Part shown: positions 1 to 64,000 of the stretch, piece after piece | How positions within the stretch are numbered: position 1 is the first letter of the stretch | How the letters are laid out: each line of letters begins with the position of its first letter | IMG/VR virus record: IMGVR_UViG_3300045391_003842 | Location: 1 to 64,000 of that record | DNA length: 64,000 nucleotides | Reading direction: 5' to 3' (one strand) | Source: a virus | Position numbers and translations under genes: made by a program | The notes under the pieces: generated by a model | Told to the model about the DNA's origin: nothing | The model's database searches: none | What the model saw: the letters and a program-made list of their open reading frames with translations, nothing else

Positions 1-249
1 GATCAGCGCGCGGAGCACCTTGACGTCGAAACCTGCCGACTTGGCTTCATGGTAAATATCGCGGATGTCGGACGCGAGGGCCTTTTTCTCTTCCTCGAGT
101 CGTTCGATCCGGTCCACGATACTGCGCAGACGGTCAACAGCGTGCTGGCGCTCCGCTGTGCCTGGGTTGTCGCCCAGACTGTCCGCGGTTTTGGGTGCAG
201 GTGGCTGTCCGGAATTATGGCCAACACCGGGCTGTTGGGCTTGGCTCAT
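1..249 (-). CDS. gapR: GapR/DUF2312-family DNA-binding protein (3' end runs off the window; absent from ORF track)
   Basis: Manual translation from ATG at 249: MSQAQQPGVGHNSG...DRLRSIVDRIERLEEEKKALASDIRDIYHEAKSAGFDVKVLRALI, the DUF2312 signature; GGAG RBS upstream. Confidence 0.9.
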   Translation of the reverse strand, partial: MSQAQQPGVGHNSGQPPAPKTADSLGDNPGTAERQHAVDRLRSIVDRIERLEEEKKALASDIRDIYHEAKSAGFDVKVLRALI

Positions 250-270
250 GGCGTGAGACTCCTCTGCCAA

Positions 271-302
271 AGAGAAGCCCCGACTCAACCTGAGTCGGGG
301 CT
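271..302 (-). terminator. Probable intrinsic terminator after the SSB gene
   Basis: 12-bp perfect stem AGCCCCGACTCA-acc-TGAGTCGGGGCT followed by TCTCTTT on the minus strand. Confidence 0.65.
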
Positions 303-308
303 CCGTGT

Positions 309-1034
309 TCAGCTAAACAGGTCGGAGATCGCCGCGCCCTTGCCGCCGCCCTGCGGCCCAGCGCCGGCACCATCGAACACGCTTCCGCCGGCTTGCCCGC
401 CACCGCCCGGCAGGCTGGACAGCGCACCGGCAGGCGGCATCTCGGCGTGGAATTCGTCCTCCGCCGCGATCTTGCCGTCGAGACGTTCGACGTCCTTGTT
501 CTGCCAAAGCTGGATGTTGCGCAGTCCCAGACCCAGGCCGCAGTTGCCGGACTGGTCATAGGCGTAGGCGCCGAGCGACGCCTTGACGATGCAGCCGGCG
601 AAGATCTCAGCCGCGTTTGTGATCTTCAACGGCCGGCGCTTCGGGTCATTCGGATCCGCCCAGCGCGACACCACGCCCGGCGCATCCTTGCTCTGGGCGT
701 TGATCACGCATTGGAACTTGGTGTTGTCCCACTTCGGCGTTCCGTCGCGCTTCAGGTTGTTCCGGTTCAGCGGCATGCGAAGTTGGTTGTTCTGAAGCAT
801 CTGGCGAACCACGTCCACGCTCTGCCATTTCCGAATCGCGGCCTCTTGCAGCGCGGCCATGATCTGGTTGTAAAGCGCCTGATCTTCCTCATCCAGCGTG
901 ATCGGAATCAGAAGCAGGCAGCCGTAGCGCGGTTCCTGCGGCTGCTGCCGCTGGAACTGGGGGTTGTTCCGCACAGGAGCGGGGCTCCAGAGATGCGGAT
1001 AGGAGATGACGCACTTCGGTGTAAAAATTGACAT
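309..1034 (-). CDS. DUF2815-family phage single-stranded DNA-binding protein
   Basis: SYPHLW...IFAGCIVKASL.AYAYDQSGNCGLGLGLRNIQL pattern, AEDEF near C-terminus; adjacent to DUF2800. Confidence 0.85.
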   Translation of the reverse strand: MSIFTPKCVISYPHLWSPAPVRNNPQFQRQQPQEPRYGCLLLIPITLDEEDQALYNQIMAALQEAAIRKWQSVDVVRQMLQNNQLRMPLNRNNLKRDGTPKWDNTKFQCVINAQSKDAPGVVSRWADPNDPKRRPLKITNAAEIFAGCIVKASLGAYAYDQSGNCGLGLGLRNIQLWQNKDVERLDGKIAAEDEFHAEMPPAGALSSLPGGGGQAGGSVFDGAGAGPQGGGKGAAISDLFS

Positions 1035-1085
1035 TGCAGACTTTCGTGACTGTGTGACTGGTTAACTGTGTAACGTGTTTGACTG

Positions 1086-2609
1086 TCAGACTTGTGCGGC
1101 CGGCGGTGGTAGCTCCGCTGTGAACTCTTCCCCGCGCGCCGGCAGCGCGGGATTTGGATCGGACGAGTGCACCAAGCGCGGTGCTGTTTTCGGCCGATCA
1201 GTCAGCGGACCGAGAATCTGCTTCAGTACGCCTTTAGCCTTTTCGCCTTTGATGTTGTTTGCACGCAGAATGGGAAGCAGGGTGCGTTCTATCTCTGCTG
1301 GAGATTTCAGCTTCTTGTCCCAAATCTGATCCTCTGTCAGACGGCACGTCGTTGTCAACGTCTGAACCGCGTTGTCCGAATTCACCCAATACCGGTGTCC
1401 CAAACCTTGGACGATCTTCCAGTTATCGAGTCCGGGCTCGCCGCGTTCGATCATATCCTTGGCAAGCAGTTTCACCGCATCCAGCCAGTCTTCAACCAGT
1501 TTCGCTCTGGATAGAATGGCGTCAATCTGCGGAATCGTGAGCACGCGGACGTCCGGCGGCGAGTATGTGACGACGTCCTGCCCAGGCATGGGCTCCGCCG
1601 TGAATTCCATCTGCGCCGTCTGCATCGCCATCTCTGCCTGGGCTGGGCAACGTCCGGCGTTCGGGCAGAACTTGCACCATTCGCCGGCCTTCAGCGGCGC
1701 GTCTTCCATCTGAGTCGCGCGAGCGTGCTCCAACAACTCTACGTGCCAGTTGAAGACATCCATGACCGTGTACGTCTTGGACTTGACCGCAGGCCCGTCG
1801 CCGTTCGGCTGTACGATGAAGACTTCGATCTCTTCGATAATCACGTCATCCGGCAGCGAGCACAGCACGCCGAGCACGTAGTACAAAAGCTGATACGTGT
1901 GCGGGCTCACATAGAGGTAGCCGTTCTTGTAATCGACCACCTTTAGCCGGCGCCGGACGCGATGCACCGCCGAGAAGTCGGATGTGCCGAACATCGGTGC
2001 TGGCGGATTCAGCTTCTTCAGGTTGAATTTGCGTTCAGTGGAGGCTTCCCAGCCATCGCCTGTGAAGGTGCGGCAGAGATCCAGATAAATCTGAACGTCG
2101 GCGGCCATCTTCTCATCGATCTCAAACCCATTGAAGGTTCGACCGATCATCTCGATTGCGTCGTGGCCGCCGAGCAAGCAGACATGGCCGCATTCATGCA
2201 CCGCGGTGCCGCGTTCCGCGTGCTCGTTGGTGTAGCGCGGCGGGTTCAGTCGGCGTGTGAGGTTCAGGCTGCCGGCGCAGTTCCACCACCTGGGGCAACT
2301 GCTGGCGCCAAGATCGGCGTGCTCGCGATCGGAATGGTTGACGTCCTCATGAAGCGGCGCTTCCGGGACCAGTACAGGTGCGTCGGACACTGGCGGATGC
2401 TTTCGGGGTTGGTAAATGCGAAAGACGAAATCAGCCCCGGCGCAGTGCCAGGGCTTGTCGGGGTTAGCTTCACGGAGGAAGGCAATAACGGTCGGGCGTT
2501 CCGGGCCGGGCAGTTTTGTCGCAAAGGCCATGCCTTGGACATAGCATTCACGCCATTCGCCTCGAGTCGTCTCGACGCTGCCGTTTCGTTGAGATTGAAA
2601 TGTCCACAT
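1086..2609 (-). CDS. DUF2800-family Cas4-like PD-(D/E)XK exonuclease
   Basis: HADLGASS..RW..C, GT..HE, FGTSD, VVDYKNG, QL..Y, WCKFCP....CP motifs; start uncertain (2609 or 2645). Confidence 0.88.
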   Translation of the reverse strand: MWTFQSQRNGSVETTRGEWRECYVQGMAFATKLPGPERPTVIAFLREANPDKPWHCAGADFVFRIYQPRKHPPVSDAPVLVPEAPLHEDVNHSDREHADLGASSCPRWWNCAGSLNLTRRLNPPRYTNEHAERGTAVHECGHVCLLGGHDAIEMIGRTFNGFEIDEKMAADVQIYLDLCRTFTGDGWEASTERKFNLKKLNPPAPMFGTSDFSAVHRVRRRLKVVDYKNGYLYVSPHTYQLLYYVLGVLCSLPDDVIIEEIEVFIVQPNGDGPAVKSKTYTVMDVFNWHVELLEHARATQMEDAPLKAGEWCKFCPNAGRCPAQAEMAMQTAQMEFTAEPMPGQDVVTYSPPDVRVLTIPQIDAILSRAKLVEDWLDAVKLLAKDMIERGEPGLDNWKIVQGLGHRYWVNSDNAVQTLTTTCRLTEDQIWDKKLKSPAEIERTLLPILRANNIKGEKAKGVLKQILGPLTDRPKTAPRLVHSSDPNPALPARGEEFTAELPPPAAQV

Positions 2610-2653
2610 AAGCCAACGACGCCGGTTTCCCGGCGCCGCTCCCAAGAGTCAGA

Positions 2654-3508
2654 TCAGGATACCTTGACCTGCTTCGGGTCTTTCAACAGGCTGCGGATCT
2701 GATCAACCGTCAGATCGTTGAAGGTGCGCAGGCCGAGCGTGTTCAGCGCAGCGCGTCCCCAACTCATGCCGCCGACCGTGTTGACGTAGTCGTAGATCGC
2801 CTTGTCCAGATCTTCTTTGGACATCGCGTCGTACGGCGACGTGTCCGCACCGGGTGGCTTGCCGAACAGCGCAGCCATATCGTTGTTCGCGCCGCCACCT
2901 GCTGCGCCCGCCGCACCACCACCACCAGCCGCGGCGCCCCCTGCTGCGCCACTGAAGATGGATGCGAGGTCGCCTGTCGGCGCGGCGGTCTGGCCCTGGG
3001 TGATTGCGCCAGCCTGAGCCTGCGGCGTGGAAGCTGCGAAGATGTCGCCGAGCGCGCTGCCGGTTCCGCCTGCGGGCTGGCCGGTTCCGGTCTGCTGATC
3101 GGCGCCCGGCTGGCCTGCGTTACCGCCGGTACCCTCCAGCTTGGCTTTCATGTCGGTGACCTGCTGTTCGGTCGCGGCGCCCGTCGTGAGCACCGTCACA
3201 CCGCCCTGCTGGGTGACAACCTGCGAGCCCTTCAGCGCGTCGGCCAGCGACTCGGGCGATTCACCCGCGAGCGCGGCGCCCGGCTTCAGCGCGGTTTCGG
3301 CCTGGGCTTCGGCGAGGCGCTGCTTCTCTGCGTTCGGCTTGCGGCCACCGCGGCGGCCGGGCTTTGCCGGTGCGGCTGCTGTGGTGGTACCGGCAGCGAC
3401 TTCACCGGTCTCCGGGTCATAGCCGCCCAGGCGGCCGGCAACGAACGTGCAGACGTCAGCGGCCAGTTCCGCATCCTCTGCGGATTCAATGTTGAACTTG
3501 ATTTCCAT
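2654..3508 (-). CDS. Ala/Gly-rich hypothetical protein of the replication cluster
   Basis: 284-aa ORF with low-complexity centre and repeated D[IL]xx[IL]F motifs; AAGG RBS. Confidence 0.7.
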   Translation of the reverse strand: MEIKFNIESAEDAELAADVCTFVAGRLGGYDPETGEVAAGTTTAAAPAKPGRRGGRKPNAEKQRLAEAQAETALKPGAALAGESPESLADALKGSQVVTQQGGVTVLTTGAATEQQVTDMKAKLEGTGGNAGQPGADQQTGTGQPAGGTGSALGDIFAASTPQAQAGAITQGQTAAPTGDLASIFSGAAGGAAAGGGGAAGAAGGGANNDMAALFGKPPGADTSPYDAMSKEDLDKAIYDYVNTVGGMSWGRAALNTLGLRTFNDLTVDQIRSLLKDPKQVKVS

Positions 3509-3522
3509 AGTGTACCTTATGG

Positions 3523-4905
3523 CTAGGAGACGAAGTTTGATTCGATCTTGGTGATAGAACGGTACTTGCGTGTGACCACGTCTACAATGGCTTCATCCAG
3601 ACTCCCCTTCAACGCGATCAGCCGTGCCATAACCGGCAGCTTTTGGTTGATGCCCATCAGACGCATGGCCGCCTGAAGGATGTCCTTCGGAACCCAACTG
3701 CTTTCCACAAAAAAGCAGTCGCGCGCCGCGGTAAGATCAATCGCGGTGGATCCGATGTCAATGTGAACTGCCAGCCAGTCCAATTCATTGCCGGCCACTT
3801 TTCCTTGAAAGGCGTCGATTAACGGTTGGCGATCTGCCTGCGGCGTCCTCCCATTAATGACACCGCCTTTTCCTGGTAGTTTTTTCCGCAGGATCTCGAA
3901 CACCTCTTGGTGCTTCGCGAAGATCACCACCTTGCGCGATCCGGCCTTCATCTCTTCGGCGATGTATTCGGCCGCCGCACTCGCTTTCGCAATGCCGGTC
4001 CATTTATGCAGGGATGAAATATGCGTTTGATCAATGGCACTTAAAGCTGCCAGTTCCGCTTCGTCCTCGGTTGGTTTGTTACGCGCCTTCGCTAGAGCGG
4101 CCGTGATGACCATTTCGGTTTCCGCGATCTCTTCGTCACGCGGCGGGATCTTCTCAGGCTGCACCGTGATCATGCCGAACCGCAGTGGCGGCAGATCAGG
4201 TTGCACGTCGCGCAATAGGCGCCGCTTTATGTAAGGCGCGAACCGGTCAACGAAGTCCTCCAGCCTATCTTTGCGCGAGTCGATGATCTTGGTGCCGAAG
4301 TCGCCCTTCACCGAGTAGCAAAAATGGTCAATCCAGTCCTGGTATTTCTCCAGGCCGCGCACGGCCCGCGGGAACAGCGCTCGCGCATGCACCCACATTT
4401 CGTGGATGTTGTTCGGAATCGGAGTGCCGGACAGCAGCCAGACGCGCTTGGCATGAGCGGCGATGCCTTTCTGCGCGTCGCAGTCCTTGCCGTAGATGAT
4501 CTGGGTGCGGAGTGCCGCCGGGTTCTTGACCAGATGGCATTCGTCAATAATCATCAGATCCCAGTACCGCGACAAGATCTCCACCAGCACTGGCCGTTCG
4601 CTCAGCAGTTCGTAGCTGACGATCACCACTTGGGCATCACCGAACCGCTGCTTGCTTTTCATGAGGCATTGCGTGGTACGAGGCTTGAGTTGCCACTTTA
4701 TGAATTCGCGTTCCCAGTTGATGCGCGCGATGCCAGGGCAGATCACCAGGACGGTCTTCGCCCGGATCAGGTCAGCGCCGGCTATCGCGGTCGGCGTTTT
4801 GCCGACACGCATTTCATCGCCAAGAATCGCGTTCTGCATGGAAGCCAGCCACAGGGCGCCGGACTTCTGGTAAGCGAATAAGGCTGGGTTTAGATTTTCA
4901 TTCAT
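3523..4905 (-). CDS. SNF2-family helicase
   Basis: GDEMRVGKT (Walker A), IIDECH, LSGTP, C-terminal helicase domain. Confidence 0.9.
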   Translation of the reverse strand: MNENLNPALFAYQKSGALWLASMQNAILGDEMRVGKTPTAIAGADLIRAKTVLVICPGIARINWEREFIKWQLKPRTTQCLMKSKQRFGDAQVVIVSYELLSERPVLVEILSRYWDLMIIDECHLVKNPAALRTQIIYGKDCDAQKGIAAHAKRVWLLSGTPIPNNIHEMWVHARALFPRAVRGLEKYQDWIDHFCYSVKGDFGTKIIDSRKDRLEDFVDRFAPYIKRRLLRDVQPDLPPLRFGMITVQPEKIPPRDEEIAETEMVITAALAKARNKPTEDEAELAALSAIDQTHISSLHKWTGIAKASAAAEYIAEEMKAGSRKVVIFAKHQEVFEILRKKLPGKGGVINGRTPQADRQPLIDAFQGKVAGNELDWLAVHIDIGSTAIDLTAARDCFFVESSWVPKDILQAAMRLMGINQKLPVMARLIALKGSLDEAIVDVVTRKYRSITKIESNFVS

Positions 4906-5429
4906 CGGATCAGGTGACGAATTCCATAGAGTCCCAGGAGCGCCGCTTCGGCTTTGTTATGGTCTATGGACGTCCTTCTAAACTCATGTTTGAGTCGAGG
5001 GAATTCTTTAATGGCACATTTACATGACACTTTCTTGTCATTGTTTAGTCCCATGACGCGCTTCCATCGGGCGGGCTCTGCAAGCAACACTGTCGCGCCC
5101 AGCGCAACACATACGCCATCCACCAGCCCGGCCGTCTCCATCAGAGTCCCACTGCTCACCGCACCCTGCCCGCCACGCGGTTGAACCTTCTCGCGCACCA
5201 CGATCACTGTGTTGTCGATAATCCACGGCCGCAGTAGGTCGGTAAGCCTGACAGGGTTGATGCGGCGCTGCTTGTGCTCCACCGGGCCGCCGATCAAATC
5301 GCGTATCTCAGAACCCTTTGATTTTGTTATGGTAAGATCGGACGGCATGTCAACGACAGCCATGAGATCGTCGCCCAGGAACAGAGCCAGCGCGCCAGTC
5401 ACGCCTGGGTCGCAGCCGATCAGGATCAT
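4902..5429 (-). CDS. RuvC-like Holliday junction resolvase
   Basis: IGCDPGVTGALA N-terminus, V.E.V, P..WK, H..AEA.L.G. Confidence 0.8.
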   Translation of the reverse strand: MILIGCDPGVTGALALFLGDDLMAVVDMPSDLTITKSKGSEIRDLIGGPVEHKQRRINPVRLTDLLRPWIIDNTVIVVREKVQPRGGQGAVSSGTLMETAGLVDGVCVALGATVLLAEPARWKRVMGLNNDKKVSCKCAIKEFPRLKHEFRRTSIDHNKAEAALLGLYGIRHLIR

Positions 5430-5683
5430 GGAACCGCTCAGGAATGGAGCCGGTGACTATGCGCCGGGCTCAACTACCCGTCAACGTCAGAGACGCTTGC
5501 TAACGCCCTGCAATCTAGGGCACAAACGCTTCCCCCTAGAACCCTCCGGAGTTGCTTGGATGTCTCAAAACCCGAAGAAACATCTGCAACTATCCGACTC
5601 CGCTCCATATATCGACAGGCTTTTCGAGGACCATACCAGGGCTGGGGGTGGCGTAGCACAACCGGTCGGCTGAAGGCTTCCCA

Positions 5684-7822
5684 ATGAGCGCTCTGGTTAG
5701 TCTTGACGCGATGATGCAGGCCTGGGAACCGTCCACGCCCAGGCGACTCCATATCGATTATGAGACACGCGGCGTGGTGGACCTGCCGTCACAAGGCGTT
5801 GCGGTTTACGTGGAGCACCCGCACACGGAAGCCATCGTGCTGTCCTGGGCGATTGACGATGAGCCATTCCAGATATGGTGGATTCTCCGCGGTGATCCGA
5901 TCCCACCGAAATTAGAACAAGCCCTGCTAGACCCAAACGTCACGATCGTTGCGCATAACGCGCCGTTTGAATGGGCCATGTCCATCGTGGTCGGCCGGCG
6001 CCAAGGCTTCCTGAGCGACGCGGTGCGCATTGCAATCCACAACCTGGATCGGTGGTCCTGCACGGCGGCGCGGGCCGCGGCGTGCGGTCTGCCACGGGCG
6101 CTGGAGAAGGTGTGTCAGGCCCTGAACCTGGAACACCGCAAGGATATGGAGGGTCACAAGCTGATGATGGAGATGTGTCGGCCGGTCGGCATCGATGCCG
6201 AAGGCCGGTACATCTGGTTGGAAGATCATCACCGCATGGTGCGCTTGGGCCAATACGCCTTGGGCGACGGCTACGCAGAGCGCGAAGTCGATACCTACCT
6301 GCCGCCGTTGTCTGAATTTGAGCACGAGGTTTGGGCATGCAGCGAGCGCATGAACATGCGTGGGATCGCTGTTGACACACAGTTGCTCGCGAAGCTGTCG
6401 GCCGCGGTCGCCGACGCCACCCGGTTTCTGAATGCCAAGCTGATACGTTTGACGAACGGCCAAGTCGAAAAGGTGACCCAACCGCAGCGTATCGTCGCGT
6501 GGCTGAAAACGTATGGCGTCGATACCGAGAACAATAAGATCGGACGTTGGATCATACAGGGACTTTTAGAAGACCCTGACATTCCGGAGATCGTCCGCGA
6601 GGTGCTTGTCATCCGGCGCGACGGCGGCAAATCCTCTACTTCCAAGTTCAAAACGATTGAGAAGCGACTGAACCTGGATTTCCGGGTTCGCGCCTATCTG
6701 ATGTTCTGCGGTGCCGCCGGCACCGGGCGCTATAGCTCGCGCGGCCTGCAACTTCAGAACCTGCCGCGTGGCAAGATCGTCAAAGACGTGATGAAGGCGA
6801 TTGAGGCAGTTTTAAGTGACATGCCCATCGCTGAAATCGAAAAGCAATTCGGCCCGGCGATGATCGTGTTCTCAGAATTGACACGGCCGATCCTCATCGC
6901 CAAGCCGGATTGCTGGCTGGCCCGTGGCGACTACAGCCAGATCGAAGCGCGGGTGAATCCCTGGCTGGCGAACGAACAGACCAAGCTGGATGGATTCCGG
7001 GCTTACGATCGCGGCGAAGGCCCTGACAACTACATCGTGGTCGCGACCAAGATGTTTAAGGTGGCGGAAGGCGCGATCGATAAGGACGATCCCCGCAGGC
7101 AGAGCGGCAAGGTGACGGATTTGGCCTGCGGTTTCGGCGGCGGATACAAGGCGTTGCTGGCGATGGCCAAGATCTACAACATGAAGCTGACGGAAGGCGA
7201 AGCACAAACCTCCGTCGAAATGTGGCGAGAGGCGCACCCAGCCACCAAGCAGTTTTGGTACAACGCCGAGAACGCGGCCGTGGCCTGTATGCGGTCCCGG
7301 CCCGGCATCCTGTTTCCGGTAGGCCCGACCAACCTCATCGCTTTCAAACGTAACGACACCTGTCTGGCGATGATTCTGCCGTCCGGCCGGCGCCTGCTTT
7401 ATTGGTATGCGCGACTCGAGGACAAGGAAACGCCGTGGGGTGAACTGCGGCCTACCGTCACCTATTACGGTGAGGACGTCCAGACCCATCACTGGCGCCG
7501 GTTCAGCACCTATGGCGGCTTCTGGATGCAGAACGGCACCCAGGCCATCGCTCGCGACGTCATGGCGTACGCCCTGGTGACGATGGAGCGGCGCGGTCTG
7601 CCGCCGGTCCTGACCGTGCATGATGAAGGCGTGGCAGAATTGCTGAAGCGGTTGTTCCCGAAGGCGAGGGACGCGGCGCAAGCCGTGTTGGACGCAATGC
7701 TGGCCCTGCCGTCCTGGGCGGTTGGGCTGCCTGTCGCGGCCGAAGCGAGCGCCGATCAGCGCTACACCAAAGGTTCCAAGGAAAACACGGTGACTGGCTT
7801 TACCGAAAAGCTGTACGTCTGA
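5684..7822 (+). CDS. polA: Phage family A DNA polymerase with 3'-5' exonuclease domain
   Basis: Exo motifs IDYET and AHNAPFE; GTGRYSS..LQNLPR; motif A GDYSQIEARV; motif B RQSGKVTDLACGFG; motif C TVHDE. Confidence 0.93.
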   Translation: MSALVSLDAMMQAWEPSTPRRLHIDYETRGVVDLPSQGVAVYVEHPHTEAIVLSWAIDDEPFQIWWILRGDPIPPKLEQALLDPNVTIVAHNAPFEWAMSIVVGRRQGFLSDAVRIAIHNLDRWSCTAARAAACGLPRALEKVCQALNLEHRKDMEGHKLMMEMCRPVGIDAEGRYIWLEDHHRMVRLGQYALGDGYAEREVDTYLPPLSEFEHEVWACSERMNMRGIAVDTQLLAKLSAAVADATRFLNAKLIRLTNGQVEKVTQPQRIVAWLKTYGVDTENNKIGRWIIQGLLEDPDIPEIVREVLVIRRDGGKSSTSKFKTIEKRLNLDFRVRAYLMFCGAAGTGRYSSRGLQLQNLPRGKIVKDVMKAIEAVLSDMPIAEIEKQFGPAMIVFSELTRPILIAKPDCWLARGDYSQIEARVNPWLANEQTKLDGFRAYDRGEGPDNYIVVATKMFKVAEGAIDKDDPRRQSGKVTDLACGFGGGYKALLAMAKIYNMKLTEGEAQTSVEMWREAHPATKQFWYNAENAAVACMRSRPGILFPVGPTNLIAFKRNDTCLAMILPSGRRLLYWYARLEDKETPWGELRPTVTYYGEDVQTHHWRRFSTYGGFWMQNGTQAIARDVMAYALVTMERRGLPPVLTVHDEGVAELLKRLFPKARDAAQAVLDAMLALPSWAVGLPVAAEASADQRYTKGSKENTVTGFTEKLYV

Positions 7823-10560
7823 TGGGCGCGATAGCGGATCTCATCCGGGCCGGCGTCAGTCGGGACATCGTTGTCCCGATCATCCCGTGGGATATGAGCC
7901 TGCACGGCGACGGCGAAAGCCGCGGCAAGGCGCCGGCCTATATGAACGCGGTCGGCGGTTGGACCGGACTGGATTGGATCAAAGGCGGCCTGAATGCGGA
8001 CTGGCTGCGCCGCACGGATGAGAATGGCGGCAACGCCGGCATCATCCTTTGCGCCGCGAACGGTTCAGAAAGCGACAATTTACAGTTCCTGGCTATCGAT
8101 ATCGATTTCGATAAGCGAATCGACGGCAAGGATGTGAAGTGGCGCAACGCCGTCGTCAAGCTGATGCGCGACATCATCGGCGTGGATCTCCAGGTACGCG
8201 AGACGATGGAACAGAGGTGTTTGTTCCTAGTCGGACTGCCGGCGTTTGACATTGGGGGGCCAAAGAAGAAATTCCTAATATCATGGACCGATCCGAAAAC
8301 GCCACGAACTGGTGTACCGGAAGATGTCGGGGCTTTTGAGCTACTTGCCCGTGGCCAGCAGTTTGTTGCAACAGGCAAACATTGGTCCGGAAATAGGATT
8401 CAATGGTTCAAACAGACCGCATCGGGGCCTGGGAACGAAGTCACACCAGCACCCGATATCACCGCGATTCCGGTCGCCCAGAACTACGATGAGGCGGTGA
8501 ACTGGATCGTCGCCCTGCTGGAGACGATGGCGCCGTTCGGGTTCACCTATCGCGTCATCGGCGCCCATGAAGAAGGCCAGAGCGAAGCACCTGAGTTGGC
8601 GATGCTGGCCGCACCCAGCATCGGCATGATGGTCAACCTGCTGGAGCAAACGCCGAACCCGGCCACGGTGGACCGGGACATTTACGTCAACTTCATGTTC
8701 GCGGTCGGCGGGGCTCGGGCCGGACTCAAAGAGGTCAAGGGCGCGCTGTCGTCGGAGGAAGAAATCGCCCTGGCGAATGCGATCTCCGCCTGGGCCAGCA
8801 AATGGGAAGCGCCAGCAGGCAAGACGGCCGGGTCGTTCGAGTCCGAATATCGGAAGTGGATGGACGATTTTGTCCGGCCGCGCGATGACTACTATAGCGG
8901 CTGGCGTCAGATGGCACGGTACGCGGCGCAGTTCGGCGCGCCGCATGCGCTGTTGCAGCACATCGCCAGCGAGGCAGCGCGCGACGAGTTCCAGGCCGAC
9001 AACGGCGGCCCGCCACCTGCGGACATCGTACCTGGCCCAAACGTGCTCAAGGCTGATGAGATTCAGCGCATGTCAGGCTTCGGCAATAACCTTGCCGATG
9101 AGTCCGACCAGAAGGTTGCGTTTACCATCATATCGCAACTTACCGGCTTGCTGGCGTGGGTGCCGAACCGCAATAACTGGATGGTCTGGGAAGGCCTGTC
9201 TGGTTGGCGCATGGGCGAAACCAGCAACGATATCTGCGTCAATGAGATCCGAACGCACGTTGCCGACTATGTGCTGAAGTACGGGCAGGGCAATCCGGCT
9301 ATCGGCGTCGCCGGCTGGAGCGCGTCAACCCACACGCGGATGCTATCGGCGAAGAAGGTAACAGACGTTACCAAGTTCGTGAAAGGATACCTGCACAAGT
9401 CGTCTGATGAAATCGATCTGGGCCGGGCCAAGCTGCAAACACCCATGACCATGGTGGATCTGGAAACCGGCCTGGACATCGAACTGATGCAGCGCAAAGC
9501 GTTGATGGAGACACGGGCCACCTCCGTCATCCCCAGCAAATCCAACGAGCCAACACCCTATTTCGACCGACTCGTCATGGGGCTCTGCGATGAGAACGAA
9601 GAAGTCGCCAACTGGCTTCTGCATTACATCGGCTATTGTCTGTTGGGGAACCCGCGGGAAGCCGTCTTCCTTGTCATCTACGGTTCGGGCGGCAACGGCA
9701 AGAGCACGTTCGGCAACGTCCTGACCAGAACCCTTGGCGAATACGCCGTCAGCATCGCCCCTCACGTCATCCAGGCCAACGGCAAGGACAAGCACCCGGC
9801 GTCGCTCATGAAGTTGCACGGCAAGAGGCTGGCCATCATCAGCGAGCCTGATCGCTACGTGGCTTGGGATGAGCGCGCCCTGAAGGCCTTGACCGGCGGC
9901 GATGAGATCGAAGCCCGTTGGATGCGCGCCAACCCGGTGACGTTTCGATCGAACGCCGGGCTCATAATTCTGTCCAACAACCTGCCGTCCTTCGATCGCG
10001 CGGAGCCGGCTATCCAACGCCGGTTCCGGCTGATCAAGACGGTGAGGCGCCGGACCAATTCAGAGATCATTCCAGATCTGGAAGAACGCATTTTGAAGCA
10101 GGAGTCGCCCTATGTGCTGCGACGCCTGATCAACTACGCCATGGCAGTCGGGCAGGCCGGCGCGTTGCCAATCCTGCCCACGGCGATGAGCATCTACGCC
10201 AATGAGACATTGGCCGAACACGACATGATCTTTGGCTGGCTCCAGGCAGAATGCGAGTATGGCACACCGGATACGGCCAACAGCGAGGAAGAGATCCGTG
10301 TCCTGAAAGAGCGCTGCGAGTTGTTCATCCGCCGCCGCACACAGGAACAGGGCAGTGGTTTCACCGCTGACAAGTTGAACGATGCAGAGTTCAGTGCCCG
10401 GTTGATCGGCGAAGGTATCAGCCTGAGCGACGATAAAATTTTGGACAAGAACGGCAAGCCGCGCCGCCACAGCAAAACCATTCAAACGCCAAGAGGCGCT
10501 GAGAAAGTCTATACCGCCCGTGGCGTTCGTCTCAAACTCAAACTGATGAATGCAGTATGA
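7822..10560 (+). CDS. Primase-helicase: N-terminal prim-pol-like domain, C-terminal D5/P4-type SF3 helicase
   Basis: AIDID and QFV..G.H in N-terminal part; YGSGGNGKST, LKALTGGD.I.AR, SNNLP, AIQRR. Confidence 0.9.
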   Translation: MGAIADLIRAGVSRDIVVPIIPWDMSLHGDGESRGKAPAYMNAVGGWTGLDWIKGGLNADWLRRTDENGGNAGIILCAANGSESDNLQFLAIDIDFDKRIDGKDVKWRNAVVKLMRDIIGVDLQVRETMEQRCLFLVGLPAFDIGGPKKKFLISWTDPKTPRTGVPEDVGAFELLARGQQFVATGKHWSGNRIQWFKQTASGPGNEVTPAPDITAIPVAQNYDEAVNWIVALLETMAPFGFTYRVIGAHEEGQSEAPELAMLAAPSIGMMVNLLEQTPNPATVDRDIYVNFMFAVGGARAGLKEVKGALSSEEEIALANAISAWASKWEAPAGKTAGSFESEYRKWMDDFVRPRDDYYSGWRQMARYAAQFGAPHALLQHIASEAARDEFQADNGGPPPADIVPGPNVLKADEIQRMSGFGNNLADESDQKVAFTIISQLTGLLAWVPNRNNWMVWEGLSGWRMGETSNDICVNEIRTHVADYVLKYGQGNPAIGVAGWSASTHTRMLSAKKVTDVTKFVKGYLHKSSDEIDLGRAKLQTPMTMVDLETGLDIELMQRKALMETRATSVIPSKSNEPTPYFDRLVMGLCDENEEVANWLLHYIGYCLLGNPREAVFLVIYGSGGNGKSTFGNVLTRTLGEYAVSIAPHVIQANGKDKHPASLMKLHGKRLAIISEPDRYVAWDERALKALTGGDEIEARWMRANPVTFRSNAGLIILSNNLPSFDRAEPAIQRRFRLIKTVRRRTNSEIIPDLEERILKQESPYVLRRLINYAMAVGQAGALPILPTAMSIYANETLAEHDMIFGWLQAECEYGTPDTANSEEEIRVLKERCELFIRRRTQEQGSGFTADKLNDAEFSARLIGEGISLSDDKILDKNGKPRRHSKTIQTPRGAEKVYTARGVRLKLKLMNAV

Positions 10561-11699
10561 CTGTCCATGCCATTGTCGGCGACGTGTGCAATGCGCTCGC
10601 TCAGATCCACGACAACACCATCCAATGCGTCGTTACGAGTCCGCCCTATTTTGGTCTGCGCTCGTATCTCGATAAGGACGATCCAGACAAGCAGTTTGAG
10701 ATCGGCACGGAGAAAACGCCGGCCGAGTATGTCGCCCAGATGGTGACGGTGTTCCGTGAGATCCGGCGCGTGCTTCACCCGGCCGGCGTGGCGTTCCTGA
10801 ACCTGGGCGACAGCTACGCCAGCAACACCCTGGGCGGCCCGAACAGCAATCTCGCCAAGCTGGCCGATCAATATGACCCGCGATCCGTGCCGCGGGTGTC
10901 GAACCGTGACGATGCGGGAGACGTGAATCGTCAATCCCGGAGGATACCTGACGGGTTCAAGCAGAAAGATCTGCTGATGATCCCGGCTCGCGTCGCTATC
11001 GCGCTCCAGGATGACGGCTGGTATCTGCGGTCGCAGATCGCCTGGACGAAAAACAAGGTCATGCCCGAGTCGGCCAAAGACCGGCCGACGTCGGCGTGGG
11101 AATCTATCTTCGTCCTGACCAAAGAGCCATCCTATTTTTGGGATTATGAAGGCGCGAAAGAGGATAGCACCTACGCCGGTACCGAAGGCGGCACGCGCAA
11201 TATGCGCAATGTCTGGCAGATAAATCCTGCCTCGTTCCCCGGCAAGCATTTCGCCACATTCCCGCCTGAGCTACCGCGGCGCGCCATCCAGGCCAGCACG
11301 TCGGATCATGGCTGCTGCCCCTACTGCCGCACGCCCTACGCTCGAGTCGTGCAGAAAGGTGACCCTGACCTGGAGCGGCAACGTGCCTGCGGCGGCGACG
11401 TCACGGGCGCCTATAACGGGAAGGCCTTGAAAGACTATGCAGCCGGCGGTGCGCAAAACGCCTCCGACGTCAAGCGCCGCATCCTGGCGGGCATGGTCAA
11501 GAAAACGACGATAGGTTGGGAGCGCATGTGCTCAGGCTGCCCGGACGCGGCACCGATTCCGTGCATCGTGCTTGACCCGTTTGGCGGATCCGGCACCACG
11601 TGCATGGTCGCCAACATGATGGGCCGCGATGCGCTGATGATTGACCTGAAGGCCGATTACGTCCGACTGGCGATCGAACGCATCAGCACCGGGCGCTAG
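10557..11699 (+). CDS. DNA N4-C/N6-A methyltransferase (beta class) with Cys-flanked insertion
   Basis: VTSPPY, NLGDSY, HFATFP, LDPFGGSGTT; CPYC...CSGC insertion. Confidence 0.9.
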   Translation: MTVHAIVGDVCNALAQIHDNTIQCVVTSPPYFGLRSYLDKDDPDKQFEIGTEKTPAEYVAQMVTVFREIRRVLHPAGVAFLNLGDSYASNTLGGPNSNLAKLADQYDPRSVPRVSNRDDAGDVNRQSRRIPDGFKQKDLLMIPARVAIALQDDGWYLRSQIAWTKNKVMPESAKDRPTSAWESIFVLTKEPSYFWDYEGAKEDSTYAGTEGGTRNMRNVWQINPASFPGKHFATFPPELPRRAIQASTSDHGCCPYCRTPYARVVQKGDPDLERQRACGGDVTGAYNGKALKDYAAGGAQNASDVKRRILAGMVKKTTIGWERMCSGCPDAAPIPCIVLDPFGGSGTTCMVANMMGRDALMIDLKADYVRLAIERISTGR

Positions 11700-12187
11700 G
11701 CGTCCTCATCCTCTTTCGGCGGCTTGACGATGGCGATCAGGTGGTGATCGGCGCACCACACGCCGTGGGTTGCCGGGTTGTCGCAGAATATCCAATGGCC
11801 TCGGCCGCCTGCCGTATGGATGCAGGTTTTTATCCGCTCGCTGGATTTGGGCGTGCGCATCGACTCCGTTTTCACCAGGGGGATCAATGGGCTCCCCTCT
11901 GCCGGTTCCGGCTCCTGCAACGACGGCAGGGGCGCCAGCACAGGCCCTGGCGGAGACAGGTCTACCGGCGGCGCGTTTGACGTGCGGATGGGGCTCGGCC
12001 GGGCCGGAAATTCAGCTTTGTGGATCTTGCCGATGATGGACCCTTTTGTGCGGTCCAACGCGGCCATCATCTGCTTGATCGTGGCGCCTTCATCCCACAG
12101 TTTTCTGAGGTGCCTTATCTCGTCATCGTTCCATGGTTTCTGGGGATCAATCGGACGATCTGACCGCTGATAGTATCTCGGCATCAT
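11696..12187 (-). CDS. gcrA: GcrA-family cell-cycle regulator homolog
   Basis: WNDDEIRHLRKLWDEG..IKQM...L..TKGSIIGKIH N-terminus, Pro-rich linker, C...FC......WCADH C-terminus; ATGA overlap with HNH gene. Confidence 0.8.
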   Translation of the reverse strand: MMPRYYQRSDRPIDPQKPWNDDEIRHLRKLWDEGATIKQMMAALDRTKGSIIGKIHKAEFPARPSPIRTSNAPPVDLSPPGPVLAPLPSLQEPEPAEGSPLIPLVKTESMRTPKSSERIKTCIHTAGGRGHWIFCDNPATHGVWCADHHLIAIVKPPKEDEDA

Positions 12188-12558
12188 GCCACCTGTTTTA
12201 TTTGAAACAACACTGCGTCTCCCCTGAGTGTGTTCACCTGATGGGTGACAACTTCCATGTGCCAGGGGTTGATACAGCGCCGCACGCGGCATTTGTGGTC
12301 TAGGATCATTCCCGATGGAATCGGGCCAACCAGTTCCACGAACGCGGCGCGATGCGCGACAGGGCGCTTGCCGTAGATGCAGACACGGCCGTAGCCGTTT
12401 CGATTTATCTCGCCACACCAGCACCAGCATGGAGTCCCTAGTTCTGGATGCGGTGTGTCGCAAATGCGTAGACGGCTTCTCAAACACTTCGGAAGGTGCA
12501 TTACCTTCGTGATGTCTGAGAAGCCGGTCCACAACGAATCGGTAGCCTGGATGATCAC
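12184..12558 (-). CDS. HNH endonuclease
   Basis: CW.W.G....GYG, AHR, LDHKCRVRRCINPWHM..VT...N. Confidence 0.88.
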   Translation of the reverse strand: MIIQATDSLWTGFSDITKVMHLPKCLRSRLRICDTPHPELGTPCWCWCGEINRNGYGRVCIYGKRPVAHRAAFVELVGPIPSGMILDHKCRVRRCINPWHMEVVTHQVNTLRGDAVLFQIKQVA

Positions 12559-12821
12559 GGCCCTACTTGGCGATAATCAGGCGTGACCTGGGCGAAACGG
12601 GGCTGCTTACGGCCGCTGTGCTCCACCGGCTCCGACCACTGCGCCGCCGGCCGTGTGAACACGTGCCCTGTCGTCATGTCCTGGTAGACGACATCCCAGG
12701 CCTGGGTGTTCTCGTTCAGGGCGATGTGCAGCACCTGATAGATATGCCCGAACCGGTAGTGCCGGTACGGACCGGGTGCGATAGCCGGCCGATCCGGCGT
12801 ATGCTTTATTACTTCATTCAT
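12555..12821 (-). CDS. DUF1653-family protein
   Basis: G.YRHY..G..Y.V..IA...E.....VVYQ......TRP...W......PRF. Confidence 0.8.
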   Translation of the reverse strand: MNEVIKHTPDRPAIAPGPYRHYRFGHIYQVLHIALNENTQAWDVVYQDMTTGHVFTRPAAQWSEPVEHSGRKQPRFAQVTPDYRQVGP

Positions 12822-13368
12822 GGGGCTTGTCCTGTATCGTGTAGTGTTTGACGTCTGTCCTGTCAGAATACAGAGACAAAAGCCGTTCCACGTGTGGAGT
12901 TAGACTTTCAATCAACTCATGATATTCTGACGGGTAGTTGCGATCGTCTATCAGCGTCTTGGTCGCGTCCGCGTCCAATATGATCGCGCAGCAGGCCAGC
13001 ACATGCGCCAAAGGGTGCAGGCCGGAACCGTGATCTTTATCAGCACCCTCCAGGTATTCCAGGATGTGCCGCAGGGCAGCCGCAATGTAGACAGTCGCCC
13101 TGACGTCGGTGGCCCGCCAGTTGGAGCGGCCATACTTCAGCATGCCGTCCAGCAGAGCGAGACAGCCATGCGCCGACGCCGATGGCGGCCAGAGATGCAG
13201 CGGCAGCTTCTTGTTGCCGATGCCGTCCTTGGGGTTCACCGCCTTGGGCGGCCCGGACGTCAGCAATGGCGCCGGGATGGGAGCCCGCAGATCCTCGAAC
13301 CGCGGCACATGCGGGCCAAGCAGTTCCGGCGGAATGGGCTGGGGGTGCCCCGTGCTTGCCATGGCCAT
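12814..13368 (-). CDS. DUF5664 dATP/dGTP diphosphohydrolase-like protein
   Basis: NPKD..G.KK..L.L.P, G..KYG..NWR, Y..A.LRH, G.D.D..SGL..LAH..AC. Confidence 0.85.
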   Translation of the reverse strand: MAMASTGHPQPIPPELLGPHVPRFEDLRAPIPAPLLTSGPPKAVNPKDGIGNKKLPLHLWPPSASAHGCLALLDGMLKYGRSNWRATDVRATVYIAAALRHILEYLEGADKDHGSGLHPLAHVLACCAIILDADATKTLIDDRNYPSEYHELIESLTPHVERLLSLYSDRTDVKHYTIQDKPHE

Positions 13369-14339
13369 CAGTCGTCCACCTGCGTGAAGACTTCGCCTTC
13401 CCAGCCTGCCGGCGCCTTGAACCCGGCTGATGGCGCATGGCCGCCGCCCGTTGTGCCTAGCCGGGCCGCGATGCGCTGCGCCGCTTGGCCGACATCATAG
13501 ACACCTGGACGGGCTCGCAACGAGAAGGTGCGTACGCCGTTGCTGTCGTCAAAATACGTGGCACCGAACAAGCTGGTTTCCGCCAGCTTGCCGGCGCCGT
13601 CAGACGCCATGGTGTACGGCATGTTGGCAGCTTCAACGAGTTGCCCGTCAAGCACCATCGGCCGCCGCGTCTCCGCCAGGATCTCGCTGACGTCCTTCAT
13701 GTGTTTGCGTTCGATCGCTTCACCTTCAAGCACGGCTTGATTGAGCCCGCCCAGGCTGCTGAGTGTTTGATCCAACTTGGTCCAGGTGTCGAAATCGTAC
13801 GGATGGCTGAACATCCAGGAACTGATCTGTCGGCTGTGTGGCAGTTTGAAACGCCACAGATCCCGATCCTGAGCGTAGCGCACGATTGGCGGCACGAAGC
13901 TATTCGGCTTGCCGCAGAAGTAATCCCAGGCAAGCCCGGCGCCGGACCGCTCCATGTCAAACAGAACGCCGACGTTGCGGAACATCATGGCGCTGCGATC
14001 GGTGGCGCCGCCGTAGCCGTGCCCTGTCGCCAGCTTGATGTGTTTGTCCCAGGTTGTCGCCGCGAGCGGCAGGCCTGCCATGTCGTCGCGCGCCGTTTTG
14101 TGGTGATCCAGGATCAGGATCGATTTGGCGGTTGCGGCGAGCCGCGCCAGGACATGCAGGGGGTAGCTAAAGTCCACCACGACCACGTTCTTGCCGGTGA
14201 AGTCCGGCGCGGGCTTGCCGTAAGTCTGAGGCAGGTATGTGATCCCATCTCCCCCAAACTGCTGATGAACGGCCCAAGCGGCGGTGAATCCATCCGCGCA
14301 TGGGAAGTGGTAGGCGACAATATCAGGTTTCACTGACAC
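13368..14339 (-). CDS. DHH/DHHA1-family phosphoesterase
   Basis: YH..C.DGF..A, VDFS, LDHH, SGA.L.W, QDRDLW, SLR, GGGH..SAGF. Confidence 0.9.
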   Translation of the reverse strand: MSVKPDIVAYHFPCADGFTAAWAVHQQFGGDGITYLPQTYGKPAPDFTGKNVVVVDFSYPLHVLARLAATAKSILILDHHKTARDDMAGLPLAATTWDKHIKLATGHGYGGATDRSAMMFRNVGVLFDMERSGAGLAWDYFCGKPNSFVPPIVRYAQDRDLWRFKLPHSRQISSWMFSHPYDFDTWTKLDQTLSSLGGLNQAVLEGEAIERKHMKDVSEILAETRRPMVLDGQLVEAANMPYTMASDGAGKLAETSLFGATYFDDSNGVRTFSLRARPGVYDVGQAAQRIAARLGTTGGGHAPSAGFKAPAGWEGEVFTQVDD

Positions 14340-14799
14340 CGGTTATATCTCCAACGGATGGTTTGTTCGGGATGCCGTCATAAAGCATGACGGGCTTGGT
14401 CAGCCCGCTCCGATCGCGACATATCGTGATCAGCACAGGCAGATTGCGCATGATGTGCGGCGCGAAGACTGGGCTCAGCACCTGCGACACGGGGTAAACG
14501 GCGACTTTCTCATCCGTCATTTGCGTCGGTTCGATGAGAGCCGTGGGGAGCACGGCCGAAAACCCGTACACGCGCCAACCCGGTCCCTCCATGACGAAGT
14601 CTTCGTACCACGCTGTGATATGCAGATTAGCTTCCTCGCGTACCTCGCGCCGGACGCAATCCAATGGCGACTCGCCGGGTTCGATGAAACCGCCAAGGCC
14701 GTTCAGCAGGCCTGCCTGCCACGTCGGCCGCCCCTTGGTGATCAGCAGGATGTGTTCCGCGCCTTTGTTGAAAATGAAACCAAGGGTGTACTGTTTCAT
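14323..14799 (-). CDS. NUDIX hydrolase
   Basis: Nudix box GGFIEPGESPLDCVRREVREEANL. Confidence 0.9.
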   Translation of the reverse strand: MKQYTLGFIFNKGAEHILLITKGRPTWQAGLLNGLGGFIEPGESPLDCVRREVREEANLHITAWYEDFVMEGPGWRVYGFSAVLPTALIEPTQMTDEKVAVYPVSQVLSPVFAPHIMRNLPVLITICRDRSGLTKPVMLYDGIPNKPSVGDITGVSET

Positions 14800-15224
14800 G
14801 GCGCGACTCCCGGCAGAGGACCGAACTCGGGCTTGGTAGCGCGCTTTGCCCGGATCTTGGCGATGTTCTCCCAGGCCTTGGCCAGAGTGTCGTCACCGCA
14901 GGACAGCGCGCTTTGCCCGACCGCGTTGCACAGCGCCATCAGCGTCAACACCGTGCCGCCAATCTCGTCGCGTAGCTCGCCGACAGGCCGGTCATAGACA
15001 TAATCCACCAGTTGGTGCGCGAACTCACGCGGCAGCCCGGTCACCTGCACCAGTTCAGAGGCTTCCTCAAAAAAGCGACAGTTCCGTTCGTTGATATCGC
15101 CGGCCGCCTTCTTGCCGAAAGCAGTCTCAACCCAGTTGCCGGTACGGCGCTGGAGCGTAGCTCCAACGTGTCCGGCCATCGCCTGCACGCCGGGATGGCT
15201 GCGGGTATCAACGGGACGCATCAT
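14796..15224 (-). CDS. MazG-like nucleotide pyrophosphohydrolase-fold protein
   Basis: W...FG...ER..RF.EEASEL and EIGG..L.L..L acidic helices. Confidence 0.6.
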   Translation of the reverse strand: MMRPVDTRSHPGVQAMAGHVGATLQRRTGNWVETAFGKKAAGDINERNCRFFEEASELVQVTGLPREFAHQLVDYVYDRPVGELRDEIGGTVLTLMALCNAVGQSALSCGDDTLAKAWENIAKIRAKRATKPEFGPLPGVAP

Positions 15225-15457
15225 TTTGTTCGTGTCCTTGTGGCTATGATGATTTGAGCGGTCAGAGAAGCGAGGTAGGCAGCGAGTTCTGTTGGTTTTT
15301 TGAGAAGCGGGTAAATAGCAATCTGCCGGTCGCGCGGAATCAGTGCCCAGTGCGCCGGGCAGAAAAACTGGTTAGGCGGGATCGCGTTCTGGCAGCTTGG
15401 AATACGGCACTTCTTGACGGCCTGGGGCTGACCGGGCATTTGAGTTGGCGGCAGCAA
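15221..15457 (-). CDS. Small Cys/His zinc-binding hypothetical protein
   Basis: C..P.C.......FC..HW pattern; start uncertain. Confidence 0.55.
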   Translation of the reverse strand: MLPPTQMPGQPQAVKKCRIPSCQNAIPPNQFFCPAHWALIPRDRQIAIYPLLKKPTELAAYLASLTAQIIIATRTRTK

Positions 15458-15851
15458 CTGCGTTCTCCATCAGTTCGCGTGTGACTTCCAACACCTTGAT
15501 ACCGGCGGCGCGCATCTTACAAACGGAATCCGCGGTGCCGTTACCTCCTGGGAAGGCGACGCCGGCCGCAGGCTTGTAGCGCCGCACCATGACGCCGTTG
15601 CGTATGGAACCGGCTGACAGTCCATAGAGCGTCCAGTTCGCCGGTTCCTCCAGGCATTCGATCCCACGACTCTTCGCCCACTGTGCTGCCTGATAATCAG
15701 CGCCGATGAAGACCTGACGCCGTTGCACCCAGAACCGTTGGCCGCCCTGGATGATGGACGTGATGCCCATCTCCAGGTGAACCCGGTCCATGATCGCGTC
15801 CATGGCAGGCTGGTTGTCGAACCACCGGCCGCCACAGACGAGAACGCGCAT
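15372..15851 (-). CDS. YspA/DUF2493 SLOG-family protein
   Basis: MRVLVCGGR, I.GG...GAD..A..WA, A.W..YG.SAG.IRN..M, AFPGG.GT; ATG at 15851 overlaps upstream stop. Confidence 0.85.
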   Translation of the reverse strand: MRVLVCGGRWFDNQPAMDAIMDRVHLEMGITSIIQGGQRFWVQRRQVFIGADYQAAQWAKSRGIECLEEPANWTLYGLSAGSIRNGVMVRRYKPAAGVAFPGGNGTADSVCKMRAAGIKVLEVTRELMENAVAAANSNARSAPGRQEVPYSKLPERDPA

Positions 15852-16738
15852 CAGGTCAGGATTTTGACAGCGGTGTCCACTGCGGCCTGGAACAGCTTGT
15901 CCTTCACGCGTTGGAACTCTGGCAATTGCTCGTACGGCACGATACAGGGATGGGTCTTCTTGTCCAGATCCTTGGACTCGCCGTAGACCCAGCCATCGTG
16001 CAGTTTGTCCGACATCCAAGCCGCGTGCTGCTGCTCGGGTGTCGCGTCCTGGTTGTGCAGCCGGAACAGCACACCCTGCACGGTACCTTGCCGCATGTGC
16101 GTCGGGAAGTATTCCCATGCCGCGATCGAATCATCGCCCAGCGCCTGACAGTACGCCCGGTTGATGTTATGCGCCATGATCGCGATCTTATCCACCACGA
16201 CGGCGCCGATGCCGGCCCGACCGCTGACGCCGTTCTCCAGCACCTTGCGTTCGCTGTCCAGGTCGCGATTCAGCGCTGCATCCTCGGTGAATTTGTCCGG
16301 AAACCGCTTGACCAGCTTGTCAATGTTCACGGTCCATACCTGTTCCCAGGACACGCCGAGTTCGCGCAGCCACATGGCCAGATACCATGTCATGTCGCCG
16401 GACTCTTCCACCGCGTTGACGGTGTCGAATTCCTTCGTTCCAGACATAACGGCCTGAAGGTGCTCCACCATCTCCGCCGTCTCGGTGATCATGCCAAGCA
16501 AGGCGTGCACGAAGTTGGCCCGGCCCGGATCGTCCATGCTGAATGACGTGGTGCCGATGCCGCGGGGCTCCGGGTTTGGCTTACCGTAGAACAGAGCGCG
16601 CTTGACGCGATCCGCCCAGCCGCCGACCGTCACCATGGCCCGGAACAGCAGGTCCAATTCAGATGGGCTCACCAGTTCCGTGTGATACTGGCCAGATGCC
16701 GTGCGGGCGCTGGCCTTCAGATAGTCATCGGGGGTCAT
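15851..16738 (-). CDS. MazG-like pyrophosphohydrolase fused to C-terminal RyR domain
   Basis: HALLG..TE..E, EESGD..WY, N..KL..RFPDKF; then AH..NRAYC..LGD, H..W...K...GW.YG..KD...KTHPCIVPYEQLP..Q..KD. Confidence 0.82.
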   Translation of the reverse strand: MTPDDYLKASARTASGQYHTELVSPSELDLLFRAMVTVGGWADRVKRALFYGKPNPEPRGIGTTSFSMDDPGRANFVHALLGMITETAEMVEHLQAVMSGTKEFDTVNAVEESGDMTWYLAMWLRELGVSWEQVWTVNIDKLVKRFPDKFTEDAALNRDLDSERKVLENGVSGRAGIGAVVVDKIAIMAHNINRAYCQALGDDSIAAWEYFPTHMRQGTVQGVLFRLHNQDATPEQQHAAWMSDKLHDGWVYGESKDLDKKTHPCIVPYEQLPEFQRVKDKLFQAAVDTAVKILT

Positions 16739-16973
16739 GTGAAGTGTCCTTGTTGTAGTCAATCGGGAGCCGGCCAACCGTGATATTCTCCTGGAGCCGG
16801 ATGTTCTTATTTGAAACGGTCCAGCACTCGCCGGTCGCGTCCACAAAGCACACCCATTGCAGGTCATGATCGTGGCCGTAATCGATCATGAAATGAGCCA
16901 TAGACTTGGCCCACACGTTCGTCATCGGGCTCCGCGCCCAAAGCGGAATCAAGCACGGCGTGACGGTGCTCAT
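16725..16973 (-). CDS. Phage hypothetical protein
   Basis: AHF.IDYG..HDL.WV.F.D.TGECW...N..IR; coupled to both neighbours. Confidence 0.65.
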   Translation of the reverse strand: MSTVTPCLIPLWARSPMTNVWAKSMAHFMIDYGHDHDLQWVCFVDATGECWTVSNKNIRLQENITVGRLPIDYNKDTSHDPR

Positions 16974-17845
16974 GCCGCAAATCTCCGGATCATATCCTGA
17001 ACGTATTCCGCCGACTGTTCTATCAGGATCGGCTGAAAGCCTTCACGCAGGGCTGCCGCGCCCGTGGTACCGGTACCGGCGAACGGGTCCAGCACCGTGC
17101 CGCCCGGCGGGGTGATCAGGCGGCAGAGATATTGCATCAACGAGACAGGTTTGCAGGTCGGATGCTTGGAGCCGCACCGGTCCTCTTTATTTGCCTTGGC
17201 GCAATAAAAGAACGGCGCCGCCTCTCCCAGCGCCTGCATCACCTCGGGCGAGTCGTCATGCAGCAGATTAGCGGGCCAATTATTGGACTCCACCACGCGG
17301 CAGGCGTCCACGTTGATCGCGCCCGTGCCCCAACGCGCGATGTTCTCCACCATGACGCGCTCACTCTTGGGTTTCTGCGCCATGACCACGGGCTCCAGCG
17401 CCGGCTTGGTGCTCTGCGTGCCGAACCACCAGCCAGGGTGCGCGCGGTCCGGATGTGGCTTGGGCAGGCCCGTGCCATAGATCCAGCCGTGGATGGGATG
17501 GATGATGAAGCCGGCCTGCCGCATCGCGAAGGCGCAGCGGTCATAGCTGGTGGATCCGGCGCAGGCCAGAACATAGGCGCCGGGTTTCATTACCCGCATG
17601 ACTTCCGTCCAGGTCTCAACCTTGAACGCAATGTCATCGTCCCATGCCAGACCGATGAACCGCTCCGCGGCACGCGTGAACGCGCCGTCCAGCCCGTGCT
17701 TTGCCGGCGCCGCGCCCTGCTTTCCGAACCGCTTCTGAATGGACTCCAGATTGTACGGCGGGTCGCACACGACAGCGTCAACGCAGTTCTCAGGCAGGGA
17801 CCGCATCACCTGGATGCAGTCGCCCATGTAGATGATCGGCGTCAT
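16970..17845 (-). CDS. DNA N6-A/N4-C methyltransferase (beta class)
   Basis: GDC, VCDPPY, HPTCKP..LM..L..L..PPGG.VLDPFAGTGTT; start MTPII at 17845. Confidence 0.9.
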   Translation of the reverse strand: MTPIIYMGDCIQVMRSLPENCVDAVVCDPPYNLESIQKRFGKQGAAPAKHGLDGAFTRAAERFIGLAWDDDIAFKVETWTEVMRVMKPGAYVLACAGSTSYDRCAFAMRQAGFIIHPIHGWIYGTGLPKPHPDRAHPGWWFGTQSTKPALEPVVMAQKPKSERVMVENIARWGTGAINVDACRVVESNNWPANLLHDDSPEVMQALGEAAPFFYCAKANKEDRCGSKHPTCKPVSLMQYLCRLITPPGGTVLDPFAGTGTTGAAALREGFQPILIEQSAEYVQDMIRRFAA

Positions 17846-18393
17846 TTCGGGATGCGCTGAAGCCCCAGGTGTTGCAGTTCCGCGTCGCTCAGGTGCTCGA
17901 GTCCAATGACGTTGTGCTTGATGACCACATGCACGTCTTTGCCGGTCGCCTGTTTCCAAATATTGATGAAGGACTTGCGGGCAGCGTCCATGTATTCCAT
18001 CGGCGCCGCGTCGGGCATGCTGATGATGAACACGCCGTCCGGATCGTCCAGTTTCCAAATATTGGAACCACCGTCCATTTCAAGCAGTGGCGGTGCTTTC
18101 TGTCCGATGCCGCGCCACAAACGATCCCAGCGCTCGCGCATATCATGGAGCGCCTGAGTCGTCGCCGTGGCCATGTCAATTTCAATGGCCCACACTGAGC
18201 CGTTGGCGGTGAGCGGCTTCGGGTCCAGCATCGAACTATCGATACGCAGGCCGATGCCGTGCATGTCCAGGTGTTCTTCGCCCTCACCGCGGTCGGTCAG
18301 AACCGCGTGGTCATAGCCAGCTTCAAGCAGGGTGGCCCGGACGAACCCATAGAGGCTCGGCGGCACATCCATCAGCGCATAGGTATGCGTCAC
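17842..18393 (-). CDS. Hypothetical protein
   Basis: 183-aa ORF, GTG start after AAGGA RBS, overlaps next start. Confidence 0.6.
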   Translation of the reverse strand: MTHTYALMDVPPSLYGFVRATLLEAGYDHAVLTDRGEGEEHLDMHGIGLRIDSSMLDPKPLTANGSVWAIEIDMATATTQALHDMRERWDRLWRGIGQKAPPLLEMDGGSNIWKLDDPDGVFIISMPDAAPMEYMDAARKSFINIWKQATGKDVHVVIKHNVIGLEHLSDAELQHLGLQRIPK

Positions 18394-18404
18394 AGGAAAG
18401 TCCT

Positions 18405-19097
18405 TTAGCGTAGCGCGTGCGCCGGCAGGTCGCGGTTACCGCGCTCATAGATGATCAGGGAGTCGTAGACATGCATGCCGACCGTGGTCCGGGTGAACTC
18501 CGACACGGAGGCACGCATACGCTGCATCTCCGCCTGTGTCATGCCGCCAAGGTTCATCAGTTTGGCAAAATTTCCGCGATCACCGGACCATCCCATCAAC
18601 GCCTCGGCGTGACCTGCGGCGACATCCATGAAGGATTTGGGCGCGTCGGCGAACTCTCCGCCCCAGACTGAGGTGTGCAGATCCTCCACGACGTACAGGC
18701 CCGGTGTGGTCACCTGTAGATACAGCATTGCGAAGGATTCAATCTGCTGTCGCCATTTGTGGCCGCCGTCGTCAATGATGATGTTGAACGGGCCGTATTT
18801 TTCGATGATCTTCGTCAGGAAAGTCAGGTCGGCCTGATCGCCGATCTCCACCTTGATGTTCGGTTCCTGCGGGTACTGACACGCCGGGTTGATGTCGATA
18901 CCCAGGATCAGTTCGGCCCGGTGGAAATACTTGTGCCACATCTCCAGGCCGCCGCCGTGCTGGACTCCAATCTCCAGCAGCTTGATTTCCTGATCACGCC
19001 ATGGCGCAAACCATTGCTCGTAGGCGGTGATGTAGTGGTCCCAGCGGTGCATCGCGAACTGATGCGGCCCGCGGTAAATGTCCTGTAGGCTTCTCAT
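18405..19097 (-). CDS. Class I SAM-dependent O-methyltransferase (MycE/TylE or Methyltransf_24-like)
   Basis: LLEIGV..GG.L.MW..YF, GIDI, GDQAD, IIIDDGGH...QQ..SF, G.YVVEDLHTS. Confidence 0.85.
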   Translation of the reverse strand: MRSLQDIYRGPHQFAMHRWDHYITAYEQWFAPWRDQEIKLLEIGVQHGGGLEMWHKYFHRAELILGIDINPACQYPQEPNIKVEIGDQADLTFLTKIIEKYGPFNIIIDDGGHKWRQQIESFAMLYLQVTTPGLYVVEDLHTSVWGGEFADAPKSFMDVAAGHAEALMGWSGDRGNFAKLMNLGGMTQAEMQRMRASVSEFTRTTVGMHVYDSLIIYERGNRDLPAHALR

Positions 19098-19104
19098 GGC
19101 GGCC

Positions 19105-20136
19105 TCACTGGCATTCGTTAGGGATCAGCTTTCGGTATTGAATGAAACCATTCATGTTGCCGTGCAAAGACGGCCGATGGAACATGACGGAGCCCATCTC
19201 GGCATCCGCGGCGATCAGGTCAAACCGGTCTGGCGTAAGCTGATGTTCTGCCGGGCTCGCGTGGATCGGCAGGAACTTCAGCAGCTTGTCGTGCAGTTCG
19301 ATATCCTCGGCCAGCGTGGACCGCTTGCCGGTGACGTTGGACAGGTAGCTTGTGCGAGCGCAGCGGGCCACGGATACTTTTCGCAAGCACTCATCGAACC
19401 ACGCTGCATCCATGTACCGTGTGTTTTCGATGAAGATAGTGGCGGCTGGCTGCCAATTTTTCGGTCGCGACGGAAGCAGATCCACATCCACGTCACGATC
19501 AATGAACGGCAGATGCCATTCTCCAGGCGCCAGATCCTGGATCGAAGCCGTGTCCGAAGCGGCGCGGACCATTTCAGCCAGCCGCCGGATCTCTGGCATC
19601 GCACCTGCGTCTTCCCGGAGCACCAGGAAGTTAGTCAGGTTGGTGGTGGTCATAACCACCGTGATCCAGCCGTGTACTTCGATGAGTCGGTTCGCAAGCT
19701 GCTTATGCGCGCCCAGGTGGTGCAGCTTCATGGCCGCGTCGATTGACGCCTTGCGATGATCGCGCCAGATCTGGATGGCCGTCTCACGCTCAAACGGCCC
19801 TAACTCTTCCGCCGCCGCCATGCCGCTCTGATTCTTGCCCCAGTACCAGGGCTCGTAGGGCCAATCAACGACGTCTTGCAGTAGCCTCGGCGTCGGTATG
19901 GCACGCGAGCTAGACGTGTTGCGCGACAGGTCGCTGTCATACATCAGGCCAAGCGGCAGATCGTATTCCCAGGCCGGCTGAGTGCCATGGATGCGATGCG
20001 TCATCATCTCGGCGTGGATGATGCGCGGGTACCGCAGCTTGAAAGTGTACGCGGTCGGCGCTTCTCCCTTACGCAGAAGCGTATCCGCAACCGTCTTGTG
20101 CCGGGTGGCCAGCACGACTTCAGCATGATAGCTCAT
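19105..20136 (-). CDS. thyX: FAD-dependent thymidylate synthase-like protein
   Basis: YPRIIHAEMMTHR...SRNTSSSRAIP, HKQLANRL.E, NF..LR, EI..LA, ARCARTSY, HASP.EH. Confidence 0.85.
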   Translation of the reverse strand: MSYHAEVVLATRHKTVADTLLRKGEAPTAYTFKLRYPRIIHAEMMTHRIHGTQPAWEYDLPLGLMYDSDLSRNTSSSRAIPTPRLLQDVVDWPYEPWYWGKNQSGMAAAEELGPFERETAIQIWRDHRKASIDAAMKLHHLGAHKQLANRLIEVHGWITVVMTTTNLTNFLVLREDAGAMPEIRRLAEMVRAASDTASIQDLAPGEWHLPFIDRDVDVDLLPSRPKNWQPAATIFIENTRYMDAAWFDECLRKVSVARCARTSYLSNVTGKRSTLAEDIELHDKLLKFLPIHASPAEHQLTPDRFDLIAADAEMGSVMFHRPSLHGNMNGFIQYRKLIPNECQ

Positions 20137-20447
20137 GCCTCTCCCTTTTGCTTCATGATGTCCCGAACGCGATTGACGATCGCGACCATGGAGTCGATAT
20201 CCTGTTGGTGGTCCTTCAGGATGTCCAACATAGTTGCCAGGAAGTCGCCGTCATCCGGTAGCAAGCGATCACCTTTCGGCAACTTGACCGGAACCGCGAT
20301 CTGAGCGTTTGCCCATCGGATCATGGTCCGCGAACTGATGTTCAGCCGCGGAGCCATTTCCTTTTGCCAGCCGGAACCAAAGACGACTCGGCCGACGCGC
20401 TTCAGCAATTCGAGTCTGGCTTGTTCCGGCGTGATGTCGCCGGACAT
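20133..20447 (-). CDS. Helix-turn-helix protein
   Basis: G...FG..WQ.EMA..LNISSRTM.RW HTH-like pattern. Confidence 0.65.
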   Translation of the reverse strand: MSGDITPEQARLELLKRVGRVVFGSGWQKEMAPRLNISSRTMIRWANAQIAVPVKLPKGDRLLPDDGDFLATMLDILKDHQQDIDSMVAIVNRVRDIMKQKGEA

Positions 20448-20448
20448 A

Positions 20449-20856
20449 TCAGACCCCCGCTTTCTTCCGGCCGTTGGCGGCCCGCTTGCGGACCGGGATG
20501 CGGGCGGCCTTCTGCGGCGCACCGATAGCAGCCCGTTTGGTCGTTGCGGCCTTCACCGCCGCGGTCGGGCGCTTGGACGGCGCGGCCACCGGCAACCGAT
20601 AGCCGTGGCGCGTCGCCTTGACGTCGGCGGCCTTTAGCGCGGCCTTGAATAGCGTCACCAGAACGTCACCCAGGAGCATGTCCACAATGCCTATGGATCT
20701 GGCATCGTCTCCCTTTTGCGGCTCCATGATCTGGATGCGCTGGCCGACGTCCGTCGTGATGTCCTTGAACTCCAGGCGGTTCGGATGCGCCTTGATGTAT
20801 TTGACAACCTTGGCCAGAACTTTCGGATCCACAGTGGGTAGCATGGCGGGCTTCAT
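20449..20856 (-). CDS. Hypothetical protein with basic Ala/Lys/Arg-rich C-terminal tail
   Basis: Histone-like tail; AAGGA RBS; palindromic site upstream at 20885-20902. Confidence 0.65.
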   Translation of the reverse strand: MKPAMLPTVDPKVLAKVVKYIKAHPNRLEFKDITTDVGQRIQIMEPQKGDDARSIGIVDMLLGDVLVTLFKAALKAADVKATRHGYRLPVAAPSKRPTAAVKAATTKRAAIGAPQKAARIPVRKRAANGRKKAGV

Positions 20857-20918
20857 AGATATTCCTTGCGTGAGGAAAGTGTAATGTCAGTTTTGTATGC
20901 CACCAATATGACGGGCCG

Positions 20919-21506
20919 TCAAACGATAGGTGGCACTGTCGCGGTCGGAGGGATCATCAACTCTTGAAGGGCTCGGGTATAGTACATCGTGCGATCGGCA
21001 AGCCCATTCAATCCACCATTGATGATCTTGGTTATGGCCTGAATGTCTTTTCTATCCGCCAGATCGTTCAGTTTGTGCTGAGTCCAAAACTCAATCGCAA
21101 TAGCAACGGCGTTCTCGGGCTCTGCGGCAGACTCCGGGTTGTTCACCAGATCCAAGCCAAGAAGCTTTCCGTATGCAATGTAATTAGCACGGCCGGTTAT
21201 CTGAATCAGGCCGCGGCCTTTGAACAGCGGCCCGTCGCCTGCCCGGATGTTCCCCAGGTCTTTTCGGCCTTCGTATGCCTCGCCTGACGCCATCTCCGTG
21301 AAGGTGGAAAAGCCCATCGTCTCTTCGCAGGTTTGGCCCAGGAACATCGCGGCGCGGAACCCGGTGTTGATGCGGGCCGCGTCCATCTTGACCGTCAGCA
21401 GTGGCGCGATGGCGTTGATGTTGCCGTACTGCGCGACGTGCAGTTCGCGATTGGTGATGTATTGCGGCGCCACCTTACGCAGCAGGTCGGGCGTGATGGT
21501 GATCAT
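20919..21506 (-). CDS. Glycoside hydrolase family 19 endolysin
   Basis: A.FLGQ..EET.GF...E, YEGRKDLGN...GDG..FKGRGLIQITGR.NY, T..INGG.NGL.DR. Confidence 0.92.
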   Translation of the reverse strand: MITITPDLLRKVAPQYITNRELHVAQYGNINAIAPLLTVKMDAARINTGFRAAMFLGQTCEETMGFSTFTEMASGEAYEGRKDLGNIRAGDGPLFKGRGLIQITGRANYIAYGKLLGLDLVNNPESAAEPENAVAIAIEFWTQHKLNDLADRKDIQAITKIINGGLNGLADRTMYYTRALQELMIPPTATVPPIV

Positions 21507-21700
21507 GACTGCTTGACTCCAACCCGGACGGCGCCGGGAAGTTTGCCGCTGCCGGCATGTTTCGTACAGGCCTCGTAGTTGTGACCTTGGCCACCGCAAT
21601 AGGTGCAGCGTAGCGCGTTCAGTCTACCTTGGCCGCTCCAGGTGCGCGGACAGTGGCTTGTCGGATGGTAGGCAGAACCACAGTACGTGCAATGGCTCAT
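21503..21700 (-). CDS. Double CCHC zinc-knuckle protein
   Basis: CTYCGSAYHPTSHC and CTYCGGQGHNYEAC. Confidence 0.75.
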   Translation of the reverse strand: MSHCTYCGSAYHPTSHCPRTWSGQGRLNALRCTYCGGQGHNYEACTKHAGSGKLPGAVRVGVKQS

Positions 21701-21985
21701 GGCTTTCGTTCCAGACAGAACGGGCCAAGCACGTGAGCTTCAAGATCCGTCATCAGGCAATGGATACATTGAAGATTGCCATGTCCAAGATTCGAGACGC
21801 CCCACACGTGCTTGGACCGCAGGGTGCTGGCGTCCAGGGCCTTGCGTTCGCCGGCCTCTTTGAACGCCTCGAAACTGATGATCTCGGCCACTGATCAGTC
21901 TCCCTTGTCGGCGTCATCACCGACGATCTTCATCAGGCTGTCCGCGGCCTGCCTGAACGCGGTCGCCGTCTCTAAAATAACAGCC

Positions 21986-22420
21986 TTACTTAGCCCGCGG
22001 CGAGACGCCAGGATCAGCGACAGACGGCCGCACGCGCGGGCCGCCCGGTCGTGGGCCATCTCCAGAGCGAACCGCGTAAGGCCAGGGTCTGCCAATGTCA
22101 GGGTGCTCCAGAGCGATCACACGCCGGTACCACGCGAGTCTCTCGTCGCGAGACGCATTGGAAAGATAGCACAGCAGGTCGCCGTGACAATCGAGAGGAT
22201 GGCAGAAACAGCCAACATCGTTGCCGCGCAGTTCGTCCAGGTTGCCCAGCAGGGCCGGCGTGCGCGCCAGATACCATTCGTACTGGTTCAGCACGCGCAA
22301 GCGGTCCGCTGGCAGCGGCAGCCGCATCACGTAGGGGTTGCCCCATTTCGTGCCGCGGTGCACGTCCACCAGACGAGTCGTCCGCGGCGTGGTGTGGAGA
22401 TTGATTACGATCGGCATCAC
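21986..22420 (-). CDS. DUF4326-family protein
   Basis: RGTKWGNPY, Y...L, L.EL.G...GCFC.P..CHGD.L. Confidence 0.85.
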   Translation of the reverse strand: MMPIVINLHTTPRTTRLVDVHRGTKWGNPYVMRLPLPADRLRVLNQYEWYLARTPALLGNLDELRGNDVGCFCHPLDCHGDLLCYLSNASRDERLAWYRRVIALEHPDIGRPWPYAVRSGDGPRPGGPRVRPSVADPGVSPRAK

Positions 22421-23434
22421 CGGTCCTTCAAGCGGATCTTGTGGAACTCAGCGCCGCAGGTGCACGGGCCTTCGGGCAGCATTGTTTTGCTCCAATCGTT
22501 CGATGGGCAGGCTGGTGCGTGGTGCCAGGGCGTATATTCGACTAAACCATTCTGAAGTGCGACCGCGATAAGTTCGTCTCGAGTCGGAGGTTGCGTACGC
22601 TCAAACAGGCGCGGCTTTGGACGTTCGTGCGGCAGGTGGTTGAGCGCAATGCCTATCAAGTATCGCGCGATGAGACGTTGCCGCTTATACTCAGGATCGA
22701 AGTCAATGTCTTCCGGAATGGCGACGCGCATCACACGATAGCCGCAATGACGACAGTCACCCTGGGATCGTCCACCACGGTGGCGTCTACGCTGTTTTGC
22801 GCCAGTATGCGGCGAAGTTTCTTCACCGCTTCTTCTGACGCCTGCGCCATGATCTGGTCAACCGTGATATCCGATCCCCACATGCTGCCGGCGCCAATCT
22901 CGACGGTGACAGACACGCGGGCTCTTGCAGTTAGAGGCATGGCGAATCCTTATGGCAGTGGCGGCAGGGTGCCCGTGTATTCAAACACGCACGTGGCCAT
23001 TACGAAACAACCGCACATGACCAGGATGAGTGTCGAAAGCACGAACAGAATCAGGTAGCGCACGATCAGCGCTGCGTGGTCAACGAGTCCGGAACACCCT
23101 TCCTCCAGGTAAGCGCCGACCGAGATGAACCCGGACACGATGACGGCCATGGCGATGATGACTCGGAGCGTGAAAATGTAGTCCATGTCAATGTCTCCAG
23201 ACGAACCCGCGTTTTTCTTGCGGGTTATGCCATCCTTGCGCGCAGTTCTCGATTTCTTCTGCAACCACTTCCGACTTGCCGTTGCGGCCGAAATCGATAC
23301 GGCACACATGATAAGGTCTGCCACTGCCGTATATGGGGCGGTACTCGACACTGAGCACGCGTCCCCATACCCGGTCAATTTCCTCCACGGCCATGCAGCC
23401 ATCCGTCAGGACTGACAAGACGCGTGAGCCGACT

Positions 23435-23698
23435 TCAACGGGTGGAAATGTCATTTCGTTCCGTTTTCCCTATGTCCGCAGGTTTTGCCGGAAGCGCGGA
23501 GTCCTTCTCCGGATACTTCTCTCCGCACCACGGGCAAAAACTGGCGAATATGGCACGGTGTTTGCCGCGTCGGTTCTCCGAAATCCATTTGTCCACGCGC
23601 ACCAGGGTTATCATGGGGCGGTTGCTCAGCAAGTCAATGTTGAGCATCTGCCCGTTGGGCTTCAGATCCTCGTTGATAGTGTTGACGCACTCGCACAT
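23435..23698 (-). CDS. Small Cys-rich phage protein
   Basis: MC.C...IN..L ... FCPWCGEKY. Confidence 0.6.
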   Translation of the reverse strand: MCECVNTINEDLKPNGQMLNIDLLSNRPMITLVRVDKWISENRRGKHRAIFASFCPWCGEKYPEKDSALPAKPADIGKTERNDISTR

Positions 23699-23707
23699 GA
23701 CATCCTC

Positions 23708-24634
23708 TCAATCAAAGTCGCCGCGCTCCAGGGCTTCCGCGACAGAATCCCAGTTCGCCTTTAGTTGATCCATCAGGCCGCGCTGCCTGTTTTCCTCGGC
23801 AACCGCCGCGTCCCATAGAACTTCATGTCGGTATTTCAGCACCGCGTCGCGGATCAAACCGGCAATGATTGGCGGGTCAAGCGCGTCTAGCTCCCAGCTT
23901 TCATCACCGAATTTGTCGATATAGTCGGTGGATCGGCTGTCTGTCAGCTTGGCCGGGTTAGGCGGCGGATTGTGCTCTTGCACCTGATCCATGTTCAGCG
24001 CCAAGCGCTCCACCACGATGGACTGGCCCGTGTGGTGCTCCACGAACATGCACAGACGATCACGGTTGTCGCGCGTCATATCGACGCCGCTCGGGTCATG
24101 GTCGCCCAGGTGCAGGAGCACAGGCGTCACACCGCGCCTGATGTGCCTGATAAACCGCTGGCCGGCGCTCCATTGTTCGCTCTGGCTACTGTAGCCACGG
24201 CAGGCGAAATACGGAATATCCAGTTCCCTACAGATAGGTTCGATAACGCCGGTCAACGCGTCCTTTTCGATCCACACCTCAATGCGGTGGGTCTGGCCAT
24301 TCCATTTGTCGGTGCGGTATTGCTCGGCCGCCGCTTCGATCAACTCTTCCGGCGAGTCCCAGTGCGGCTGATCCTGCAAATTGCGCGTGCGGTCTTCGAT
24401 CGCGTTCCAATCGATCTTGCCGGCAAGTCGGGCATCGTTGATGACGGAGCCCAGGCGCTTGTACTCGGTCTGCTTGTTCGGAATGATGCCACGCGCCACG
24501 AACTGATAGTAAAGCTGGCGCAGCGTCAGGGAGAAGCCTTGCGCGCTATATTCCGCGATGATGGCGTTGGCCCGATCGATTAGCTCCGCGCTGGAGCCGC
24601 TAAACCGTCTCGGAATATAGACGATGCAAGGCAC
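23708..24634 (-). CDS. TOPRIM-domain protein resembling topoisomerase VI-A/Spo11
   Basis: TLRQLYYQ winged helix, IEVWIEKDAL, RGY.S, GDHDPSG.DM, SWELDAL; GTG start after AGGAGA. Confidence 0.8.
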   Translation of the reverse strand: MPCIVYIPRRFSGSSAELIDRANAIIAEYSAQGFSLTLRQLYYQFVARGIIPNKQTEYKRLGSVINDARLAGKIDWNAIEDRTRNLQDQPHWDSPEELIEAAAEQYRTDKWNGQTHRIEVWIEKDALTGVIEPICRELDIPYFACRGYSSQSEQWSAGQRFIRHIRRGVTPVLLHLGDHDPSGVDMTRDNRDRLCMFVEHHTGQSIVVERLALNMDQVQEHNPPPNPAKLTDSRSTDYIDKFGDESWELDALDPPIIAGLIRDAVLKYRHEVLWDAAVAEENRQRGLMDQLKANWDSVAEALERGDFD

Positions 24635-24644
24635 GCGTGTTCTC

Positions 24645-25076
24645 CTACTTCGGCGCCGCAGCGGTGCGGCCGGACTCCAAAAACTCAGGCAACATGGATT
24701 GAGTCGGCACGTAGACAACCGTTTTGTCGGTGTGCTCGCCCATGTTCTGGAGCCAGAGATACCGAAGGTACGCCTCGCCGCCCGGCCCGGCCAGCCCATC
24801 CGCGATGATTTTGTTGGCCGCGGCAAGCCCTTTCGCGCGGGTGATCTCCGACTGCGCGTCGAACTCGGCTGCTTCCTGCTTGGCCTTCGCCTGCGCCACC
24901 AGGATCTGGCGGTTCTGATCGGCCTGCGCCAGTTCTGCCTTACCGGCCATCTCGGCGGAGTAGACGTTGTATTTCGGGCAGCCGTAGAAACCGCCGCCGA
25001 CCAGCAACGCGAAGGTCAGACCGATGCCGAATATCGCACTGCCTGAGATGAGAGGGGGATCTGAATCTTTGGACAT
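24645..25076 (-). CDS. Membrane-anchored coiled-coil protein (truncated SPFH/band-7-like)
   Basis: N-terminal TM helix, P.Y.VY...M.G.AELA.A, A.G.A.AN.II, YLRYLW, VYVPT. Confidence 0.65.
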   Translation of the reverse strand: MSKDSDPPLISGSAIFGIGLTFALLVGGGFYGCPKYNVYSAEMAGKAELAQADQNRQILVAQAKAKQEAAEFDAQSEITRAKGLAAANKIIADGLAGPGGEAYLRYLWLQNMGEHTDKTVVYVPTQSMLPEFLESGRTAAAPK

Positions 25077-25147
25077 TGGCTCACTCTGGGTTGAAGAAAC
25101 GGGAAAGTCCCGACGCACGCGGCGCCGGGACTTGTTCAGCCGGGCCA

Positions 25148-26053
25148 CTAGGCGTGGCAGGCGGGGTGCGACGCTCGCTCAGACGGAGAGGCCGTATAGC
25201 ACCACTCCGGAACCGCCTTCGGCGCGTTCGAGGTTGCGACCACCGGAGCCGGGCTCGGCGTGGGTACCGGTGCCACGGCGGCTACCGGAGCGACGACAAC
25301 CGGCACATCCTGCGGGCACGGCGTGCCGATGTCCTTGAAGGCCTGTCGGATATCGCTGTCGGCCCGGCACAGATACGCCACCGCGGCGGCGTCCTTGCCC
25401 AGCATGTGCAGGCGACAGGCGTTATCGAAGCCCTGATGCCCGAATGACAGGCCGAACCATGTGGTCTGCGTGCCGCCCGACGTGGACGAGCCGGCACACG
25501 GGTTGAAGCTGGCAATGCTCGGCGCGTACGCCGTCGCCACCGGGAGCGGCGGAAGGCCATGACCACCACCGTTGCCGCCGGACGGATCAGACGGCGGGTC
25601 CGCGGCCTGCGTATTGGCGCCGTTGGAGTTGCCGGAAGCACCCGATGGGTCACCGGAGCCGCCCGACGTGGTGTACAGGTTCACCGTGGCGCTACCGCCC
25701 TTGCCGCCTCGGCCGCCGGTCGCGCTGGAGTTGCCACCCGTAGCCTTGGCGTTGCCGCCGGTCGCGTTGGAATTGGAGCGGCTGTTACCGCCCTGCCCGA
25801 TGCCGACACCCACGCCGACGCTGGAGGACCGCGAATTGGAGCGCGACGACGAATCAGCCCAGTTGTTGTTCTGGTTGAAGTTGTGGGAACTTTGGCTCTG
25901 CGACTGGTTGCCGCCGTAACCGTTGCCGCCCTCACCCGTGCCGCCGTAGCCGGTGCCGCCATGGGCCGGGTAACCGCTGTTCGCGTACGCGGGTGCCGCA
26001 AGAAGCGCCAAGCCGGCGCCGATGATCAGAAGCTTTCGCATGGTATGGTTCAC
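25148..26053 (-). CDS. Secreted Gly/Ser/Asn-rich protein with Cys-containing C-terminus
   Basis: Signal peptide MRKLLIIGAGLALLAAPAYA, ATGGN repeats, six Cys in C-terminal part. Confidence 0.7.
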   Translation of the reverse strand: MNHTMRKLLIIGAGLALLAAPAYANSGYPAHGGTGYGGTGEGGNGYGGNQSQSQSSHNFNQNNNWADSSSRSNSRSSSVGVGVGIGQGGNSRSNSNATGGNAKATGGNSSATGGRGGKGGSATVNLYTTSGGSGDPSGASGNSNGANTQAADPPSDPSGGNGGGHGLPPLPVATAYAPSIASFNPCAGSSTSGGTQTTWFGLSFGHQGFDNACRLHMLGKDAAAVAYLCRADSDIRQAFKDIGTPCPQDVPVVVAPVAAVAPVPTPSPAPVVATSNAPKAVPEWCYTASPSERASHPACHA

Positions 26054-26352
26054 TCAGGTTGGAAGGTTGAAGATGGTTCAGTGTCTACTTACGGAGCGCA
26101 CCCGTGTCTTTCGCTCTTTTAGTCCCTCATGCCGTCTTTCTTAACTGGCATATTAAGGTGACACTAAACCACCGTCAATAGAATTATTCGGGTTACAACC
26201 CGATATTTTCGAGAAGCCGCGCCGACATCGCCTTGATGAAGTCTTCGCGCGACAGATTGAGATCGGACGGCTGGATGAAGTCAGCCAGATCCGACAAACG
26301 GCGGAACATCGCCACATTCATGGCGAAGCTGTCCAGGGCCTTGGGGGCGGTG

Positions 26353-27036
26353 TCAGCAGGGATGGGCTTGTCCTGGGCCACGGTAGGTTCCTTCGGTTAG
26401 AGGGGTGCCCGGCTGGATCTCATATCCAGTCAAGCGTTTGAGTATGTCCAGACGCTGGAGTATTTCATCCGGCGTGAACCTGTCATAGCACCCGGTCAGA
26501 TCGGGTGGTTCTCTATTCTGGGTGAACGTGGAAGTCGGCTGATCCAGCGGAACTGCATCGGCGCTCTGGTACAACAGAATCGCCGTTTCGTTGTCCCGCA
26601 CCTGGATCGTGTGGATGTCGTCATGACGCAGAAAATACACGTCATCTTTGTCGTAACGAAGATCAGAGATCCGCTCGAGTCGGCGTTCCTCGGTCCAGGT
26701 GAACCCGGCGCCGCCCAGCAATGGCGTGCGCCACTCAAACATCTGGTACGTGGTCTGGCGCGGCGTGTGAGCCTCGTTTCGCCAGCATAGGCGATAGTTC
26801 CGGTTCCACACACTGCCCGACAAACAGCGCGTCTTGAACGGGTACCGATGGTCATGCGGGCTCACCACTTCCGGCACGCGGCTGACGTCGCCGCTGAACA
26901 GGTACAGCTTTATGGTCAGCGCGTCACTGCGGTAAAGGCAGAGATAATCAAGACCTTTCGTGTGAAGGTTCTTGTAGCTGTTCTGAAGCATGTCCTCCAT
27001 GGTGAGAGGACGCGCCAGCGGTATCAATCTGTTCAT
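26353..27036 (-). CDS. Cupin-fold putative metal-dependent enzyme
   Basis: PHDH..PF....L.G motif 1 and IHTI motif 2. Confidence 0.55.
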   Translation of the reverse strand: MNRLIPLARPLTMEDMLQNSYKNLHTKGLDYLCLYRSDALTIKLYLFSGDVSRVPEVVSPHDHRYPFKTRCLSGSVWNRNYRLCWRNEAHTPRQTTYQMFEWRTPLLGGAGFTWTEERRLERISDLRYDKDDVYFLRHDDIHTIQVRDNETAILLYQSADAVPLDQPTSTFTQNREPPDLTGCYDRFTPDEILQRLDILKRLTGYEIQPGTPLTEGTYRGPGQAHPC

Positions 27037-28047
27037 GGTGGGGTCCTAGCTCTGACTTGCGATCTTGGCGTCTAGCTCAATGAGCTTATCCGCGAATTCG
27101 ATCTCACGCGCGAGTCGCAGCACGATCCACGCGTCACGTTCGGTGCGGAATAGCTGCTTGTCGGCGTTCTGCGAAGCACTGCCACGGCCGCTACTGTACG
27201 CCTCGTAGGCCTCCCGGCCGCCGGTACCGTGCACGCTGGCGGTGCTCCAACCCCTGACGACTCGGTCGCCCATGATGGTCCAGCCGAACTGGATTTGACC
27301 CGATTCGGTCTGGGTTAATCTGGCGACGTCGATCGGCGTCGGCGGCTCCAGGCCGCACATCCGCAGGGACTCCAGGCGCCGGCACCGTAGCTCCAGCGCC
27401 GCTTGCTCAGCCTTCTCCGCCTTTGTCATCGCCATCGGACGAGTCCTTTCCTCCACGGCGCATGACTTCGCGCGTCAGACACTGGATCTGGCTCAGCGCG
27501 GTCCAAGGCCGTTCTTTGCTGTTGTAGCCTTCGTAGGTGCCCTCGGTGATCAAGATCACCCGTTTAACCGTAGCCTCAAGATCAGCGACACGCTCACGAA
27601 GCCGGCGAGCGCTATGCGCCGCACGCCTCGCGTACGTATTCCCGTATGACATTGTTTCTCTTTCAAAAAGGGATTTCGTCATCCGGGTTCTTGGCGGGCG
27701 CCACGGCCGGCGTCGGCAGTTCGATCGTCACCGGCTTGCCGTAGCCTGCCAGATCCACGCCAGCGATGACGCATTGCGGCTGGAACGTCTCCGCAACCAG
27801 GGGCTTGCCCTGCGGGCGGCTCATCAGCGTATCCAGCGCGGGCTTGCCCAGGACGGTCATGGTGCTGTCAGCCAACACAGCGATGCTGTACGGCTTGCCG
27901 AAGGTGTTGGCCATCGCCTGCGCACGCTGGCGCATGATGTCCAGTTCTGTCGCAGACGCTGAGACAGGGGTGTTGGTTTGCTTCATCGGTATGACCCTTC
28001 GTCGTTATTGGTTGATGGCACTTATATGTGCCATATCGGAGGGAGAG

Positions 28048-29100
28048 TCAAGCGAAAGGAATTACAATATTTCTGACGGGCTCCGTGTCAGGCATCGCAC
28101 GATTCGCGTTGGCGTATATAACTTCTTTTGCCTTTCGTATGAAATGATCGTGTCCTCTATCTCTGGCATTTTGAAGATGCGCGCCGGTCGTTAACACAGC
28201 GGAAGCTAGAGTGTCATACACTGCTTTTATGACGGCGGCGTTTATCGCCTCGCCTATAGCTTCCCGATCTCCGCACACGTCATGAATTATAGACTCCGCT
28301 ATACCCTTCATAATAGCAGAATGGTTAGTTGCCGCTGCGGTTTTTACCCTAAGTTCTTCAGCTTTGTATTCGTTTTCAATTTGTTTCGTTATATTAGATA
28401 TCTTCTCGTTTATATGTTTACGTCTATTTTTGAATTTCTTAGTAAGTTTAATTAATTCCTCTTTCCTGCGCTGGAGTGTTTTTAACTCGTCGGCAAATTC
28501 ATACTCCGCACTGAATGACGCGTCAGTGGCCTTAAATAGTCTTACTATTACGTGGTCAACAATTCTGTTATTCTTTATATCTTCTCGTTTTTGAGAAGCC
28601 AAAACGGGCAGGGGAGTCATGCGGTCTCTAATATGTTTATTTACTTGTCTAAATAGATCCAATTTTTTTATATTAATCTCAATGTTTCTTTCTAATGTAG
28701 TTAATTCTTTTTTATAGCTGCTTACCCTTAGCTCATCAGCTATACTAGCATAGTAGTCTGAACCTGCATCTATGACGTGTATTGAGCATGATTCAATGTC
28801 GTCTGGCCTCTTAACTTTAATAACAGCTTTGTTATACTCTGGAGAAAATTTAGATATAAAATAATACTCTACATAATTCAAAATAGCTTTCTCACACTCT
28901 ATGAATGTGTAAGAATCAAAATATTTGTCACGACCTCTCATATGTTCTTTAATTCTATGCATAATGTTGGTTGACTGGCCGACGTACACTACAGATGCGC
29001 TTCTTACTAAAAAATATATGCCACATATTTCTAGTTTAGCTGGTATGGCAGCACGCATTACTATGGATGCTGCATCTATATCTTCTAATTTAATTTTCAT
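28048..29100 (-). CDS. GIY-YIG domain protein with coiled coil, strongly AT-rich
   Basis: CGIYFL.....VYVGQSTNI..RI..H and E...I....P.YN; base composition sharply different from flanks. Confidence 0.8.
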   Translation of the reverse strand: MKIKLEDIDAASIVMRAAIPAKLEICGIYFLVRSASVVYVGQSTNIMHRIKEHMRGRDKYFDSYTFIECEKAILNYVEYYFISKFSPEYNKAVIKVKRPDDIESCSIHVIDAGSDYYASIADELRVSSYKKELTTLERNIEINIKKLDLFRQVNKHIRDRMTPLPVLASQKREDIKNNRIVDHVIVRLFKATDASFSAEYEFADELKTLQRRKEELIKLTKKFKNRRKHINEKISNITKQIENEYKAEELRVKTAAATNHSAIMKGIAESIIHDVCGDREAIGEAINAAVIKAVYDTLASAVLTTGAHLQNARDRGHDHFIRKAKEVIYANANRAMPDTEPVRNIVIPFA

Positions 29101-29116
29101 GCGCTACATCCACAGC

Positions 29117-29144
29117 CAAAAGACCTTGCATTTCTGCAAGGTCT
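29117..29144 (-). terminator. Probable intrinsic terminator
   Basis: AGACCTTGCA-4nt-TGCAAGGTCT 10-bp stem followed by a short T run on the minus strand. Confidence 0.6.
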
Positions 29145-29156
29145 CATCCGACTCCC

Positions 29157-29441
29157 TCAAAAATGCGGTTCCCGGCGCCGACACCTCGTGAGCGAATCGT
29201 AGTGCATCACAAGCTGCTGCTTCGTCTCGCCGAAGATCGCCCAGAGACCCAGCGCCACCCACCCGATCAGGCTCCAGCCTATCAGGACGTTGAGCCAGAA
29301 CACCGTCCGGCGCTGCGCCATGTCACGCGATGCCGCGATGATGTACGGCACCATGTAAAACAGCGCCATAATGATGATTCCGGCGATGATCAGCGCGATG
29401 TACGCGAGTCCCACCATCGGATCCACTGTGTTGTACATCAA
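29157..29441 (-). CDS. Superinfection immunity protein (T4 Imm-like)
   Basis: Y..P.IIA..R......F.LN.L.GW..IGWV...WA. Confidence 0.85.
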   Translation of the reverse strand: MMYNTVDPMVGLAYIALIIAGIIIMALFYMVPYIIAASRDMAQRRTVFWLNVLIGWSLIGWVALGLWAIFGETKQQLVMHYDSLTRCRRREPHF

Positions 29442-30190
29442 GGTTCTCCAGCGAGGGCGAACGGCTTGCCCAGCAGTGCCGCGATCTGCTGGTTGGTCAA
29501 CATGAACAGGCGGCCGGTGCGCACGTGCGCTTCCTGGTCCACGATGAAAGACGGGAACGGCTGGGCCTGTTCATGCAGGTGGATCTCGTTCATCTGCGGA
29601 TGTTCCTTGGCGAACAGGTTGAACTTCCGGCAGAGCGATGCCGCTACCATGCGCGTCTTGATCACCTTGGCCGTCTCGCGCTCGTACGACTGCGCCAGGA
29701 TCGAAGCGTGCGGGATGTAGGGCTGCACCAGCCGGCGCCAGATATCCGCGGCAGCCGCTTGCGCATGCTTCTCCGCCCGATAGGCGCTGATGGTCACCGC
29801 ATCCGGCAGCTTGCCGATGAAGGACTGCCCGGCCAGCAGGAAGGCCAGCGGGTACGGCGCGCCGTCGCCCCGCAGTGTGGTGGACGGCGGCAGGGCCAGT
29901 TCCACCTTCACGCGCTCATAGGGCGCTTCGATCGAAAGCCGGAAACCCAGCACGCCGCGTTGGTTGGTGATGCGGGCTGACAAAGGCGGGGCGCCGTTCG
30001 TGCTGTGGGCCGCCAGATAATGACTGTCCAGCATCCAGACGCTACCGGTCTTATCGCTGAGCGTCCAGGCGGCGCACACCTTGATGGCGATGGTATTCAG
30101 CACCGCGCTGGCTGCCGTCAATTCGGCCGCGAGTTCCGGCGACAGCGCCGCGTCGGATTTCAGGATGGAGCCAGTTGTCATATCGTCCAT
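29438..30190 (-). CDS. Hypothetical protein, paralog of 37875-38654
   Basis: Shared blocks F.[LI]SI..PY.....[LI]PP, RAEK.......W.R...P, P.FIVD. Confidence 0.65.
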   Translation of the reverse strand: MDDMTTGSILKSDAALSPELAAELTAASAVLNTIAIKVCAAWTLSDKTGSVWMLDSHYLAAHSTNGAPPLSARITNQRGVLGFRLSIEAPYERVKVELALPPSTTLRGDGAPYPLAFLLAGQSFIGKLPDAVTISAYRAEKHAQAAAADIWRRLVQPYIPHASILAQSYERETAKVIKTRMVAASLCRKFNLFAKEHPQMNEIHLHEQAQPFPSFIVDQEAHVRTGRLFMLTNQQIAALLGKPFALAGEP

Positions 30191-30248
30191 TTTTAGCCTC
30201 GAATGGGAGAAGTTGGTTTACAGATCCGGGATTCAGCTTGACAGGGAG

Positions 30249-30638
30249 CTATGCAGGTTCTTTGGCCACCTCCCCATGCACGCGATCGATGGTCTTACGC
30301 AGGACGGTCTTCACCGCGTCGAAATTCATCGAATCGTTGAAACAATGGATGGTGGCCGCAGCGTCAACGTAGCCGTAATCGTACCCCATCTCCACGATGG
30401 TGTCGCCGATTGCTGCCTGTGCGCTATGATAGGCCACGGAATCAAACAAGCCATCCCGCTGGGGACGAGCCGCGCGCCGCAATGCGCCGTCCAGGCAGAA
30501 ACAGACCGCGCGCTCCGAATCGATCATGCTGGTGCGGTTGTGCCGATCACGGGCGTAGTCGCGCTGTATCCAGGCCAGCGGTTTGTCCAGAATTTTATCC
30601 GCGCCCTTCAGCACGCGCAGCAGGTTCTGACGGCTCAT
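30249..30638 (-). CDS. DUF6197-like protein (paralog 1)
   Basis: W.Q...A, CFCLDGA, I..FND. Confidence 0.65.
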   Translation of the reverse strand: MSRQNLLRVLKGADKILDKPLAWIQRDYARDRHNRTSMIDSERAVCFCLDGALRRAARPQRDGLFDSVAYHSAQAAIGDTIVEMGYDYGYVDAAATIHCFNDSMNFDAVKTVLRKTIDRVHGEVAKEPA

Positions 30639-31063
30639 GCTGCCATCTCCAACGACTTCACCGCGTGGTCCACAACCCAGAGAATGTCTTCGTAGGCGGT
30701 GCCGCTCGCGTCGTTGAAATTCCAGATCGCCTCGCGCGTGGAATAGTTGACGCGTGAATCGTTATCTTCAACGGGCGGCTCGCGCAGATCGATTGCGTCC
30801 TCCAGCGCCCGGATCACGATTTCATACACCATGTCGTCCTGCGCCGTGTCAGGCACGACGCCGCCGATGTCCCAGAGGATTTTCAGCACGGCGCCATCCA
30901 GGCAGAAGCATGACGCCAGGACATCATCCGGCTCGGCGCCTTGCATCCGCTTGCCTTCAGCGCCTTTGATCGGAACCATAGCCATCGCGCCCTTGGTCCA
31001 GTTATCTGGACTGTCGAAAAGCCGGCGCACACCCATCGCCACTTCCAACGCCGTGTAGGCCAT
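30635..31063 (-). CDS. DUF6197-like protein (paralog 2)
   Basis: WTKG..A, CFCLDGA, I..FND. Confidence 0.65.
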   Translation of the reverse strand: MAYTALEVAMGVRRLFDSPDNWTKGAMAMVPIKGAEGKRMQGAEPDDVLASCFCLDGAVLKILWDIGGVVPDTAQDDMVYEIVIRALEDAIDLREPPVEDNDSRVNYSTREAIWNFNDASGTAYEDILWVVDHAVKSLEMAA

Positions 31064-31453
31064 TTTGGGGAGTCCCTCCGCGTTCTGCTAATGTCAGTCA
31101 AACATGACAGTTGTAGAAAAGCAATAGGGTTTCACCCAGGCCGAGAAAACTTCCGGCGAGGTTTTGCGGGAAGTAGCGCGTCCAATAATTTGGTCAACCC
31201 ATATTTGAACATGACCGGAGCTACTTCAAACGTTGCCATAACGTTCCGCCGCGCGCACTGTAAGGCCTCTTGAACACCACGCCGGGCTCAGCCATAGCCT
31301 GCTTGGTCTCTTCCTCGTTCCAGGTCTCGGAGACCCAGTCACGGCCGATCCGAGTCGCGGCCATGAACTCTTTCAGCGAGTGACAGGCCATGATGGCGCG
31401 CTCGTTGCCGTTCAGATTGCCGCCATAGACCTTCAGCTTTCGACGCCGTTCCG

Positions 31454-32425
31454 TCATGAGAACGCATCCTCCCAGGTGCCGGCCGTGGACGCCTTGCTGT
31501 ACTCGGTCGCCCGGCCCTCGAAGAAGTTCATGTGCTCAATTGCGTTCAGCATTTCGTCCAGCCAGGGCAGCGGGTTCCGTGGTATATGGAACAACGGATC
31601 CACGCCGAGTTCCTGCAAGCGTCGGTCGGCGATGTACCGGATGTAGGCCTTGACCTCTTCCGACGTGAGCCCTTCCACCGGGCCTTGCTCAAACGCCAGA
31701 TCAATGAAGGCGTCCTCATGGCGCACGATCGCGGCGCAGGTCAGACAGATGTCGCGGATCAGCTTCTTGCCCCAGAGCGCCGGGTTCTCCTGAATGAAGG
31801 TGCGAAACAGCCGGATCACCGAAGCGCAGTGCAGCGATTCGTCGCGCACACTCCAGGTGATGATCTGGCCCATCCCCTTCATCTTTCCGAAGCGCGGGAA
31901 GTTCAGCAGGATCGCGAAGGACGCGAATAGCTGAAGCCCTTCGGTGAAGGCGCCGAAGGCCGCGAGCGTGCGCGCGATGTCATAGCTCGAGTCTACGCTG
32001 AACCCGTGCATGAAATCGTACTTGGCCTTCATCTCGCGGTATTTCAGGAAGGCTTCGTACTCGGTCTCGGGCATCCCGATCGTGTCCAGCAGGTGGCTAT
32101 AGGCCGCGATGTGGACGGTTTCGATGTTGGAGAAGGCTGACAACATCATCAGCACCTCCGTGGGTTTGAACACCCGCGAATAGTGCTTCATGTAACAGTT
32201 GTTCACCTCGACATCCGCTTGCGTGAAGAAACGGAAGATCTGAGTCAGCAGGTTGCGTTCCGAATCGTTTAGCTTCTTACGCCAGTCCTGGACATCGTCG
32301 GCGAGCGGCACTTCTTCCGGCAGCCAATGCACCTTCTGCTGGACCAGCCACGCTTCATAGCACCATGGGTAACGAAACGGCTTATAGACCGGGTTCTCGG
32401 TCAACAGGCTGCACGGGCTGTTCAT
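31454..32425 (-). CDS. nrdB: Ribonucleotide reductase class Ia beta subunit
   Basis: YKPFRYPW, HWLPEEVP, FFTQAD, E.VH..AY (radical Tyr), TEG..LF.SF, RDESLH, NFFE.R.TEY; start 32425 or 32455. Confidence 0.95.
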   Translation of the reverse strand: MNSPCSLLTENPVYKPFRYPWCYEAWLVQQKVHWLPEEVPLADDVQDWRKKLNDSERNLLTQIFRFFTQADVEVNNCYMKHYSRVFKPTEVLMMLSAFSNIETVHIAAYSHLLDTIGMPETEYEAFLKYREMKAKYDFMHGFSVDSSYDIARTLAAFGAFTEGLQLFASFAILLNFPRFGKMKGMGQIITWSVRDESLHCASVIRLFRTFIQENPALWGKKLIRDICLTCAAIVRHEDAFIDLAFEQGPVEGLTSEEVKAYIRYIADRRLQELGVDPLFHIPRNPLPWLDEMLNAIEHMNFFEGRATEYSKASTAGTWEDAFS

Positions 32426-34023
32426 AGTCACTCCGGGGTAAATGCGACCGCGCAAACAGACTACCTGTTGTAGCCATCGTCAAGACAACATCCAAGATGT
32501 AGCATAGTTCCTCGAACGAATCAGCGCGAACTGTCGCATGGCAGCGACAGGACTTCGGCACCGTGGTGCGCGGGAGCGCCGCCATCGCCGGGCTGAACCG
32601 GAGCCCGTGCTTGTACTGGGTCGGCAGGCGCCAGAACATCGTGAAGCGGTTGACCATGTTGGCCGCCCGGTGCCCGTAGAGCCGCACCGATGTCTTTGCG
32701 TCATGCACCGTCCTGATATGCACCACCGCAAGCTGATCGTTCGGATTGGAAGCGTGCTCCACGGTCACGGCGGCACCATGCCGCTCACCGATCCGTCTCA
32801 AAATTCCGATCATGACCGGCCGGTGCTTGCGGCGAATCTCCAGCCATTGGTCAGGCTTCGCGCGGACGGCCGCCAGCGCGTTCTTCATGTCCATCAGTCG
32901 GTATCCATCAGCAAGACGCAGAGCACCGTAGCGGCGCCCATCGCCAGAAGCACCACGATCGAAGCCGCTATGCCGAACGCCTGGAACGCCGCTGATGTCA
33001 GCACGAACAGCTTCAACACCAGGGCGAGGATGACCAGGATGGCCATCGCGCAGAGCCAGTATGTCACAGCCGCGGTTTCTGCGGACCGGCCAGGACCACG
33101 GACACCACGTATGCCTGCCCGCTCAGCAGGATGACGGCGAGCCACAGGCCGACCAGCTTCCATGCGGCGGCGGAGATCAACAGGGCGACGATGACGTAAC
33201 ACGCAAGCGCTCCCATCACAGAACCAGCGCCGCGAGGACGCCGGCCGCCATGCCCATGATGAAAACCACCACCACGAGCCAAACGATAGCCGTGCCGGCT
33301 CCGTCGAACATATTAGGGTCCACGGTCAAAGTCCTTCGTGCGTTTGAGGATGTAGAGATGGAAGCAACGAGCGCTCAATCCTTGGACTCATCGTGAGCGC
33401 CGTATTCTGCGGCATATAAACGTGCCTCCATCTCCTGCACCATCTCGTCTGACGGAAACACGCGCCAAGCTTCATCAGGCTTGCCAGACCAACACGCCCA
33501 TAGCTCATAACCGATCGGCAGTCGGCGCAACTCGAACTGGGGCGCCTCGAAGGTGTCCTTCGTCATGTCGAAATCGGGGATGTTCGGCCCCTGCGCCATA
33601 ACGATCAGGTGCTTGCCTTCGGCCGCCACCATGAAGGTAATAGTTGAGTCGGGAGGAAGACCCAGTATGCGAGGCAGAATGGACTCGGCGAACATGATAC
33701 GGACGTGGCCCATGGCTATTTCTCCCGAACAATGTGGACGATTTGCAGCTTGGTCCCAGGGCTAACCATGCTGCGCGCCAATATGATAGCCTCGGCGGAA
33801 GCCAGGGCGTTGCCCTGCATCGCCATCTCATAGTCCTGCATGGCGCCTGTGTCGGAAACCTCTACCTCTACTCGCACCTGCAAGCGCATCTCGGCGACGG
33901 CATGGCCCTTAGTTGCGCTGGTCCAAAAGTGGATCAGAAAGCGCATCGTGATATGCCTCTCAGGTTCGGACCGGAGCGGCTTTTCAGAAGCGCCAAGCAT
34001 GGCCCGCCACGCTCGCGTCATGG

Positions 34024-34593
34024 CTAGTGCGACTCCTTCTTGAATCCAGGGACGGTGGAAGCGATGGCCCGATTGACCGAGTCGTAACGCGTGCCGAACA
34101 CGATCGGGTTGCGCGTCACGGGGTGAATCCGAACCCGTTCCATGCCATGCTGTTTGACCAGAAGCGCGAAGCCCATGCGTTCCTCCCAGACTTTCAGCGC
34201 CTTGAAGTCCGGGGAGTAGACGACATCGCCTTCGCTACATTGGTACGCCAGGGTTTCGATCGCATCGAAGCATCTCGCAGCGCGGTCAACCGTGGCGATG
34301 ATCGGGACAACGCCAGCCTCGAACGACTGCGCATCCTTGAAGATGCCGTGCGGCCCAGGAAGGTTCATCGGGTTGTCCTGGCAGTCAGGATAGGCCTGCA
34401 TGACGGCTTCGATGTTGAGCGTGAACAGGCGCCGGCCAAGCCGGGTCGCGGCTTTGTGGGTGTTGACGCGCTCGCCCAGGAACCATTCGCTCAGGAAGAC
34501 TAGCCCCCTGATCGGGCTTTCAACGGTCCATTGGCCGCAGATGCCATGCACGACTTTCTGCATGGTAGAAAGGTCAACGACAAAAGCCGACAT
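34024..34593 (-). CDS. Conserved-looking phage/plasmid hypothetical protein
   Basis: MSAFVV, G..L..LN..AV...Y, YQCSE; first gene behind a repeated promoter. Confidence 0.65.
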   Translation of the reverse strand: MSAFVVDLSTMQKVVHGICGQWTVESPIRGLVFLSEWFLGERVNTHKAATRLGRRLFTLNIEAVMQAYPDCQDNPMNLPGPHGIFKDAQSFEAGVVPIIATVDRAARCFDAIETLAYQCSEGDVVYSPDFKALKVWEERMGFALLVKQHGMERVRIHPVTRNPIVFGTRYDSVNRAIASTVPGFKKESH

Positions 34594-34597
34594 CTTC

Positions 34598-34656
34598 GAG
34601 TCCTTTCGTTTCGTTTGTTATGTGGCTTTTATAGCTGCCACTTTTTAAGCTGTCAA
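34598..34656 (-). promoter_or_regulatory. Repeated promoter/operator/RBS unit
   Basis: TTGACA-gcttaaaaagtggcagc-TATAAA (17-bp spacer), then ACGAAAGGACTC RBS. Confidence 0.85.
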
Positions 34657-35671
34657 TCTAAAACAACGTAAAACGGATTCCTGACTTGCGAGGATTGCAC
34701 TACAAAAGCGCAGCACTTCCGCGTGGAATTCACGTCATCTATCCTAACCGCCGTGTCAGGCGGAACACTGCCACTGCGTATGTGCTCACCGACCGCATCC
34801 CGCAGTGCTCCCAGGACTTTGACTCTCAGGAGATTATCCAACGGGGTGTGTCTGAACTTCTCAAGATCACGAAGTATTTGCTGCCACAATTCTGGCGAAA
34901 AATTCTCGTGCTGAAAGTCAACCATTATCGTGTCTCGTTGATTGACTTGAACTCCGCCATCATCCGATAGAAGTTCTCTTGCGGGATGGACACGGTCTCC
35001 ACGCGCGGGCCGTGGGTGGAACCGCCGTACTTGCGCAGGAGCGCATTTATCGCGTCGCGTTGCTTCGCCTCCCGCAGCAGGAGAACGGCCGCAAGCTGAG
35101 CCTGCGTCTTCGGGTCATCGCTGACCGGGAAGCGGACCACGTTCGACTCGTACGCCGGCTGGAGCGACAGCAGCCAGCGCTTGGCATTGCCCCAGTAGCC
35201 GGATTCAACGCAGAGCGGGGCGCCGTTGCTGTCTTCGCTGGCGTCAATGATCGCCTTCCGAAGCGCGTTCACGCCCGCGTCGAAAGCGGCGCGAAGTGGA
35301 TCCACACCGCTCATGCCGCCTTCTCCGTGGTGTCCTCTGCGCAGCGGATGAGCACCTGATCCTGCACGCACTTGGGCAGATCGGCCCAACGGATGCGGCG
35401 GTGCGAATTGGCCATCCGCTGGCGATAGCCGGCTGCCTGATGCGCCGGCATCTCGCCCCGGTGAGAGGCGCCGTGCTCGCTGCACCCGACGTAGGATATC
35501 CAGGTGTTGCTATAAGTGCCATCCGCCACAGACGACATCGCCGTGGTGAGCATGATCGTGTAGCGGTCACCTTCGCCTGGATCGTCAAAGACGTCCAGGA
35601 CATAGTCAGGCGCACCGACAAGCCAGCGCCGAAGCGTGGCCCGTCGTGGCGTGTACAACGAGCGCTGCATG

Positions 35672-36028
35672 TCAGTCCTCCACGCCCAGGTTAAGCAGGT
35701 CCAACACCTCATCCGCGGCGGCCGGGCCAAGCAGGGCCGCCAAGCTGGCATAGCGGTCCTTGGTGACGTTGCCGCTGGGTTCAGGCTTGGACGCCTCGGC
35801 GCCGATCCCTTCAATGACACGGACCGCGATGCCGTCCTTGCCCTGCTCGCCTTCCACCCACCAGGGCGTCTGGCCAGCGTACCGCGTACCATCGGCGCTG
35901 ATGCTGATGGACGTCACGGCGCGATCGGTGCGGTCCTTCAGACCCACACGGATGTTGATGATGCAACCGGGCGCTTCGATGTGCAGAAGCTTGTCGCGCG
36001 ACTTCTCGGTTATGCTGATGTTGGCCAC
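35672..36028 (-). CDS. Hypothetical protein
   Basis: GTG start behind repeated promoter/RBS. Confidence 0.6.
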   Translation of the reverse strand: MANISITEKSRDKLLHIEAPGCIINIRVGLKDRTDRAVTSISISADGTRYAGQTPWWVEGEQGKDGIAVRVIEGIGAEASKPEPSGNVTKDRYASLAALLGPAAADEVLDLLNLGVED

Positions 36029-36035
36029 AGTCCTA

Positions 36036-36095
36036 AGTCCTTTCGTCTGTTCTTGTTGACATGGCATTTATAGGTGACAGATTTTAAGCTGTCAA
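36036..36095 (-). promoter_or_regulatory. Repeated promoter/operator/RBS unit
   Basis: TTGACA-gcttaaaatctgtcacc-TATAAA-tgcca, ACGAAAGGAC RBS. Confidence 0.88.
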
Positions 36096-36995
36096 CCGGA
36101 AAGAGTGACCGAAACCTCTTCCTCCAGCCATTTCCTGTAGGACTCGTATTGGCCTTTGACAAATGGGATGGCCGGCTCGTTGTGCTCCGCCAGGAACCGG
36201 TGCACCATCCTGGTGTTCCACAGCAGGAATCCGCACATGATGCCGCCGGGCCACCGTAGCCGGTCGCGCTCCAGCATCCCGTTAGGATCGTGCCCGTGGA
36301 ATCGGGCATAGCTCACATAGACCGGATTGAAATCCAGCGGCAGCTTACCGCAAGGATCGCTGTTCATGACACGGGCGTCCTGGTGATGGCCTGAAGCTTG
36401 ACCATCTCGTTATACTTGCGAGTGCAATTGCCCTCACGCACCATCAGATAGCCGAACGATTTGGCGCACCCGTCGTTGCAAAAGTATTGGCTTTCGTAGG
36501 TCACGCCGTCCCACACGCCGAACCGTGTTATATGGCGTTCCGGCTCGGGCCAGTAGCGCACGGAGACCACCTGAAACTCCGTGTATTGCTCGCAATCGGT
36601 CTTGGTCTTCAGGAAGGTGTCAGGCGTGATGCTGTCCTTCATGGCGGATGGCGGGCTGCCAGGATCGCGCACATAGATGGAGGTGACGCGCTTCGGAATG
36701 GCATTGCCGCAATGGCGGCAGAGAGGTGGAAGTTTTTCAGGCATTTACTCTTCCTTTATTTCAACGCCCCAAATCGTTGTCGTGCCTTGTCTCTCGTTGT
36801 GGTTGTCCATCAGCAGAAGATGAGGCGAGTTGCGGATAACGGCTTTAAGTTTCTCCAGTTCGCCTTTCTTCACCGTGATGGATAACGGGTGATCAAGACC
36901 GCAGATGCTGAACTGATCCATCAGGTTGACCACAGCCGTGGTAACCCGCGAGTCGGCGGGCGCGCCCTGGATCACGCGGGTTGCCGGCTTGGCCA

Positions 36996-37775
36996 TCAGA
37001 CGATAACCTTTGTTTGGGTGATGTCGATATAGCACCGCGCGTGGCCGTAGTATTCCTGGAGCGGTGCCAGGACATCGTCAATGTTGTCCTTGGTGACGGG
37101 CAAGAACTTCATGTCGGAAAGCGTCTGCCTGGAGGCGGCAACCATGGTCTCCGCCAGTTTAACGGCTTCCGCCTCGGCGGTGCTCGCGTCGCGGTAGACC
37201 TTGTTAATAGCGCTGCCTGGATTGTTCGGGTGGTCCGCTGTCAGGACGTAGACGGACTCCGCCGTCGCCCGCGACTCGAGCCATTGGACCAGGTACGGGA
37301 TCAGTAGCTCCGGGCGCGTCGCGGGATCGGCCTTGAACGTGTAGTCGTCGGGCAGGATGCCGCGCCGTTTCATCTCCCGCCCGATTTGGAGCCGTGCGAC
37401 TCGCTCCACCTCCCGCGTGACCATGTTGTACGTATTGTGGGCAAACAGCCGGTTGACCAGTTCCACAAGCCCCATCTGCGCCAAGCGCTCATCAACCTTG
37501 CTCAGCCGCTCAACCACGATATTGTGCTCGTCCACCACGACGCCGTCTCTGGGCAGCGTGGCGACGTAGACCGTGGTGAACATGCCGCGCTCGGGATCGG
37601 TGGGGTACCCGGAGTCCTCGGCCGCCTTGAACGCGCCACGGAACACGGCGCCGGGCGTGCTGTCCTGCACAGCGCATACCTCGGCGATGTCCGCGAGCCG
37701 GCGCAGCTTGCCAGCGGTCAACCCTCCAGGGAGGTACGCGGCATCTTCCTCGGCGGGGTTTACGATCCTATGCAT
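36996..37775 (-). CDS. Hypothetical protein; C-terminal domain paralogous to 43071-43337
   Basis: A.H...PG.....Y.D...A.AEAV.L ... G.A.CY..I shared block; ACGAAAAGGACTC RBS. Confidence 0.65.
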   Translation of the reverse strand: MHRIVNPAEEDAAYLPGGLTAGKLRRLADIAEVCAVQDSTPGAVFRGAFKAAEDSGYPTDPERGMFTTVYVATLPRDGVVVDEHNIVVERLSKVDERLAQMGLVELVNRLFAHNTYNMVTREVERVARLQIGREMKRRGILPDDYTFKADPATRPELLIPYLVQWLESRATAESVYVLTADHPNNPGSAINKVYRDASTAEAEAVKLAETMVAASRQTLSDMKFLPVTKDNIDDVLAPLQEYYGHARCYIDITQTKVIV

Positions 37776-37874
37776 TGTTTCGAGTCCTTTTCGTCAGAAT
37801 GTCGGGTTTGCCAGAGGGTCAGGCGCGTTCCTCAGAGCGTTGACTGACAACCGTCAATCAACGCCCGAGTCGTG

Positions 37875-38654
37875 TCAATCCGCGCTGGCCGTCCGCGCCT
37901 TCACCGCGCGCTCCGTGGCACGGTCAAGCACGCTTTCCTTGAGCACGGCCGCGTAAAGCGTGGACGCCGTCTCCAGTGACATGGTGAAGGTGCGGGGAAT
38001 GTTGATGATGCCGTTATAGTCAACGATGAAACCAGGAAGGTTGACGTCCTGACCCATGCCCAGCACGATGGAGTCGCCGCGATTGTCGTACCGCTTCATG
38101 CCAGGGTGGCGGCGCAGAAGTTCGATCGCCGTGGCCTTCTGTTTTTCGATGCCGGCGTGCGTCTCGTCCAGCTTGGCGCGGACCAGCGGCAGGATTTCCT
38201 GAGTCGGCACCGCGACTCGCTTCCAGAACTCCGTCGCGATCTTGGCCGAATCTTTCTCGGCCCGCTCCAGGGTGACGGAGGCTTTCAGATCGGGCGCACC
38301 GTTGGCAGCCCGATACTCGTAGCTCAGGAAATCGCGCAGGGGGTGATAGGCGCCATGGCCTGACAGAGTCGGCTTCAGCGGCGGGATGTAGCTGATGTCC
38401 AACTTGGTGTACGGGTGGCTGATGCTGATCAGAAAGCGGCCCAGATCGCCGTCCGTCACGGTCGCCCGGCAATCCATCTTCGACTCGGGCTCATCGCTCG
38501 GCGGCACCACGGTCCAGGGACCGAACCCCACCCGGCTATTGGTGCGATCATCAAAGACGTTCCACTGCACCGTCAGGTCATATGCGAACTTGCGCACAAA
38601 TGAGGTGCGCATACGATTCGCCTCGTTGTAGTCCAGAGTCCGATGGTTTTGCAT
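37875..38654 (-). CDS. Hypothetical protein, paralog of 29438-30190
   Basis: Shared motifs; ATG behind repeated promoter/RBS. Confidence 0.65.
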   Translation of the reverse strand: MQNHRTLDYNEANRMRTSFVRKFAYDLTVQWNVFDDRTNSRVGFGPWTVVPPSDEPESKMDCRATVTDGDLGRFLISISHPYTKLDISYIPPLKPTLSGHGAYHPLRDFLSYEYRAANGAPDLKASVTLERAEKDSAKIATEFWKRVAVPTQEILPLVRAKLDETHAGIEKQKATAIELLRRHPGMKRYDNRGDSIVLGMGQDVNLPGFIVDYNGIINIPRTFTMSLETASTLYAAVLKESVLDRATERAVKARTASAD

Positions 38655-38659
38655 TTTCA

Positions 38660-38718
38660 AGTCCTTTCGTCTCGTGTTCTTATGCGTCACTTATACATGC
38701 CAAACTTTAAGCTGTCAA
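38660..38718 (-). promoter_or_regulatory. Repeated promoter/operator/RBS unit
   Basis: TTGACA-gcttaaagtttggcatg-TATAAG-tgacg, ACGAAAGGAC RBS. Confidence 0.88.
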
Positions 38719-40065
38719 CAGGGTAAATAAAAAAATCCCCCACAATCACTAGATCGTAGGGGATAAGTTGAAAGGACTCGATTCGCCTGGAATCGAAACA
38801 CCAGACGATGGAGCTAACTTAGGGCCTGTGGATAACCAAAGCAACTCACAACAGACCGAGTATCCGAATTGCAATCCAGACAACAGTGATGGCCGGCAAG
38901 AAACTGGCCATGAAGCTGAAGGTTGAAAAGAATACCACGTCAAACATCGTGGGGCGACGGATGCGGCCCCAGACGTCACGTTGGATACCGCAGCCCATCA
39001 GATAGGTGAGCACCGCGATCGGCACGATGGGCAACCCCAGCGTGCGATAGGCGATCAAGCCGGCGCAGAACGATACCGGAGTCATGGCCGTCAGCGCGGT
39101 GCAGACCATGTTGGAATACTTCACAGCGGAACTACTCTTGCCACGTAACATCTCATGTACTCCATACGTTGCTGCATAGCAACAGCGTCAGCGCGTTGCA
39201 TATGACGGTCGCGGTGCGTGCCGTCCAGCACGCGATACCAGCGGTCGCCGATCCATAGCTCGAGTCCATAAAATTGGATCATGACGCGAGCGCGTAAGCT
39301 GGGGCGGAAACGGCGGGCGTGATGTCGGTGTGCGCGGTGCGGAGCGCATCGCCCGCGTCAGCCCGGCTCAGGAACCGCTCAGGCAGGGCCAGCCCATCCG
39401 GCGTGGTGGCGCGCCAGAGGAAGTTGGCGGATGCGTGCACGCGCTCATTGGTCACCGTGACGTGCCCGATAACCGTGTTGTCGATCAGGCTGACGCGGTA
39501 GCCGGTCGCCTTGCTGCCGAAGTAGGCAAGCCCAGTCGGATCACGCGTCAGCCTGGGGAAGTTGGGAGCGCTCGCGGCGCGTGCCCGTTGCAGTCGGTTC
39601 GACATGGCATAGCTCTTAGGTTGATGGTGGATAGAACGAAAGGCGGATCAGGCGATGAGAAGGATCACGAGCAGTGCCGCGCCAACACCTCCCTGAATGT
39701 CCCGACTGCCGCCCCAGGTTCCCAGCGCGACAAACAGGAGCATCAGAAAGACGATGACGGAGACGGTGCGGGCCATGGCTCAGCCCCCTGCGGCGCGCAG
39801 CATGGCCGCCGCGTCGGCGTAGGACGGCGCCGGGCCAAGCAGGGATATCGGGGTGTATCCAGGGCCGTAGCACTCTTCACACTCCAGCCGGTCGCAGTCC
39901 TCATTGGCCCACAACGCGTTTTGGAGTTCGGTATACCATTCATCGGCGTTGATGATCGGCCCGGCGAGTCGCGCCGGCTTCGCGTCCAGGTCGTTGATAT
40001 GGACCACGCGCTGGCAGCAGGCGCACCGGCCGTGATCTAAAGGAAGGCCTTCGGCCATTGTCTTG

Positions 40066-40124
40066 GAGTCCTTTCGTTGCTTTGCTTATAAGTCACTTAT
40101 ACGTGCCAGTTGCTAAGCTGTCAA
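40066..40124 (-). promoter_or_regulatory. Repeated promoter/operator/RBS unit
   Basis: TTGACA-gcttagcaactggcacg-TATAAG-tgact, ACGAAAGGACTC RBS. Confidence 0.88.
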
Positions 40125-40352
40125 CGCCTTTCTACCGGTCGCGGTAGAGTCCAACTCCTTTGACAATTAGCAACACGCAAAGCGGGATCATGATCATCAT
40201 CAGTACCATTCCCTGAGACGATTCCACTTTACTGGATAGCTCCCAGTCCACGGTAAATATAACCATCAGCATGGAAAATAGAATGAGGAACGCGGCACCC
40301 GCCAAGATAAAGAGGATGCCGGTTTGCCGGGTGTCGGTCCTGCGGGACATGG

Positions 40353-40868
40353 CTATTTGCCCTTGGCGATGCGCTGGAGCGCCGCATACGCCGTGCCATC
40401 CCAGAACAACCCGCCGATCTTCGGGTTCTCATGCGCCTGCACGCCCGGCAAAGGCTCACCCATGAAAACCGCATGGCTCCACAAGGTGTAAATCATGGAA
40501 CGAGCGCAGTCGTTACGGGCGTTTCCCGTCAAGCGCTCGGCGACTATTTGGTCCAGGGTCTTTTGCGCCGCATCCCGCAGGCGTTGCGCGTTGGTCGGCG
40601 CGGTCGGCTCAAACTCATGGGCCACCTGCCCAGGGGGCAAGAGGTGCACAGCGTCAGGGTCTTTGTCCGAGTCGACGTGATCCATGATCACAACCGAGAC
40701 GCCAGTTTCCGCGCTATGGTCCAGGAACACTTCAGATTGGCCCACGTAGAAGCTGATGAAACTCTCGCTCTGAACCACGTGGACAGGGATGGCGCTCGCC
40801 TTATCCAAAGGGTTCTGCCATGTGGGCAGGCTCAGGGTGGCGATGAGTGTACCGGCGATGGATGCCAT
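40353..40868 (-). CDS. Hypothetical protein
   Basis: 171-aa ORF after AAGGACTC RBS. Confidence 0.6.
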   Translation of the reverse strand: MASIAGTLIATLSLPTWQNPLDKASAIPVHVVQSESFISFYVGQSEVFLDHSAETGVSVVIMDHVDSDKDPDAVHLLPPGQVAHEFEPTAPTNAQRLRDAAQKTLDQIVAERLTGNARNDCARSMIYTLWSHAVFMGEPLPGVQAHENPKIGGLFWDGTAYAALQRIAKGK

Positions 40869-41103
40869 GGATAGAGTCCTTGCTGTGTGAGGTGAAACGA
40901 AGGCGCCGATCAGTCCTCGAAGTCGGTTGCGCCGACCACGTCGCCGTGCCTGTTCAGCAACGGTTCGTAGACGTGAAACCCGCTGCCGTCGTATTCATCA
41001 GCCAGTTCCCGCAGGACACGGCAAACGTCTTTGGTGCCGATATCGTCCGCGATGTCTTTGTCAACATTCATGCGGATAGTGATGCAGACCATGGCCATGT
41101 CGG

Positions 41104-41164
41104 AGTCCTTTTCGTTCTTGGTTGATGGTTTGGCACTTATACGTGACAAACTTTAAGCTGTCAA
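41104..41164 (-). promoter_or_regulatory. Repeated promoter/operator/RBS unit
   Basis: TTGACA-gcttaaagtttgtcacg-TATAAG-tgcca, ACGAAAAGGACTC RBS. Confidence 0.9.
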
Positions 41165-41553
41165 CCAGTCTTTAGCAAAACCCCTTCACGTGCATGTGGC
41201 GGCTCGTATTCAACGCGCTTCCAGGTGGACACCTCGGACTCTCCCGTCAGCATCAGGCACACCGCGACGTCCACGATCCCGCGCTGGTTGGAGATGTCGG
41301 AATGGAATGCCAGTCCAGCCGCATTGATGCAGGAGACCAGATCGCGCATGACACGGCGCGGAAAGAAGCCGATATGGATGGGGTAATAGACGTTGCGGCC
41401 GTCCGCGTCCGTGGCGTGCACATGCAGGTTGATGCGCACCTTGCCCCTGACCTTGGCGTCTAGCATCCCATCCGTAACGATATCTGACATGGCTCGAGTC
41501 CTCTCAGGTTGTCTGTTTGTCGAAAGTCTAGTGGTAGACTGTGGAATTTGGAA

Positions 41554-42240
41554 TCAAAAGACCAGAGAGAGTTGCCTGGATTCCCGTTCTGTTTTCTCAC
41601 GCTGTCGTGCACGCCGTGCGATGCCGGCCTTGATTGCCTCATGGCGACGCCTGGATTTGTCCAGCCGCCTCCGTATCCGGATTTGGGTCACCGCTTCCTT
41701 GCGGCGCGCTTCGGCATTGGCCCGCCATTCGGGTGTCGTGTGCCGGGTGCAGCGCCATGGCGTGAGCGTCGGGATCAGCTTGATGACGGGTTCAATCTCG
41801 GGACCATCCGTCCAGGTGCAGGACGCCCGACCGGCCTTGACGCTGACGGTAAACGCAACGTCGGGGAAGGCCTCCGTCAGCAAGGCCAGATAGCGCTTGC
41901 GGTCCGCGGCAGCCTCTTGCCGCTTGGCGATGCCGTCAGCCTTCGCAGCGGCCCGTTTGGCAGGCTCAGCGGCGCGGCGTGCGGCTTCCTTGATGTCCCA
42001 TTCGCGTAGCATCTCATCCAACTCAGCGCGTGTGGGCTCGCGGTGGAAATGGTACGGGACGAAATGGCCCTGGTATGGATTGCCAGCGGCCGTGCGCACG
42101 TCCAGCGGCGCCGGGCCGCCAATCCAGGACACGCAATGCGCCCGCATCCGACCGCGCCCGGCTTGGCCATAGCTGAATTCGATGTCGGGATACGTCTCGG
42201 CGAGACGCTGCTTGACATCGCGTATCGTGTGCTTGCTCAT
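41554..42240 (-). CDS. Tandem LPD29-like (large polyvalent protein domain) protein
   Basis: Two copies of L...[FY]P.[IV].F[ST]...[VC].W..GP (LAETYPDIEFS..VSWIGGP; LTEAFPDVAFT..CTWTDGP). Confidence 0.6.
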   Translation of the reverse strand: MSKHTIRDVKQRLAETYPDIEFSYGQAGRGRMRAHCVSWIGGPAPLDVRTAAGNPYQGHFVPYHFHREPTRAELDEMLREWDIKEAARRAAEPAKRAAAKADGIAKRQEAAADRKRYLALLTEAFPDVAFTVSVKAGRASCTWTDGPEIEPVIKLIPTLTPWRCTRHTTPEWRANAEARRKEAVTQIRIRRRLDKSRRRHEAIKAGIARRARQREKTERESRQLSLVF

Positions 42241-42410
42241 GCTGCCAAATCCACGGCTCGAGTCTCGCCCTGCGTGCTGAACAGCACGATCTTGCCCGCC
42301 CAATCCAGCGCCAGGGTCCAGATGCGCCGGTTGGCGTCAAAGATGATGTCGCATGACACCGTGAAACCAGTGGGCAGAAGATAGCCTCGGAATTCGGTGC
42401 GCATGGCCAG

Positions 42411-42470
42411 GAGTCCTTTCGTGCGGTGTTCTTATGTGTCACTTATGCATGACAAACTTTAAGCTGTCAA
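42411..42470 (-). promoter_or_regulatory. Repeated promoter/operator/RBS unit
   Basis: TTGACA-gcttaaagtttgtcatg-CATAAG-tgaca, ACGAAAGGACTC RBS. Confidence 0.88.
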
Positions 42471-43070
42471 CACCTATCGTGCACGTTCAATGCGTTCGAT
42501 CGTCAGGCACCATGCCTTGCTGGACGGCTCAAAGCTTTGCCGTTTGTAGCCATGGCCATGGCACATGCGGACAAACTCGCGGTTTAGCTCAAACAGCATG
42601 GGCCAATGCTTACGCTGCGCCCCCTTGACGTTCAGTCTCGCCACGGTGATCTGGCTTTCCACCGCACGCATCGCGGCCGTGCGGGTTGGCTTGGTCGCCT
42701 CCCAGCGCTGATCAGGCTCGTTGTTCGGACCGATAACGACAGTTACGGACACCTTCCAGACAGGTGGCTTGCGCTTCAGGGCCATGGCTCAGTCCTCCAA
42801 CGATTTGGCTTTGGCCACAGCCATGTCGTGCCAGGAATGCCGCTCCAGATTGGTGATAATCTCCACCATGATGGCTGACGCTGTACTATCTGCGGTGTGG
42901 TGGTCGCCGATAAACCGGCGCCGTTTCATCTCACGCACGATCTTGCCGCGCTCGGCCCGCTCCGCCTTGCGCGTGAGCACGTTGCAAGTGCTATTGGCGA
43001 AGAACGAACGCGCCAGATAGGCCGCTGGAATGGCGCGCAATGGGTTGGTGCTCTTGGTCATGGCTCACTC

Positions 43071-43337
43071 CTACTGCAACGTTTCTTCGCGGATGCAAAC
43101 ATAGCAATTCGCGTCGCCGAAGGATTCCGGAACCGACTCCAGCGCCGCTTCCCACGTATCCGCCGTGGCCGGCGTGTAGTCCTCTTCCCGAATCTCGCAA
43201 AAATCTTTCAGGATGAGGTTTGTTAATTCCACTGCCTCAGCAACGGCCCGATCCTTGTCCGTGTACAGACGCATGACCAGACCTGGAACGCTGTAATGTT
43301 CGGCCATAACGATATGGATTGTCTGCGGCGTGCTCAT
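43071..43337 (-). CDS. Hypothetical protein, stand-alone version of the C-terminal domain of 36996-37775
   Basis: Shared motif block; GGGAGA RBS. Confidence 0.6.
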   Translation of the reverse strand: MSTPQTIHIVMAEHYSVPGLVMRLYTDKDRAVAEAVELTNLILKDFCEIREEDYTPATADTWEAALESVPESFGDANCYVCIREETLQ

Positions 43338-44363
43338 GGCTGATTCTCCCTAGTCTTGTGTGGCAAGGTACGCGGTGATGACAGGGTGCGGCGTGCCATC
43401 CTCGGCGGGCGGGTAGTCGCAGCGGGCAAACCAGTTGCCCATGAACGGCACGGCCGTATGGTGGCAGGCGTCGCCGCCGCATTCCTCGCAGAACTCGAAT
43501 TCAAAGGTCTCTGCCAGCCATTGCGAGGCTGGAGTCGTGAGGTTGCTTGCCATGGTTCAGTCCTCCGTCGATGGCCTGATGTTGCGGCCCCTGGCATCGG
43601 TCAGGGCAGCGCCGTACCCCCTCGGCAGGCCAGTGCGCAGGGTGGTAAGCAGTTTGAGCATGGACTCGAGCGATACCCCTTCCTTGAACTCCAGGGCCAG
43701 ATGCAGGTGCGCCTTGTTACCCTCGAATCGGTACACGCGCAGGTTGCAGGGGTATTGAGTGTCGGTGCCTTTCGGCGCGTTCTTGGCCATTATTCACCCT
43801 CCCGAAAGACCGTCCCGTGCAGATCGCCGAGAGACTGCACCATGGCGATGCAATCCGCATCCCTATGGTTCATCTCCGCCGCGATGCGGGCCGCCTCGCG
43901 CTTGGTACGCCAGCCGCGCTGGACCCGGACGTTGTAATGAGGATGCCGGCGCATTGGGACGTCAGGTTGTGCCGTCCGCATGGTGTAGCGGCCGTTGTAC
44001 GCCGGGTTGGTCCCGAACACATACCAGCCAGGGCCATAGCCAGGATCACGCCGCGCGAAGTGTTGGGTGAAATGGCCACCACGGAACCCGGTCAACTGGA
44101 TGATGACGGGCTGATCGCAGATGGTGGCGTTGATGCGCTCTTGCGCCATTAGGACGCACTCCCCTTGGCCGCGCAATGCTTGCAGAGATAGGTTTGCAAA
44201 CGGCCGCCCGTGTAACTGTCAGCCGCTTTGGCGTCCTCGAAATAGTTGAAAGGTGTGACGGTGAGGCCGCAGACAGTATCGGCGCTGCGGAACGCCTTGG
44301 CCCGGTCAAATACGCCGGCCATCTTGTGGAACTTGCCGCCGTTCACTGAGATAAGCATCCGAT

Positions 44364-44460
44364 GAGTCCTTTCGTGGTTGCTGTCGTTGTTGATGTCACT
44401 TCTATATGACACGACAGCTTAACGCAAGGACTCTTTTTACATTGTCACCTATACGTGACA
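44364..44460 (-). promoter_or_regulatory. Variant promoter unit with two operator palindromes
   Basis: TGTCA-N8-TGACA at 44394-44411 and 44443-44460, TTGCGT at the -35 position, ACGAAAGGACTC RBS. Confidence 0.7.
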
Positions 44461-45152
44461 GGATACTTTGACGTTATCGCGCAGGATGCAGGGCGATTGC
44501 CAGGGCAGGGCGAGAATGCCGGTCGCCAGGGCGCGTAGCTCCGCCGTGAAGTCGGCTATGGGCATGCGTGGCGTCATGGGTGGCTGTGTCTCACGCAGTA
44601 GGGTGGAGAGGCTGGCCCAGAGCGCCAACAGGTGGTCTGCCATCGATAGCGCCTGCGATGGGAACTCGACGTACGACTCCGCATGCAGCCAATCCATGAG
44701 CGCGCTGCGTCTGAGACGGGCGGTGATCAGCGCCGGCTCGTTGCCCAGGAATTGGAACATCAGGTTGATGTCGGAGGCCACGGTGCGCAGCGCGCCGGTC
44801 ATGTCGTTCTGCGTGAGACTGGCGGGTGCCAGGGACAGACGGAAGAACCACAGCGTGAGCGCACCATCCACGGTGAGCGTGAAGCGGTATTGGTGCAGGC
44901 CCTTCTGCGTCGGGCTGTCGGTGATCGGCCGGGCGCAGCCTGCCAGGAGCGTGAGGCGCAACAACCGATGCGGCAGGGGCAGCGTGCAATCCAGCCGGCC
45001 GGGAATGGGCTGGGACGCCGTAGGCACACATGCGTTGGGGCTGGAACTGATTAAGGGGTTGGGGAGTGTCATGTCTATCTCTCTGGCGGCTGATTGGGCT
45101 TTTAGTGCAGGGCCATCATAACGTGTGGGATGTCATGCGATGGTGACGTTTG

Positions 45153-45466
45153 TGTGATATATCGGTAAAGTCACGCGTTGAAATGTTTAGTTATGCCATT
45201 TTTTGGCGGTATCTCTAGGGTTGTGTTGTGGCATAGACGATTCGATAGATAATTCTGCTATTGTCCGTCCTATGCATTATGAAGATATGATATAAGTGTT
45301 ATCGTTGCATATAAGGCTAGATATAACGGCTTCACGCTCGACATGGAGCCTTAATGGGGAGATTATTTAATTGGCTTGACTTTACCACCAAAAAACAAGG
45401 ATTCAGGCCTGTTTTAGGGGTTATTCTCATGGTTCGACGCGTGACTTGACCGATCATATTATCACA
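45153..45466. repeat. Nested long-range imperfect inverted repeats in non-coding DNA
   Basis: 45153-45182 pairs with 45433-45466; 45199-45211 pairs with 45383-45395 (12/13). Confidence 0.75.
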
Positions 45467-45622
45467 GTTTTTGTTTTATTTCTGTTGACATGGTCTAAAT
45501 TGTTAGGCACATTATGGAATCACGGTAATGATTGACTGGTTTACGAGGCTTAAAGTATGATCGCAGATGCGTCTAGTCCGCAAAACCATGGTCCGAGGTG
45601 TAGTTTGTAATGAGTTTCATAA

Positions 45623-46240
45623 ATGACACGATTTAATTGGGATAATTTCCCGCCTGGAGCCACGCGCACTTTTCATAATTGCAGTCGTGGTTCTGCGATA
45701 TCCAGCTTCCGTAAGTTTTGCGAGGTGCGCGGCCCGGACTGGAGAACCGCACAGATCAAAACGCGGACCGAAAACCCATTGCAGCGCAAGGGGTGGTATG
45801 GATTCGTTCACTGCACGCGCGTTGTGGCTGGCATGGATGCCAGTACGGATATCATAAAAGAGCACATGGTTGATCCTAAGATGGTCCCGTGCCATGTGCG
45901 CAAACGCGGCTTCAGTCACGATAAAATGGAACTGATCAAAGCCTATGGCAAAATCCACGTCCTTGATCTGCGTTTGCTACCGGAAGATACGATAGCCTAC
46001 CTATGGAAGACCCGGAACCAAAACGCGCGGGTTAGTCGGGTGCGCTGGGAGTTCATGGAGATAGGCGAAAGCGTGGCGGTCACCATGTCACCATCCATCT
46101 TATCGAAGCTGATACCCAACACGCTTATCGGAAAGATGATGTTCCTGCGTTTTCATATCAGGCGGTGCTCCACGCCACTGTCTGAAGCGCATGGAAACGG
46201 TGCCAATAAGCGATGGTATATGGTCACCCGTGTTGAATAG
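45623..46240 (+). CDS. Hypothetical protein
   Basis: 205-aa ORF with TTGACT-N18-TATGAT upstream (45532-45561) and a terminator downstream. Confidence 0.6.
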   Translation: MTRFNWDNFPPGATRTFHNCSRGSAISSFRKFCEVRGPDWRTAQIKTRTENPLQRKGWYGFVHCTRVVAGMDASTDIIKEHMVDPKMVPCHVRKRGFSHDKMELIKAYGKIHVLDLRLLPEDTIAYLWKTRNQNARVSRVRWEFMEIGESVAVTMSPSILSKLIPNTLIGKMMFLRFHIRRCSTPLSEAHGNGANKRWYMVTRVE

Positions 46241-46264
46241 AACGAACCGTTTTGTATGACATGG

Positions 46265-46298
46265 GAGGGTGCCACCCTTTGCGGTAGCACCCTCTTTT
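46265..46298 (+). terminator. Probable intrinsic terminator
   Basis: GAGGGTGC...GCACCCTC stem followed by TTTT. Confidence 0.65.
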
Positions 46299-46372
46299 CG
46301 GGTAAGGTTGAAAAATGCGGAAATGATCGAAGCGAACCGCTTTGATCGGAACTTTACTTCGGAGCGGAAGCG

Positions 46373-46876
46373 ATGGGAGCGGACACGCCTAGCTTGGTCC
46401 AGGCGCGGGCAGACTGGAGAAGCGATGAGAAGCGTACGGCGCGTGCGGCCGTGTCAGCGAAAACCACGATGATGGTCCCGCCCATGGTGCTCTTGGAAGC
46501 GGAGCGCATGGCGTCGCAGATGATGACGATAGATCAGATCGGCGCGGCGCTGGGGTTTCCCTTGGATGTCTGGGGAGCGATGCTGTACCACACGACAGAG
46601 ATTGCCGATGCGGTGCGACGCGGCAAAGCGCGCGGGATCGATATCGCTACCCGCGCCATGGTCAAGAACGTGGAAGCAGGGGATTCCAGCATGGTCAAGT
46701 TTATGCTGGAGCGCAGCGCGCCGCAGTTCGCCAAGCAGGATGGACCCGCCGTCGTGATCCATACCGACAACCCGCTCCAGATCGATGCCGGGCGGCTTCA
46801 GGAACGCATCCGGGAGCAACAGAAGCTGATTGAAGGAAAGGCGGAGCCGGTTGCGGATCCACCATCCCAGATCTGA
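46373..46876 (+). CDS. Probable terminase small subunit
   Basis: HTH (MTIDQIGAALG), EIADAVRRGKARG, A......AGD.SM.KF.L helical pattern. Confidence 0.6.
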   Translation: MGADTPSLVQARADWRSDEKRTARAAVSAKTTMMVPPMVLLEAERMASQMMTIDQIGAALGFPLDVWGAMLYHTTEIADAVRRGKARGIDIATRAMVKNVEAGDSSMVKFMLERSAPQFAKQDGPAVVIHTDNPLQIDAGRLQERIREQQKLIEGKAEPVADPPSQI

Positions 46877-47127
46877 CCTAAGCCGGTTTGTGGCATTGCG
46901 TGCATGAGCCGCCATAGATCGGCGTCCAACACCATGGGCTTGCCTGTCGCCAATGCCAATGCGGTGCGCCGCGCGGCATGACCACATGAGCGGTAGACGT
47001 TGGCTCCCATGGGATGGCGTCCTGTGCGCACGCGTCGCAGTAGATGACGCGTCCCGTAGCCGGCGCGCGATGTCCGTTGAAATAGGCCATGCCTCGAGTC
47101 CCTCTATGCTTGCTTGTGGTGAATGGA

Positions 47128-47595
47128 TTAGCGGCGGATCACAGTCACAGACGTGAACTCTTCTCGCGCACTGACCGGCGCACCACCCATGGATCGCGTG
47201 TTGTGGACGCGAAGATGGCACGGCATCCAACCGGTTGACTTGCCCACGTTGAATCGCTCTGTCGTGCCGTCCGGATGCGTCACCATGACGCGTGCGCCTT
47301 CCAAGCCCATAAGCTTCGGGTGCAACTCCATAGGGCAGCGTACGCGCTTCTCAGCGGCATGCCGTGCGCCCTCGGCCATGTTGCGCCGGTACTGCGCGTA
47401 GGACTCGAGCGTGCCACGCTCTGCCGTGTTGCGAAGGTCAAGCCGATTGAGCCAGACAGCTACCGCGTTGGTCCGCTGTATGGTGACGTCGAAACCAAGA
47501 CAGGAATAGCCATTGCCTTCCTTGATAGCGAATAGCTCCTGTTCCGTGTTGACTGTCACGGGGTTGTCTTTGGTCGGCACTGTGGTGGCAGGCAT
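47128..47595 (-). CDS. Phage hypothetical protein
   Basis: L.GLEG.RV.V...DG...RF.VGKSTGW.P.HL; ATG after AAGGACTC RBS. Confidence 0.65.
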   Translation of the reverse strand: MPATTVPTKDNPVTVNTEQELFAIKEGNGYSCLGFDVTIQRTNAVAVWLNRLDLRNTAERGTLESYAQYRRNMAEGARHAAEKRVRCPMELHPKLMGLEGARVMVTHPDGTTERFNVGKSTGWMPCHLRVHNTRSMGGAPVSAREEFTSVTVIRR

Positions 47596-48099
47596 GATCT
47601 GGAGTCCTTGTGTCTGGGGCTGTGGTACGCGTGTAGCTGAAGGTTGGCAGAGCGGGTTGACGTAGAGGCTAAGACACATCTTCTCCGTCAATCTCTACCA
47701 AATCAGCATCGCCATCCTGACTTGCCTCCCCAGTTACAGAACCGCCGTTTTCGTCGGAGTCGAAATTGGCGTCAGCACAGTCAAAGATTTTGTTCAGCTT
47801 CGCACGGGCATCCGCTTCTGTCTCGGCCTTGATGCGGATAGCAGCGAATAGTTTCACATCAAACAGATATTCATGCATGGTTGTGGTCCCTTGGTTTGGG
47901 TTGTGGGTTGTCTGGGAAGGCTAGGCGTTAGCCGGTTGACTGTTCATGTGGCCAGTGTCCAGCCACGCTTTAAGCCAGCCATCAGCCCATAGGCGCGCCA
48001 CATAGGTGTTAGGCGTTCCGGGGTTGTCCGATAGGGATTTGTTGGCTTGGTAGTCCAGCCTGCCCCAACGTGGCATGGTCAAAGCCGCTCTGGCGTATG

Positions 48100-48525
48100 T
48101 CATTGGTCGGAGTCCTCAATCGCGTCACCATCGGAATCATCTGGCGCGTAAGCACACTCAATAGGCTGGTTTGTGGCGCAGCATATCATGTCGGAGTCTT
48201 CGTAATTTATATCGCACGATACTATGCGCCACCCATCGTTAGCCTTAGTCGCTACGGATTGTATGATCTGTCGCAGGTTGGCTATGGCACCGTCAAAAGA
48301 CATGGTGTCGTTATCATCTGTTAGGAGGTACAGTGGATAGCAACCTAAGTCCGTGTAATTGCCACTACGCAAGGTCGCTTTGAGTTCGTGTACCGTGTCA
48401 ATTTCCGCATGGGTGTAGCGGTATTGCTTGCGGAGCGGCGGAAATTTGGACCAATTGGCGACTCGCGTATCGAACAAATCGCCATTGGACGTAATGAACA
48501 GATGGGTGGGCAAGGGACGGGACAT
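48100..48525 (-). CDS. Phage hypothetical protein
   Basis: G.YPLY....D, GWR....IN.ED....C......I..AY; AAGGA RBS. Confidence 0.65.
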   Translation of the reverse strand: MSRPLPTHLFITSNGDLFDTRVANWSKFPPLRKQYRYTHAEIDTVHELKATLRSGNYTDLGCYPLYLLTDDNDTMSFDGAIANLRQIIQSVATKANDGWRIVSCDINYEDSDMICCATNQPIECAYAPDDSDGDAIEDSDQ

Positions 48526-48769
48526 GACGCGAATCCTTTGGTCTTGGGTTGATAGGGATAGCCAAGCCTTACGCAAGGCGGAGCGTGGATTGTGTGGGCT
48601 TTAGGGTGCTCCGCCTAACGTCAGTATTGGTACGGGCTGGAGGTGGCTACCATCGATAGCCGTTGCGTCGATTGTGCTTGATGGTAGCTACAACGTCGGG
48701 GCCGAATGCGATGATAGCCGGTACCACAACGGGCAGCATGTATAGCAGGAATATCAGAAACGTCATGAC

Positions 48770-49345
48770 TTAGGCCTCTACCTCGCGCCACCCGTTGGGG
48801 ATGTCTTGTGTGGTGGATACAACGTCCGTCACGGTCATGTCGTACCGATTGTAAGGAACACGGGCATAGGAGTCGATCTTGACTCCGTTCACCTCAACCC
48901 ATGGCGACAACAGGAAATTCCAGCCAAAGGGATGATACCGCGCGAATTCGGAGTCGGGGCTGGGAGGTGATTGCGGCTTGCGTCCCTTGTGCGCCGGGTA
49001 ATAGCTGGCCAAAAACCAATCCCGCGCGTCCTGCTCACTGGCTGGCTTGTGCGGCATGACCATGCGGAACGCCACGTTGCCACGGCGGTTTACGGCGGGT
49101 ATCGGTCCGGCGCAATAGATCATTTCGTTTGTAGCGATACGTTCGCCACGGGCATAGGCTTGCGTTCCCGGATCGATAGGGGTTTTCGTCACGTAGCGTG
49201 CGGCGGGATAGTGGCCACCTCGAATGATGACGGTGCATGGCGTGGCTTCTGTCACGTGGGGCAAGGTCAGAAGATACGCGACTATATCCTGGGGAGGTGT
49301 CATCAAGCCTTTGTTGGGGATGGTTTGTGAGGTGGCTACGGTCAT
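48770..49345 (-). CDS. Hypothetical protein
   Basis: ORF after AAGGACTC RBS. Confidence 0.55.
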   Translation of the reverse strand: MTVATSQTIPNKGLMTPPQDIVAYLLTLPHVTEATPCTVIIRGGHYPAARYVTKTPIDPGTQAYARGERIATNEMIYCAGPIPAVNRRGNVAFRMVMPHKPASEQDARDWFLASYYPAHKGRKPQSPPSPDSEFARYHPFGWNFLLSPWVEVNGVKIDSYARVPYNRYDMTVTDVVSTTQDIPNGWREVEA

Positions 49346-49444
49346 GGTCCGAGTCCTTTGGTTGTGTTTGATACTGCTATCCCAAACCATGGCGCACCAT
49401 GGCTTGAGAAAGCAGGGGAGGGTTTGCGCCTCCCCACGCTTAGG

Positions 49445-50422
49445 CTAGGCTTGTGCGTAGTCTAGCGCCATGTCGCGCGCCTTGTTCTTTAGCTCATCCC
49501 CACGTCCGAACATGGTATTATTGAACCGATTGACGTCCGTTGTCGCGGCCGTTCCCATGGCATGGTCGGCGTACTCCGTGACAGCATTCAGCCAGCCCCA
49601 TACGGTGCCACGGACTCCGTCAAGATCAGAACCAAGCCCCTTGCCCATGAACCGTTCCAGAATGCCAGGGGTTGACTTGTCGTTAGCCGCTTCGCCTAAA
49701 AGCTTTTCGGTCATGGTTTCTGCCATATCGCCAGACAGACGGGTTTCGCCGAGGTGGCGCATTTGATCCATGAACGCGGTAAAGGTCTTAGGCGCAACGC
49801 CAAGCTTGTCCTGTATCTTGGCGATGTCAAACTTACTGCGATGGCTGATTGATACCGTGCCATCCTTGTGCTTCTCAGACAGCGCCATGGCCAGCGTGTT
49901 GGCGCATACGATCCGGGTTGACGTGTGCTTGGCAACCGTGGCCAGGGAACCATCTGCGGACGTGATAAGGCTGAGATACCCGCGCACCAAATCCCGATTG
50001 TCCAACACGGCTTGTTCGCCGATCTTGGCGCATACCAGATAACGCTTGCCACCTCCAAGAGACATCATGGTGGATATTTCCAGCCCGATGCCGCGCAATA
50101 GGTTGTCAAAGAAACCGATTATTTCAGCCGGCTGTACGATCTTGTACTTGTCAGACACAATCCCCAGATCAGCGCCGGTATCACTGCGATGCAGAACGCG
50201 CTTGTCGTCAATCGTCATGACTCGGCCTTCCGGCTGGCCAGCTACCTTGGCGCGATACACCACCCGAGAGGCTTCCACGCGCCAATCCAGACCCGCCGCT
50301 TTCTCCCATTCCGTGAGGCTTGCGCCGGCCGTCATGATCTGGCCAAGGCCGTGCCAAGGCTTATCGCCGATATAGGCCATTTCCACGGTACCATCGTTAC
50401 GCACGGTAAGGTCATGAGACAT
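49445..50422 (-). CDS. DUF932 (DUF945-like) phage/plasmid protein
   Basis: PWHGLG, AGLDW.V, LG.VS..Y..VQP, L.GG.R, DGS, R.VC.NTL, GT.WG..NAVTEY.DH, FG.G..LK. Confidence 0.9.
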   Translation of the reverse strand: MSHDLTVRNDGTVEMAYIGDKPWHGLGQIMTAGASLTEWEKAAGLDWRVEASRVVYRAKVAGQPEGRVMTIDDKRVLHRSDTGADLGIVSDKYKIVQPAEIIGFFDNLLRGIGLEISTMMSLGGGKRYLVCAKIGEQAVLDNRDLVRGYLSLITSADGSLATVAKHTSTRIVCANTLAMALSEKHKDGTVSISHRSKFDIAKIQDKLGVAPKTFTAFMDQMRHLGETRLSGDMAETMTEKLLGEAANDKSTPGILERFMGKGLGSDLDGVRGTVWGWLNAVTEYADHAMGTAATTDVNRFNNTMFGRGDELKNKARDMALDYAQA

Positions 50423-51366
50423 GGTGGACTCCTGTATTGTCAGTTAACTATGCCAAGCCACGATTGACTTGCTGATTTTCTCGGGGTTTTGCTTGCCGAT
50501 TCCCGAGAAAATCCGAAAATCAATCAAAATATTCTATTTTACCTTTCGCATTACTTTAGAGGCAAAAAACCCCATTGGAATTGAAACGACAATCCAGACC
50601 GTTAGAAACTCAGTGAAAACGTGCATGGCAGGTAACTCCAGGGTTGCGGCGTTTGTGCCGTGCTCATGGTATATAGAACGGTTAGCCGTTCTGCAAGTAT
50701 TTAATTGGCACATTTACCCGCCATGTCAGCTAACATGGTGTCAATAAACCAGCCTCATAGGCCGGTATTCTCTATAAATGACAAATATGTTATATTCCCT
50801 AGAACGTCGAATGTCCGACTCATCCTGCAGGTACCGTTGTATCTAGCACGTGCTCTAGCTGGCCTATTCCAGCCCCAGGAATGCCCGTCTGTGGCTTCGC
50901 CGATCAGCGGCGCACCGGTACTAGGTCTGCCATTCGAGACCCTATGCGCTGATCTGTGGTCAAGACGTGCTGTCTGGGGGCTTGTCGCCCAGGTAATGCC
51001 TCACCACATGATACACATGAGAATATCGGCCATATACTAGGGAATCTCACGAGTCTCACGCTATGAGTTAACATAATGTAGATTCTACGGTCTTCGAGCA
51101 CCACATAACACATTGATTCTATTGGTGTTATGCATACGTAATGGAATGATTACCCATTGTCATGCGTATGTGACACCTCACATGGCACATAGATAGGACA
51201 TTAAGCACAGGTTGTATATCAAACGCGTGATGCGAGACACGGCATACCGACACAACCATACCGGGGAGGTGGGGCAACCTGTGGTTGTTTTGGCCGGGTT
51301 TGGGGGTTTAGCACCTCTCGATTTTTTAGAATTTTTTGATTATGGCAGTTTTACATGCCAATCTAC

Positions 51367-51456
51367 TGACACTGCCTATCGGCTCACACCCCAAATCCCC
51401 TGACACCCCATATCAGTTGACACGGCCTATCAATTACTGACACTATCAACTGACAC
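51367..51456 (+). repeat. Five clustered TGACAC-core direct repeats
   Basis: TGACAC at 51367, 51401, 51418, 51438, 51451, with longer matches TGACAC(T/G)GCCTATC x2 and TGACACCCC x2. Confidence 0.7.
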
Positions 51457-51508
51457 CCCTAAACCAACCACCCCCTATATCCACTCCATAACCCCAGGAG
51501 CCACCCCC

Positions 51509-51748
51509 ATGGACCAAGCCACCCACGACATGCACATCCGCGCCGGCACCGCCTATGGTAAAGCCGCCACCTGCGGTCAGAAGGTCGATTACCGCACAGA
51601 AGAATCCGCTGACCGATCGGCCGCGGTTATGATGCGCAAGGGCAGCAAAGCGCTGGAGGCTTACCCGTGCGCCTTCTGCCAGGGCTGGCATATCGGCCGT
51701 GCCATGACAGAGGCCGAACGCGTGCAGTTCTCGACTCCAACGCCTTAA
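51509..51748 (+). CDS. Small zinc-ribbon phage protein
   Basis: C..K..Y ... AY.C..C.GWH; AGGAG RBS. Confidence 0.7.
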   Translation: MDQATHDMHIRAGTAYGKAATCGQKVDYRTEESADRSAAVMMRKGSKALEAYPCAFCQGWHIGRAMTEAERVQFSTPTP

Positions 51749-52419
51749 TTGACACTATAATACGCCAAAACCTATAACCACCCCAGCCAAGCCGCCTTAC
51801 CACGCCCTATCCGACACCGGGGATTGATCCTGTCGGACGTATGCAGATACCGAACTGGCGTGGGAGGCTTGGCCACCAGCCTCAATCAACCCCCCAACCC
51901 AGGACCAGCCATGCCAGCACCGCCAGCCAAGCCCGATCCCTGGTATGCCGATCGGCCGAACGAGGCGAACCAGCCGCCGGTCACCATTCCCCTGTCTTTG
52001 GCGCGTGCGCTGGAGGATCGCTGCTGGGCGACAGGGGAGAACGAATGGGCGGCCTTCATGAACAAGGCGATCACAGCCGCGGGCCACACACCGGTTGGGC
52101 TCCTGCCGTCTGACACCACGCCGACGCCAGAAGAGGATGCGCTGACCAAGGCTTTCGCTAACGAACCGCACATTCTGGATTTCAAGAAGGCCTGGGCGAT
52201 CCAGCGGGCGCGCGGCAACAAGCTGATGCATCAGCCGCGGTGCAGTTCGGTACCTGGATGGGATAAGCTATCCGGGCCGACGTTCCTGTGCGATTGCGGC
52301 GCGATCGTCGCCGAGTGGCAGAAGATCAGGGGCAAGCTGCCGTAAGCTTCCGTGCATTAAAAAGGGCCGCCTCCCAGCAGCCCTTACCGCTCGCCCGTTA
52401 ATTGCTAATTCACACGGTG

Positions 52420-53256
52420 CTATCCAAGCGCCTCGCGGACCATCCGGTTCACCAGATCCGGGTCTTCCGCGAGCTTTGCGGCCAAGCACCTGCGTTCGTC
52501 GGCTGTCAGCGAAAACCATCCGCTGGCGAAGAATTTTCGGCCCGCCGGTACCGTGGCTGGGCCGAATAGCGAGTCTACGTCTTCCACATCTGCGTCCTCC
52601 CAGGTTCTGCCGCGTTCCGCGGCGATCTCTCTTATCTTGGCCACCTGATCTTCCGGCGCGGCCTTGGCTACGGTCAACAGCACGGATTGGTTGTCGGCGA
52701 GCCCGGCGGCGCGCACGATGGTTTTGGCGGCTGGTTCGATGTTCGCCACCCGCATGGCGCGCTGCGCCTCGGTGCGGTCAATGCCAAGATCGCGTGCGGC
52801 TGCATTAATTCCACTTTCGGGGCGCCCGGCCCGGCGCTGGGATTTCGACGCAAGTTGAGCCGAAACTTCCCGCGACTCGCGCAACCGGATCCACTTCGCG
52901 ATGAGTTCCTTGCGCTCCAGGGCCACCAGTTCGCGCCGATGGAGGTTTTCCGCCACCTCCCACATCTGCGCCGTCTCCAGGTCTGGAGCCTTGTTGAAGG
53001 GAACGGATTCCCAGCCCAGGCGCGTCACCGCCTCCAGCCGGTTGCGCCCGGCGACAAGCATCACGGCGTTACCGATGATACCTTCGTCGGGCGTCTCCAG
53101 GTCTTTGACATAGAGCAATGTGATTGGCGTCCGGAGCCCGATGTCCTTGATAGACGACATCAGGTCCGTAACGGTTTTCTCATCTACGGACCTGCGGTGC
53201 ACAGGAACATAGATCGACTCTACGGATTCGTATCCGTCGCAGGCTATGGTTTTCAT
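52420..53256 (-). CDS. ParB N-terminal domain protein with HTH
   Basis: L..SI...GL.TPI, LVAG.NRLEA...LGW, ENLHR.EL, GI.AAARDLGIDR. Confidence 0.85.
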   Translation of the reverse strand: MKTIACDGYESVESIYVPVHRRSVDEKTVTDLMSSIKDIGLRTPITLLYVKDLETPDEGIIGNAVMLVAGRNRLEAVTRLGWESVPFNKAPDLETAQMWEVAENLHRRELVALERKELIAKWIRLRESREVSAQLASKSQRRAGRPESGINAAARDLGIDRTEAQRAMRVANIEPAAKTIVRAAGLADNQSVLLTVAKAAPEDQVAKIREIAAERGRTWEDADVEDVDSLFGPATVPAGRKFFASGWFSLTADERRCLAAKLAEDPDLVNRMVREALG

Positions 53257-53292
53257 TGCGATATTAAACCCGCCGCAAGATAGGGTTTCGGA

Positions 53293-54396
53293 TTAGGCTA
53301 CCGGCGGGAATATATCACTGTGCCAGTGCAGTGATCCAGAAAGTTTCTTTTGATTTTGCGTGTACGCGTTCCAACCGAGAATGATCGATGCGGCGGTGTG
53401 CACGGCGGGGTATCCGTCCACGTTCTTTTGCACGTCGCCGCGCAGGATCGCCTGATGCAGCACGCGCGCCGGATCTTTCGGACCGAGCGGCGAATTGCCG
53501 GTCATCAAAACCTCATAGAACGGCTCAAACAGGGTATCGGCGAACTTGCTCCGCTGCTTGATCAGGTAGCAGGCCGCGGCGCCGGCTGCCTGGGAAAAGC
53601 CAGGGAACCGCTTCCTCTCTTCGGTCGGTCTGCTTTCCTTGAAGCTGTCGTGGATGCCGCGGTACAGCCGAGCCCCAAGCTTCACCGACTCATGCACGTT
53701 GGGATAGCGCGCGAGCACCGGCATGATGTCGTAAGTCTGGATGGTGATGCGGGTGCGGCCGTTGAACTTGATGTCCTCCAGCAGCCGCACCGTGGCGTGC
53801 GTGTGGTCCGAATCCGCGACGTTGTTCACCTCCATGATGTCGTTGCCGGCGCGCTGCTTGTTGGTATCGATATTGATGCGGCTCGCGGCGCTGGCGCCTG
53901 TGGTCAGATATACGCCAAGGGTTTCACCTGTAACGAGGCAGGCCAAGCAACGATGCTGGCCAGTGCCCAGGTTATAGTCATCGTGCATGACGATGGCTTC
54001 CGGGTGCGCGTGGTCCCATTTCCCGTCGCGGATCCAGGTGATGACCCGCTTGAGATCGTCCAGGCTGATGTTGCGGTTGTGCTTGTTGTGTTGGAGAAGG
54101 ACGTAGGCATGGGCCGGCGTCATCCGGATCGCCTGCGAGTGCAGCTTGTGCTGCGCTGCCGACATGCCGGTGAACATCTCATCGATTACCAGTTGTTCCT
54201 TGATGGTTTTGTCGAACCACTGCTGGGCTTCCCAGATCTGCATCGCCGTTAGCTTGTTGATGCCGCGGAGCGTTTCCAAAAGCTTCTCAGAGTCTCTAGG
54301 CCGAGAAGAGTTGTGTACCCGAATATGATACGCGAGCACCTTCATGACACTTTCATCATGGCTGCTCAGTGTGTATTTCTTGCTCGTGGTGGGCAT
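53293..54396 (-). CDS. ParB-like (xGQHR) domain protein
   Basis: TP..A..LL..N..NR, G.W, GQHR..A, IDT...R...D. Confidence 0.7.
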   Translation of the reverse strand: MPTTSKKYTLSSHDESVMKVLAYHIRVHNSSRPRDSEKLLETLRGINKLTAMQIWEAQQWFDKTIKEQLVIDEMFTGMSAAQHKLHSQAIRMTPAHAYVLLQHNKHNRNISLDDLKRVITWIRDGKWDHAHPEAIVMHDDYNLGTGQHRCLACLVTGETLGVYLTTGASAASRINIDTNKQRAGNDIMEVNNVADSDHTHATVRLLEDIKFNGRTRITIQTYDIMPVLARYPNVHESVKLGARLYRGIHDSFKESRPTEERKRFPGFSQAAGAAACYLIKQRSKFADTLFEPFYEVLMTGNSPLGPKDPARVLHQAILRGDVQKNVDGYPAVHTAASIILGWNAYTQNQKKLSGSLHWHSDIFPPVA

Positions 54397-54537
54397 GGAG
54401 AATTAACCTTTCTTGGTTGATCAAGCTGGAAGTCGTGCAACCCGGCCATTCAAGCGGGTGTAGGCTAGTAGCTGATATTTGTAATGTGGAGACAAAATGC
54501 TACATTGTCAATATCTGACACATAAATGTGCCAATAA

Positions 54538-54819
54538 ATGAACACACGTCTCATTTCTAATTCTGTTCCTCTGCCAACGTTGCAGCGTATAGCTCAGTTT
54601 GTTAGAACGGAGGCCCAACGCCGCAAGCGCGGATTGGGTTTCGGATACGGTGATGACAAAACCGCAGAATCGCTGATCGCCCAGGCCGACGCGTTTGAGG
54701 CAGGCCTGAATGGGACTATCCCGCCGCAGTGGGAGTCCTATATATCTGAGGCTATGCACAAGGACGATCCCGAGTTTGACTTGTACGTGCGGCTGAAATC
54801 CAAGTTTGAAAACCCCTAG
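54538..54819 (+). CDS. Hypothetical protein, tandem paralog 1
   Basis: Ends DPEFDLYVRLKSKFE. Confidence 0.7.
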   Translation: MNTRLISNSVPLPTLQRIAQFVRTEAQRRKRGLGFGYGDDKTAESLIAQADAFEAGLNGTIPPQWESYISEAMHKDDPEFDLYVRLKSKFENP

Positions 54820-54831
54820 CAGGACACTCTA

Positions 54832-55101
54832 ATGCCACATAACTCAGTACAACTTCGTCGCGTTGCCGAACTGGCGTTGCTGGAAGGCAACCGTCAGATA
54901 CGCGCCGTTGGCAAATGCGGCTTGCCGAACCCTCCGCGTGAGGCAGCCTTGCGTCTGATCTCTCAGGCGGAAGGCTTTCTGGCGGCGTTGAGCGGGAACG
55001 CGCCGACCGATTGGCGGAGATTTGTGATTGCTGCGGCCCACGAAGGCGATCCTGAATACGCGCAGTATCTGCGCCTGAAGGAGAAGTTCGATGGAGAATA
55101 A
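54832..55101 (+). CDS. Hypothetical protein, tandem paralog 2
   Basis: Ends DPEYAQYLRLKEKFD. Confidence 0.7.
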   Translation: MPHNSVQLRRVAELALLEGNRQIRAVGKCGLPNPPREAALRLISQAEGFLAALSGNAPTDWRRFVIAAAHEGDPEYAQYLRLKEKFDGE

Positions 55102-55435
55102 TGCAGTGCCTGACACGGCCGATGCGCCGGTACCGCCGAGGCGTGACCCGTTTCCGGCGGCCTTGTTCGCTAACCTCGCCGGGCTCACGCCTGATCAGAT
55201 CGGGGCCACGGCGCAGCGCGTTTGGGCCACGGCCAAAACGGAATCCGGCCGGACGGCCAAGCCGGAAATCCTCGAAGTTTGCAAGATCCGTGAGGCCCAG
55301 GCCGTGGCGGTGATCGCGACGCTCAGAGGCACCGTGCTCATCGGGTGGGAGCCTGACGCCAAGGAAGTGCTCATTCGCTGCGATCCTGAATGGGACACCT
55401 ATCAGCGGCTGAAACGGAAGTTCGGCGACCGTTAG
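55091..55435 (+). CDS. Hypothetical protein, tandem paralog 3
   Basis: Ends DPEWDTYQRLKRKFG. Confidence 0.7.
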   Translation: MENNAVPDTADAPVPPRRDPFPAALFANLAGLTPDQIGATAQRVWATAKTESGRTAKPEILEVCKIREAQAVAVIATLRGTVLIGWEPDAKEVLIRCDPEWDTYQRLKRKFGDR

Positions 55436-55687
55436 CACGCACAGTTGAGGATAGAATGTCAGGCACGACTCCAGCCGATCATCTGAAATGCCGCTACTGC
55501 ACGTGGATCACAGCGAAGTGGCTCACCAAGAACGGCAAGCGGACATCCGGCTGGAGCCGGCTTGAAGCGCATCTGGAGGACGCGCACGGCATCATCGCCA
55601 AGCTATCGTCAACTTCAGAGGACGATTGACTGAGCCGAACCCGTATGTCACATATATCTGCCACTTAACCATTAACCAGGACTCGTC

Positions 55688-56047
55688 ATGAAACAACTCA
55701 CTATTGACCTTATTGATATCGGTCTTGAGCGTGCGCTTGCAGCCCTCGAAAATCACTCCGTTGGCAGTGCGGACGCACTTCCCGTCCTGCACGCGATCGA
55801 AGTGATCGCCGAAGCCCGCAAGGCCGCGGCGTTAGCCAGTATGGCCCAGGACGTGCACGACATGGCCCAGACGCTTCGCGCCTTCGGCGCCTCCAACCAG
55901 TTCGCGTTGCTGGCGGATCTCGTGGAAACAGGACTGGCAGCGGCGGTGGTCGGGCTCGACTCGGAGATCGGCAAGCAGGTTGATCCAGGCTCGCGCGCCG
56001 CCGCCACGCTGCTGGCGCGCATCGCCAAGATGGGAGGGAAGGCATGA
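55688..56047 (+). CDS. Hypothetical protein
   Basis: AGGACTC RBS, operator palindrome at 55646-55663. Confidence 0.6.
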   Translation: MKQLTIDLIDIGLERALAALENHSVGSADALPVLHAIEVIAEARKAAALASMAQDVHDMAQTLRAFGASNQFALLADLVETGLAAAVVGLDSEIGKQVDPGSRAAATLLARIAKMGGKA

Positions 56048-56604
56048 CGGCCGCGGACGAACTCAAACGCATTGACGGCTATATGGGCGGCCGTATTCCC
56101 TATCACTGGGTGGAGCAACGCGACGGCAAGGCCGCTTTCTTCATCGGCTCCATGCATATTGGGTCCGCGAGCTTTGACGGCGCCACCGAACTCTGGTCCT
56201 GGCGCAGCCAGTTCTTTAGCATACCGCCGCACGCGTCGCACAAGTCTCTGGCGAAGTTGACCATGGACGTGGAGCGTGCGGCCGGCGTGCGCCACGTGGA
56301 GCCGCCGCTGACGATGGTTGTCAGAGAGGCGGCCGATGTCGCGCAGCGTTGGTTGCAGACCTACGTCATGCAGTTCGCCGACGCCCAGCCGATCAAGAGC
56401 GCCGACGCCGAATCCTTGGCCATTGCCATGTATGGGGCCATGGATATGGAGACGCGGGCCAACCAGCAGACCAGCCTGCGCCTGAGCGTGGATATGACGG
56501 TGGAGTCGCTGGCCAAACAGATCGGCGTCAGTGAGGCGGCCCTGTTGAGCCATATCGGTCAGGCGAACAAAACGCGCGTGCGCAGCGAGAAGGGGGCAGC
56601 CTGA
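56044..56604 (+). CDS. Hypothetical protein
   Basis: ATGA-coupled ORF in operon. Confidence 0.6.
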   Translation: MTAADELKRIDGYMGGRIPYHWVEQRDGKAAFFIGSMHIGSASFDGATELWSWRSQFFSIPPHASHKSLAKLTMDVERAAGVRHVEPPLTMVVREAADVAQRWLQTYVMQFADAQPIKSADAESLAIAMYGAMDMETRANQQTSLRLSVDMTVESLAKQIGVSEAALLSHIGQANKTRVRSEKGAA

Positions 56605-56605
56605 C

Positions 56606-57211
56606 ATGCTGACTCTCGGCCCTGAGTTCATCCCTCTCCAGATCAACTGGCGCCAGTCACCGACCGATCCCAACATGCTTGTCGGCCGCCTGGGTGAAAT
56701 CGTCCTGTGGAAAATAAACATCGCGGGCGACAAGGTGTTTCTGCGCAGTACCACCATCAGTTCGATTCCGGTGGAGATGCAGAAGCTGCGGAAACTCACG
56801 AATGTCGAGATGATGCAGCCACTGCCGTTCGACACCGTGGATCAGGCGAAGATGGCGGTGCAGATCTACGTCGCCGGTATGCGGGTGAAGCTACCAGACC
56901 ATGACGATATGCGTGAGCGGAGCACCGAGGCCACGGCGGCGCTGGTGCGAATTCGCGACGTGCTCGCCGGCTGCCCGATGACCGTACCGATGCCGGGCTC
57001 GTACGACATCATGAACGGCAACGTGAGCGTCGCGGCGACGGCTGACCGGATATGCACGGCGGTCCGCGTCCTCTGCGATGCCTGGGAGCGACGGCCCAAG
57101 GTGACGAAACTTGAGCCCAGCTTCCCGCCGATCCCCTGGCGTGAGCAGGTTTGGCGCTGGGGACTCCTCGCCACGCTCGCCATTGATGTCGCGGTCAACA
57201 TCCTGCACTGA
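56606..57211 (+). CDS. Hypothetical protein with C-terminal hydrophobic helix
   Basis: Operon spacing; C-terminal WGLLATLAIDVAVNIL. Confidence 0.55.
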   Translation: MLTLGPEFIPLQINWRQSPTDPNMLVGRLGEIVLWKINIAGDKVFLRSTTISSIPVEMQKLRKLTNVEMMQPLPFDTVDQAKMAVQIYVAGMRVKLPDHDDMRERSTEATAALVRIRDVLAGCPMTVPMPGSYDIMNGNVSVAATADRICTAVRVLCDAWERRPKVTKLEPSFPPIPWREQVWRWGLLATLAIDVAVNILH

Positions 57212-57219
57212 GGCCTGCC

Positions 57220-57771
57220 ATGCTGCACCAAAAAATAGACAGTTTCAGCGGCTACCATGATTTTCTGTCGAACTTCTTTCCCGATGATATATGGATCAAA
57301 GGAAAGGCCTACAGAACACTTGAACATGCTTTCCAGGCGGCGAAACATACTGATCCTGTATTTCAGGAACAGATACGGTTGACGCGTGAACCCGGCGCCG
57401 CGAAGCGTTTGGCGCGCTCCAAGCCGGCCCGTGACAACTGGGATTACATCAAAGTGGGCGTCATGCTGGAATTGCTGCGCATGAAGTTCGCCGATCCTCG
57501 CTTGCGGGCGATGCTGCTGGATACCGGTGATCTGTATCTGGAGGAAGGCAACACCTGGGGCGACGAGTACTGGGGCACTGTGAAGGGTGTCGGCAAGAAC
57601 ATGCTGGGGCATTTGCTGATGCAGGTTCGCAAAGAACTCAAAAAGACCAAATCAAGAACAGAGATGGAAGATCTGCTGAATCCGGCGAGCATCAAATGCG
57701 ACGACCAGAACTGTTCCAACTACAGGAACATGCGCGGCGGGTGCGATCTCTGCGGCGCGCCCTGTCTCTAG
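57220..57771 (+). CDS. NADAR (YbiA-like) family protein
   Basis: FLSNF, EH.FQA.K, AK.L.R, W...K..VM......KF, LL.TG...L.E...W.D..WG, G.N.LG..LM.VR. Confidence 0.92.
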   Translation: MLHQKIDSFSGYHDFLSNFFPDDIWIKGKAYRTLEHAFQAAKHTDPVFQEQIRLTREPGAAKRLARSKPARDNWDYIKVGVMLELLRMKFADPRLRAMLLDTGDLYLEEGNTWGDEYWGTVKGVGKNMLGHLLMQVRKELKKTKSRTEMEDLLNPASIKCDDQNCSNYRNMRGGCDLCGAPCL

Positions 57772-58137
57772 GCGATTTCATTTGTATCGACCGCGCGACC
57801 AGCGCTATGGATAGAGCGTCGGTTGCGCGGTACGGAAATGATGACGCTCGCTGAACACATCCTGGTATGTTCTGGGTTGGTTATCTGCATTCTGGCCATG
57901 ATCGTGGTGGTGCGACGATGAGTTTTCCTGTTCCGCCGGGCGGCCGGACGACCAAAGAGCGCATGCGTCAATTATTGGACGAGGCGAAAGCCAACGTCAA
58001 ACGCCTGGATTCCTGTCCAGGACCACACGATTTCCGACAAATCTCCGCGAAAGTCTTTGGTGGGCGCTGGCAATGCGCGTCCTGCGGTGGTGAAGTCGAT
58101 ACCGTAGCTTACGCGTGGTATATGAAAGGACTGATCC

Positions 58138-59274
58138 ATGGACGATCTACCCTCTCCAGCGCCGGACGGCCCGCGTGCTCGTCTGACGGAGACCTACCGT
58201 CAGGATTTGATGGGTGTGGCGCGGACGATGAAGATCCATGCCCAGCAACTGCTGACGAAGGCGGAAGCTGCGGAGCGGATGCTGACGGAGGTGATGTCTG
58301 AGTCGCGGCCGATCGGCGTTTCGCATGAACAGTACATGGCGGCCTGGAACAGCCGCATGCATGACGTTCTGCACGCGGCCGATCGCATGGCGGATATCGA
58401 CATCCCGGAGCCACCGGAACTGCTGACAGGCAAGCATGGCAGGATCATCGTCATGGATGACCTGGGTGCTGGGGTCGCGGTGGCGTCGCACACCCATCCG
58501 ATGCCGGGCGACTATACGCAACTGGAGGCCTACGCCATGACCTGTCCGATGCGCCCGCGTTTGGCAGGGCTCGCGCCGTCGCCGGTCTTCAAGAATGCCA
58601 GTGGTGAGCGCCTTGGCAAGCCCAACGAAGAACCAAGGCCGGATGAAATCTGCGTCGGCTATGTGCCGGTAACCCATACGGGCCGGTTCCAGCCGCAGAA
58701 ACTGAGCCACGATGGCAAAAAACTGTCATTGGCGGCGATGTACGGCGGCAAGCTGCATGAAAACTTGGTGCAGAGTTTCAGCCAATTCGTCGGCATGGAC
58801 GTGAATGACGCCAAGGTGCAGATCACGGCGGAGACTGTCGCGTTGGTCAGCAAGATGCAGGAAGACATGATGACTACGCTGGGCGTGGCGCCACACTGGG
58901 ACATCCCTGACCAACGCGTCATGGTGGTGGCGCCCGGTACGGCCGGCGCTTGCACCGACGCCGAGCGTGAGCAGATCGAACGTTCTATGGCGGATCCGGC
59001 CATGCTGGAGCCCGAGCGCGCCCGGCTCGAGTCGCTGGGGTTCAAGGCGGCGCCGGTACCGACATCGGGCACCACGCGAATCGCGGACATGGACGTGACG
59101 CAGCGCCTGCGAGAGATCCAGGCCGATCGCGAGGCCGCGGAGAAGCAGACGGCACTGCCGGCGGAGGATTGGCGGCACAACGGCGCGTGTCCGATCTGCA
59201 AGACGGGCAAGGTGCGCTATGACACCTCGTACACCCGGCTTGGCTGCGAGGATTGCGGCGCCCAACCCACCTGA
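58138..59274 (+). CDS. Mosaic hypothetical protein with C-terminal zinc ribbon
   Basis: 378-aa ORF, AAGGA RBS, CPIC...CEDC; contains short PolA-like motifs. Confidence 0.65.
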   Translation: MDDLPSPAPDGPRARLTETYRQDLMGVARTMKIHAQQLLTKAEAAERMLTEVMSESRPIGVSHEQYMAAWNSRMHDVLHAADRMADIDIPEPPELLTGKHGRIIVMDDLGAGVAVASHTHPMPGDYTQLEAYAMTCPMRPRLAGLAPSPVFKNASGERLGKPNEEPRPDEICVGYVPVTHTGRFQPQKLSHDGKKLSLAAMYGGKLHENLVQSFSQFVGMDVNDAKVQITAETVALVSKMQEDMMTTLGVAPHWDIPDQRVMVVAPGTAGACTDAEREQIERSMADPAMLEPERARLESLGFKAAPVPTSGTTRIADMDVTQRLREIQADREAAEKQTALPAEDWRHNGACPICKTGKVRYDTSYTRLGCEDCGAQPT

Positions 59275-59331
59275 TTTGACCCTAGTATCGTGGCATGAGA
59301 CAGTGCCACGATACGCAACCCTGGATGAACC

Positions 59332-59793
59332 ATGCGCCCTAGACTCTACCTTGCCGGCCCGATCGGCGGCGAATCCTACTCGGCCGCGACCGATTGGCGC
59401 GTGGCCACCACATCGGTGCTGGATGGCGTCATTGACTGCTTCTCGCCGATGCGCGGCTTTACCCATCTGAAGGGTGAGCAGTCCATCTCCGACACCGTCA
59501 GCCTGAGGGCGCCGCGCGTGCACACCACCAAGGGTGTGATCAGTCGCGACCACAACGACGTCCTGCGCGCGGACTGCCTGCTGGTGCGCCTGCATGGGGC
59601 GAAGAAGATCTCCACGGGCACGGCGATTGAACTGGCCTGGGCCTATCACCTGCACAAGCCGGCGGTGGTGTGGATCGAAGACGGCGACGAGAATATCCAC
59701 GCTCAGCATCCGATGCTGGTGGAGACGTTCCGCTGGCGCACGCCGTCCATCTCCGAGGCGATTGAGATCGTCAGAGGGGTTCTCCTGCCATGA
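59332..59793 (+). CDS. Nucleoside 2-deoxyribosyltransferase-like protein
   Basis: YLAGPI, SP.R, RD...V..AD..L, S.GT..E..WA....KP. Confidence 0.85.
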   Translation: MRPRLYLAGPIGGESYSAATDWRVATTSVLDGVIDCFSPMRGFTHLKGEQSISDTVSLRAPRVHTTKGVISRDHNDVLRADCLLVRLHGAKKISTGTAIELAWAYHLHKPAVVWIEDGDENIHAQHPMLVETFRWRTPSISEAIEIVRGVLLP

Positions 59794-60120
59794 GTTTCAT
59801 CACGCTGTTTAAGGCAGACCGCGTGAAGCTGGTCACGACGCGGGCGGTCCTCATTCAGTATGACGGGCTCCGTGAGATCTGGATTCCGCGGTCTGTCATC
59901 GAAAACGGCGACACGATCGCGAAAGACGATGAAGACGTTGTTGTGCAGGAGTGGTTTGCCGAACGAGAAGGTTTGGAATGAAACTACCACAACGCCATCA
60001 CAAGTATGACCTGTACCCGGCCGATCCTTACGCGGCCGTGGCGCAGTTGGTCATCTGTGTTAACGTTGTGGTTTTGATTGTAATGGCTTTGATCGGCGTT
60101 TGGAAATTGGCGGGTGGATA

Positions 60121-61419
60121 ATGTCGGACTGTTCTATCTGTGGGCGCCCCCAGTTCGACACACCGAGTGGCGTCACCTGTGAAAATGGACATGGAGGTGC
60201 ACCTTCCGATGGCTATGAACGCTTTGATGGGATACCTGACGCTGGGCCTGATGACATGCCTGTCGCTGCTGATTGGGATGGAGGTCGCGGTGCGTCGCCG
60301 CCGCTTGCGCCCGGCAAGCTACCGCCGCAAAGGTCGCGCGATCCGCTGAGCAACATCGTCCTTTCGGATGAACAGCAAGAGCTATACGACAACATTGACC
60401 GGTTCATCGGCGATCCGTTTGCTGGCGACGTCTATCACTATGATGGGCTCGCCGGCACCGGCAAATCTGTCGTGTTGGCCAAGGCCGGGCAGAACAACCC
60501 TGGCTGCATGATGGTGGCGCTGTCCGGCCGGGCGGCGTCGCTCCTGCATCAAAAGTCAGGACTAAGCACGTCAACCATCCACGCGGCGATCTACAAGCTG
60601 ATGCGTGAGATCGAATTTGACAACGGCAAGCGCCAGATGGAATGGCGCAGCGCGCATAACGACGGCGCACTGTCCGGCGTGACGTTCCTGCTGGACGAAA
60701 AGTCCATGATCGGGCACCGCATCGCCCGCGACATCCTGCGTACGGGCGCGCGGATCGTGGCGGCCGGCGATCCAGGCCAGTTGCCGCCGATCCAGGATCA
60801 GCAGTACTTCGTCAACCCGGATTTCACCCTGCGCCAGATCCACCGTCAGGCGCTGGAAAGCCCGATCGTGCGGCAGGCGCACCGGGTGCGGGCCGGCGAA
60901 CGCTACCAGAACGATGGGTCGAACTTCCGCGTCGTGGATCGATTGCCGCGTGACGAGTTGATGCAGGCCGACATGGTGCTCTGCTGGAAGAACACCACGC
61001 GCGTTGAGATCACCAAGGTGATCAGATCCATGAAGGGTCTGGCCAAAAACTATCCGCGGGCTGGCGAGTTCGTCATGTGCCTGAAGAATGCGCCTGACTA
61101 TGGCCTGTTCAACGGCGCCGTCTATACGCTGACACGAGACTTTAACAACGGCGACAATGTCATCTGGCTGGACTACGAAGGAGAGGAAATCTACGTTCCG
61201 AACGTCAAGTTTGAAGGCATGGTCAACACGGTGCCGGTTGGTGACGTGGTAACGACTAGCTTCACGTTTGGTTACGTGTACACCGTTCACAAGGCTCAGG
61301 GCTCCGAAGCGAAGAGTGTAGTACTCGTGGATGAGTATGCTATGCCTGATTTCGCGATCGAGTGGCGTTATACGGCCATTACGAGAGCGCAAGAACGTAT
61401 CACGATTATCCCACACTGA
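60121..61419 (+). CDS. RecD/Dda-like SF1 helicase
   Basis: GLAGTGKS, TIH..IY, LDE.SM, GDP.QLPP, L.QIHRQA, Y.YTVHKAQGSE, YTAITRA. Confidence 0.92.
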   Translation: MSDCSICGRPQFDTPSGVTCENGHGGAPSDGYERFDGIPDAGPDDMPVAADWDGGRGASPPLAPGKLPPQRSRDPLSNIVLSDEQQELYDNIDRFIGDPFAGDVYHYDGLAGTGKSVVLAKAGQNNPGCMMVALSGRAASLLHQKSGLSTSTIHAAIYKLMREIEFDNGKRQMEWRSAHNDGALSGVTFLLDEKSMIGHRIARDILRTGARIVAAGDPGQLPPIQDQQYFVNPDFTLRQIHRQALESPIVRQAHRVRAGERYQNDGSNFRVVDRLPRDELMQADMVLCWKNTTRVEITKVIRSMKGLAKNYPRAGEFVMCLKNAPDYGLFNGAVYTLTRDFNNGDNVIWLDYEGEEIYVPNVKFEGMVNTVPVGDVVTTSFTFGYVYTVHKAQGSEAKSVVLVDEYAMPDFAIEWRYTAITRAQERITIIPH

Positions 61420-61429
61420 GAGGTTCACG

Positions 61430-61882
61430 ATGAGCCAGTACCCTACGGTCTACCGCTTCAGCGGGGACGGCTCGCTTTCTCAACTCGGCCTGCTGCCGGA
61501 TTGGCTCAGCTTGGTGGTTAGGGAAGCCAATGCGACCGGCGAATGGGAAGACGCCATGGAGGACATCGGCAACTGCAAGATAGTTGAAGCCTACGGCGTT
61601 ACAAATGAAACTTTAACGGTATGGCGCCGTAGCGGTGATGAATGGCTGGTGGAGTACCATGACTTTGATCGGCCTATCATGATGATTCACATCCTGGGCG
61701 GCTTGGATTTCTGGAAGTTCCAGATGACACAACTTCATGTTCTTGCGCAGAAAATCATGGTGGCAGATCGCTACCACAAGGATATTCGGTCAAATTGCGG
61801 CCTAGCGACGGATGAAGAAGAGGACGCCGAGACCGACGCGGATAGCCTATCAAAATTGACACGTCCGACGCGGATGAATTGA
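61430..61882 (+). CDS. Hypothetical protein
   Basis: GAGG RBS, ATG at 61430. Confidence 0.55.
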   Translation: MSQYPTVYRFSGDGSLSQLGLLPDWLSLVVREANATGEWEDAMEDIGNCKIVEAYGVTNETLTVWRRSGDEWLVEYHDFDRPIMMIHILGGLDFWKFQMTQLHVLAQKIMVADRYHKDIRSNCGLATDEEEDAETDADSLSKLTRPTRMN

Positions 61883-61929
61883 TAAGAGAGAAGTGATATA
61901 GCAGGGCTCCACGCAACAGGAGCCCTGAA

Positions 61930-62148
61930 ATGCCTTCGCAGTCCCGAGCCCAGCACAATTTCATGGAGATGGTGGCGCACGATCCAGGCGCGGCCAAACG
62001 CACGGGCGTACCGAAGAAAGTCGGCGAAGACTTTGCAAACGCTGACAAAAAAGACGATGGTTACAAAGACCGCGAGCATGTCGCAAAGAAAGCGGCAGAG
62101 CACGGGATGAGCCCTGAAATATACAGGACGTTGTACGGCATTCGCTGA
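61930..62148 (+). CDS. Small phage protein (MPS.S.AQH..M..VAH.P..AK..G.P..VG.DF..AD pattern)
   Basis: Pattern I recognise from small genes near phage morphogenesis modules. Confidence 0.65.
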   Translation: MPSQSRAQHNFMEMVAHDPGAAKRTGVPKKVGEDFANADKKDDGYKDREHVAKKAAEHGMSPEIYRTLYGIR

Positions 62149-62238
62149 ACGTTCTCTTGCGTCCGGCGGATCTGCCTGTACAGTCCGGCCGGGTTTTGCA
62201 TTCCGCAATTCCTTTATCCAAAAATGGAGACACACCTG

Positions 62239-64000
62239 ATGAGATCAGTGGTGACGGTCTATCCGATCGGCTCCCAAGTCTCTGGCGTGCCTTTTGTCGT
62301 TTCGGGAACGATCAACTACTATCCGACGATCGATGTCTCAGACGATGGCGTGAATTTCGATGATGCCAATGTGGGAGGATCGGCGCTGTCCACCTCCACG
62401 TGGCATTTCACGCACCAAGGCATGCCGGTCGGCAACTACACCTTCCGCTTTGAGTCCGGCGACGGATCATCCGGCGTCGTGACGTCCAACCCGTTCGCTG
62501 TCGTCAATCCGCACACCATCACGCCAAACGCGCCAACCGGCGCCGTGGAAGGCGCGCCGTTCATCTTCACCGGCTCGCTGGGCAACTACGCGCAACCGCC
62601 CAACCTCACCGCGGCAATCGACAGCGGCACGCCGTTCGCGCTGTCTGGTGTCAGTGCCAGCGGGTGGAACACCACGCTGACTATCGAGACATCCGGCACC
62701 CACACGCTGACTGTCAGCGATGGCACCTTGTCTACGACCACCGCGGCCTTCAGCGTCGCCGCATCGGGCGTGGCGCCTCCGCCGCCGGTATCCGGCGTGG
62801 TGTGGGATGCAACGCACAAGTCCAGCACCATCGTCCTGTCCAACGGCAGCGGCACGGCGACGTCCAGCGGCACCGGAGCCCAGTCGGTTCTGGCCACCGT
62901 GCCGGTCCCGGCGTCCGGCTTCGCCGCCTGGGAGGTCATCGCGAGCGCGGTCACCACGGATTGGGCGGCTGGCGTGGCCGATCGCAGCTACGCGCTGGAT
63001 TTCGGGGGCGGCCTTGGCGGCGATCAGCACGGCGCCGGCTACTACATAAACAGCCCTCCGGAGGAAACCTGGTACAACGGCACGTTGGTCAACGGCTCCA
63101 GCGGGACCGATTCGACCGGCGCGGCCATCTCGTTCGTCGCGTCCGGCCTGCAACTCTGGGTATCGACGCCGGAAATGCGGGCGAACGGCTTTAACTTCAA
63201 CAATTCGACCACTGCGGACCCGGCAACTGGCGTCGGCGGCATCAACGTCTCCGGAATCGGCCTGCCGTTCTATCCGGCGTTCAACGTGCTGGAGACTGGC
63301 GCGTCGGCGACGATCAACGGCGGGGCAAGCGGGGCGTTCTCGGCCTTCCTGACCACCTACATGGCGGCGCACACCGCGATCAAGGCGCTGGACGGCACGA
63401 TTGTGTCCGGCGGCGGATCGTCTGGCGTGCCGGCGGTTCACACCATAACGCCGGTTTCGCCGGGCACCGTGACGGCCGGGCAGGCGTTCACCTTCCACGG
63501 CACGATCAGCGGCTATGGCGGCACGGCACCGACGCTGCTGTACGAGGTGGACAACGGTTCGCCGGCCCTGGTGTCAGGTGTCACGGCGTCCGGGTGGTCC
63601 ATGACGCTGAACCTGAGCGTCCTGGGATCTCACACCCTGCTGGTGACAGACGGTGCGGTGTCGGGTTCCACCACGGTGGTGGTCCAGGCAGCCTCCGGAA
63701 CCGGCGGCGGCGGAGCCAATGGCATCCCGCGCGTGACGGCGCCGTTGACGGGCACGGTCACCAAAGGCACGTGGCTGCAAAATCAGCGGCTGAACGTCGC
63801 GGCGATGCCTCATGGGTTCATCGCCTACGATCTGTTGCTGCCGGCGCAGTACGATCCGAGCCTCGTCTATCCGATCATGGTCTACGGCCATGAGAATGAC
63901 GAAGGCATGAACGGGGGCTCGTATCCGTCCTCCAATCTGGCGACGGAAAATGGGGCGGTCGGGCCGGGTCTGAGCGCGGACTCGTGTTTCAACACCGTTG
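62239..64000 (+). CDS. Large Ig-like/SPRY-like/alpha-beta-hydrolase-like protein, probable virion surface or tail protein (3' end off window; absent from ORF track)
   Basis: Open frame from ATG 62239 (GGAG RBS) to window end: two HTITP...LSGV.ASGW..TL.....G.HTL.V.DG repeats, a SPRY-like WD...S..I.LSNG...A segment, then YDLLLPAQYDPSLVYPIMVYGH. Confidence 0.75.
   Translation, partial: MRSVVTVYPIGSQVSGVPFVVSGTINYYPTIDVSDDGVNFDDANVGGSALSTSTWHFTHQGMPVGNYTFRFESGDGSSGVVTSNPFAVVNPHTITPNAPTGAVEGAPFIFTGSLGNYAQPPNLTAAIDSGTPFALSGVSASGWNTTLTIETSGTHTLTVSDGTLSTTTAAFSVAASGVAPPPPVSGVVWDATHKSSTIVLSNGSGTATSSGTGAQSVLATVPVPASGFAAWEVIASAVTTDWAAGVADRSYALDFGGGLGGDQHGAGYYINSPPEETWYNGTLVNGSSGTDSTGAAISFVASGLQLWVSTPEMRANGFNFNNSTTADPATGVGGINVSGIGLPFYPAFNVLETGASATINGGASGAFSAFLTTYMAAHTAIKALDGTIVSGGGSSGVPAVHTITPVSPGTVTAGQAFTFHGTISGYGGTAPTLLYEVDNGSPALVSGVTASGWSMTLNLSVLGSHTLLVTDGAVSGSTTVVVQAASGTGGGGANGIPRVTAPLTGTVTKGTWLQNQRLNVAAMPHGFIAYDLLLPAQYDPSLVYPIMVYGHENDEGMNGGSYPSSNLATENGAVGPGLSADSCFNTV

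Follow-up and report, generated by a model that had tools for sequence, protein, structure and literature searches.

A predicted promoter-operator module repeated ahead of leftward gene blocks in a phage genome

Do short repeats that stand between blocks of phage genes exist to express those genes, or to let the blocks be exchanged? The question is raised by a window of 64,000 nucleotides, positions 1 to 64,000 of a 115.8-kb viral record (IMG/VR IMGVR_UViG_3300045391_003842). In this window about 35 small genes that run leftward (31221..44358, minus strand) are divided into seven blocks, each headed by a predicted promoter. The initial annotation regarded the repeats as recombination joints for the gain, loss and shuffling of early-gene cassettes. 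We think it probable that the six best-preserved repeats are copies of one expression module, consisting of a promoter, a dyad operator and a leader, which launches leftward early genes.

Nearly all genes of the run are without a known family, the exceptions being a gene for RNR beta and one with an LPD29 domain. Base composition is uniform across the blocks, with GC3 values of 0.71-0.79. The RNR beta protein is 80-84% identical to proteins of Acetobacteraceae. We infer that the host is most likely an alphaproteobacterium of this family, probably an acetic-acid bacterium or one from acid soil. The phage itself is uncultured and probably virulent; neither a repressor gene nor a lysogeny function was identified in the record.

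The six canonical units are near-identical minus-strand sequences of 58-61 bp, found where they had first been reported. All of them occupy intergenic gaps between minus-strand ORFs and have the same orientation as the genes. Each consists of a -35 box, a spacer, a -10 box TATAA(G/A), a leader with ACGAAAGGACT at its end, and a start codon. The -35 box is TTGACA and the spacer 17 nt in 6/6 units; the -10 box has A at position 2 in all six and, at position 6, G in four and A in two. From right to left, P42470 (42412..42470) carries TTGACA, 17 nt, CATAAG, the dyad TGTCA-N8-TGACA, the leader and ACGAAAGGACT, ahead of a start codon at 42404. It is followed by P41164 (41104..41164; start codon 41098), P40124 (40067..40124; start codon 40058), P38718 (38660..38718; start codon 38654), P36095 (36036..36095; GTG start 36028) and P34656 (34599..34656; start codon 34593), whose block includes the RNR beta gene. 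Each unit does head a block of short ORFs, as had been proposed, but the blocks hold about 3-8 ORFs and never a single one. Only P38718 has an intrinsic terminator immediately upstream (38735..38764, minus strand; a 13-bp stem followed by a T run), which separates it from the block of P40124, so that one of the six canonical junctions has a terminator.

The composite pattern TTGACA-N10-TGNCA-N3-ATAA-N15-30-AAAGGACT matches exactly these six sites, all on the minus strand, and is absent from 100 dinucleotide shuffles. With a position weight matrix built from the six units, their own scores are 62-68 bits, and no other site of the 115.8-kb genome exceeds 12 bits. Conservation is block-wise: TTGACAGCTTA and ACGAAAGGACT are invariant and the bases between them vary freely, which points to selection on function rather than recent copying. 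The earlier remark that conservation reaches into the spacer is borne out by an invariant GCTTA. The leader (about 30-35 nt) is rich in A and C and unstructured, and ACGAAAGGACT, the ribosome site, lies 5-9 nt 5' of the start codon. A conserved leader RNA was considered and rejected, as the leaders have no consensus structure, match no Rfam family and contain no tRNA.

Each unit also contains an 18-bp dyad, TGKCA-N8-TGMCA, that straddles the -10 box and the region of the predicted start site, and ends 29-33 nt from the start codon across the six units. Exact dyad sites number 29 in 115.8 kb, against 2.75 expected from Markov simulations. Eighteen of the 29 are intergenic, where the non-coding share of the genome is 12% (p = 2e-10), and about 20 sites genome-wide are promoter-associated.

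Weaker copies of the unit occur near 20.9, 26.2, 28.0, 31.1, 44.4 and 55.6 kb. Four of these had been listed as degenerate copies, rightly so: exact dyads are present at 26146, 28016, 31092 and 44394, with TTGAC-like boxes and ribosome sites nearby. The copy at 44364..44428 (minus strand) has an exact dyad (44394-44411), an exact ACGAAAGGACT, a weak -35 box (TTGCGT) and a start codon at 44358. In the copy at 31070..31124 (minus strand; dyad 31092-31109, start codon 31063) the boxes are weak. P28051 (28016..28051, minus strand; start codon 27986) has TTGACT, 19 nt and TATAAG, with the perfect dyad TGGCAC-N6-GTGCCA, and the copy at 26146..26178 (minus strand) has TTGACG, 17 nt and TAATAT with a dyad. 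Two further copies lie outside the 26140-44460 span: one at 20885..20922 (minus strand; TTGACG and a dyad, start codon 20856) and one at 55626..55663 (plus strand; TTGACT, dyad 55646-55663, start codon 55688). Among all these copies the spacing between TTGAC and the dyad is variable (spacers of 17-19 nt, or no box) and the centre of the dyad is still -10-like, consistent with an operator organized around the -10 box.

The -35 box was also thought to be special in supplying the stop codon of the preceding gene. Its TGA does so at all six places named. Three are canonical units: P41164 (TGA at 41163-41161, ending ORF 41161-41490), P36095 (ORF 36092-36367) and P34656 (ORF 34653-34925). The others are degenerate copies, in which the box ends ORFs 28048-29100, 20919-21599 and, on the plus strand, 55390-55629. 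The frequency is no higher than chance, however, with 3/6 canonical units (binomial p = 0.32) and 6/11 of all units (p = 0.12) compared with an expected 1/3. The other three canonical units have a gap of 4, 8 or about 30 nt between the stop of the upstream ORF and the box; in P40124 that ORF ends at 40132. Because TTGACAGCTTAA holds a stop in two of three frames, a stop in the box is expected from tight gene packing, of which it is a by-product.

Judged by their sequence, the units are predicted host promoters of the RpoD type. E. coli-type promoters nearly always have T at the last position of the -10 box; the alphaproteobacterial consensus is looser at position 6. The lack of a final T in the -10 boxes counts against the host-promoter reading. 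Several other kinds of element were tried and rejected. A sigma54 reading of TGGCAC...TGC would need a GG-to-GC spacing shorter by one base, and half of the units have T where the second G should be. N4-type hairpin promoters would show covariation, of which there is none, and the 1614-aa protein has no family match. Mimicry of host promoters was dismissed after the extended motif was found once in 301 alphaproteobacterial genomes, as often as a reversed control pattern. The invariant GCTTA of the spacer is not accounted for by a promoter and operator; a T4 MotA-box reading of GCTTAA was dropped because no MotA domain was matched, a result of little weight given that control genomes were also negative.

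What acts on the dyad could be a protein or the nucleic acid itself. It is highly improbable that the dyad is a hairpin like that of the T4-type promoter modules known as promoter-early stem-loops (PeSLs), serving to attenuate or terminate transcription from further upstream. The usual place of such a stem-loop is between the two boxes or across the -10 box, the position that the dyad has here, and stems of 6-7 bp can be drawn in some copies (28051, 44411). Yet no compensatory change links the arms: their central N is complementary at 10 sites and non-complementary at 12, which indicates no base-pairing constraint, and no hairpin covariation was found across the sites compared. Folding energies of the units (-4 to -11 kcal/mol) fall inside the ranges of their shuffles (means -4 to -8), no T run follows the dyad on its 3' side, and the minimum-energy fold of several units leaves the dyad unused. 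A dyad without such covariation is best read as a putative protein operator, and the earlier claim of an embedded operator is supported at the sequence level, the units being a promoter and ribosome site with the dyad inside. The dyad with its TA-rich centre might instead be recognized by a sigma-like or polymerase-redirecting factor of the phage, with TTGACA as an add-on. About ten dyads that precede genes are -10-like at the centre and lack a -35 box (among them those at 5012, 50438, 51158, 51343, 54516, 55646 and 69648), the usual final T is missing from the hexamer, and the C-terminal part of the 186-aa protein of ORF 56044-56604 weakly matches a helix-turn-helix of the sigma/LuxR type. 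This is nevertheless very unlikely, since symmetry about the -10 box typifies the sites of repressors, not those of sigma factors, and the six strongest sites have a perfect -35 box at ideal spacing. Every helix-turn-helix match is below threshold; no MotA-type factor was matched either, but the control genomes likewise gave none. The only candidates found for a cognate DNA-binding protein are sub-threshold helix-turn-helix matches in ORFs 56044-56604 and 20133-20522. Completeness of the linear record is estimated at 76%, so a regulator or a recombinase could lie off the contig.

The units could be promoters and recombination joints at once, where homologous exchange between copies deletes, duplicates, circularizes or imports blocks, and the array would then be a shuffling zone. 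As direct repeats, 70-84% alike over about 60 bp, that flank blocks of unknown genes, they have the layout of the PeSL modules for which exchange and mini-circles were demonstrated in RB49/phi1 (PMC2839356). Three local features point the same way. At 44412..44432, on the plus strand and so opposite to the units, an inverted and internally deleted unit fragment (CGACAGCTTAA-CGC-AAGGACTC) lies between two dyads, the second of which (44443..44460; TGTCAC-N6-GTGACA, also exact) has the TAG stop of ORF 44449-45072 at its centre. The only compositionally foreign gene (28048..29100, minus strand; 350 aa, GC3 0.33, sub-threshold GIY-YIG match), inserted where a gene block ends, abuts P28051. Distant paralogues occupy different blocks (38654 with 30190; 37775 with 43337 and 43061). 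Against this, the paralogues, at 24-46% identity, are of old origin and differ in how units frame them, and GC3 is the same in all blocks. The longest exact run common to two units is 22 bp, most pairs sharing 12-15 bp, and block-wise conservation speaks against recent homogenization. These internal signs (short identity, block-wise conservation and uniform composition) appear to lean mildly against recent shuffling.

Searches for relatives turned up no close one in the collections covered. Neither of the segments compared by megablast with a phage collection (30-45 kb and 1-20 kb) gave a useful match. The promoter and unit patterns had no match in viral contigs. In metagenome contigs the promoter pattern had five matches, all by chance; the contigs concerned are unrelated, low in GC and free of dyads. 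The array proteins 36996-37775 and 37875-38654 had no match in viral contigs; a homologue search returned nothing for the former and, for the latter, only proteins of 35-38% identity, which were not located in viral or genome contigs. Relatives of the phage primase are 44-48% identical. The one relative compared, metagenome-assembled contig G001:C7, has only three replication genes in common with the phage, namely DNA polymerase A, primase and the gene next to them, and carries no dyads, repeated units or array proteins. No Phage_integrase or Resolvase match, for a tyrosine or serine recombinase, occurs in the 115.8-kb record. An integron-like cassette array was rejected, there being no recombinase, and the repeats being promoters without a folded-site (attC-type) signature. 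It is rather unlikely that the units are joints, and recombination between modules, if any, would be incidental to short direct repeats. A related proposal treats the units as mobile "expression plugs" of an undescribed alphaproteobacterial phage lineage, with a repressor operator in place of the PeSL terminator hairpin. We consider it doubtful. If it were true, a block recombining behind a unit would gain strong early expression and a genome-wide timing switch at once.

As an expression module, each unit would be a place where host RNA polymerase starts transcription. Read-through from block to block is also probable, because a terminator is present at only one junction. A putative dimeric DNA-binding protein would occupy the dyad and block the -10 box, and may in this way turn the roughly 20 promoter-associated sites of the genome off, or switch them over, as one set. 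The units would then map the early transcription units, and a regulatory network of about 20 sites, in a phage lineage without a cultured relative. The module, with its promoter, operator, unstructured leader and ribosome site, is a candidate expression part for acid-soil or acetic-acid hosts, and host takeover or anti-defence are candidate functions for the genes that it heads. Given close relatives, the array would also suit asking whether promoter repeats guide gene exchange beyond T4-type phages.

Repeated promoter-operator modules are a familiar phage design, and the array adds an example of it rather than a new principle. The early promoters of virulent phages (T5, T7 A1-A3, T4) are near-identical, conserved beyond the hexamers, and drive host-takeover genes immediately after infection. 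Like them, the units are several copies of a predicted host-polymerase promoter conserved beyond the hexamers; unlike them, they have an embedded dyad, a leader whose end (ACGAAAGGACT) is conserved, and G or A instead of T at the end of the -10 box. The dyad set also resembles the dispersed operator regulons of phages, where a short site recurs some 20-30 times in a genome, mostly intergenic and at promoters, and lets one protein govern many transcription units. One example is the scattered C1 operators of phage P1. Another is the stoperators of Cluster A mycobacteriophages (PMC9283540). Stoperators are asymmetric, bound by a monomer, block elongation and belong to temperate phages (PMC9283540), whereas the present dyad is symmetric and has the -10 box at its centre.

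The modules are close to T4-type PeSL cassettes without the terminator hairpin. As in the PeSLs of RB49/phi1 (PMC2839356, PMC4122927), a repeated composite runs from an upstream stop through a host-type promoter, here predicted to be strong, to a ribosome site and start codon, is set among small unknown genes, here presumably early ones, and has a dyad element over the -10 box. The architecture had been called different from that of T4-type modules; this is true in that the dyad is not a terminator hairpin, but not as regards its position, since the PeSL stem-loop commonly overlaps the -10 box too (PMC2839356). Unlike that of PeSLs, the dyad here is weak, with an AT-rich centre and no pairing covariation or terminator function, a separate terminator standing at one of six junctions. 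The units head 3-8 genes rather than one or two, have no AT-rich tract 5' of the -35 box, and share their dyad with promoters across the genome.

Six near-identical minus-strand units had been proposed in the initial annotation, and a composite search pattern bears this out. With the spacer words left out, the pattern (TTGACA-N10-TGNCA-N3-ATAA-N15-30-AAAGGACT) has exactly six matches, all on the minus strand, at 34599-34656, 36036-36095, 38660-38718, 40067-40124, 41104-41164 and 42412-42470; each unit is called here by its upper coordinate (P34656 to P42470). None occurs in 100 shuffles. A PWM made from the six units scores them at 62-68 bits; the best remaining site anywhere in the genome reaches 12.

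The aligned units have as invariant blocks TTGACAGCTTA, TG.CA, ATAA and AAAGGACT. All six have a perfect TTGACA as -35 box and a 17-nt spacer. The -10 box reads TATAAG in three units, TATAAA in two and CATAAG in one, and its final base is T in none of them. Over this box lies a dyad, TGKCA-N8-TGMCA, which spans about -19 to -2 and ends 29-33 nt before the start codon. The leaders are A/C-rich; neither a consensus structure nor an Rfam family match was found for them. Within the AAAGGACT block, the word ACGAAAGGACT is exact in five units (P41164 has one extra A) and also in a degenerate unit, at 44375. Since AGGACT also stands upstream of many internal array genes, it is the usual ribosome site of the phage; of the two words, the longer ACGAAAGGACT alone is unit-specific. 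Judged by their sequence, the reading of the units as promoter, operator and ribosome site together is well supported.

The usual ribosome site, AGGACT(C/G) instead of GGAGG, often takes the form AGGACTGAGCC-ATG, as at 42765-42796, 43041-43072, 43533-43564 and the starts of many further genes. Its GACTC form also matches GANTC, the recognition site of alphaproteobacterial CcrM-type methyltransferases.

The dyad occurs well beyond the six units. Exact TGNCA-N8-TGNCA sites number 29 genome-wide, versus 2.75 in Markov-1 simulations. Eighteen of the 29 are intergenic, where the non-coding share of the genome is only 12% (p = 2e-10), and several of those scored as coding in fact sit within units. 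The dyad is not a conserved hairpin, because the central bases of its arms are complementary at 10 sites and non-complementary at 12, and the fold energies of the units show no excess over shuffles. Nearly all promoter-proximal sites have a -10-like dyad centre oriented with the gene; the distance to the TTGAC box is variable, or the box is missing. The simplest reading is that the dyad is a putative operator of a dimeric protein, placed around the -10 boxes of some 20 promoters of the early and the replication regions. The best hints to the protein that would bind it are the ORFs 56044-56604 and 20133-20522, which have sub-threshold helix-turn-helix matches and both lie downstream of dyad-bearing promoters.

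Several other features accompany dyad sites. Directly behind a dyad-bearing promoter, 20449-20856 (minus strand) encodes a candidate DNA-binding protein of 135 aa, whose N-terminus is weakly winged-helix-like and whose long tail, rich in Lys, Arg and Ala, resembles that of histone H1. A longer dyad site just past gene 58138-59274 (59280-59320) forms an inverted repeat of 11 bp (gtatcgTGGCA...TGCCAcgatac), and could be a terminator or else a site of stronger binding. Three dyad sites (50438, 51158 and 51343) fall within 50423-51508, an ORF-poor stretch of 1.1 kb with low G+C, where leftward and rightward genes diverge and the GC skew turns. The half-site (C)TGACAC is directly repeated about five times at 51367-51457, shortly before a 79-aa ORF (51509-51748). 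This stretch could have a control function or be a replication origin.

The degenerate copies listed in the initial annotation are likewise real, each carrying an exact dyad (26146, 28016, 31092 and 44394). Two further copies lie beyond the span first assigned to the array, one at 20885 and a plus-strand one at 55646. Between two perfect dyads set 31 bp apart, at 44394-44460, lies an inverted fragment of a unit, in which a piece of -35 box and spacer is joined directly to the ribosome-site word; the second dyad has the TAG stop of a 207-aa ORF at its centre. Within the P38718 block, a 100-nt gap (37776-37874, minus strand) may be a decayed internal unit: it contains the words TTGACA and TTGACG, an inverted repeat of 6 bp and, ahead of the start codon at 37775, a GACGAAAAGGACTC word.

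In layout and setting, the units resemble the PeSLs (promoter-early stem-loops) of T4-type phages. A PeSL combines a strong sigma70-like promoter with a stem-loop acting as an effective terminator; it takes in the upstream stop codon, ribosome site and start codon, and the most frequent position of the stem-loop is over the -10 box or in the interval separating the two boxes (PMC2839356). The present units differ in having no such terminator hairpin. The genome-wide dyad is reminiscent of dispersed operator sets, for instance the stoperators of Cluster A mycobacteriophages (PMC9283540), from which it differs by its symmetry and by having its centre on the -10 box.

Gene blocks behind the units were set by curating minus-strand ORFs on third-position G+C and ribosome sites. 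Three genes each follow P42470, P41164 and P36095, four or five follow P40124, five follow P38718, and at least six, RNR beta among them, follow P34656. Behind the degenerate units there are seven genes (P44411), four plus a low-GC ORF (P31124) and four (P28051). For nearly all block products no protein family was found, the exceptions being an LPD29 domain, two DUF6197 proteins and phrog_8313. Array neighbours routinely abut or overlap, and an intrinsic terminator is present only at the P40124/P38718 junction (38735-38764). On the plus strand, three small genes at 54538-55629 are tandem paralogues, since a repeated 45-nt word (54764, 55046, 55380) is common to them; the last of them ends inside the -35 box of the unit on that strand.

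Such overlaps between a stop codon and the -35 box had been put forward as a property of the units. All six named cases do match ORF ends, but their frequency is no different from chance. TTGACAGCTTAA contains a TGA in one reading frame and a TAA in a second, so an ORF entering a unit meets a stop codon within 12 nt in two frames out of three. The TGA frame is used by 3 of 6 canonical units (p = 0.32) and by 6 of 11 units overall (p = 0.12), against one third expected. The overlap is ordinary gene packing and no designed feature.

Exchange between PeSLs accounts for the differences between RB49 and phi1 and gives mini-circles (PMC2839356). That the present units are likewise recombination joints, at which cassettes are shuffled, is unproven. 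Recent shuffling is argued against by the short exact runs between units, which are 70-84% identical over 63 nt; the longest run in any pair is 22 bp and most are 12-15 bp. Conservation is also block-wise, with freely varying bases between invariant words, a pattern that points to selection on function and not to recent copying, and GC3 is uniform over the blocks (0.71-0.79). In favour of the proposal are the inverted, internally deleted unit fragment at 44412-44432, between two dyads, the scattering of old paralogues across different blocks, and the position of the sole foreign-looking gene, 28048-29100 (minus strand), directly against a unit. That 350-aa ORF has a GC3 of 0.33, versus about 0.75 for the genome, and a sub-threshold GIY-YIG match (E = 6e-4); it has the look of an inserted gene of homing-endonuclease type. 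These three hints would be compatible with occasional rearrangement where blocks meet, but do not establish it.

The only relative obtained for comparison is a contig of 216 kb from an uncultured alphaproteobacterial assembly (G001:C7:95962-215961 compared, L009-L016). It shares with the phage only polymerase A, primase and the adjacent methyltransferase gene, at 45-68% amino-acid identity, and this module lies at the end of the contig. The 120 kb compared contain no dyad, repeated unit or array protein. Since nothing else is shared in the adjoining 116 kb, the replication module travels independently.

The whole record is 115,788 bp long with 60% G+C, the window being its first 64 kb, and is classed in IMG/VR as a linear viral contig, ~76% complete. 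It encodes DNA polymerase A, a primase-helicase, SNF2 and Dda-like helicases, an exonuclease, a topoisomerase, two DNA methyltransferases (10557-11699 and 16970-18058), ThyX, MazG and RNR beta; no tyrosine or serine recombinase was found on it. The best clue to the host is RNR beta (31454-32455, minus strand, in the P34656 block). It shares 80-84% identity with proteins from Acidiphilium, Acidocella, Roseomonas and further Acetobacteraceae, so the host is probably an alphaproteobacterium of that family. This match is far closer than that of any other phage gene to anything, and suggests that RNR beta was captured recently from the host.

Follow-up and report, generated by a model that had tools for sequence, protein, structure and literature searches.

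Sequence comparison indicates that the ORF P0001 carries family-A DNA polymerase (PolA) sequence that is not a product of chance and was not copied from the polA gene resident in the same genome. We consider it probable, with a likelihood of roughly 0.68, that P0001 represents an old, internally deleted and catalytically dead PolA remnant that stems from a non-resident lineage and is fused to unrelated termini. The window, i.e. the whole stretch of DNA that was analysed, is taken from an IMG/VR virus record of 115,788 bases (CheckV completeness 76%), of which it comprises the initial 64 kb; its GC content is ~60%. The original prediction had described an ORF made of scrambled PolA motif fragments, and all five strings on which it was based are present in P0001 at the positions it gave. 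The polymerase fragments were borne out by a helix-Q match of 30.6 bits and by an alignment to the DNA polymerase of Pseudomonas phage KPP25; the scrambling was not, the supported pieces following the order of PolA.

P0001 is a real phage gene according to its codon statistics and its ribosome-binding site (Table 1). The GC contents of its first, second and third codon positions (0.66, 0.47 and 0.78) resemble those of confident genes of the same genome, and a codon log-likelihood trained on these confident genes is positive in frame in every 150-nt window of the ORF and negative in the other five frames. The first 164 nt of P0001 overlap the 3′ end of the ORF upstream, whose own PHROG match is restricted to its first 90 residues; within the overlap, codon statistics favour the frame of P0001. 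Two internal ATGs (58279 and 58294) are preceded by GGAG just 2–3 nt upstream. The gene lies ~50 kb from the replication module within a plus-strand run of small genes, and a blastn comparison of the ORF with the whole genome revealed no internal or dispersed repeats of it, including CRISPR-like ones.

Table 1. Features of the window and of two other contigs; positions refer to the window unless a contig is named, and residue numbers refer to P0001.
Feature	Position	Strand	Residues	Evidence or remark
Replication module	1–11.7 kb			DUF2800 nuclease, SNF2 helicase, family-A polymerase, DUF5906 primase, methylase
Resident PolA, 712 aa	5684..7822	+		PF00476 E 1.9e-11; intein-free; comparator
NADAR gene	57220–57771	+		
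Zinc-ribbon phrog_9844 gene	57867–58301	+		
Ribosome-binding site AAGGA	58126..58130	+		7 nt before ATG 58138; direct sequence reading
ORF P0001	58138..59274	+	378 aa including stop	real gene by codon statistics; no full-length homologue
'Walker B-like' stretch LTGKHGRIIVMDD	58423..58461	+	96–108	judged chance; four HMM libraries
Motif-A-like octamer GDYTQLEA	58507..58530	+	124–131	block p 0.002; window z 3.8, p 0.003
Collinear alignment, with gaps, to the final ~120 residues of family-A polymerases	58618..58908	+	161–257	BLASTP to KPP25
THTGRF, not PolA motif 2	58672..58689	+	179–184	block p 0.49
GKKLSLAAMYGG, GK-x7-YGG, motif-B end or pre-helix-Q segment	58714..58749	+	193–204	block p 0.0005–0.008
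Helix-Q signature MYGGKLHENLVQ, contains YGGKLHENLVQ	58738..58773	+	201–212	30.6 bits, z 7–8
Motif-C-equivalent region	58789..58857	+	218–240	HDE incomplete; placement differs between alignments
Similarity to the PolA C-terminal element M...AP.W..(D)LP	58861..58908	+	242–257	alignments to PolA C-termini
C-terminal CxxC...CxxC zinc ribbon	59188..59259	+	351–374	Pfam Zn_Ribbon_TF, weak, E 0.24
Nucleoside 2-deoxyribosyltransferase-like gene	59332–59793	+		
Dda-like helicase	60100–61419	+		
ORF P0122	L082:11155–11853			232 aa; 12-mer identical to P0001
L085 ORF	L085:5669–6088	-		significant collinear PolA C-terminal fragment without HDE

At full length P0001 is an orphan. Among 5.8 billion clusters only P0001 itself was recovered as a full-length homologue, an exhaustive phmmer search of 1.84 billion representative proteins likewise returned the query alone, and tblastn and megablast searches of 50,697 phage records found no relative besides P0001. 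No close orthologues were found, and single-protein scans of IMG/VR retrieved no relatives of two neighbouring genes; the PolA relatives in IMG/VR show just 30–35% identity and belong to genomes of ~40 kb. Comparison with Pfam, PHROGs, NCBIfam and PADLOC yielded nothing significant for P0001: PF00476 gave no match at E<=1 (gathering score 34.3 bits), PHROG 12116 none at E<=1 and the defence and anti-defence models of PADLOC-DB none, and the best polymerase match among the PHROGs was phrog_7766 ('DNA polymerase') with an E of 0.25 over residues 190–217. A profile built from 55 aligned PolA relatives (A1) reached 3.2 bits and an E of 0.001 when hmmsearch was run against P0001 alone, and hhalign gave a P of 0.0045. 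Structure prediction performed poorly on the whole protein (AlphaFold2 pLDDT 39, ESM Atlas pLDDT 0.45). AlphaFold2 predicted a fold with a degree of confidence for the zinc ribbon alone (pLDDT ~76–79 at residues 350–378, below 50 for most of the remainder); neither AlphaFold2 nor ESM Atlas gave a confident fold for the PolA-like part, for which a palm-like structure is hence unsupported, and a PDB sequence search produced spurious matches to designed proteins only. A literature search that included the palm-domain mini-proteins of phiCbK found no papers describing mini-proteins derived from phage polymerase fragments.

For the scoring of individual motifs, 120 relatives of the resident PolA were collected, and the 55 aligned ones were converted into a position-specific matrix. 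YGGKLHENLVQ had been likened to YGGFWMQNGTQ of the resident PolA and to YGGKLxENxxQ of related phage PolAs, and as a helix-Q signature it holds: none of 20000 shuffles reaches the score of the block, and when the remainder of the genome was scored in six frames (~131,000 residues) the best helix-Q value was 11.4 bits. In an unbiased scan of all 703 PolA 10-mer windows helix Q is the top outlier and motif A the second. The YGGxxxENxxQ signature is intact in P0001; the A-R-D that follows it in PolAs is not kept. When a 47-aa query around helix Q was searched by tblastn against 2.3 Gb of phage DNA, 19 weak matches were obtained, at least 12 of which lie inside annotated DNA polymerase genes from several unrelated phage groups. 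Helix Q is of PolA origin, and it is the sole individually robust PolA motif of P0001.

The octamer GDYTQLEA, which had been read as motif A, is present and scores with a p of 0.002–0.003, a match that is no more than suggestive after correction for all 703 windows. It keeps the catalytic Asp and Glu, the family-invariant Arg that follows is replaced by Tyr, and the octamer is also contained in a second BLASTP segment that matches residues 381–477 of the KPP25 polymerase. The claimed motif-B spacing K-x3-L-x3-YG is ambiguous. K194-x7-Y202-G203 is indeed found, but the YGG is common to motif B and helix Q, so that the motif-B reading is not independent; the Arg of motif B is absent, the match does not survive correction for 703 windows, and several non-collinear false positives of the window scan score level with motifs B and C. 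The GK-x7-YGG segment aligns to both GK-x7-YG segments of KPP25, at motif B and before helix Q, as would be expected if a deletion had joined the two.

Other strings fared worse. Set against shuffled controls on PolA profiles, helix Q stands clearly above them. THTGRF, which had been compared with GTGRYS, remains at chance as motif 2; in the best PolA alignment its partner is a TGR of the KPP25 hairpin that is not conserved and lies a short way before helix Q. Neither motif 2 (TGR..SS...NLQN.P) nor the thumb was detected in P0001, the motif-2 block scoring at p 0.49 and PolA residues 1–400 giving no signal (p 0.55). A strict motif C (HDE) is likewise at chance level (block p 0.76), and depending on the alignment (BLASTP to KPP25 or a MAFFT alignment, A4) its counterpart is N223-D224-A225 or T230-A231-E232. 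For the stretch that had been likened to a terminase Walker B segment, none of the four libraries (Pfam, PHROGs, NCBIfam and PADLOC) returned a P-loop, AAA or terminase family at E<=1; its GK and hhhhDD are separated by 3 residues only, a spacing that no P-loop NTPase is known to have.

Beyond single motifs, BLASTP aligns residues 161–257 of P0001 with residues 523–641, the final 120 residues, of the KPP25 DNA polymerase (YP_009030597.1) at 26% identity. The alignment scores 34 bits (pairwise E 8e-6), a value that was reached by none of 3000 shuffles and by none of the 218 other long six-frame ORFs of the genome; along its path lie helix Q with the hairpin that precedes it, the motif-C strand and the C-terminal AP.W..(D)LP. 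Since the KPP25 polymerase was chosen as the best of many PolAs, we corrected with a panel of 121 PolAs, after which 1 of 400 shuffles reaches the score (p ~0.005 for the best of 121). The region after helix Q alone, when compared with a panel of PolA C-termini, gives a p of 0.023 and is aligned at the expected place. Other PolAs align in order as well, either over residues 94–226 along the path from motif A to motif B or over residues 155–257 along the C-terminal path. A search with a 161-residue query (residues 110–270) matched seven records, six of them polymerases, and now gave a long gapped alignment. On the negative side, when helix Q was kept in place, a permissive chaining test found no excess of collinear signal (p 0.53), short high-scoring triplets swamping the test; the stretches between the motifs match the PolA profile at chance level, and every single match outside helix Q is weak.

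In these comparisons motif A is followed by (motif B), helix Q, the motif-C region and finally the C-terminal AP.W..P. PolA has the same order, and we regard the supported pieces as collinear with PolA. The claim that the pieces are out of order is thereby contradicted, as the sole out-of-order piece, THTGRF, is at chance, and so is the claimed lack of a connecting scaffold, given the weak but significant alignment over 97 residues. These results bear on the idea from which the analysis started, namely that P0001 is a scrambled patchwork of captured snippets serving as a decoy, at the protein or the DNA level, for sensors of polymerase or terminase. It is true that the conserved motifs alone are recognisable and that the stretches between them do not rise above chance against the PolA profile, and in the family of the P0122 ORF described below a TGR-type string comes after helix Q and not before motif A. 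After a long divergence, however, only conserved positions still score, and survival of motifs alone would be expected of any old remnant. The supported pieces follow the order of PolA, a significant alignment with gaps connects them, THTGRF and the Walker B-like stretch are chance matches, and there is no terminase signal. The absence of a DNA-level match to the resident polA, which the original prediction had noted, was confirmed (11/48, 18/33 and 19/39 identical bases, no blastn match), and because of it a DNA-level decoy is unlikely. Altogether, we consider the patchwork very improbable, and a decoy role of P0001 finds no support.

Compared with PolAs, P0001 has lost much of the enzyme. 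The distance from motif A to helix Q is 69 residues instead of ~185, so that the fingers are ~115 residues short, and the protein is without an exonuclease domain, a thumb and most of the fingers. It also has neither the invariant Arg after motif A nor the Arg-Asp of helix Q. With a broken HDE, and with the Arg residues missing both after motif A and from helix Q, P0001 cannot, judging from its sequence, be a polymerase. To account for this, we propose that residues ~120–257 were once part of the polymerase domain in a DNA polymerase of family A (Pol I type), whose gene would have been a second, redundant polA that suffered an internal deletion. The deletion junction may lie in the (Y/F)GG that motif B and helix Q have in common. 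The outcome would be a chimeric orphan protein in which gene remodelling placed the remnant between a helical N-terminal region (~90 residues) and the zinc ribbon at the C-terminus. Other small phage ORFs retain the same His-bearing helix-Q peptide, for which reason the remnant may still exist as a protein without enzymatic function.

Recombination debris, one of the origins that had been considered for the ORF, comes close to this reading, but homing, the other, left no trace of an intein or an endonuclease at the locus. According to the homing scenario, extein tracts were moved ectopically by an intein or by a free-standing homing endonuclease targeting polA motifs. What makes it attractive is that close relatives of the resident PolA carry inteins exactly in motif B (between A481 and C482) and in helix Q (between N617 and residue 618), the very motifs that abut in P0001, and another contig with a PolA-fragment ORF (L085) also has, by eye, GIY-YIG-like and HNH-like ORFs. 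That inteins as a rule occupy conserved motifs has been published (PMC2814812). Against this scenario, Pfam and PHROGs give no sign of an intein, Hint, LAGLIDADG, HNH or GIY-YIG, either in P0001 or in neighbouring ORFs; the true inteins in the PolAs of the relatives are readily recognised. Moreover, neither intein site coincides with the P0001 junction, which would fall within the YGG, the PolA-like tract continues for ~100 residues past the intein sites, and no polA in the comparison shows nucleotide similarity to P0001. Homing debris is therefore an improbable source of the ORF.

The helix Q of P0001 contains a His directly before EN, at a position where PolAs have T, C, V, A or S. This His occurs in none of the 139 PolA motifs read, and among the matches to our search patterns there was no full-length PolA that carries it. 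Relatives were sought by degenerate DNA patterns for the helix-Q peptide in IMG/VR, metagenome and genome collections; about one chance match is expected per large collection from the information content of the pattern. The His-bearing peptide is present in four other small, non-polymerase phage ORFs (P0122, P0123 and those on contigs L085 and L086). The strict pattern matched a single IMG/VR contig, L082, in which the peptide lies in the non-polymerase ORF P0122. The first six codons of the shared 12-mer are the same as in P0001, and each of the remaining six has another third base; a recent DNA transfer is thereby ruled out, and the fragment is old, since the differences run throughout the second half of the peptide.

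The two homologues of P0122 differ in the motif: P0123 keeps it, and P0124, a full-length homologue, has lost it and retained the C-terminal domain. P0001 matches P0122 and P0123 over 21–23 residues with 61% and 76% identity, respectively, and the full form of P0123 (on L087) is identical to residues 193–213 of P0001 at 16 of 21 positions, including 8 of the 10 positions that the search pattern had left unfixed. P0122 and P0123 carry a motif-A-like string 35–40 residues upstream of the peptide, scored by HMMER as a weak separate domain, and the L087 form of P0123 aligns to PolA from motif A onward (0/120 shuffles). Further PolA-like pieces in the P0122 family (e.g. one of 18.7 bits in P0124) fail correction for ~150,000 comparisons, and AlphaFold2 models of the family (pLDDT 47) are too poor for a comparison of folds. 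A relaxed pattern applied to the metagenome collection added L084 to L087. The ORF on L086, like that on L085 (Table 1), contains a significant collinear PolA C-terminal fragment without HDE; a scrambled arrangement of the L085 ORF was ruled out, tblastn and panel BLAST showing collinearity with the PolA C-terminus. L084 is probably a chance match, and so, probably, are L088, the single match in the genome collection, and five further IMG/VR matches to a looser pattern.

These last matches lend some weight to the view that the likeness of P0001 itself is a chance resemblance that has been over-read: exact matches to YGGxxxENxxQ are expected over very many windows, and L088, the five IMG/VR matches and probably L084 look like such cases. 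The curated HMM libraries found nothing significant, and motifs A and B fail correction for 703 windows. Chance is nevertheless scarcely credible for a 30-bit helix Q combined with a 34-bit gapped alignment that none of 3000 shuffles reached, for the enrichment of PolA genes among weak tblastn matches, and for a 12-mer that recurs identically in another phage ORF with a motif-A-like string upstream.

The survival of the peptide in otherwise unrelated ORFs, with changes at third positions and none in the amino acids, suggests some constraint and possible reuse; part of this conservation is ascertainment, the relatives having been sought through the peptide itself. The preferred reading, an old and dead PolA remnant, can be extended accordingly without contradiction: P0001 and the His-bearing ORFs could form an old, selected family of dead, PolA-derived proteins that act non-enzymatically, for example by binding primer-template DNA or partners in the replisome, or as bait or decoy for a polymerase-targeting agent. 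This extension, which does not exclude the remnant reading, is possible rather than likely in our judgement. It is favoured by the 12-mer that is identical in P0001 and P0122 despite the third-position differences in its last six codons, by the identities to the L087 form at positions unfixed by the pattern, by a shared derived His absent from 139 PolAs, and by the intact P0001 ORF with its gene-like codon use. The neighbours of the His-bearing ORFs are unrelated to those of P0001, and as no relationship extends to the remaining parts of the proteins either, the peptide would have outlived its surroundings. On the other hand, the relatives came from a pattern that demands the peptide, P0124 lost the motif and kept its C-terminal domain, so that the peptide is dispensable there, and P0001 matches neither PHROG 12116 nor any defence or anti-defence model. 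We find it rather doubtful that P0001 belongs to a fast-evolving family with a fingerless, dead Pol I core, in which a helix-Q peptide with the diagnostic His would be kept by selection in unrelated genes and would serve without enzymatic activity, be it at replication forks or in baiting a polymerase-targeting factor.

As a remnant, P0001 would exemplify how orphan genes of phages may originate: a redundant replication gene shrinks and merges with a new reading frame, and in the end nothing but its best-conserved helix can be discerned. Such remnants escape curated HMM libraries. If the His peptide is indeed selected in several unrelated ORFs, the locus adds to hints of purposeful, non-catalytic polymerase fragments in phages; if it is not, the locus is ordinary mosaic debris.

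Placed beside family-A phage polymerases (PF00476, the resident PolA and KPP25), P0001 shares a motif-A-like octamer, the helix-Q YGGxxxENxVQ (YGGFWMQNGTQ in the resident PolA) and AP.W..P in the same order. It differs from them in having no exonuclease, thumb or motif 2, in the absence of ~115 finger residues, in its incomplete HDE, in the loss of the invariant Arg after motif A and of that in helix Q, and in the His that replaces a small residue before EN; its N- and C-terminal parts are unrelated to PolA. With the His-bearing ORFs P0122, P0123, L085 and L086 it has the helix-Q peptide including the His in common, and with P0122 and P0123 also the motif-A-like string upstream. These ORFs are, however, 117 to ~250 aa long compared with the 378 aa of P0001, and the rest of the proteins and the neighbouring genes are unrelated; the P0122 family has a conserved C-terminal domain of its own that is absent from P0001, and the zinc ribbon is found in P0001 alone. 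The hallmarks of inteins and homing endonucleases, Hint blocks and an endonuclease domain, were found neither in P0001 nor in the neighbouring ORFs with Pfam and PHROG. P0001 falls outside PF00476, the P-loop NTPases, the inteins, PHROG 12116 and the PADLOC models. In mosaic phage genomes, chimeric genes arise by illegitimate recombination. P0001 is similar to such genes as a replication-gene fragment embedded in an unrelated ORF of an accessory region, and it departs from typical mosaic chimeras in that no donor is identifiable at the DNA level and in that the fragment recurs in unrelated contigs. By these comparisons, it is the gene remnants and chimeric orphan genes of mosaic phage genomes that P0001 resembles.

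The region around P0001, the 378-aa orphan ORF with the PolA-like remnant, is bordered by a NADAR-domain gene and a nucleoside 2-deoxyribosyltransferase-like gene. Taken with a Dda-like helicase gene, these two genes suggest an accessory region for nucleotide metabolism or counter-defence. A zinc-ribbon ORF (phrog_9844) shares 164 nt with P0001. The PHROG match of this ORF stops at residue 89, its tail is of low complexity, and in the shared stretch codon statistics prefer the frame of P0001. Elsewhere in the window, a DUF932 gene immediately precedes the strand-switch region at ~50.4–51.5 kb.

Features in the window and on contigs L082, L085, L086 and L087
Feature	Location	Strand	E-value	Remark
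DUF932 gene	window 49445-50422	-	1.5e-43	
NADAR-domain gene	window 57220-57771		5.6e-22	flanks P0001 locus
Zinc-ribbon ORF (phrog_9844)	window 57867-58301			overlap with P0001, 58138-58301
Nucleoside 2-deoxyribosyltransferase-like gene	window 59332-59793		2e-9	flanks P0001 locus
Dda-like helicase	window 60100-61419			
Small phage protein family	L082:11155-11853; L087:984-1730; protein P0124			
PolA C-terminal-fragment ORF	L085:5669-6088	-		contig of 12.8 kb
Three ORFs: one GIY-YIG-like, containing NUMOD-like repeats, and two HNH-like	L085:2433-2987; L085:8242-9043	-		identified by eye
PolA C-terminal-fragment ORF	L086:2136-2486	-		5'-open

The small phage proteins of L082 and L087 and their homologue P0124 share a strongly conserved C-terminal domain of ~65 residues beginning with GHPFARD, which found no match in Pfam, PHROG or PDB and for which AlphaFold2 predicts a β-sheet and a helix (pLDDT 70–80).

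The GIY-YIG-like and HNH-like ORFs of L085 share their contig with a PolA-fragment ORF, a hint that homing endonucleases may come and go in the neighbourhood of such fragments. The fragment ORF of L086 starts with a stretch resembling a twin-arginine signal (RRGFLKALG...), which may be an artefact of an open frame read at the contig end.

Close relatives of the resident PolA (P0007, P0009, P0011, P0013, P0014, P0071 and P0079 were compared) carry canonical inteins in motif B, at the A481/C482 junction, and in helix Q, at the junction of N617 and residue 618, the C-termini of both inteins being alike. The resident PolA (window 5684-7822) is free of an intein at either site. Its helix Q is atypical, with Glu616 replaced by Gln and Gly at the +1 position, and might for that reason be a poor homing site.
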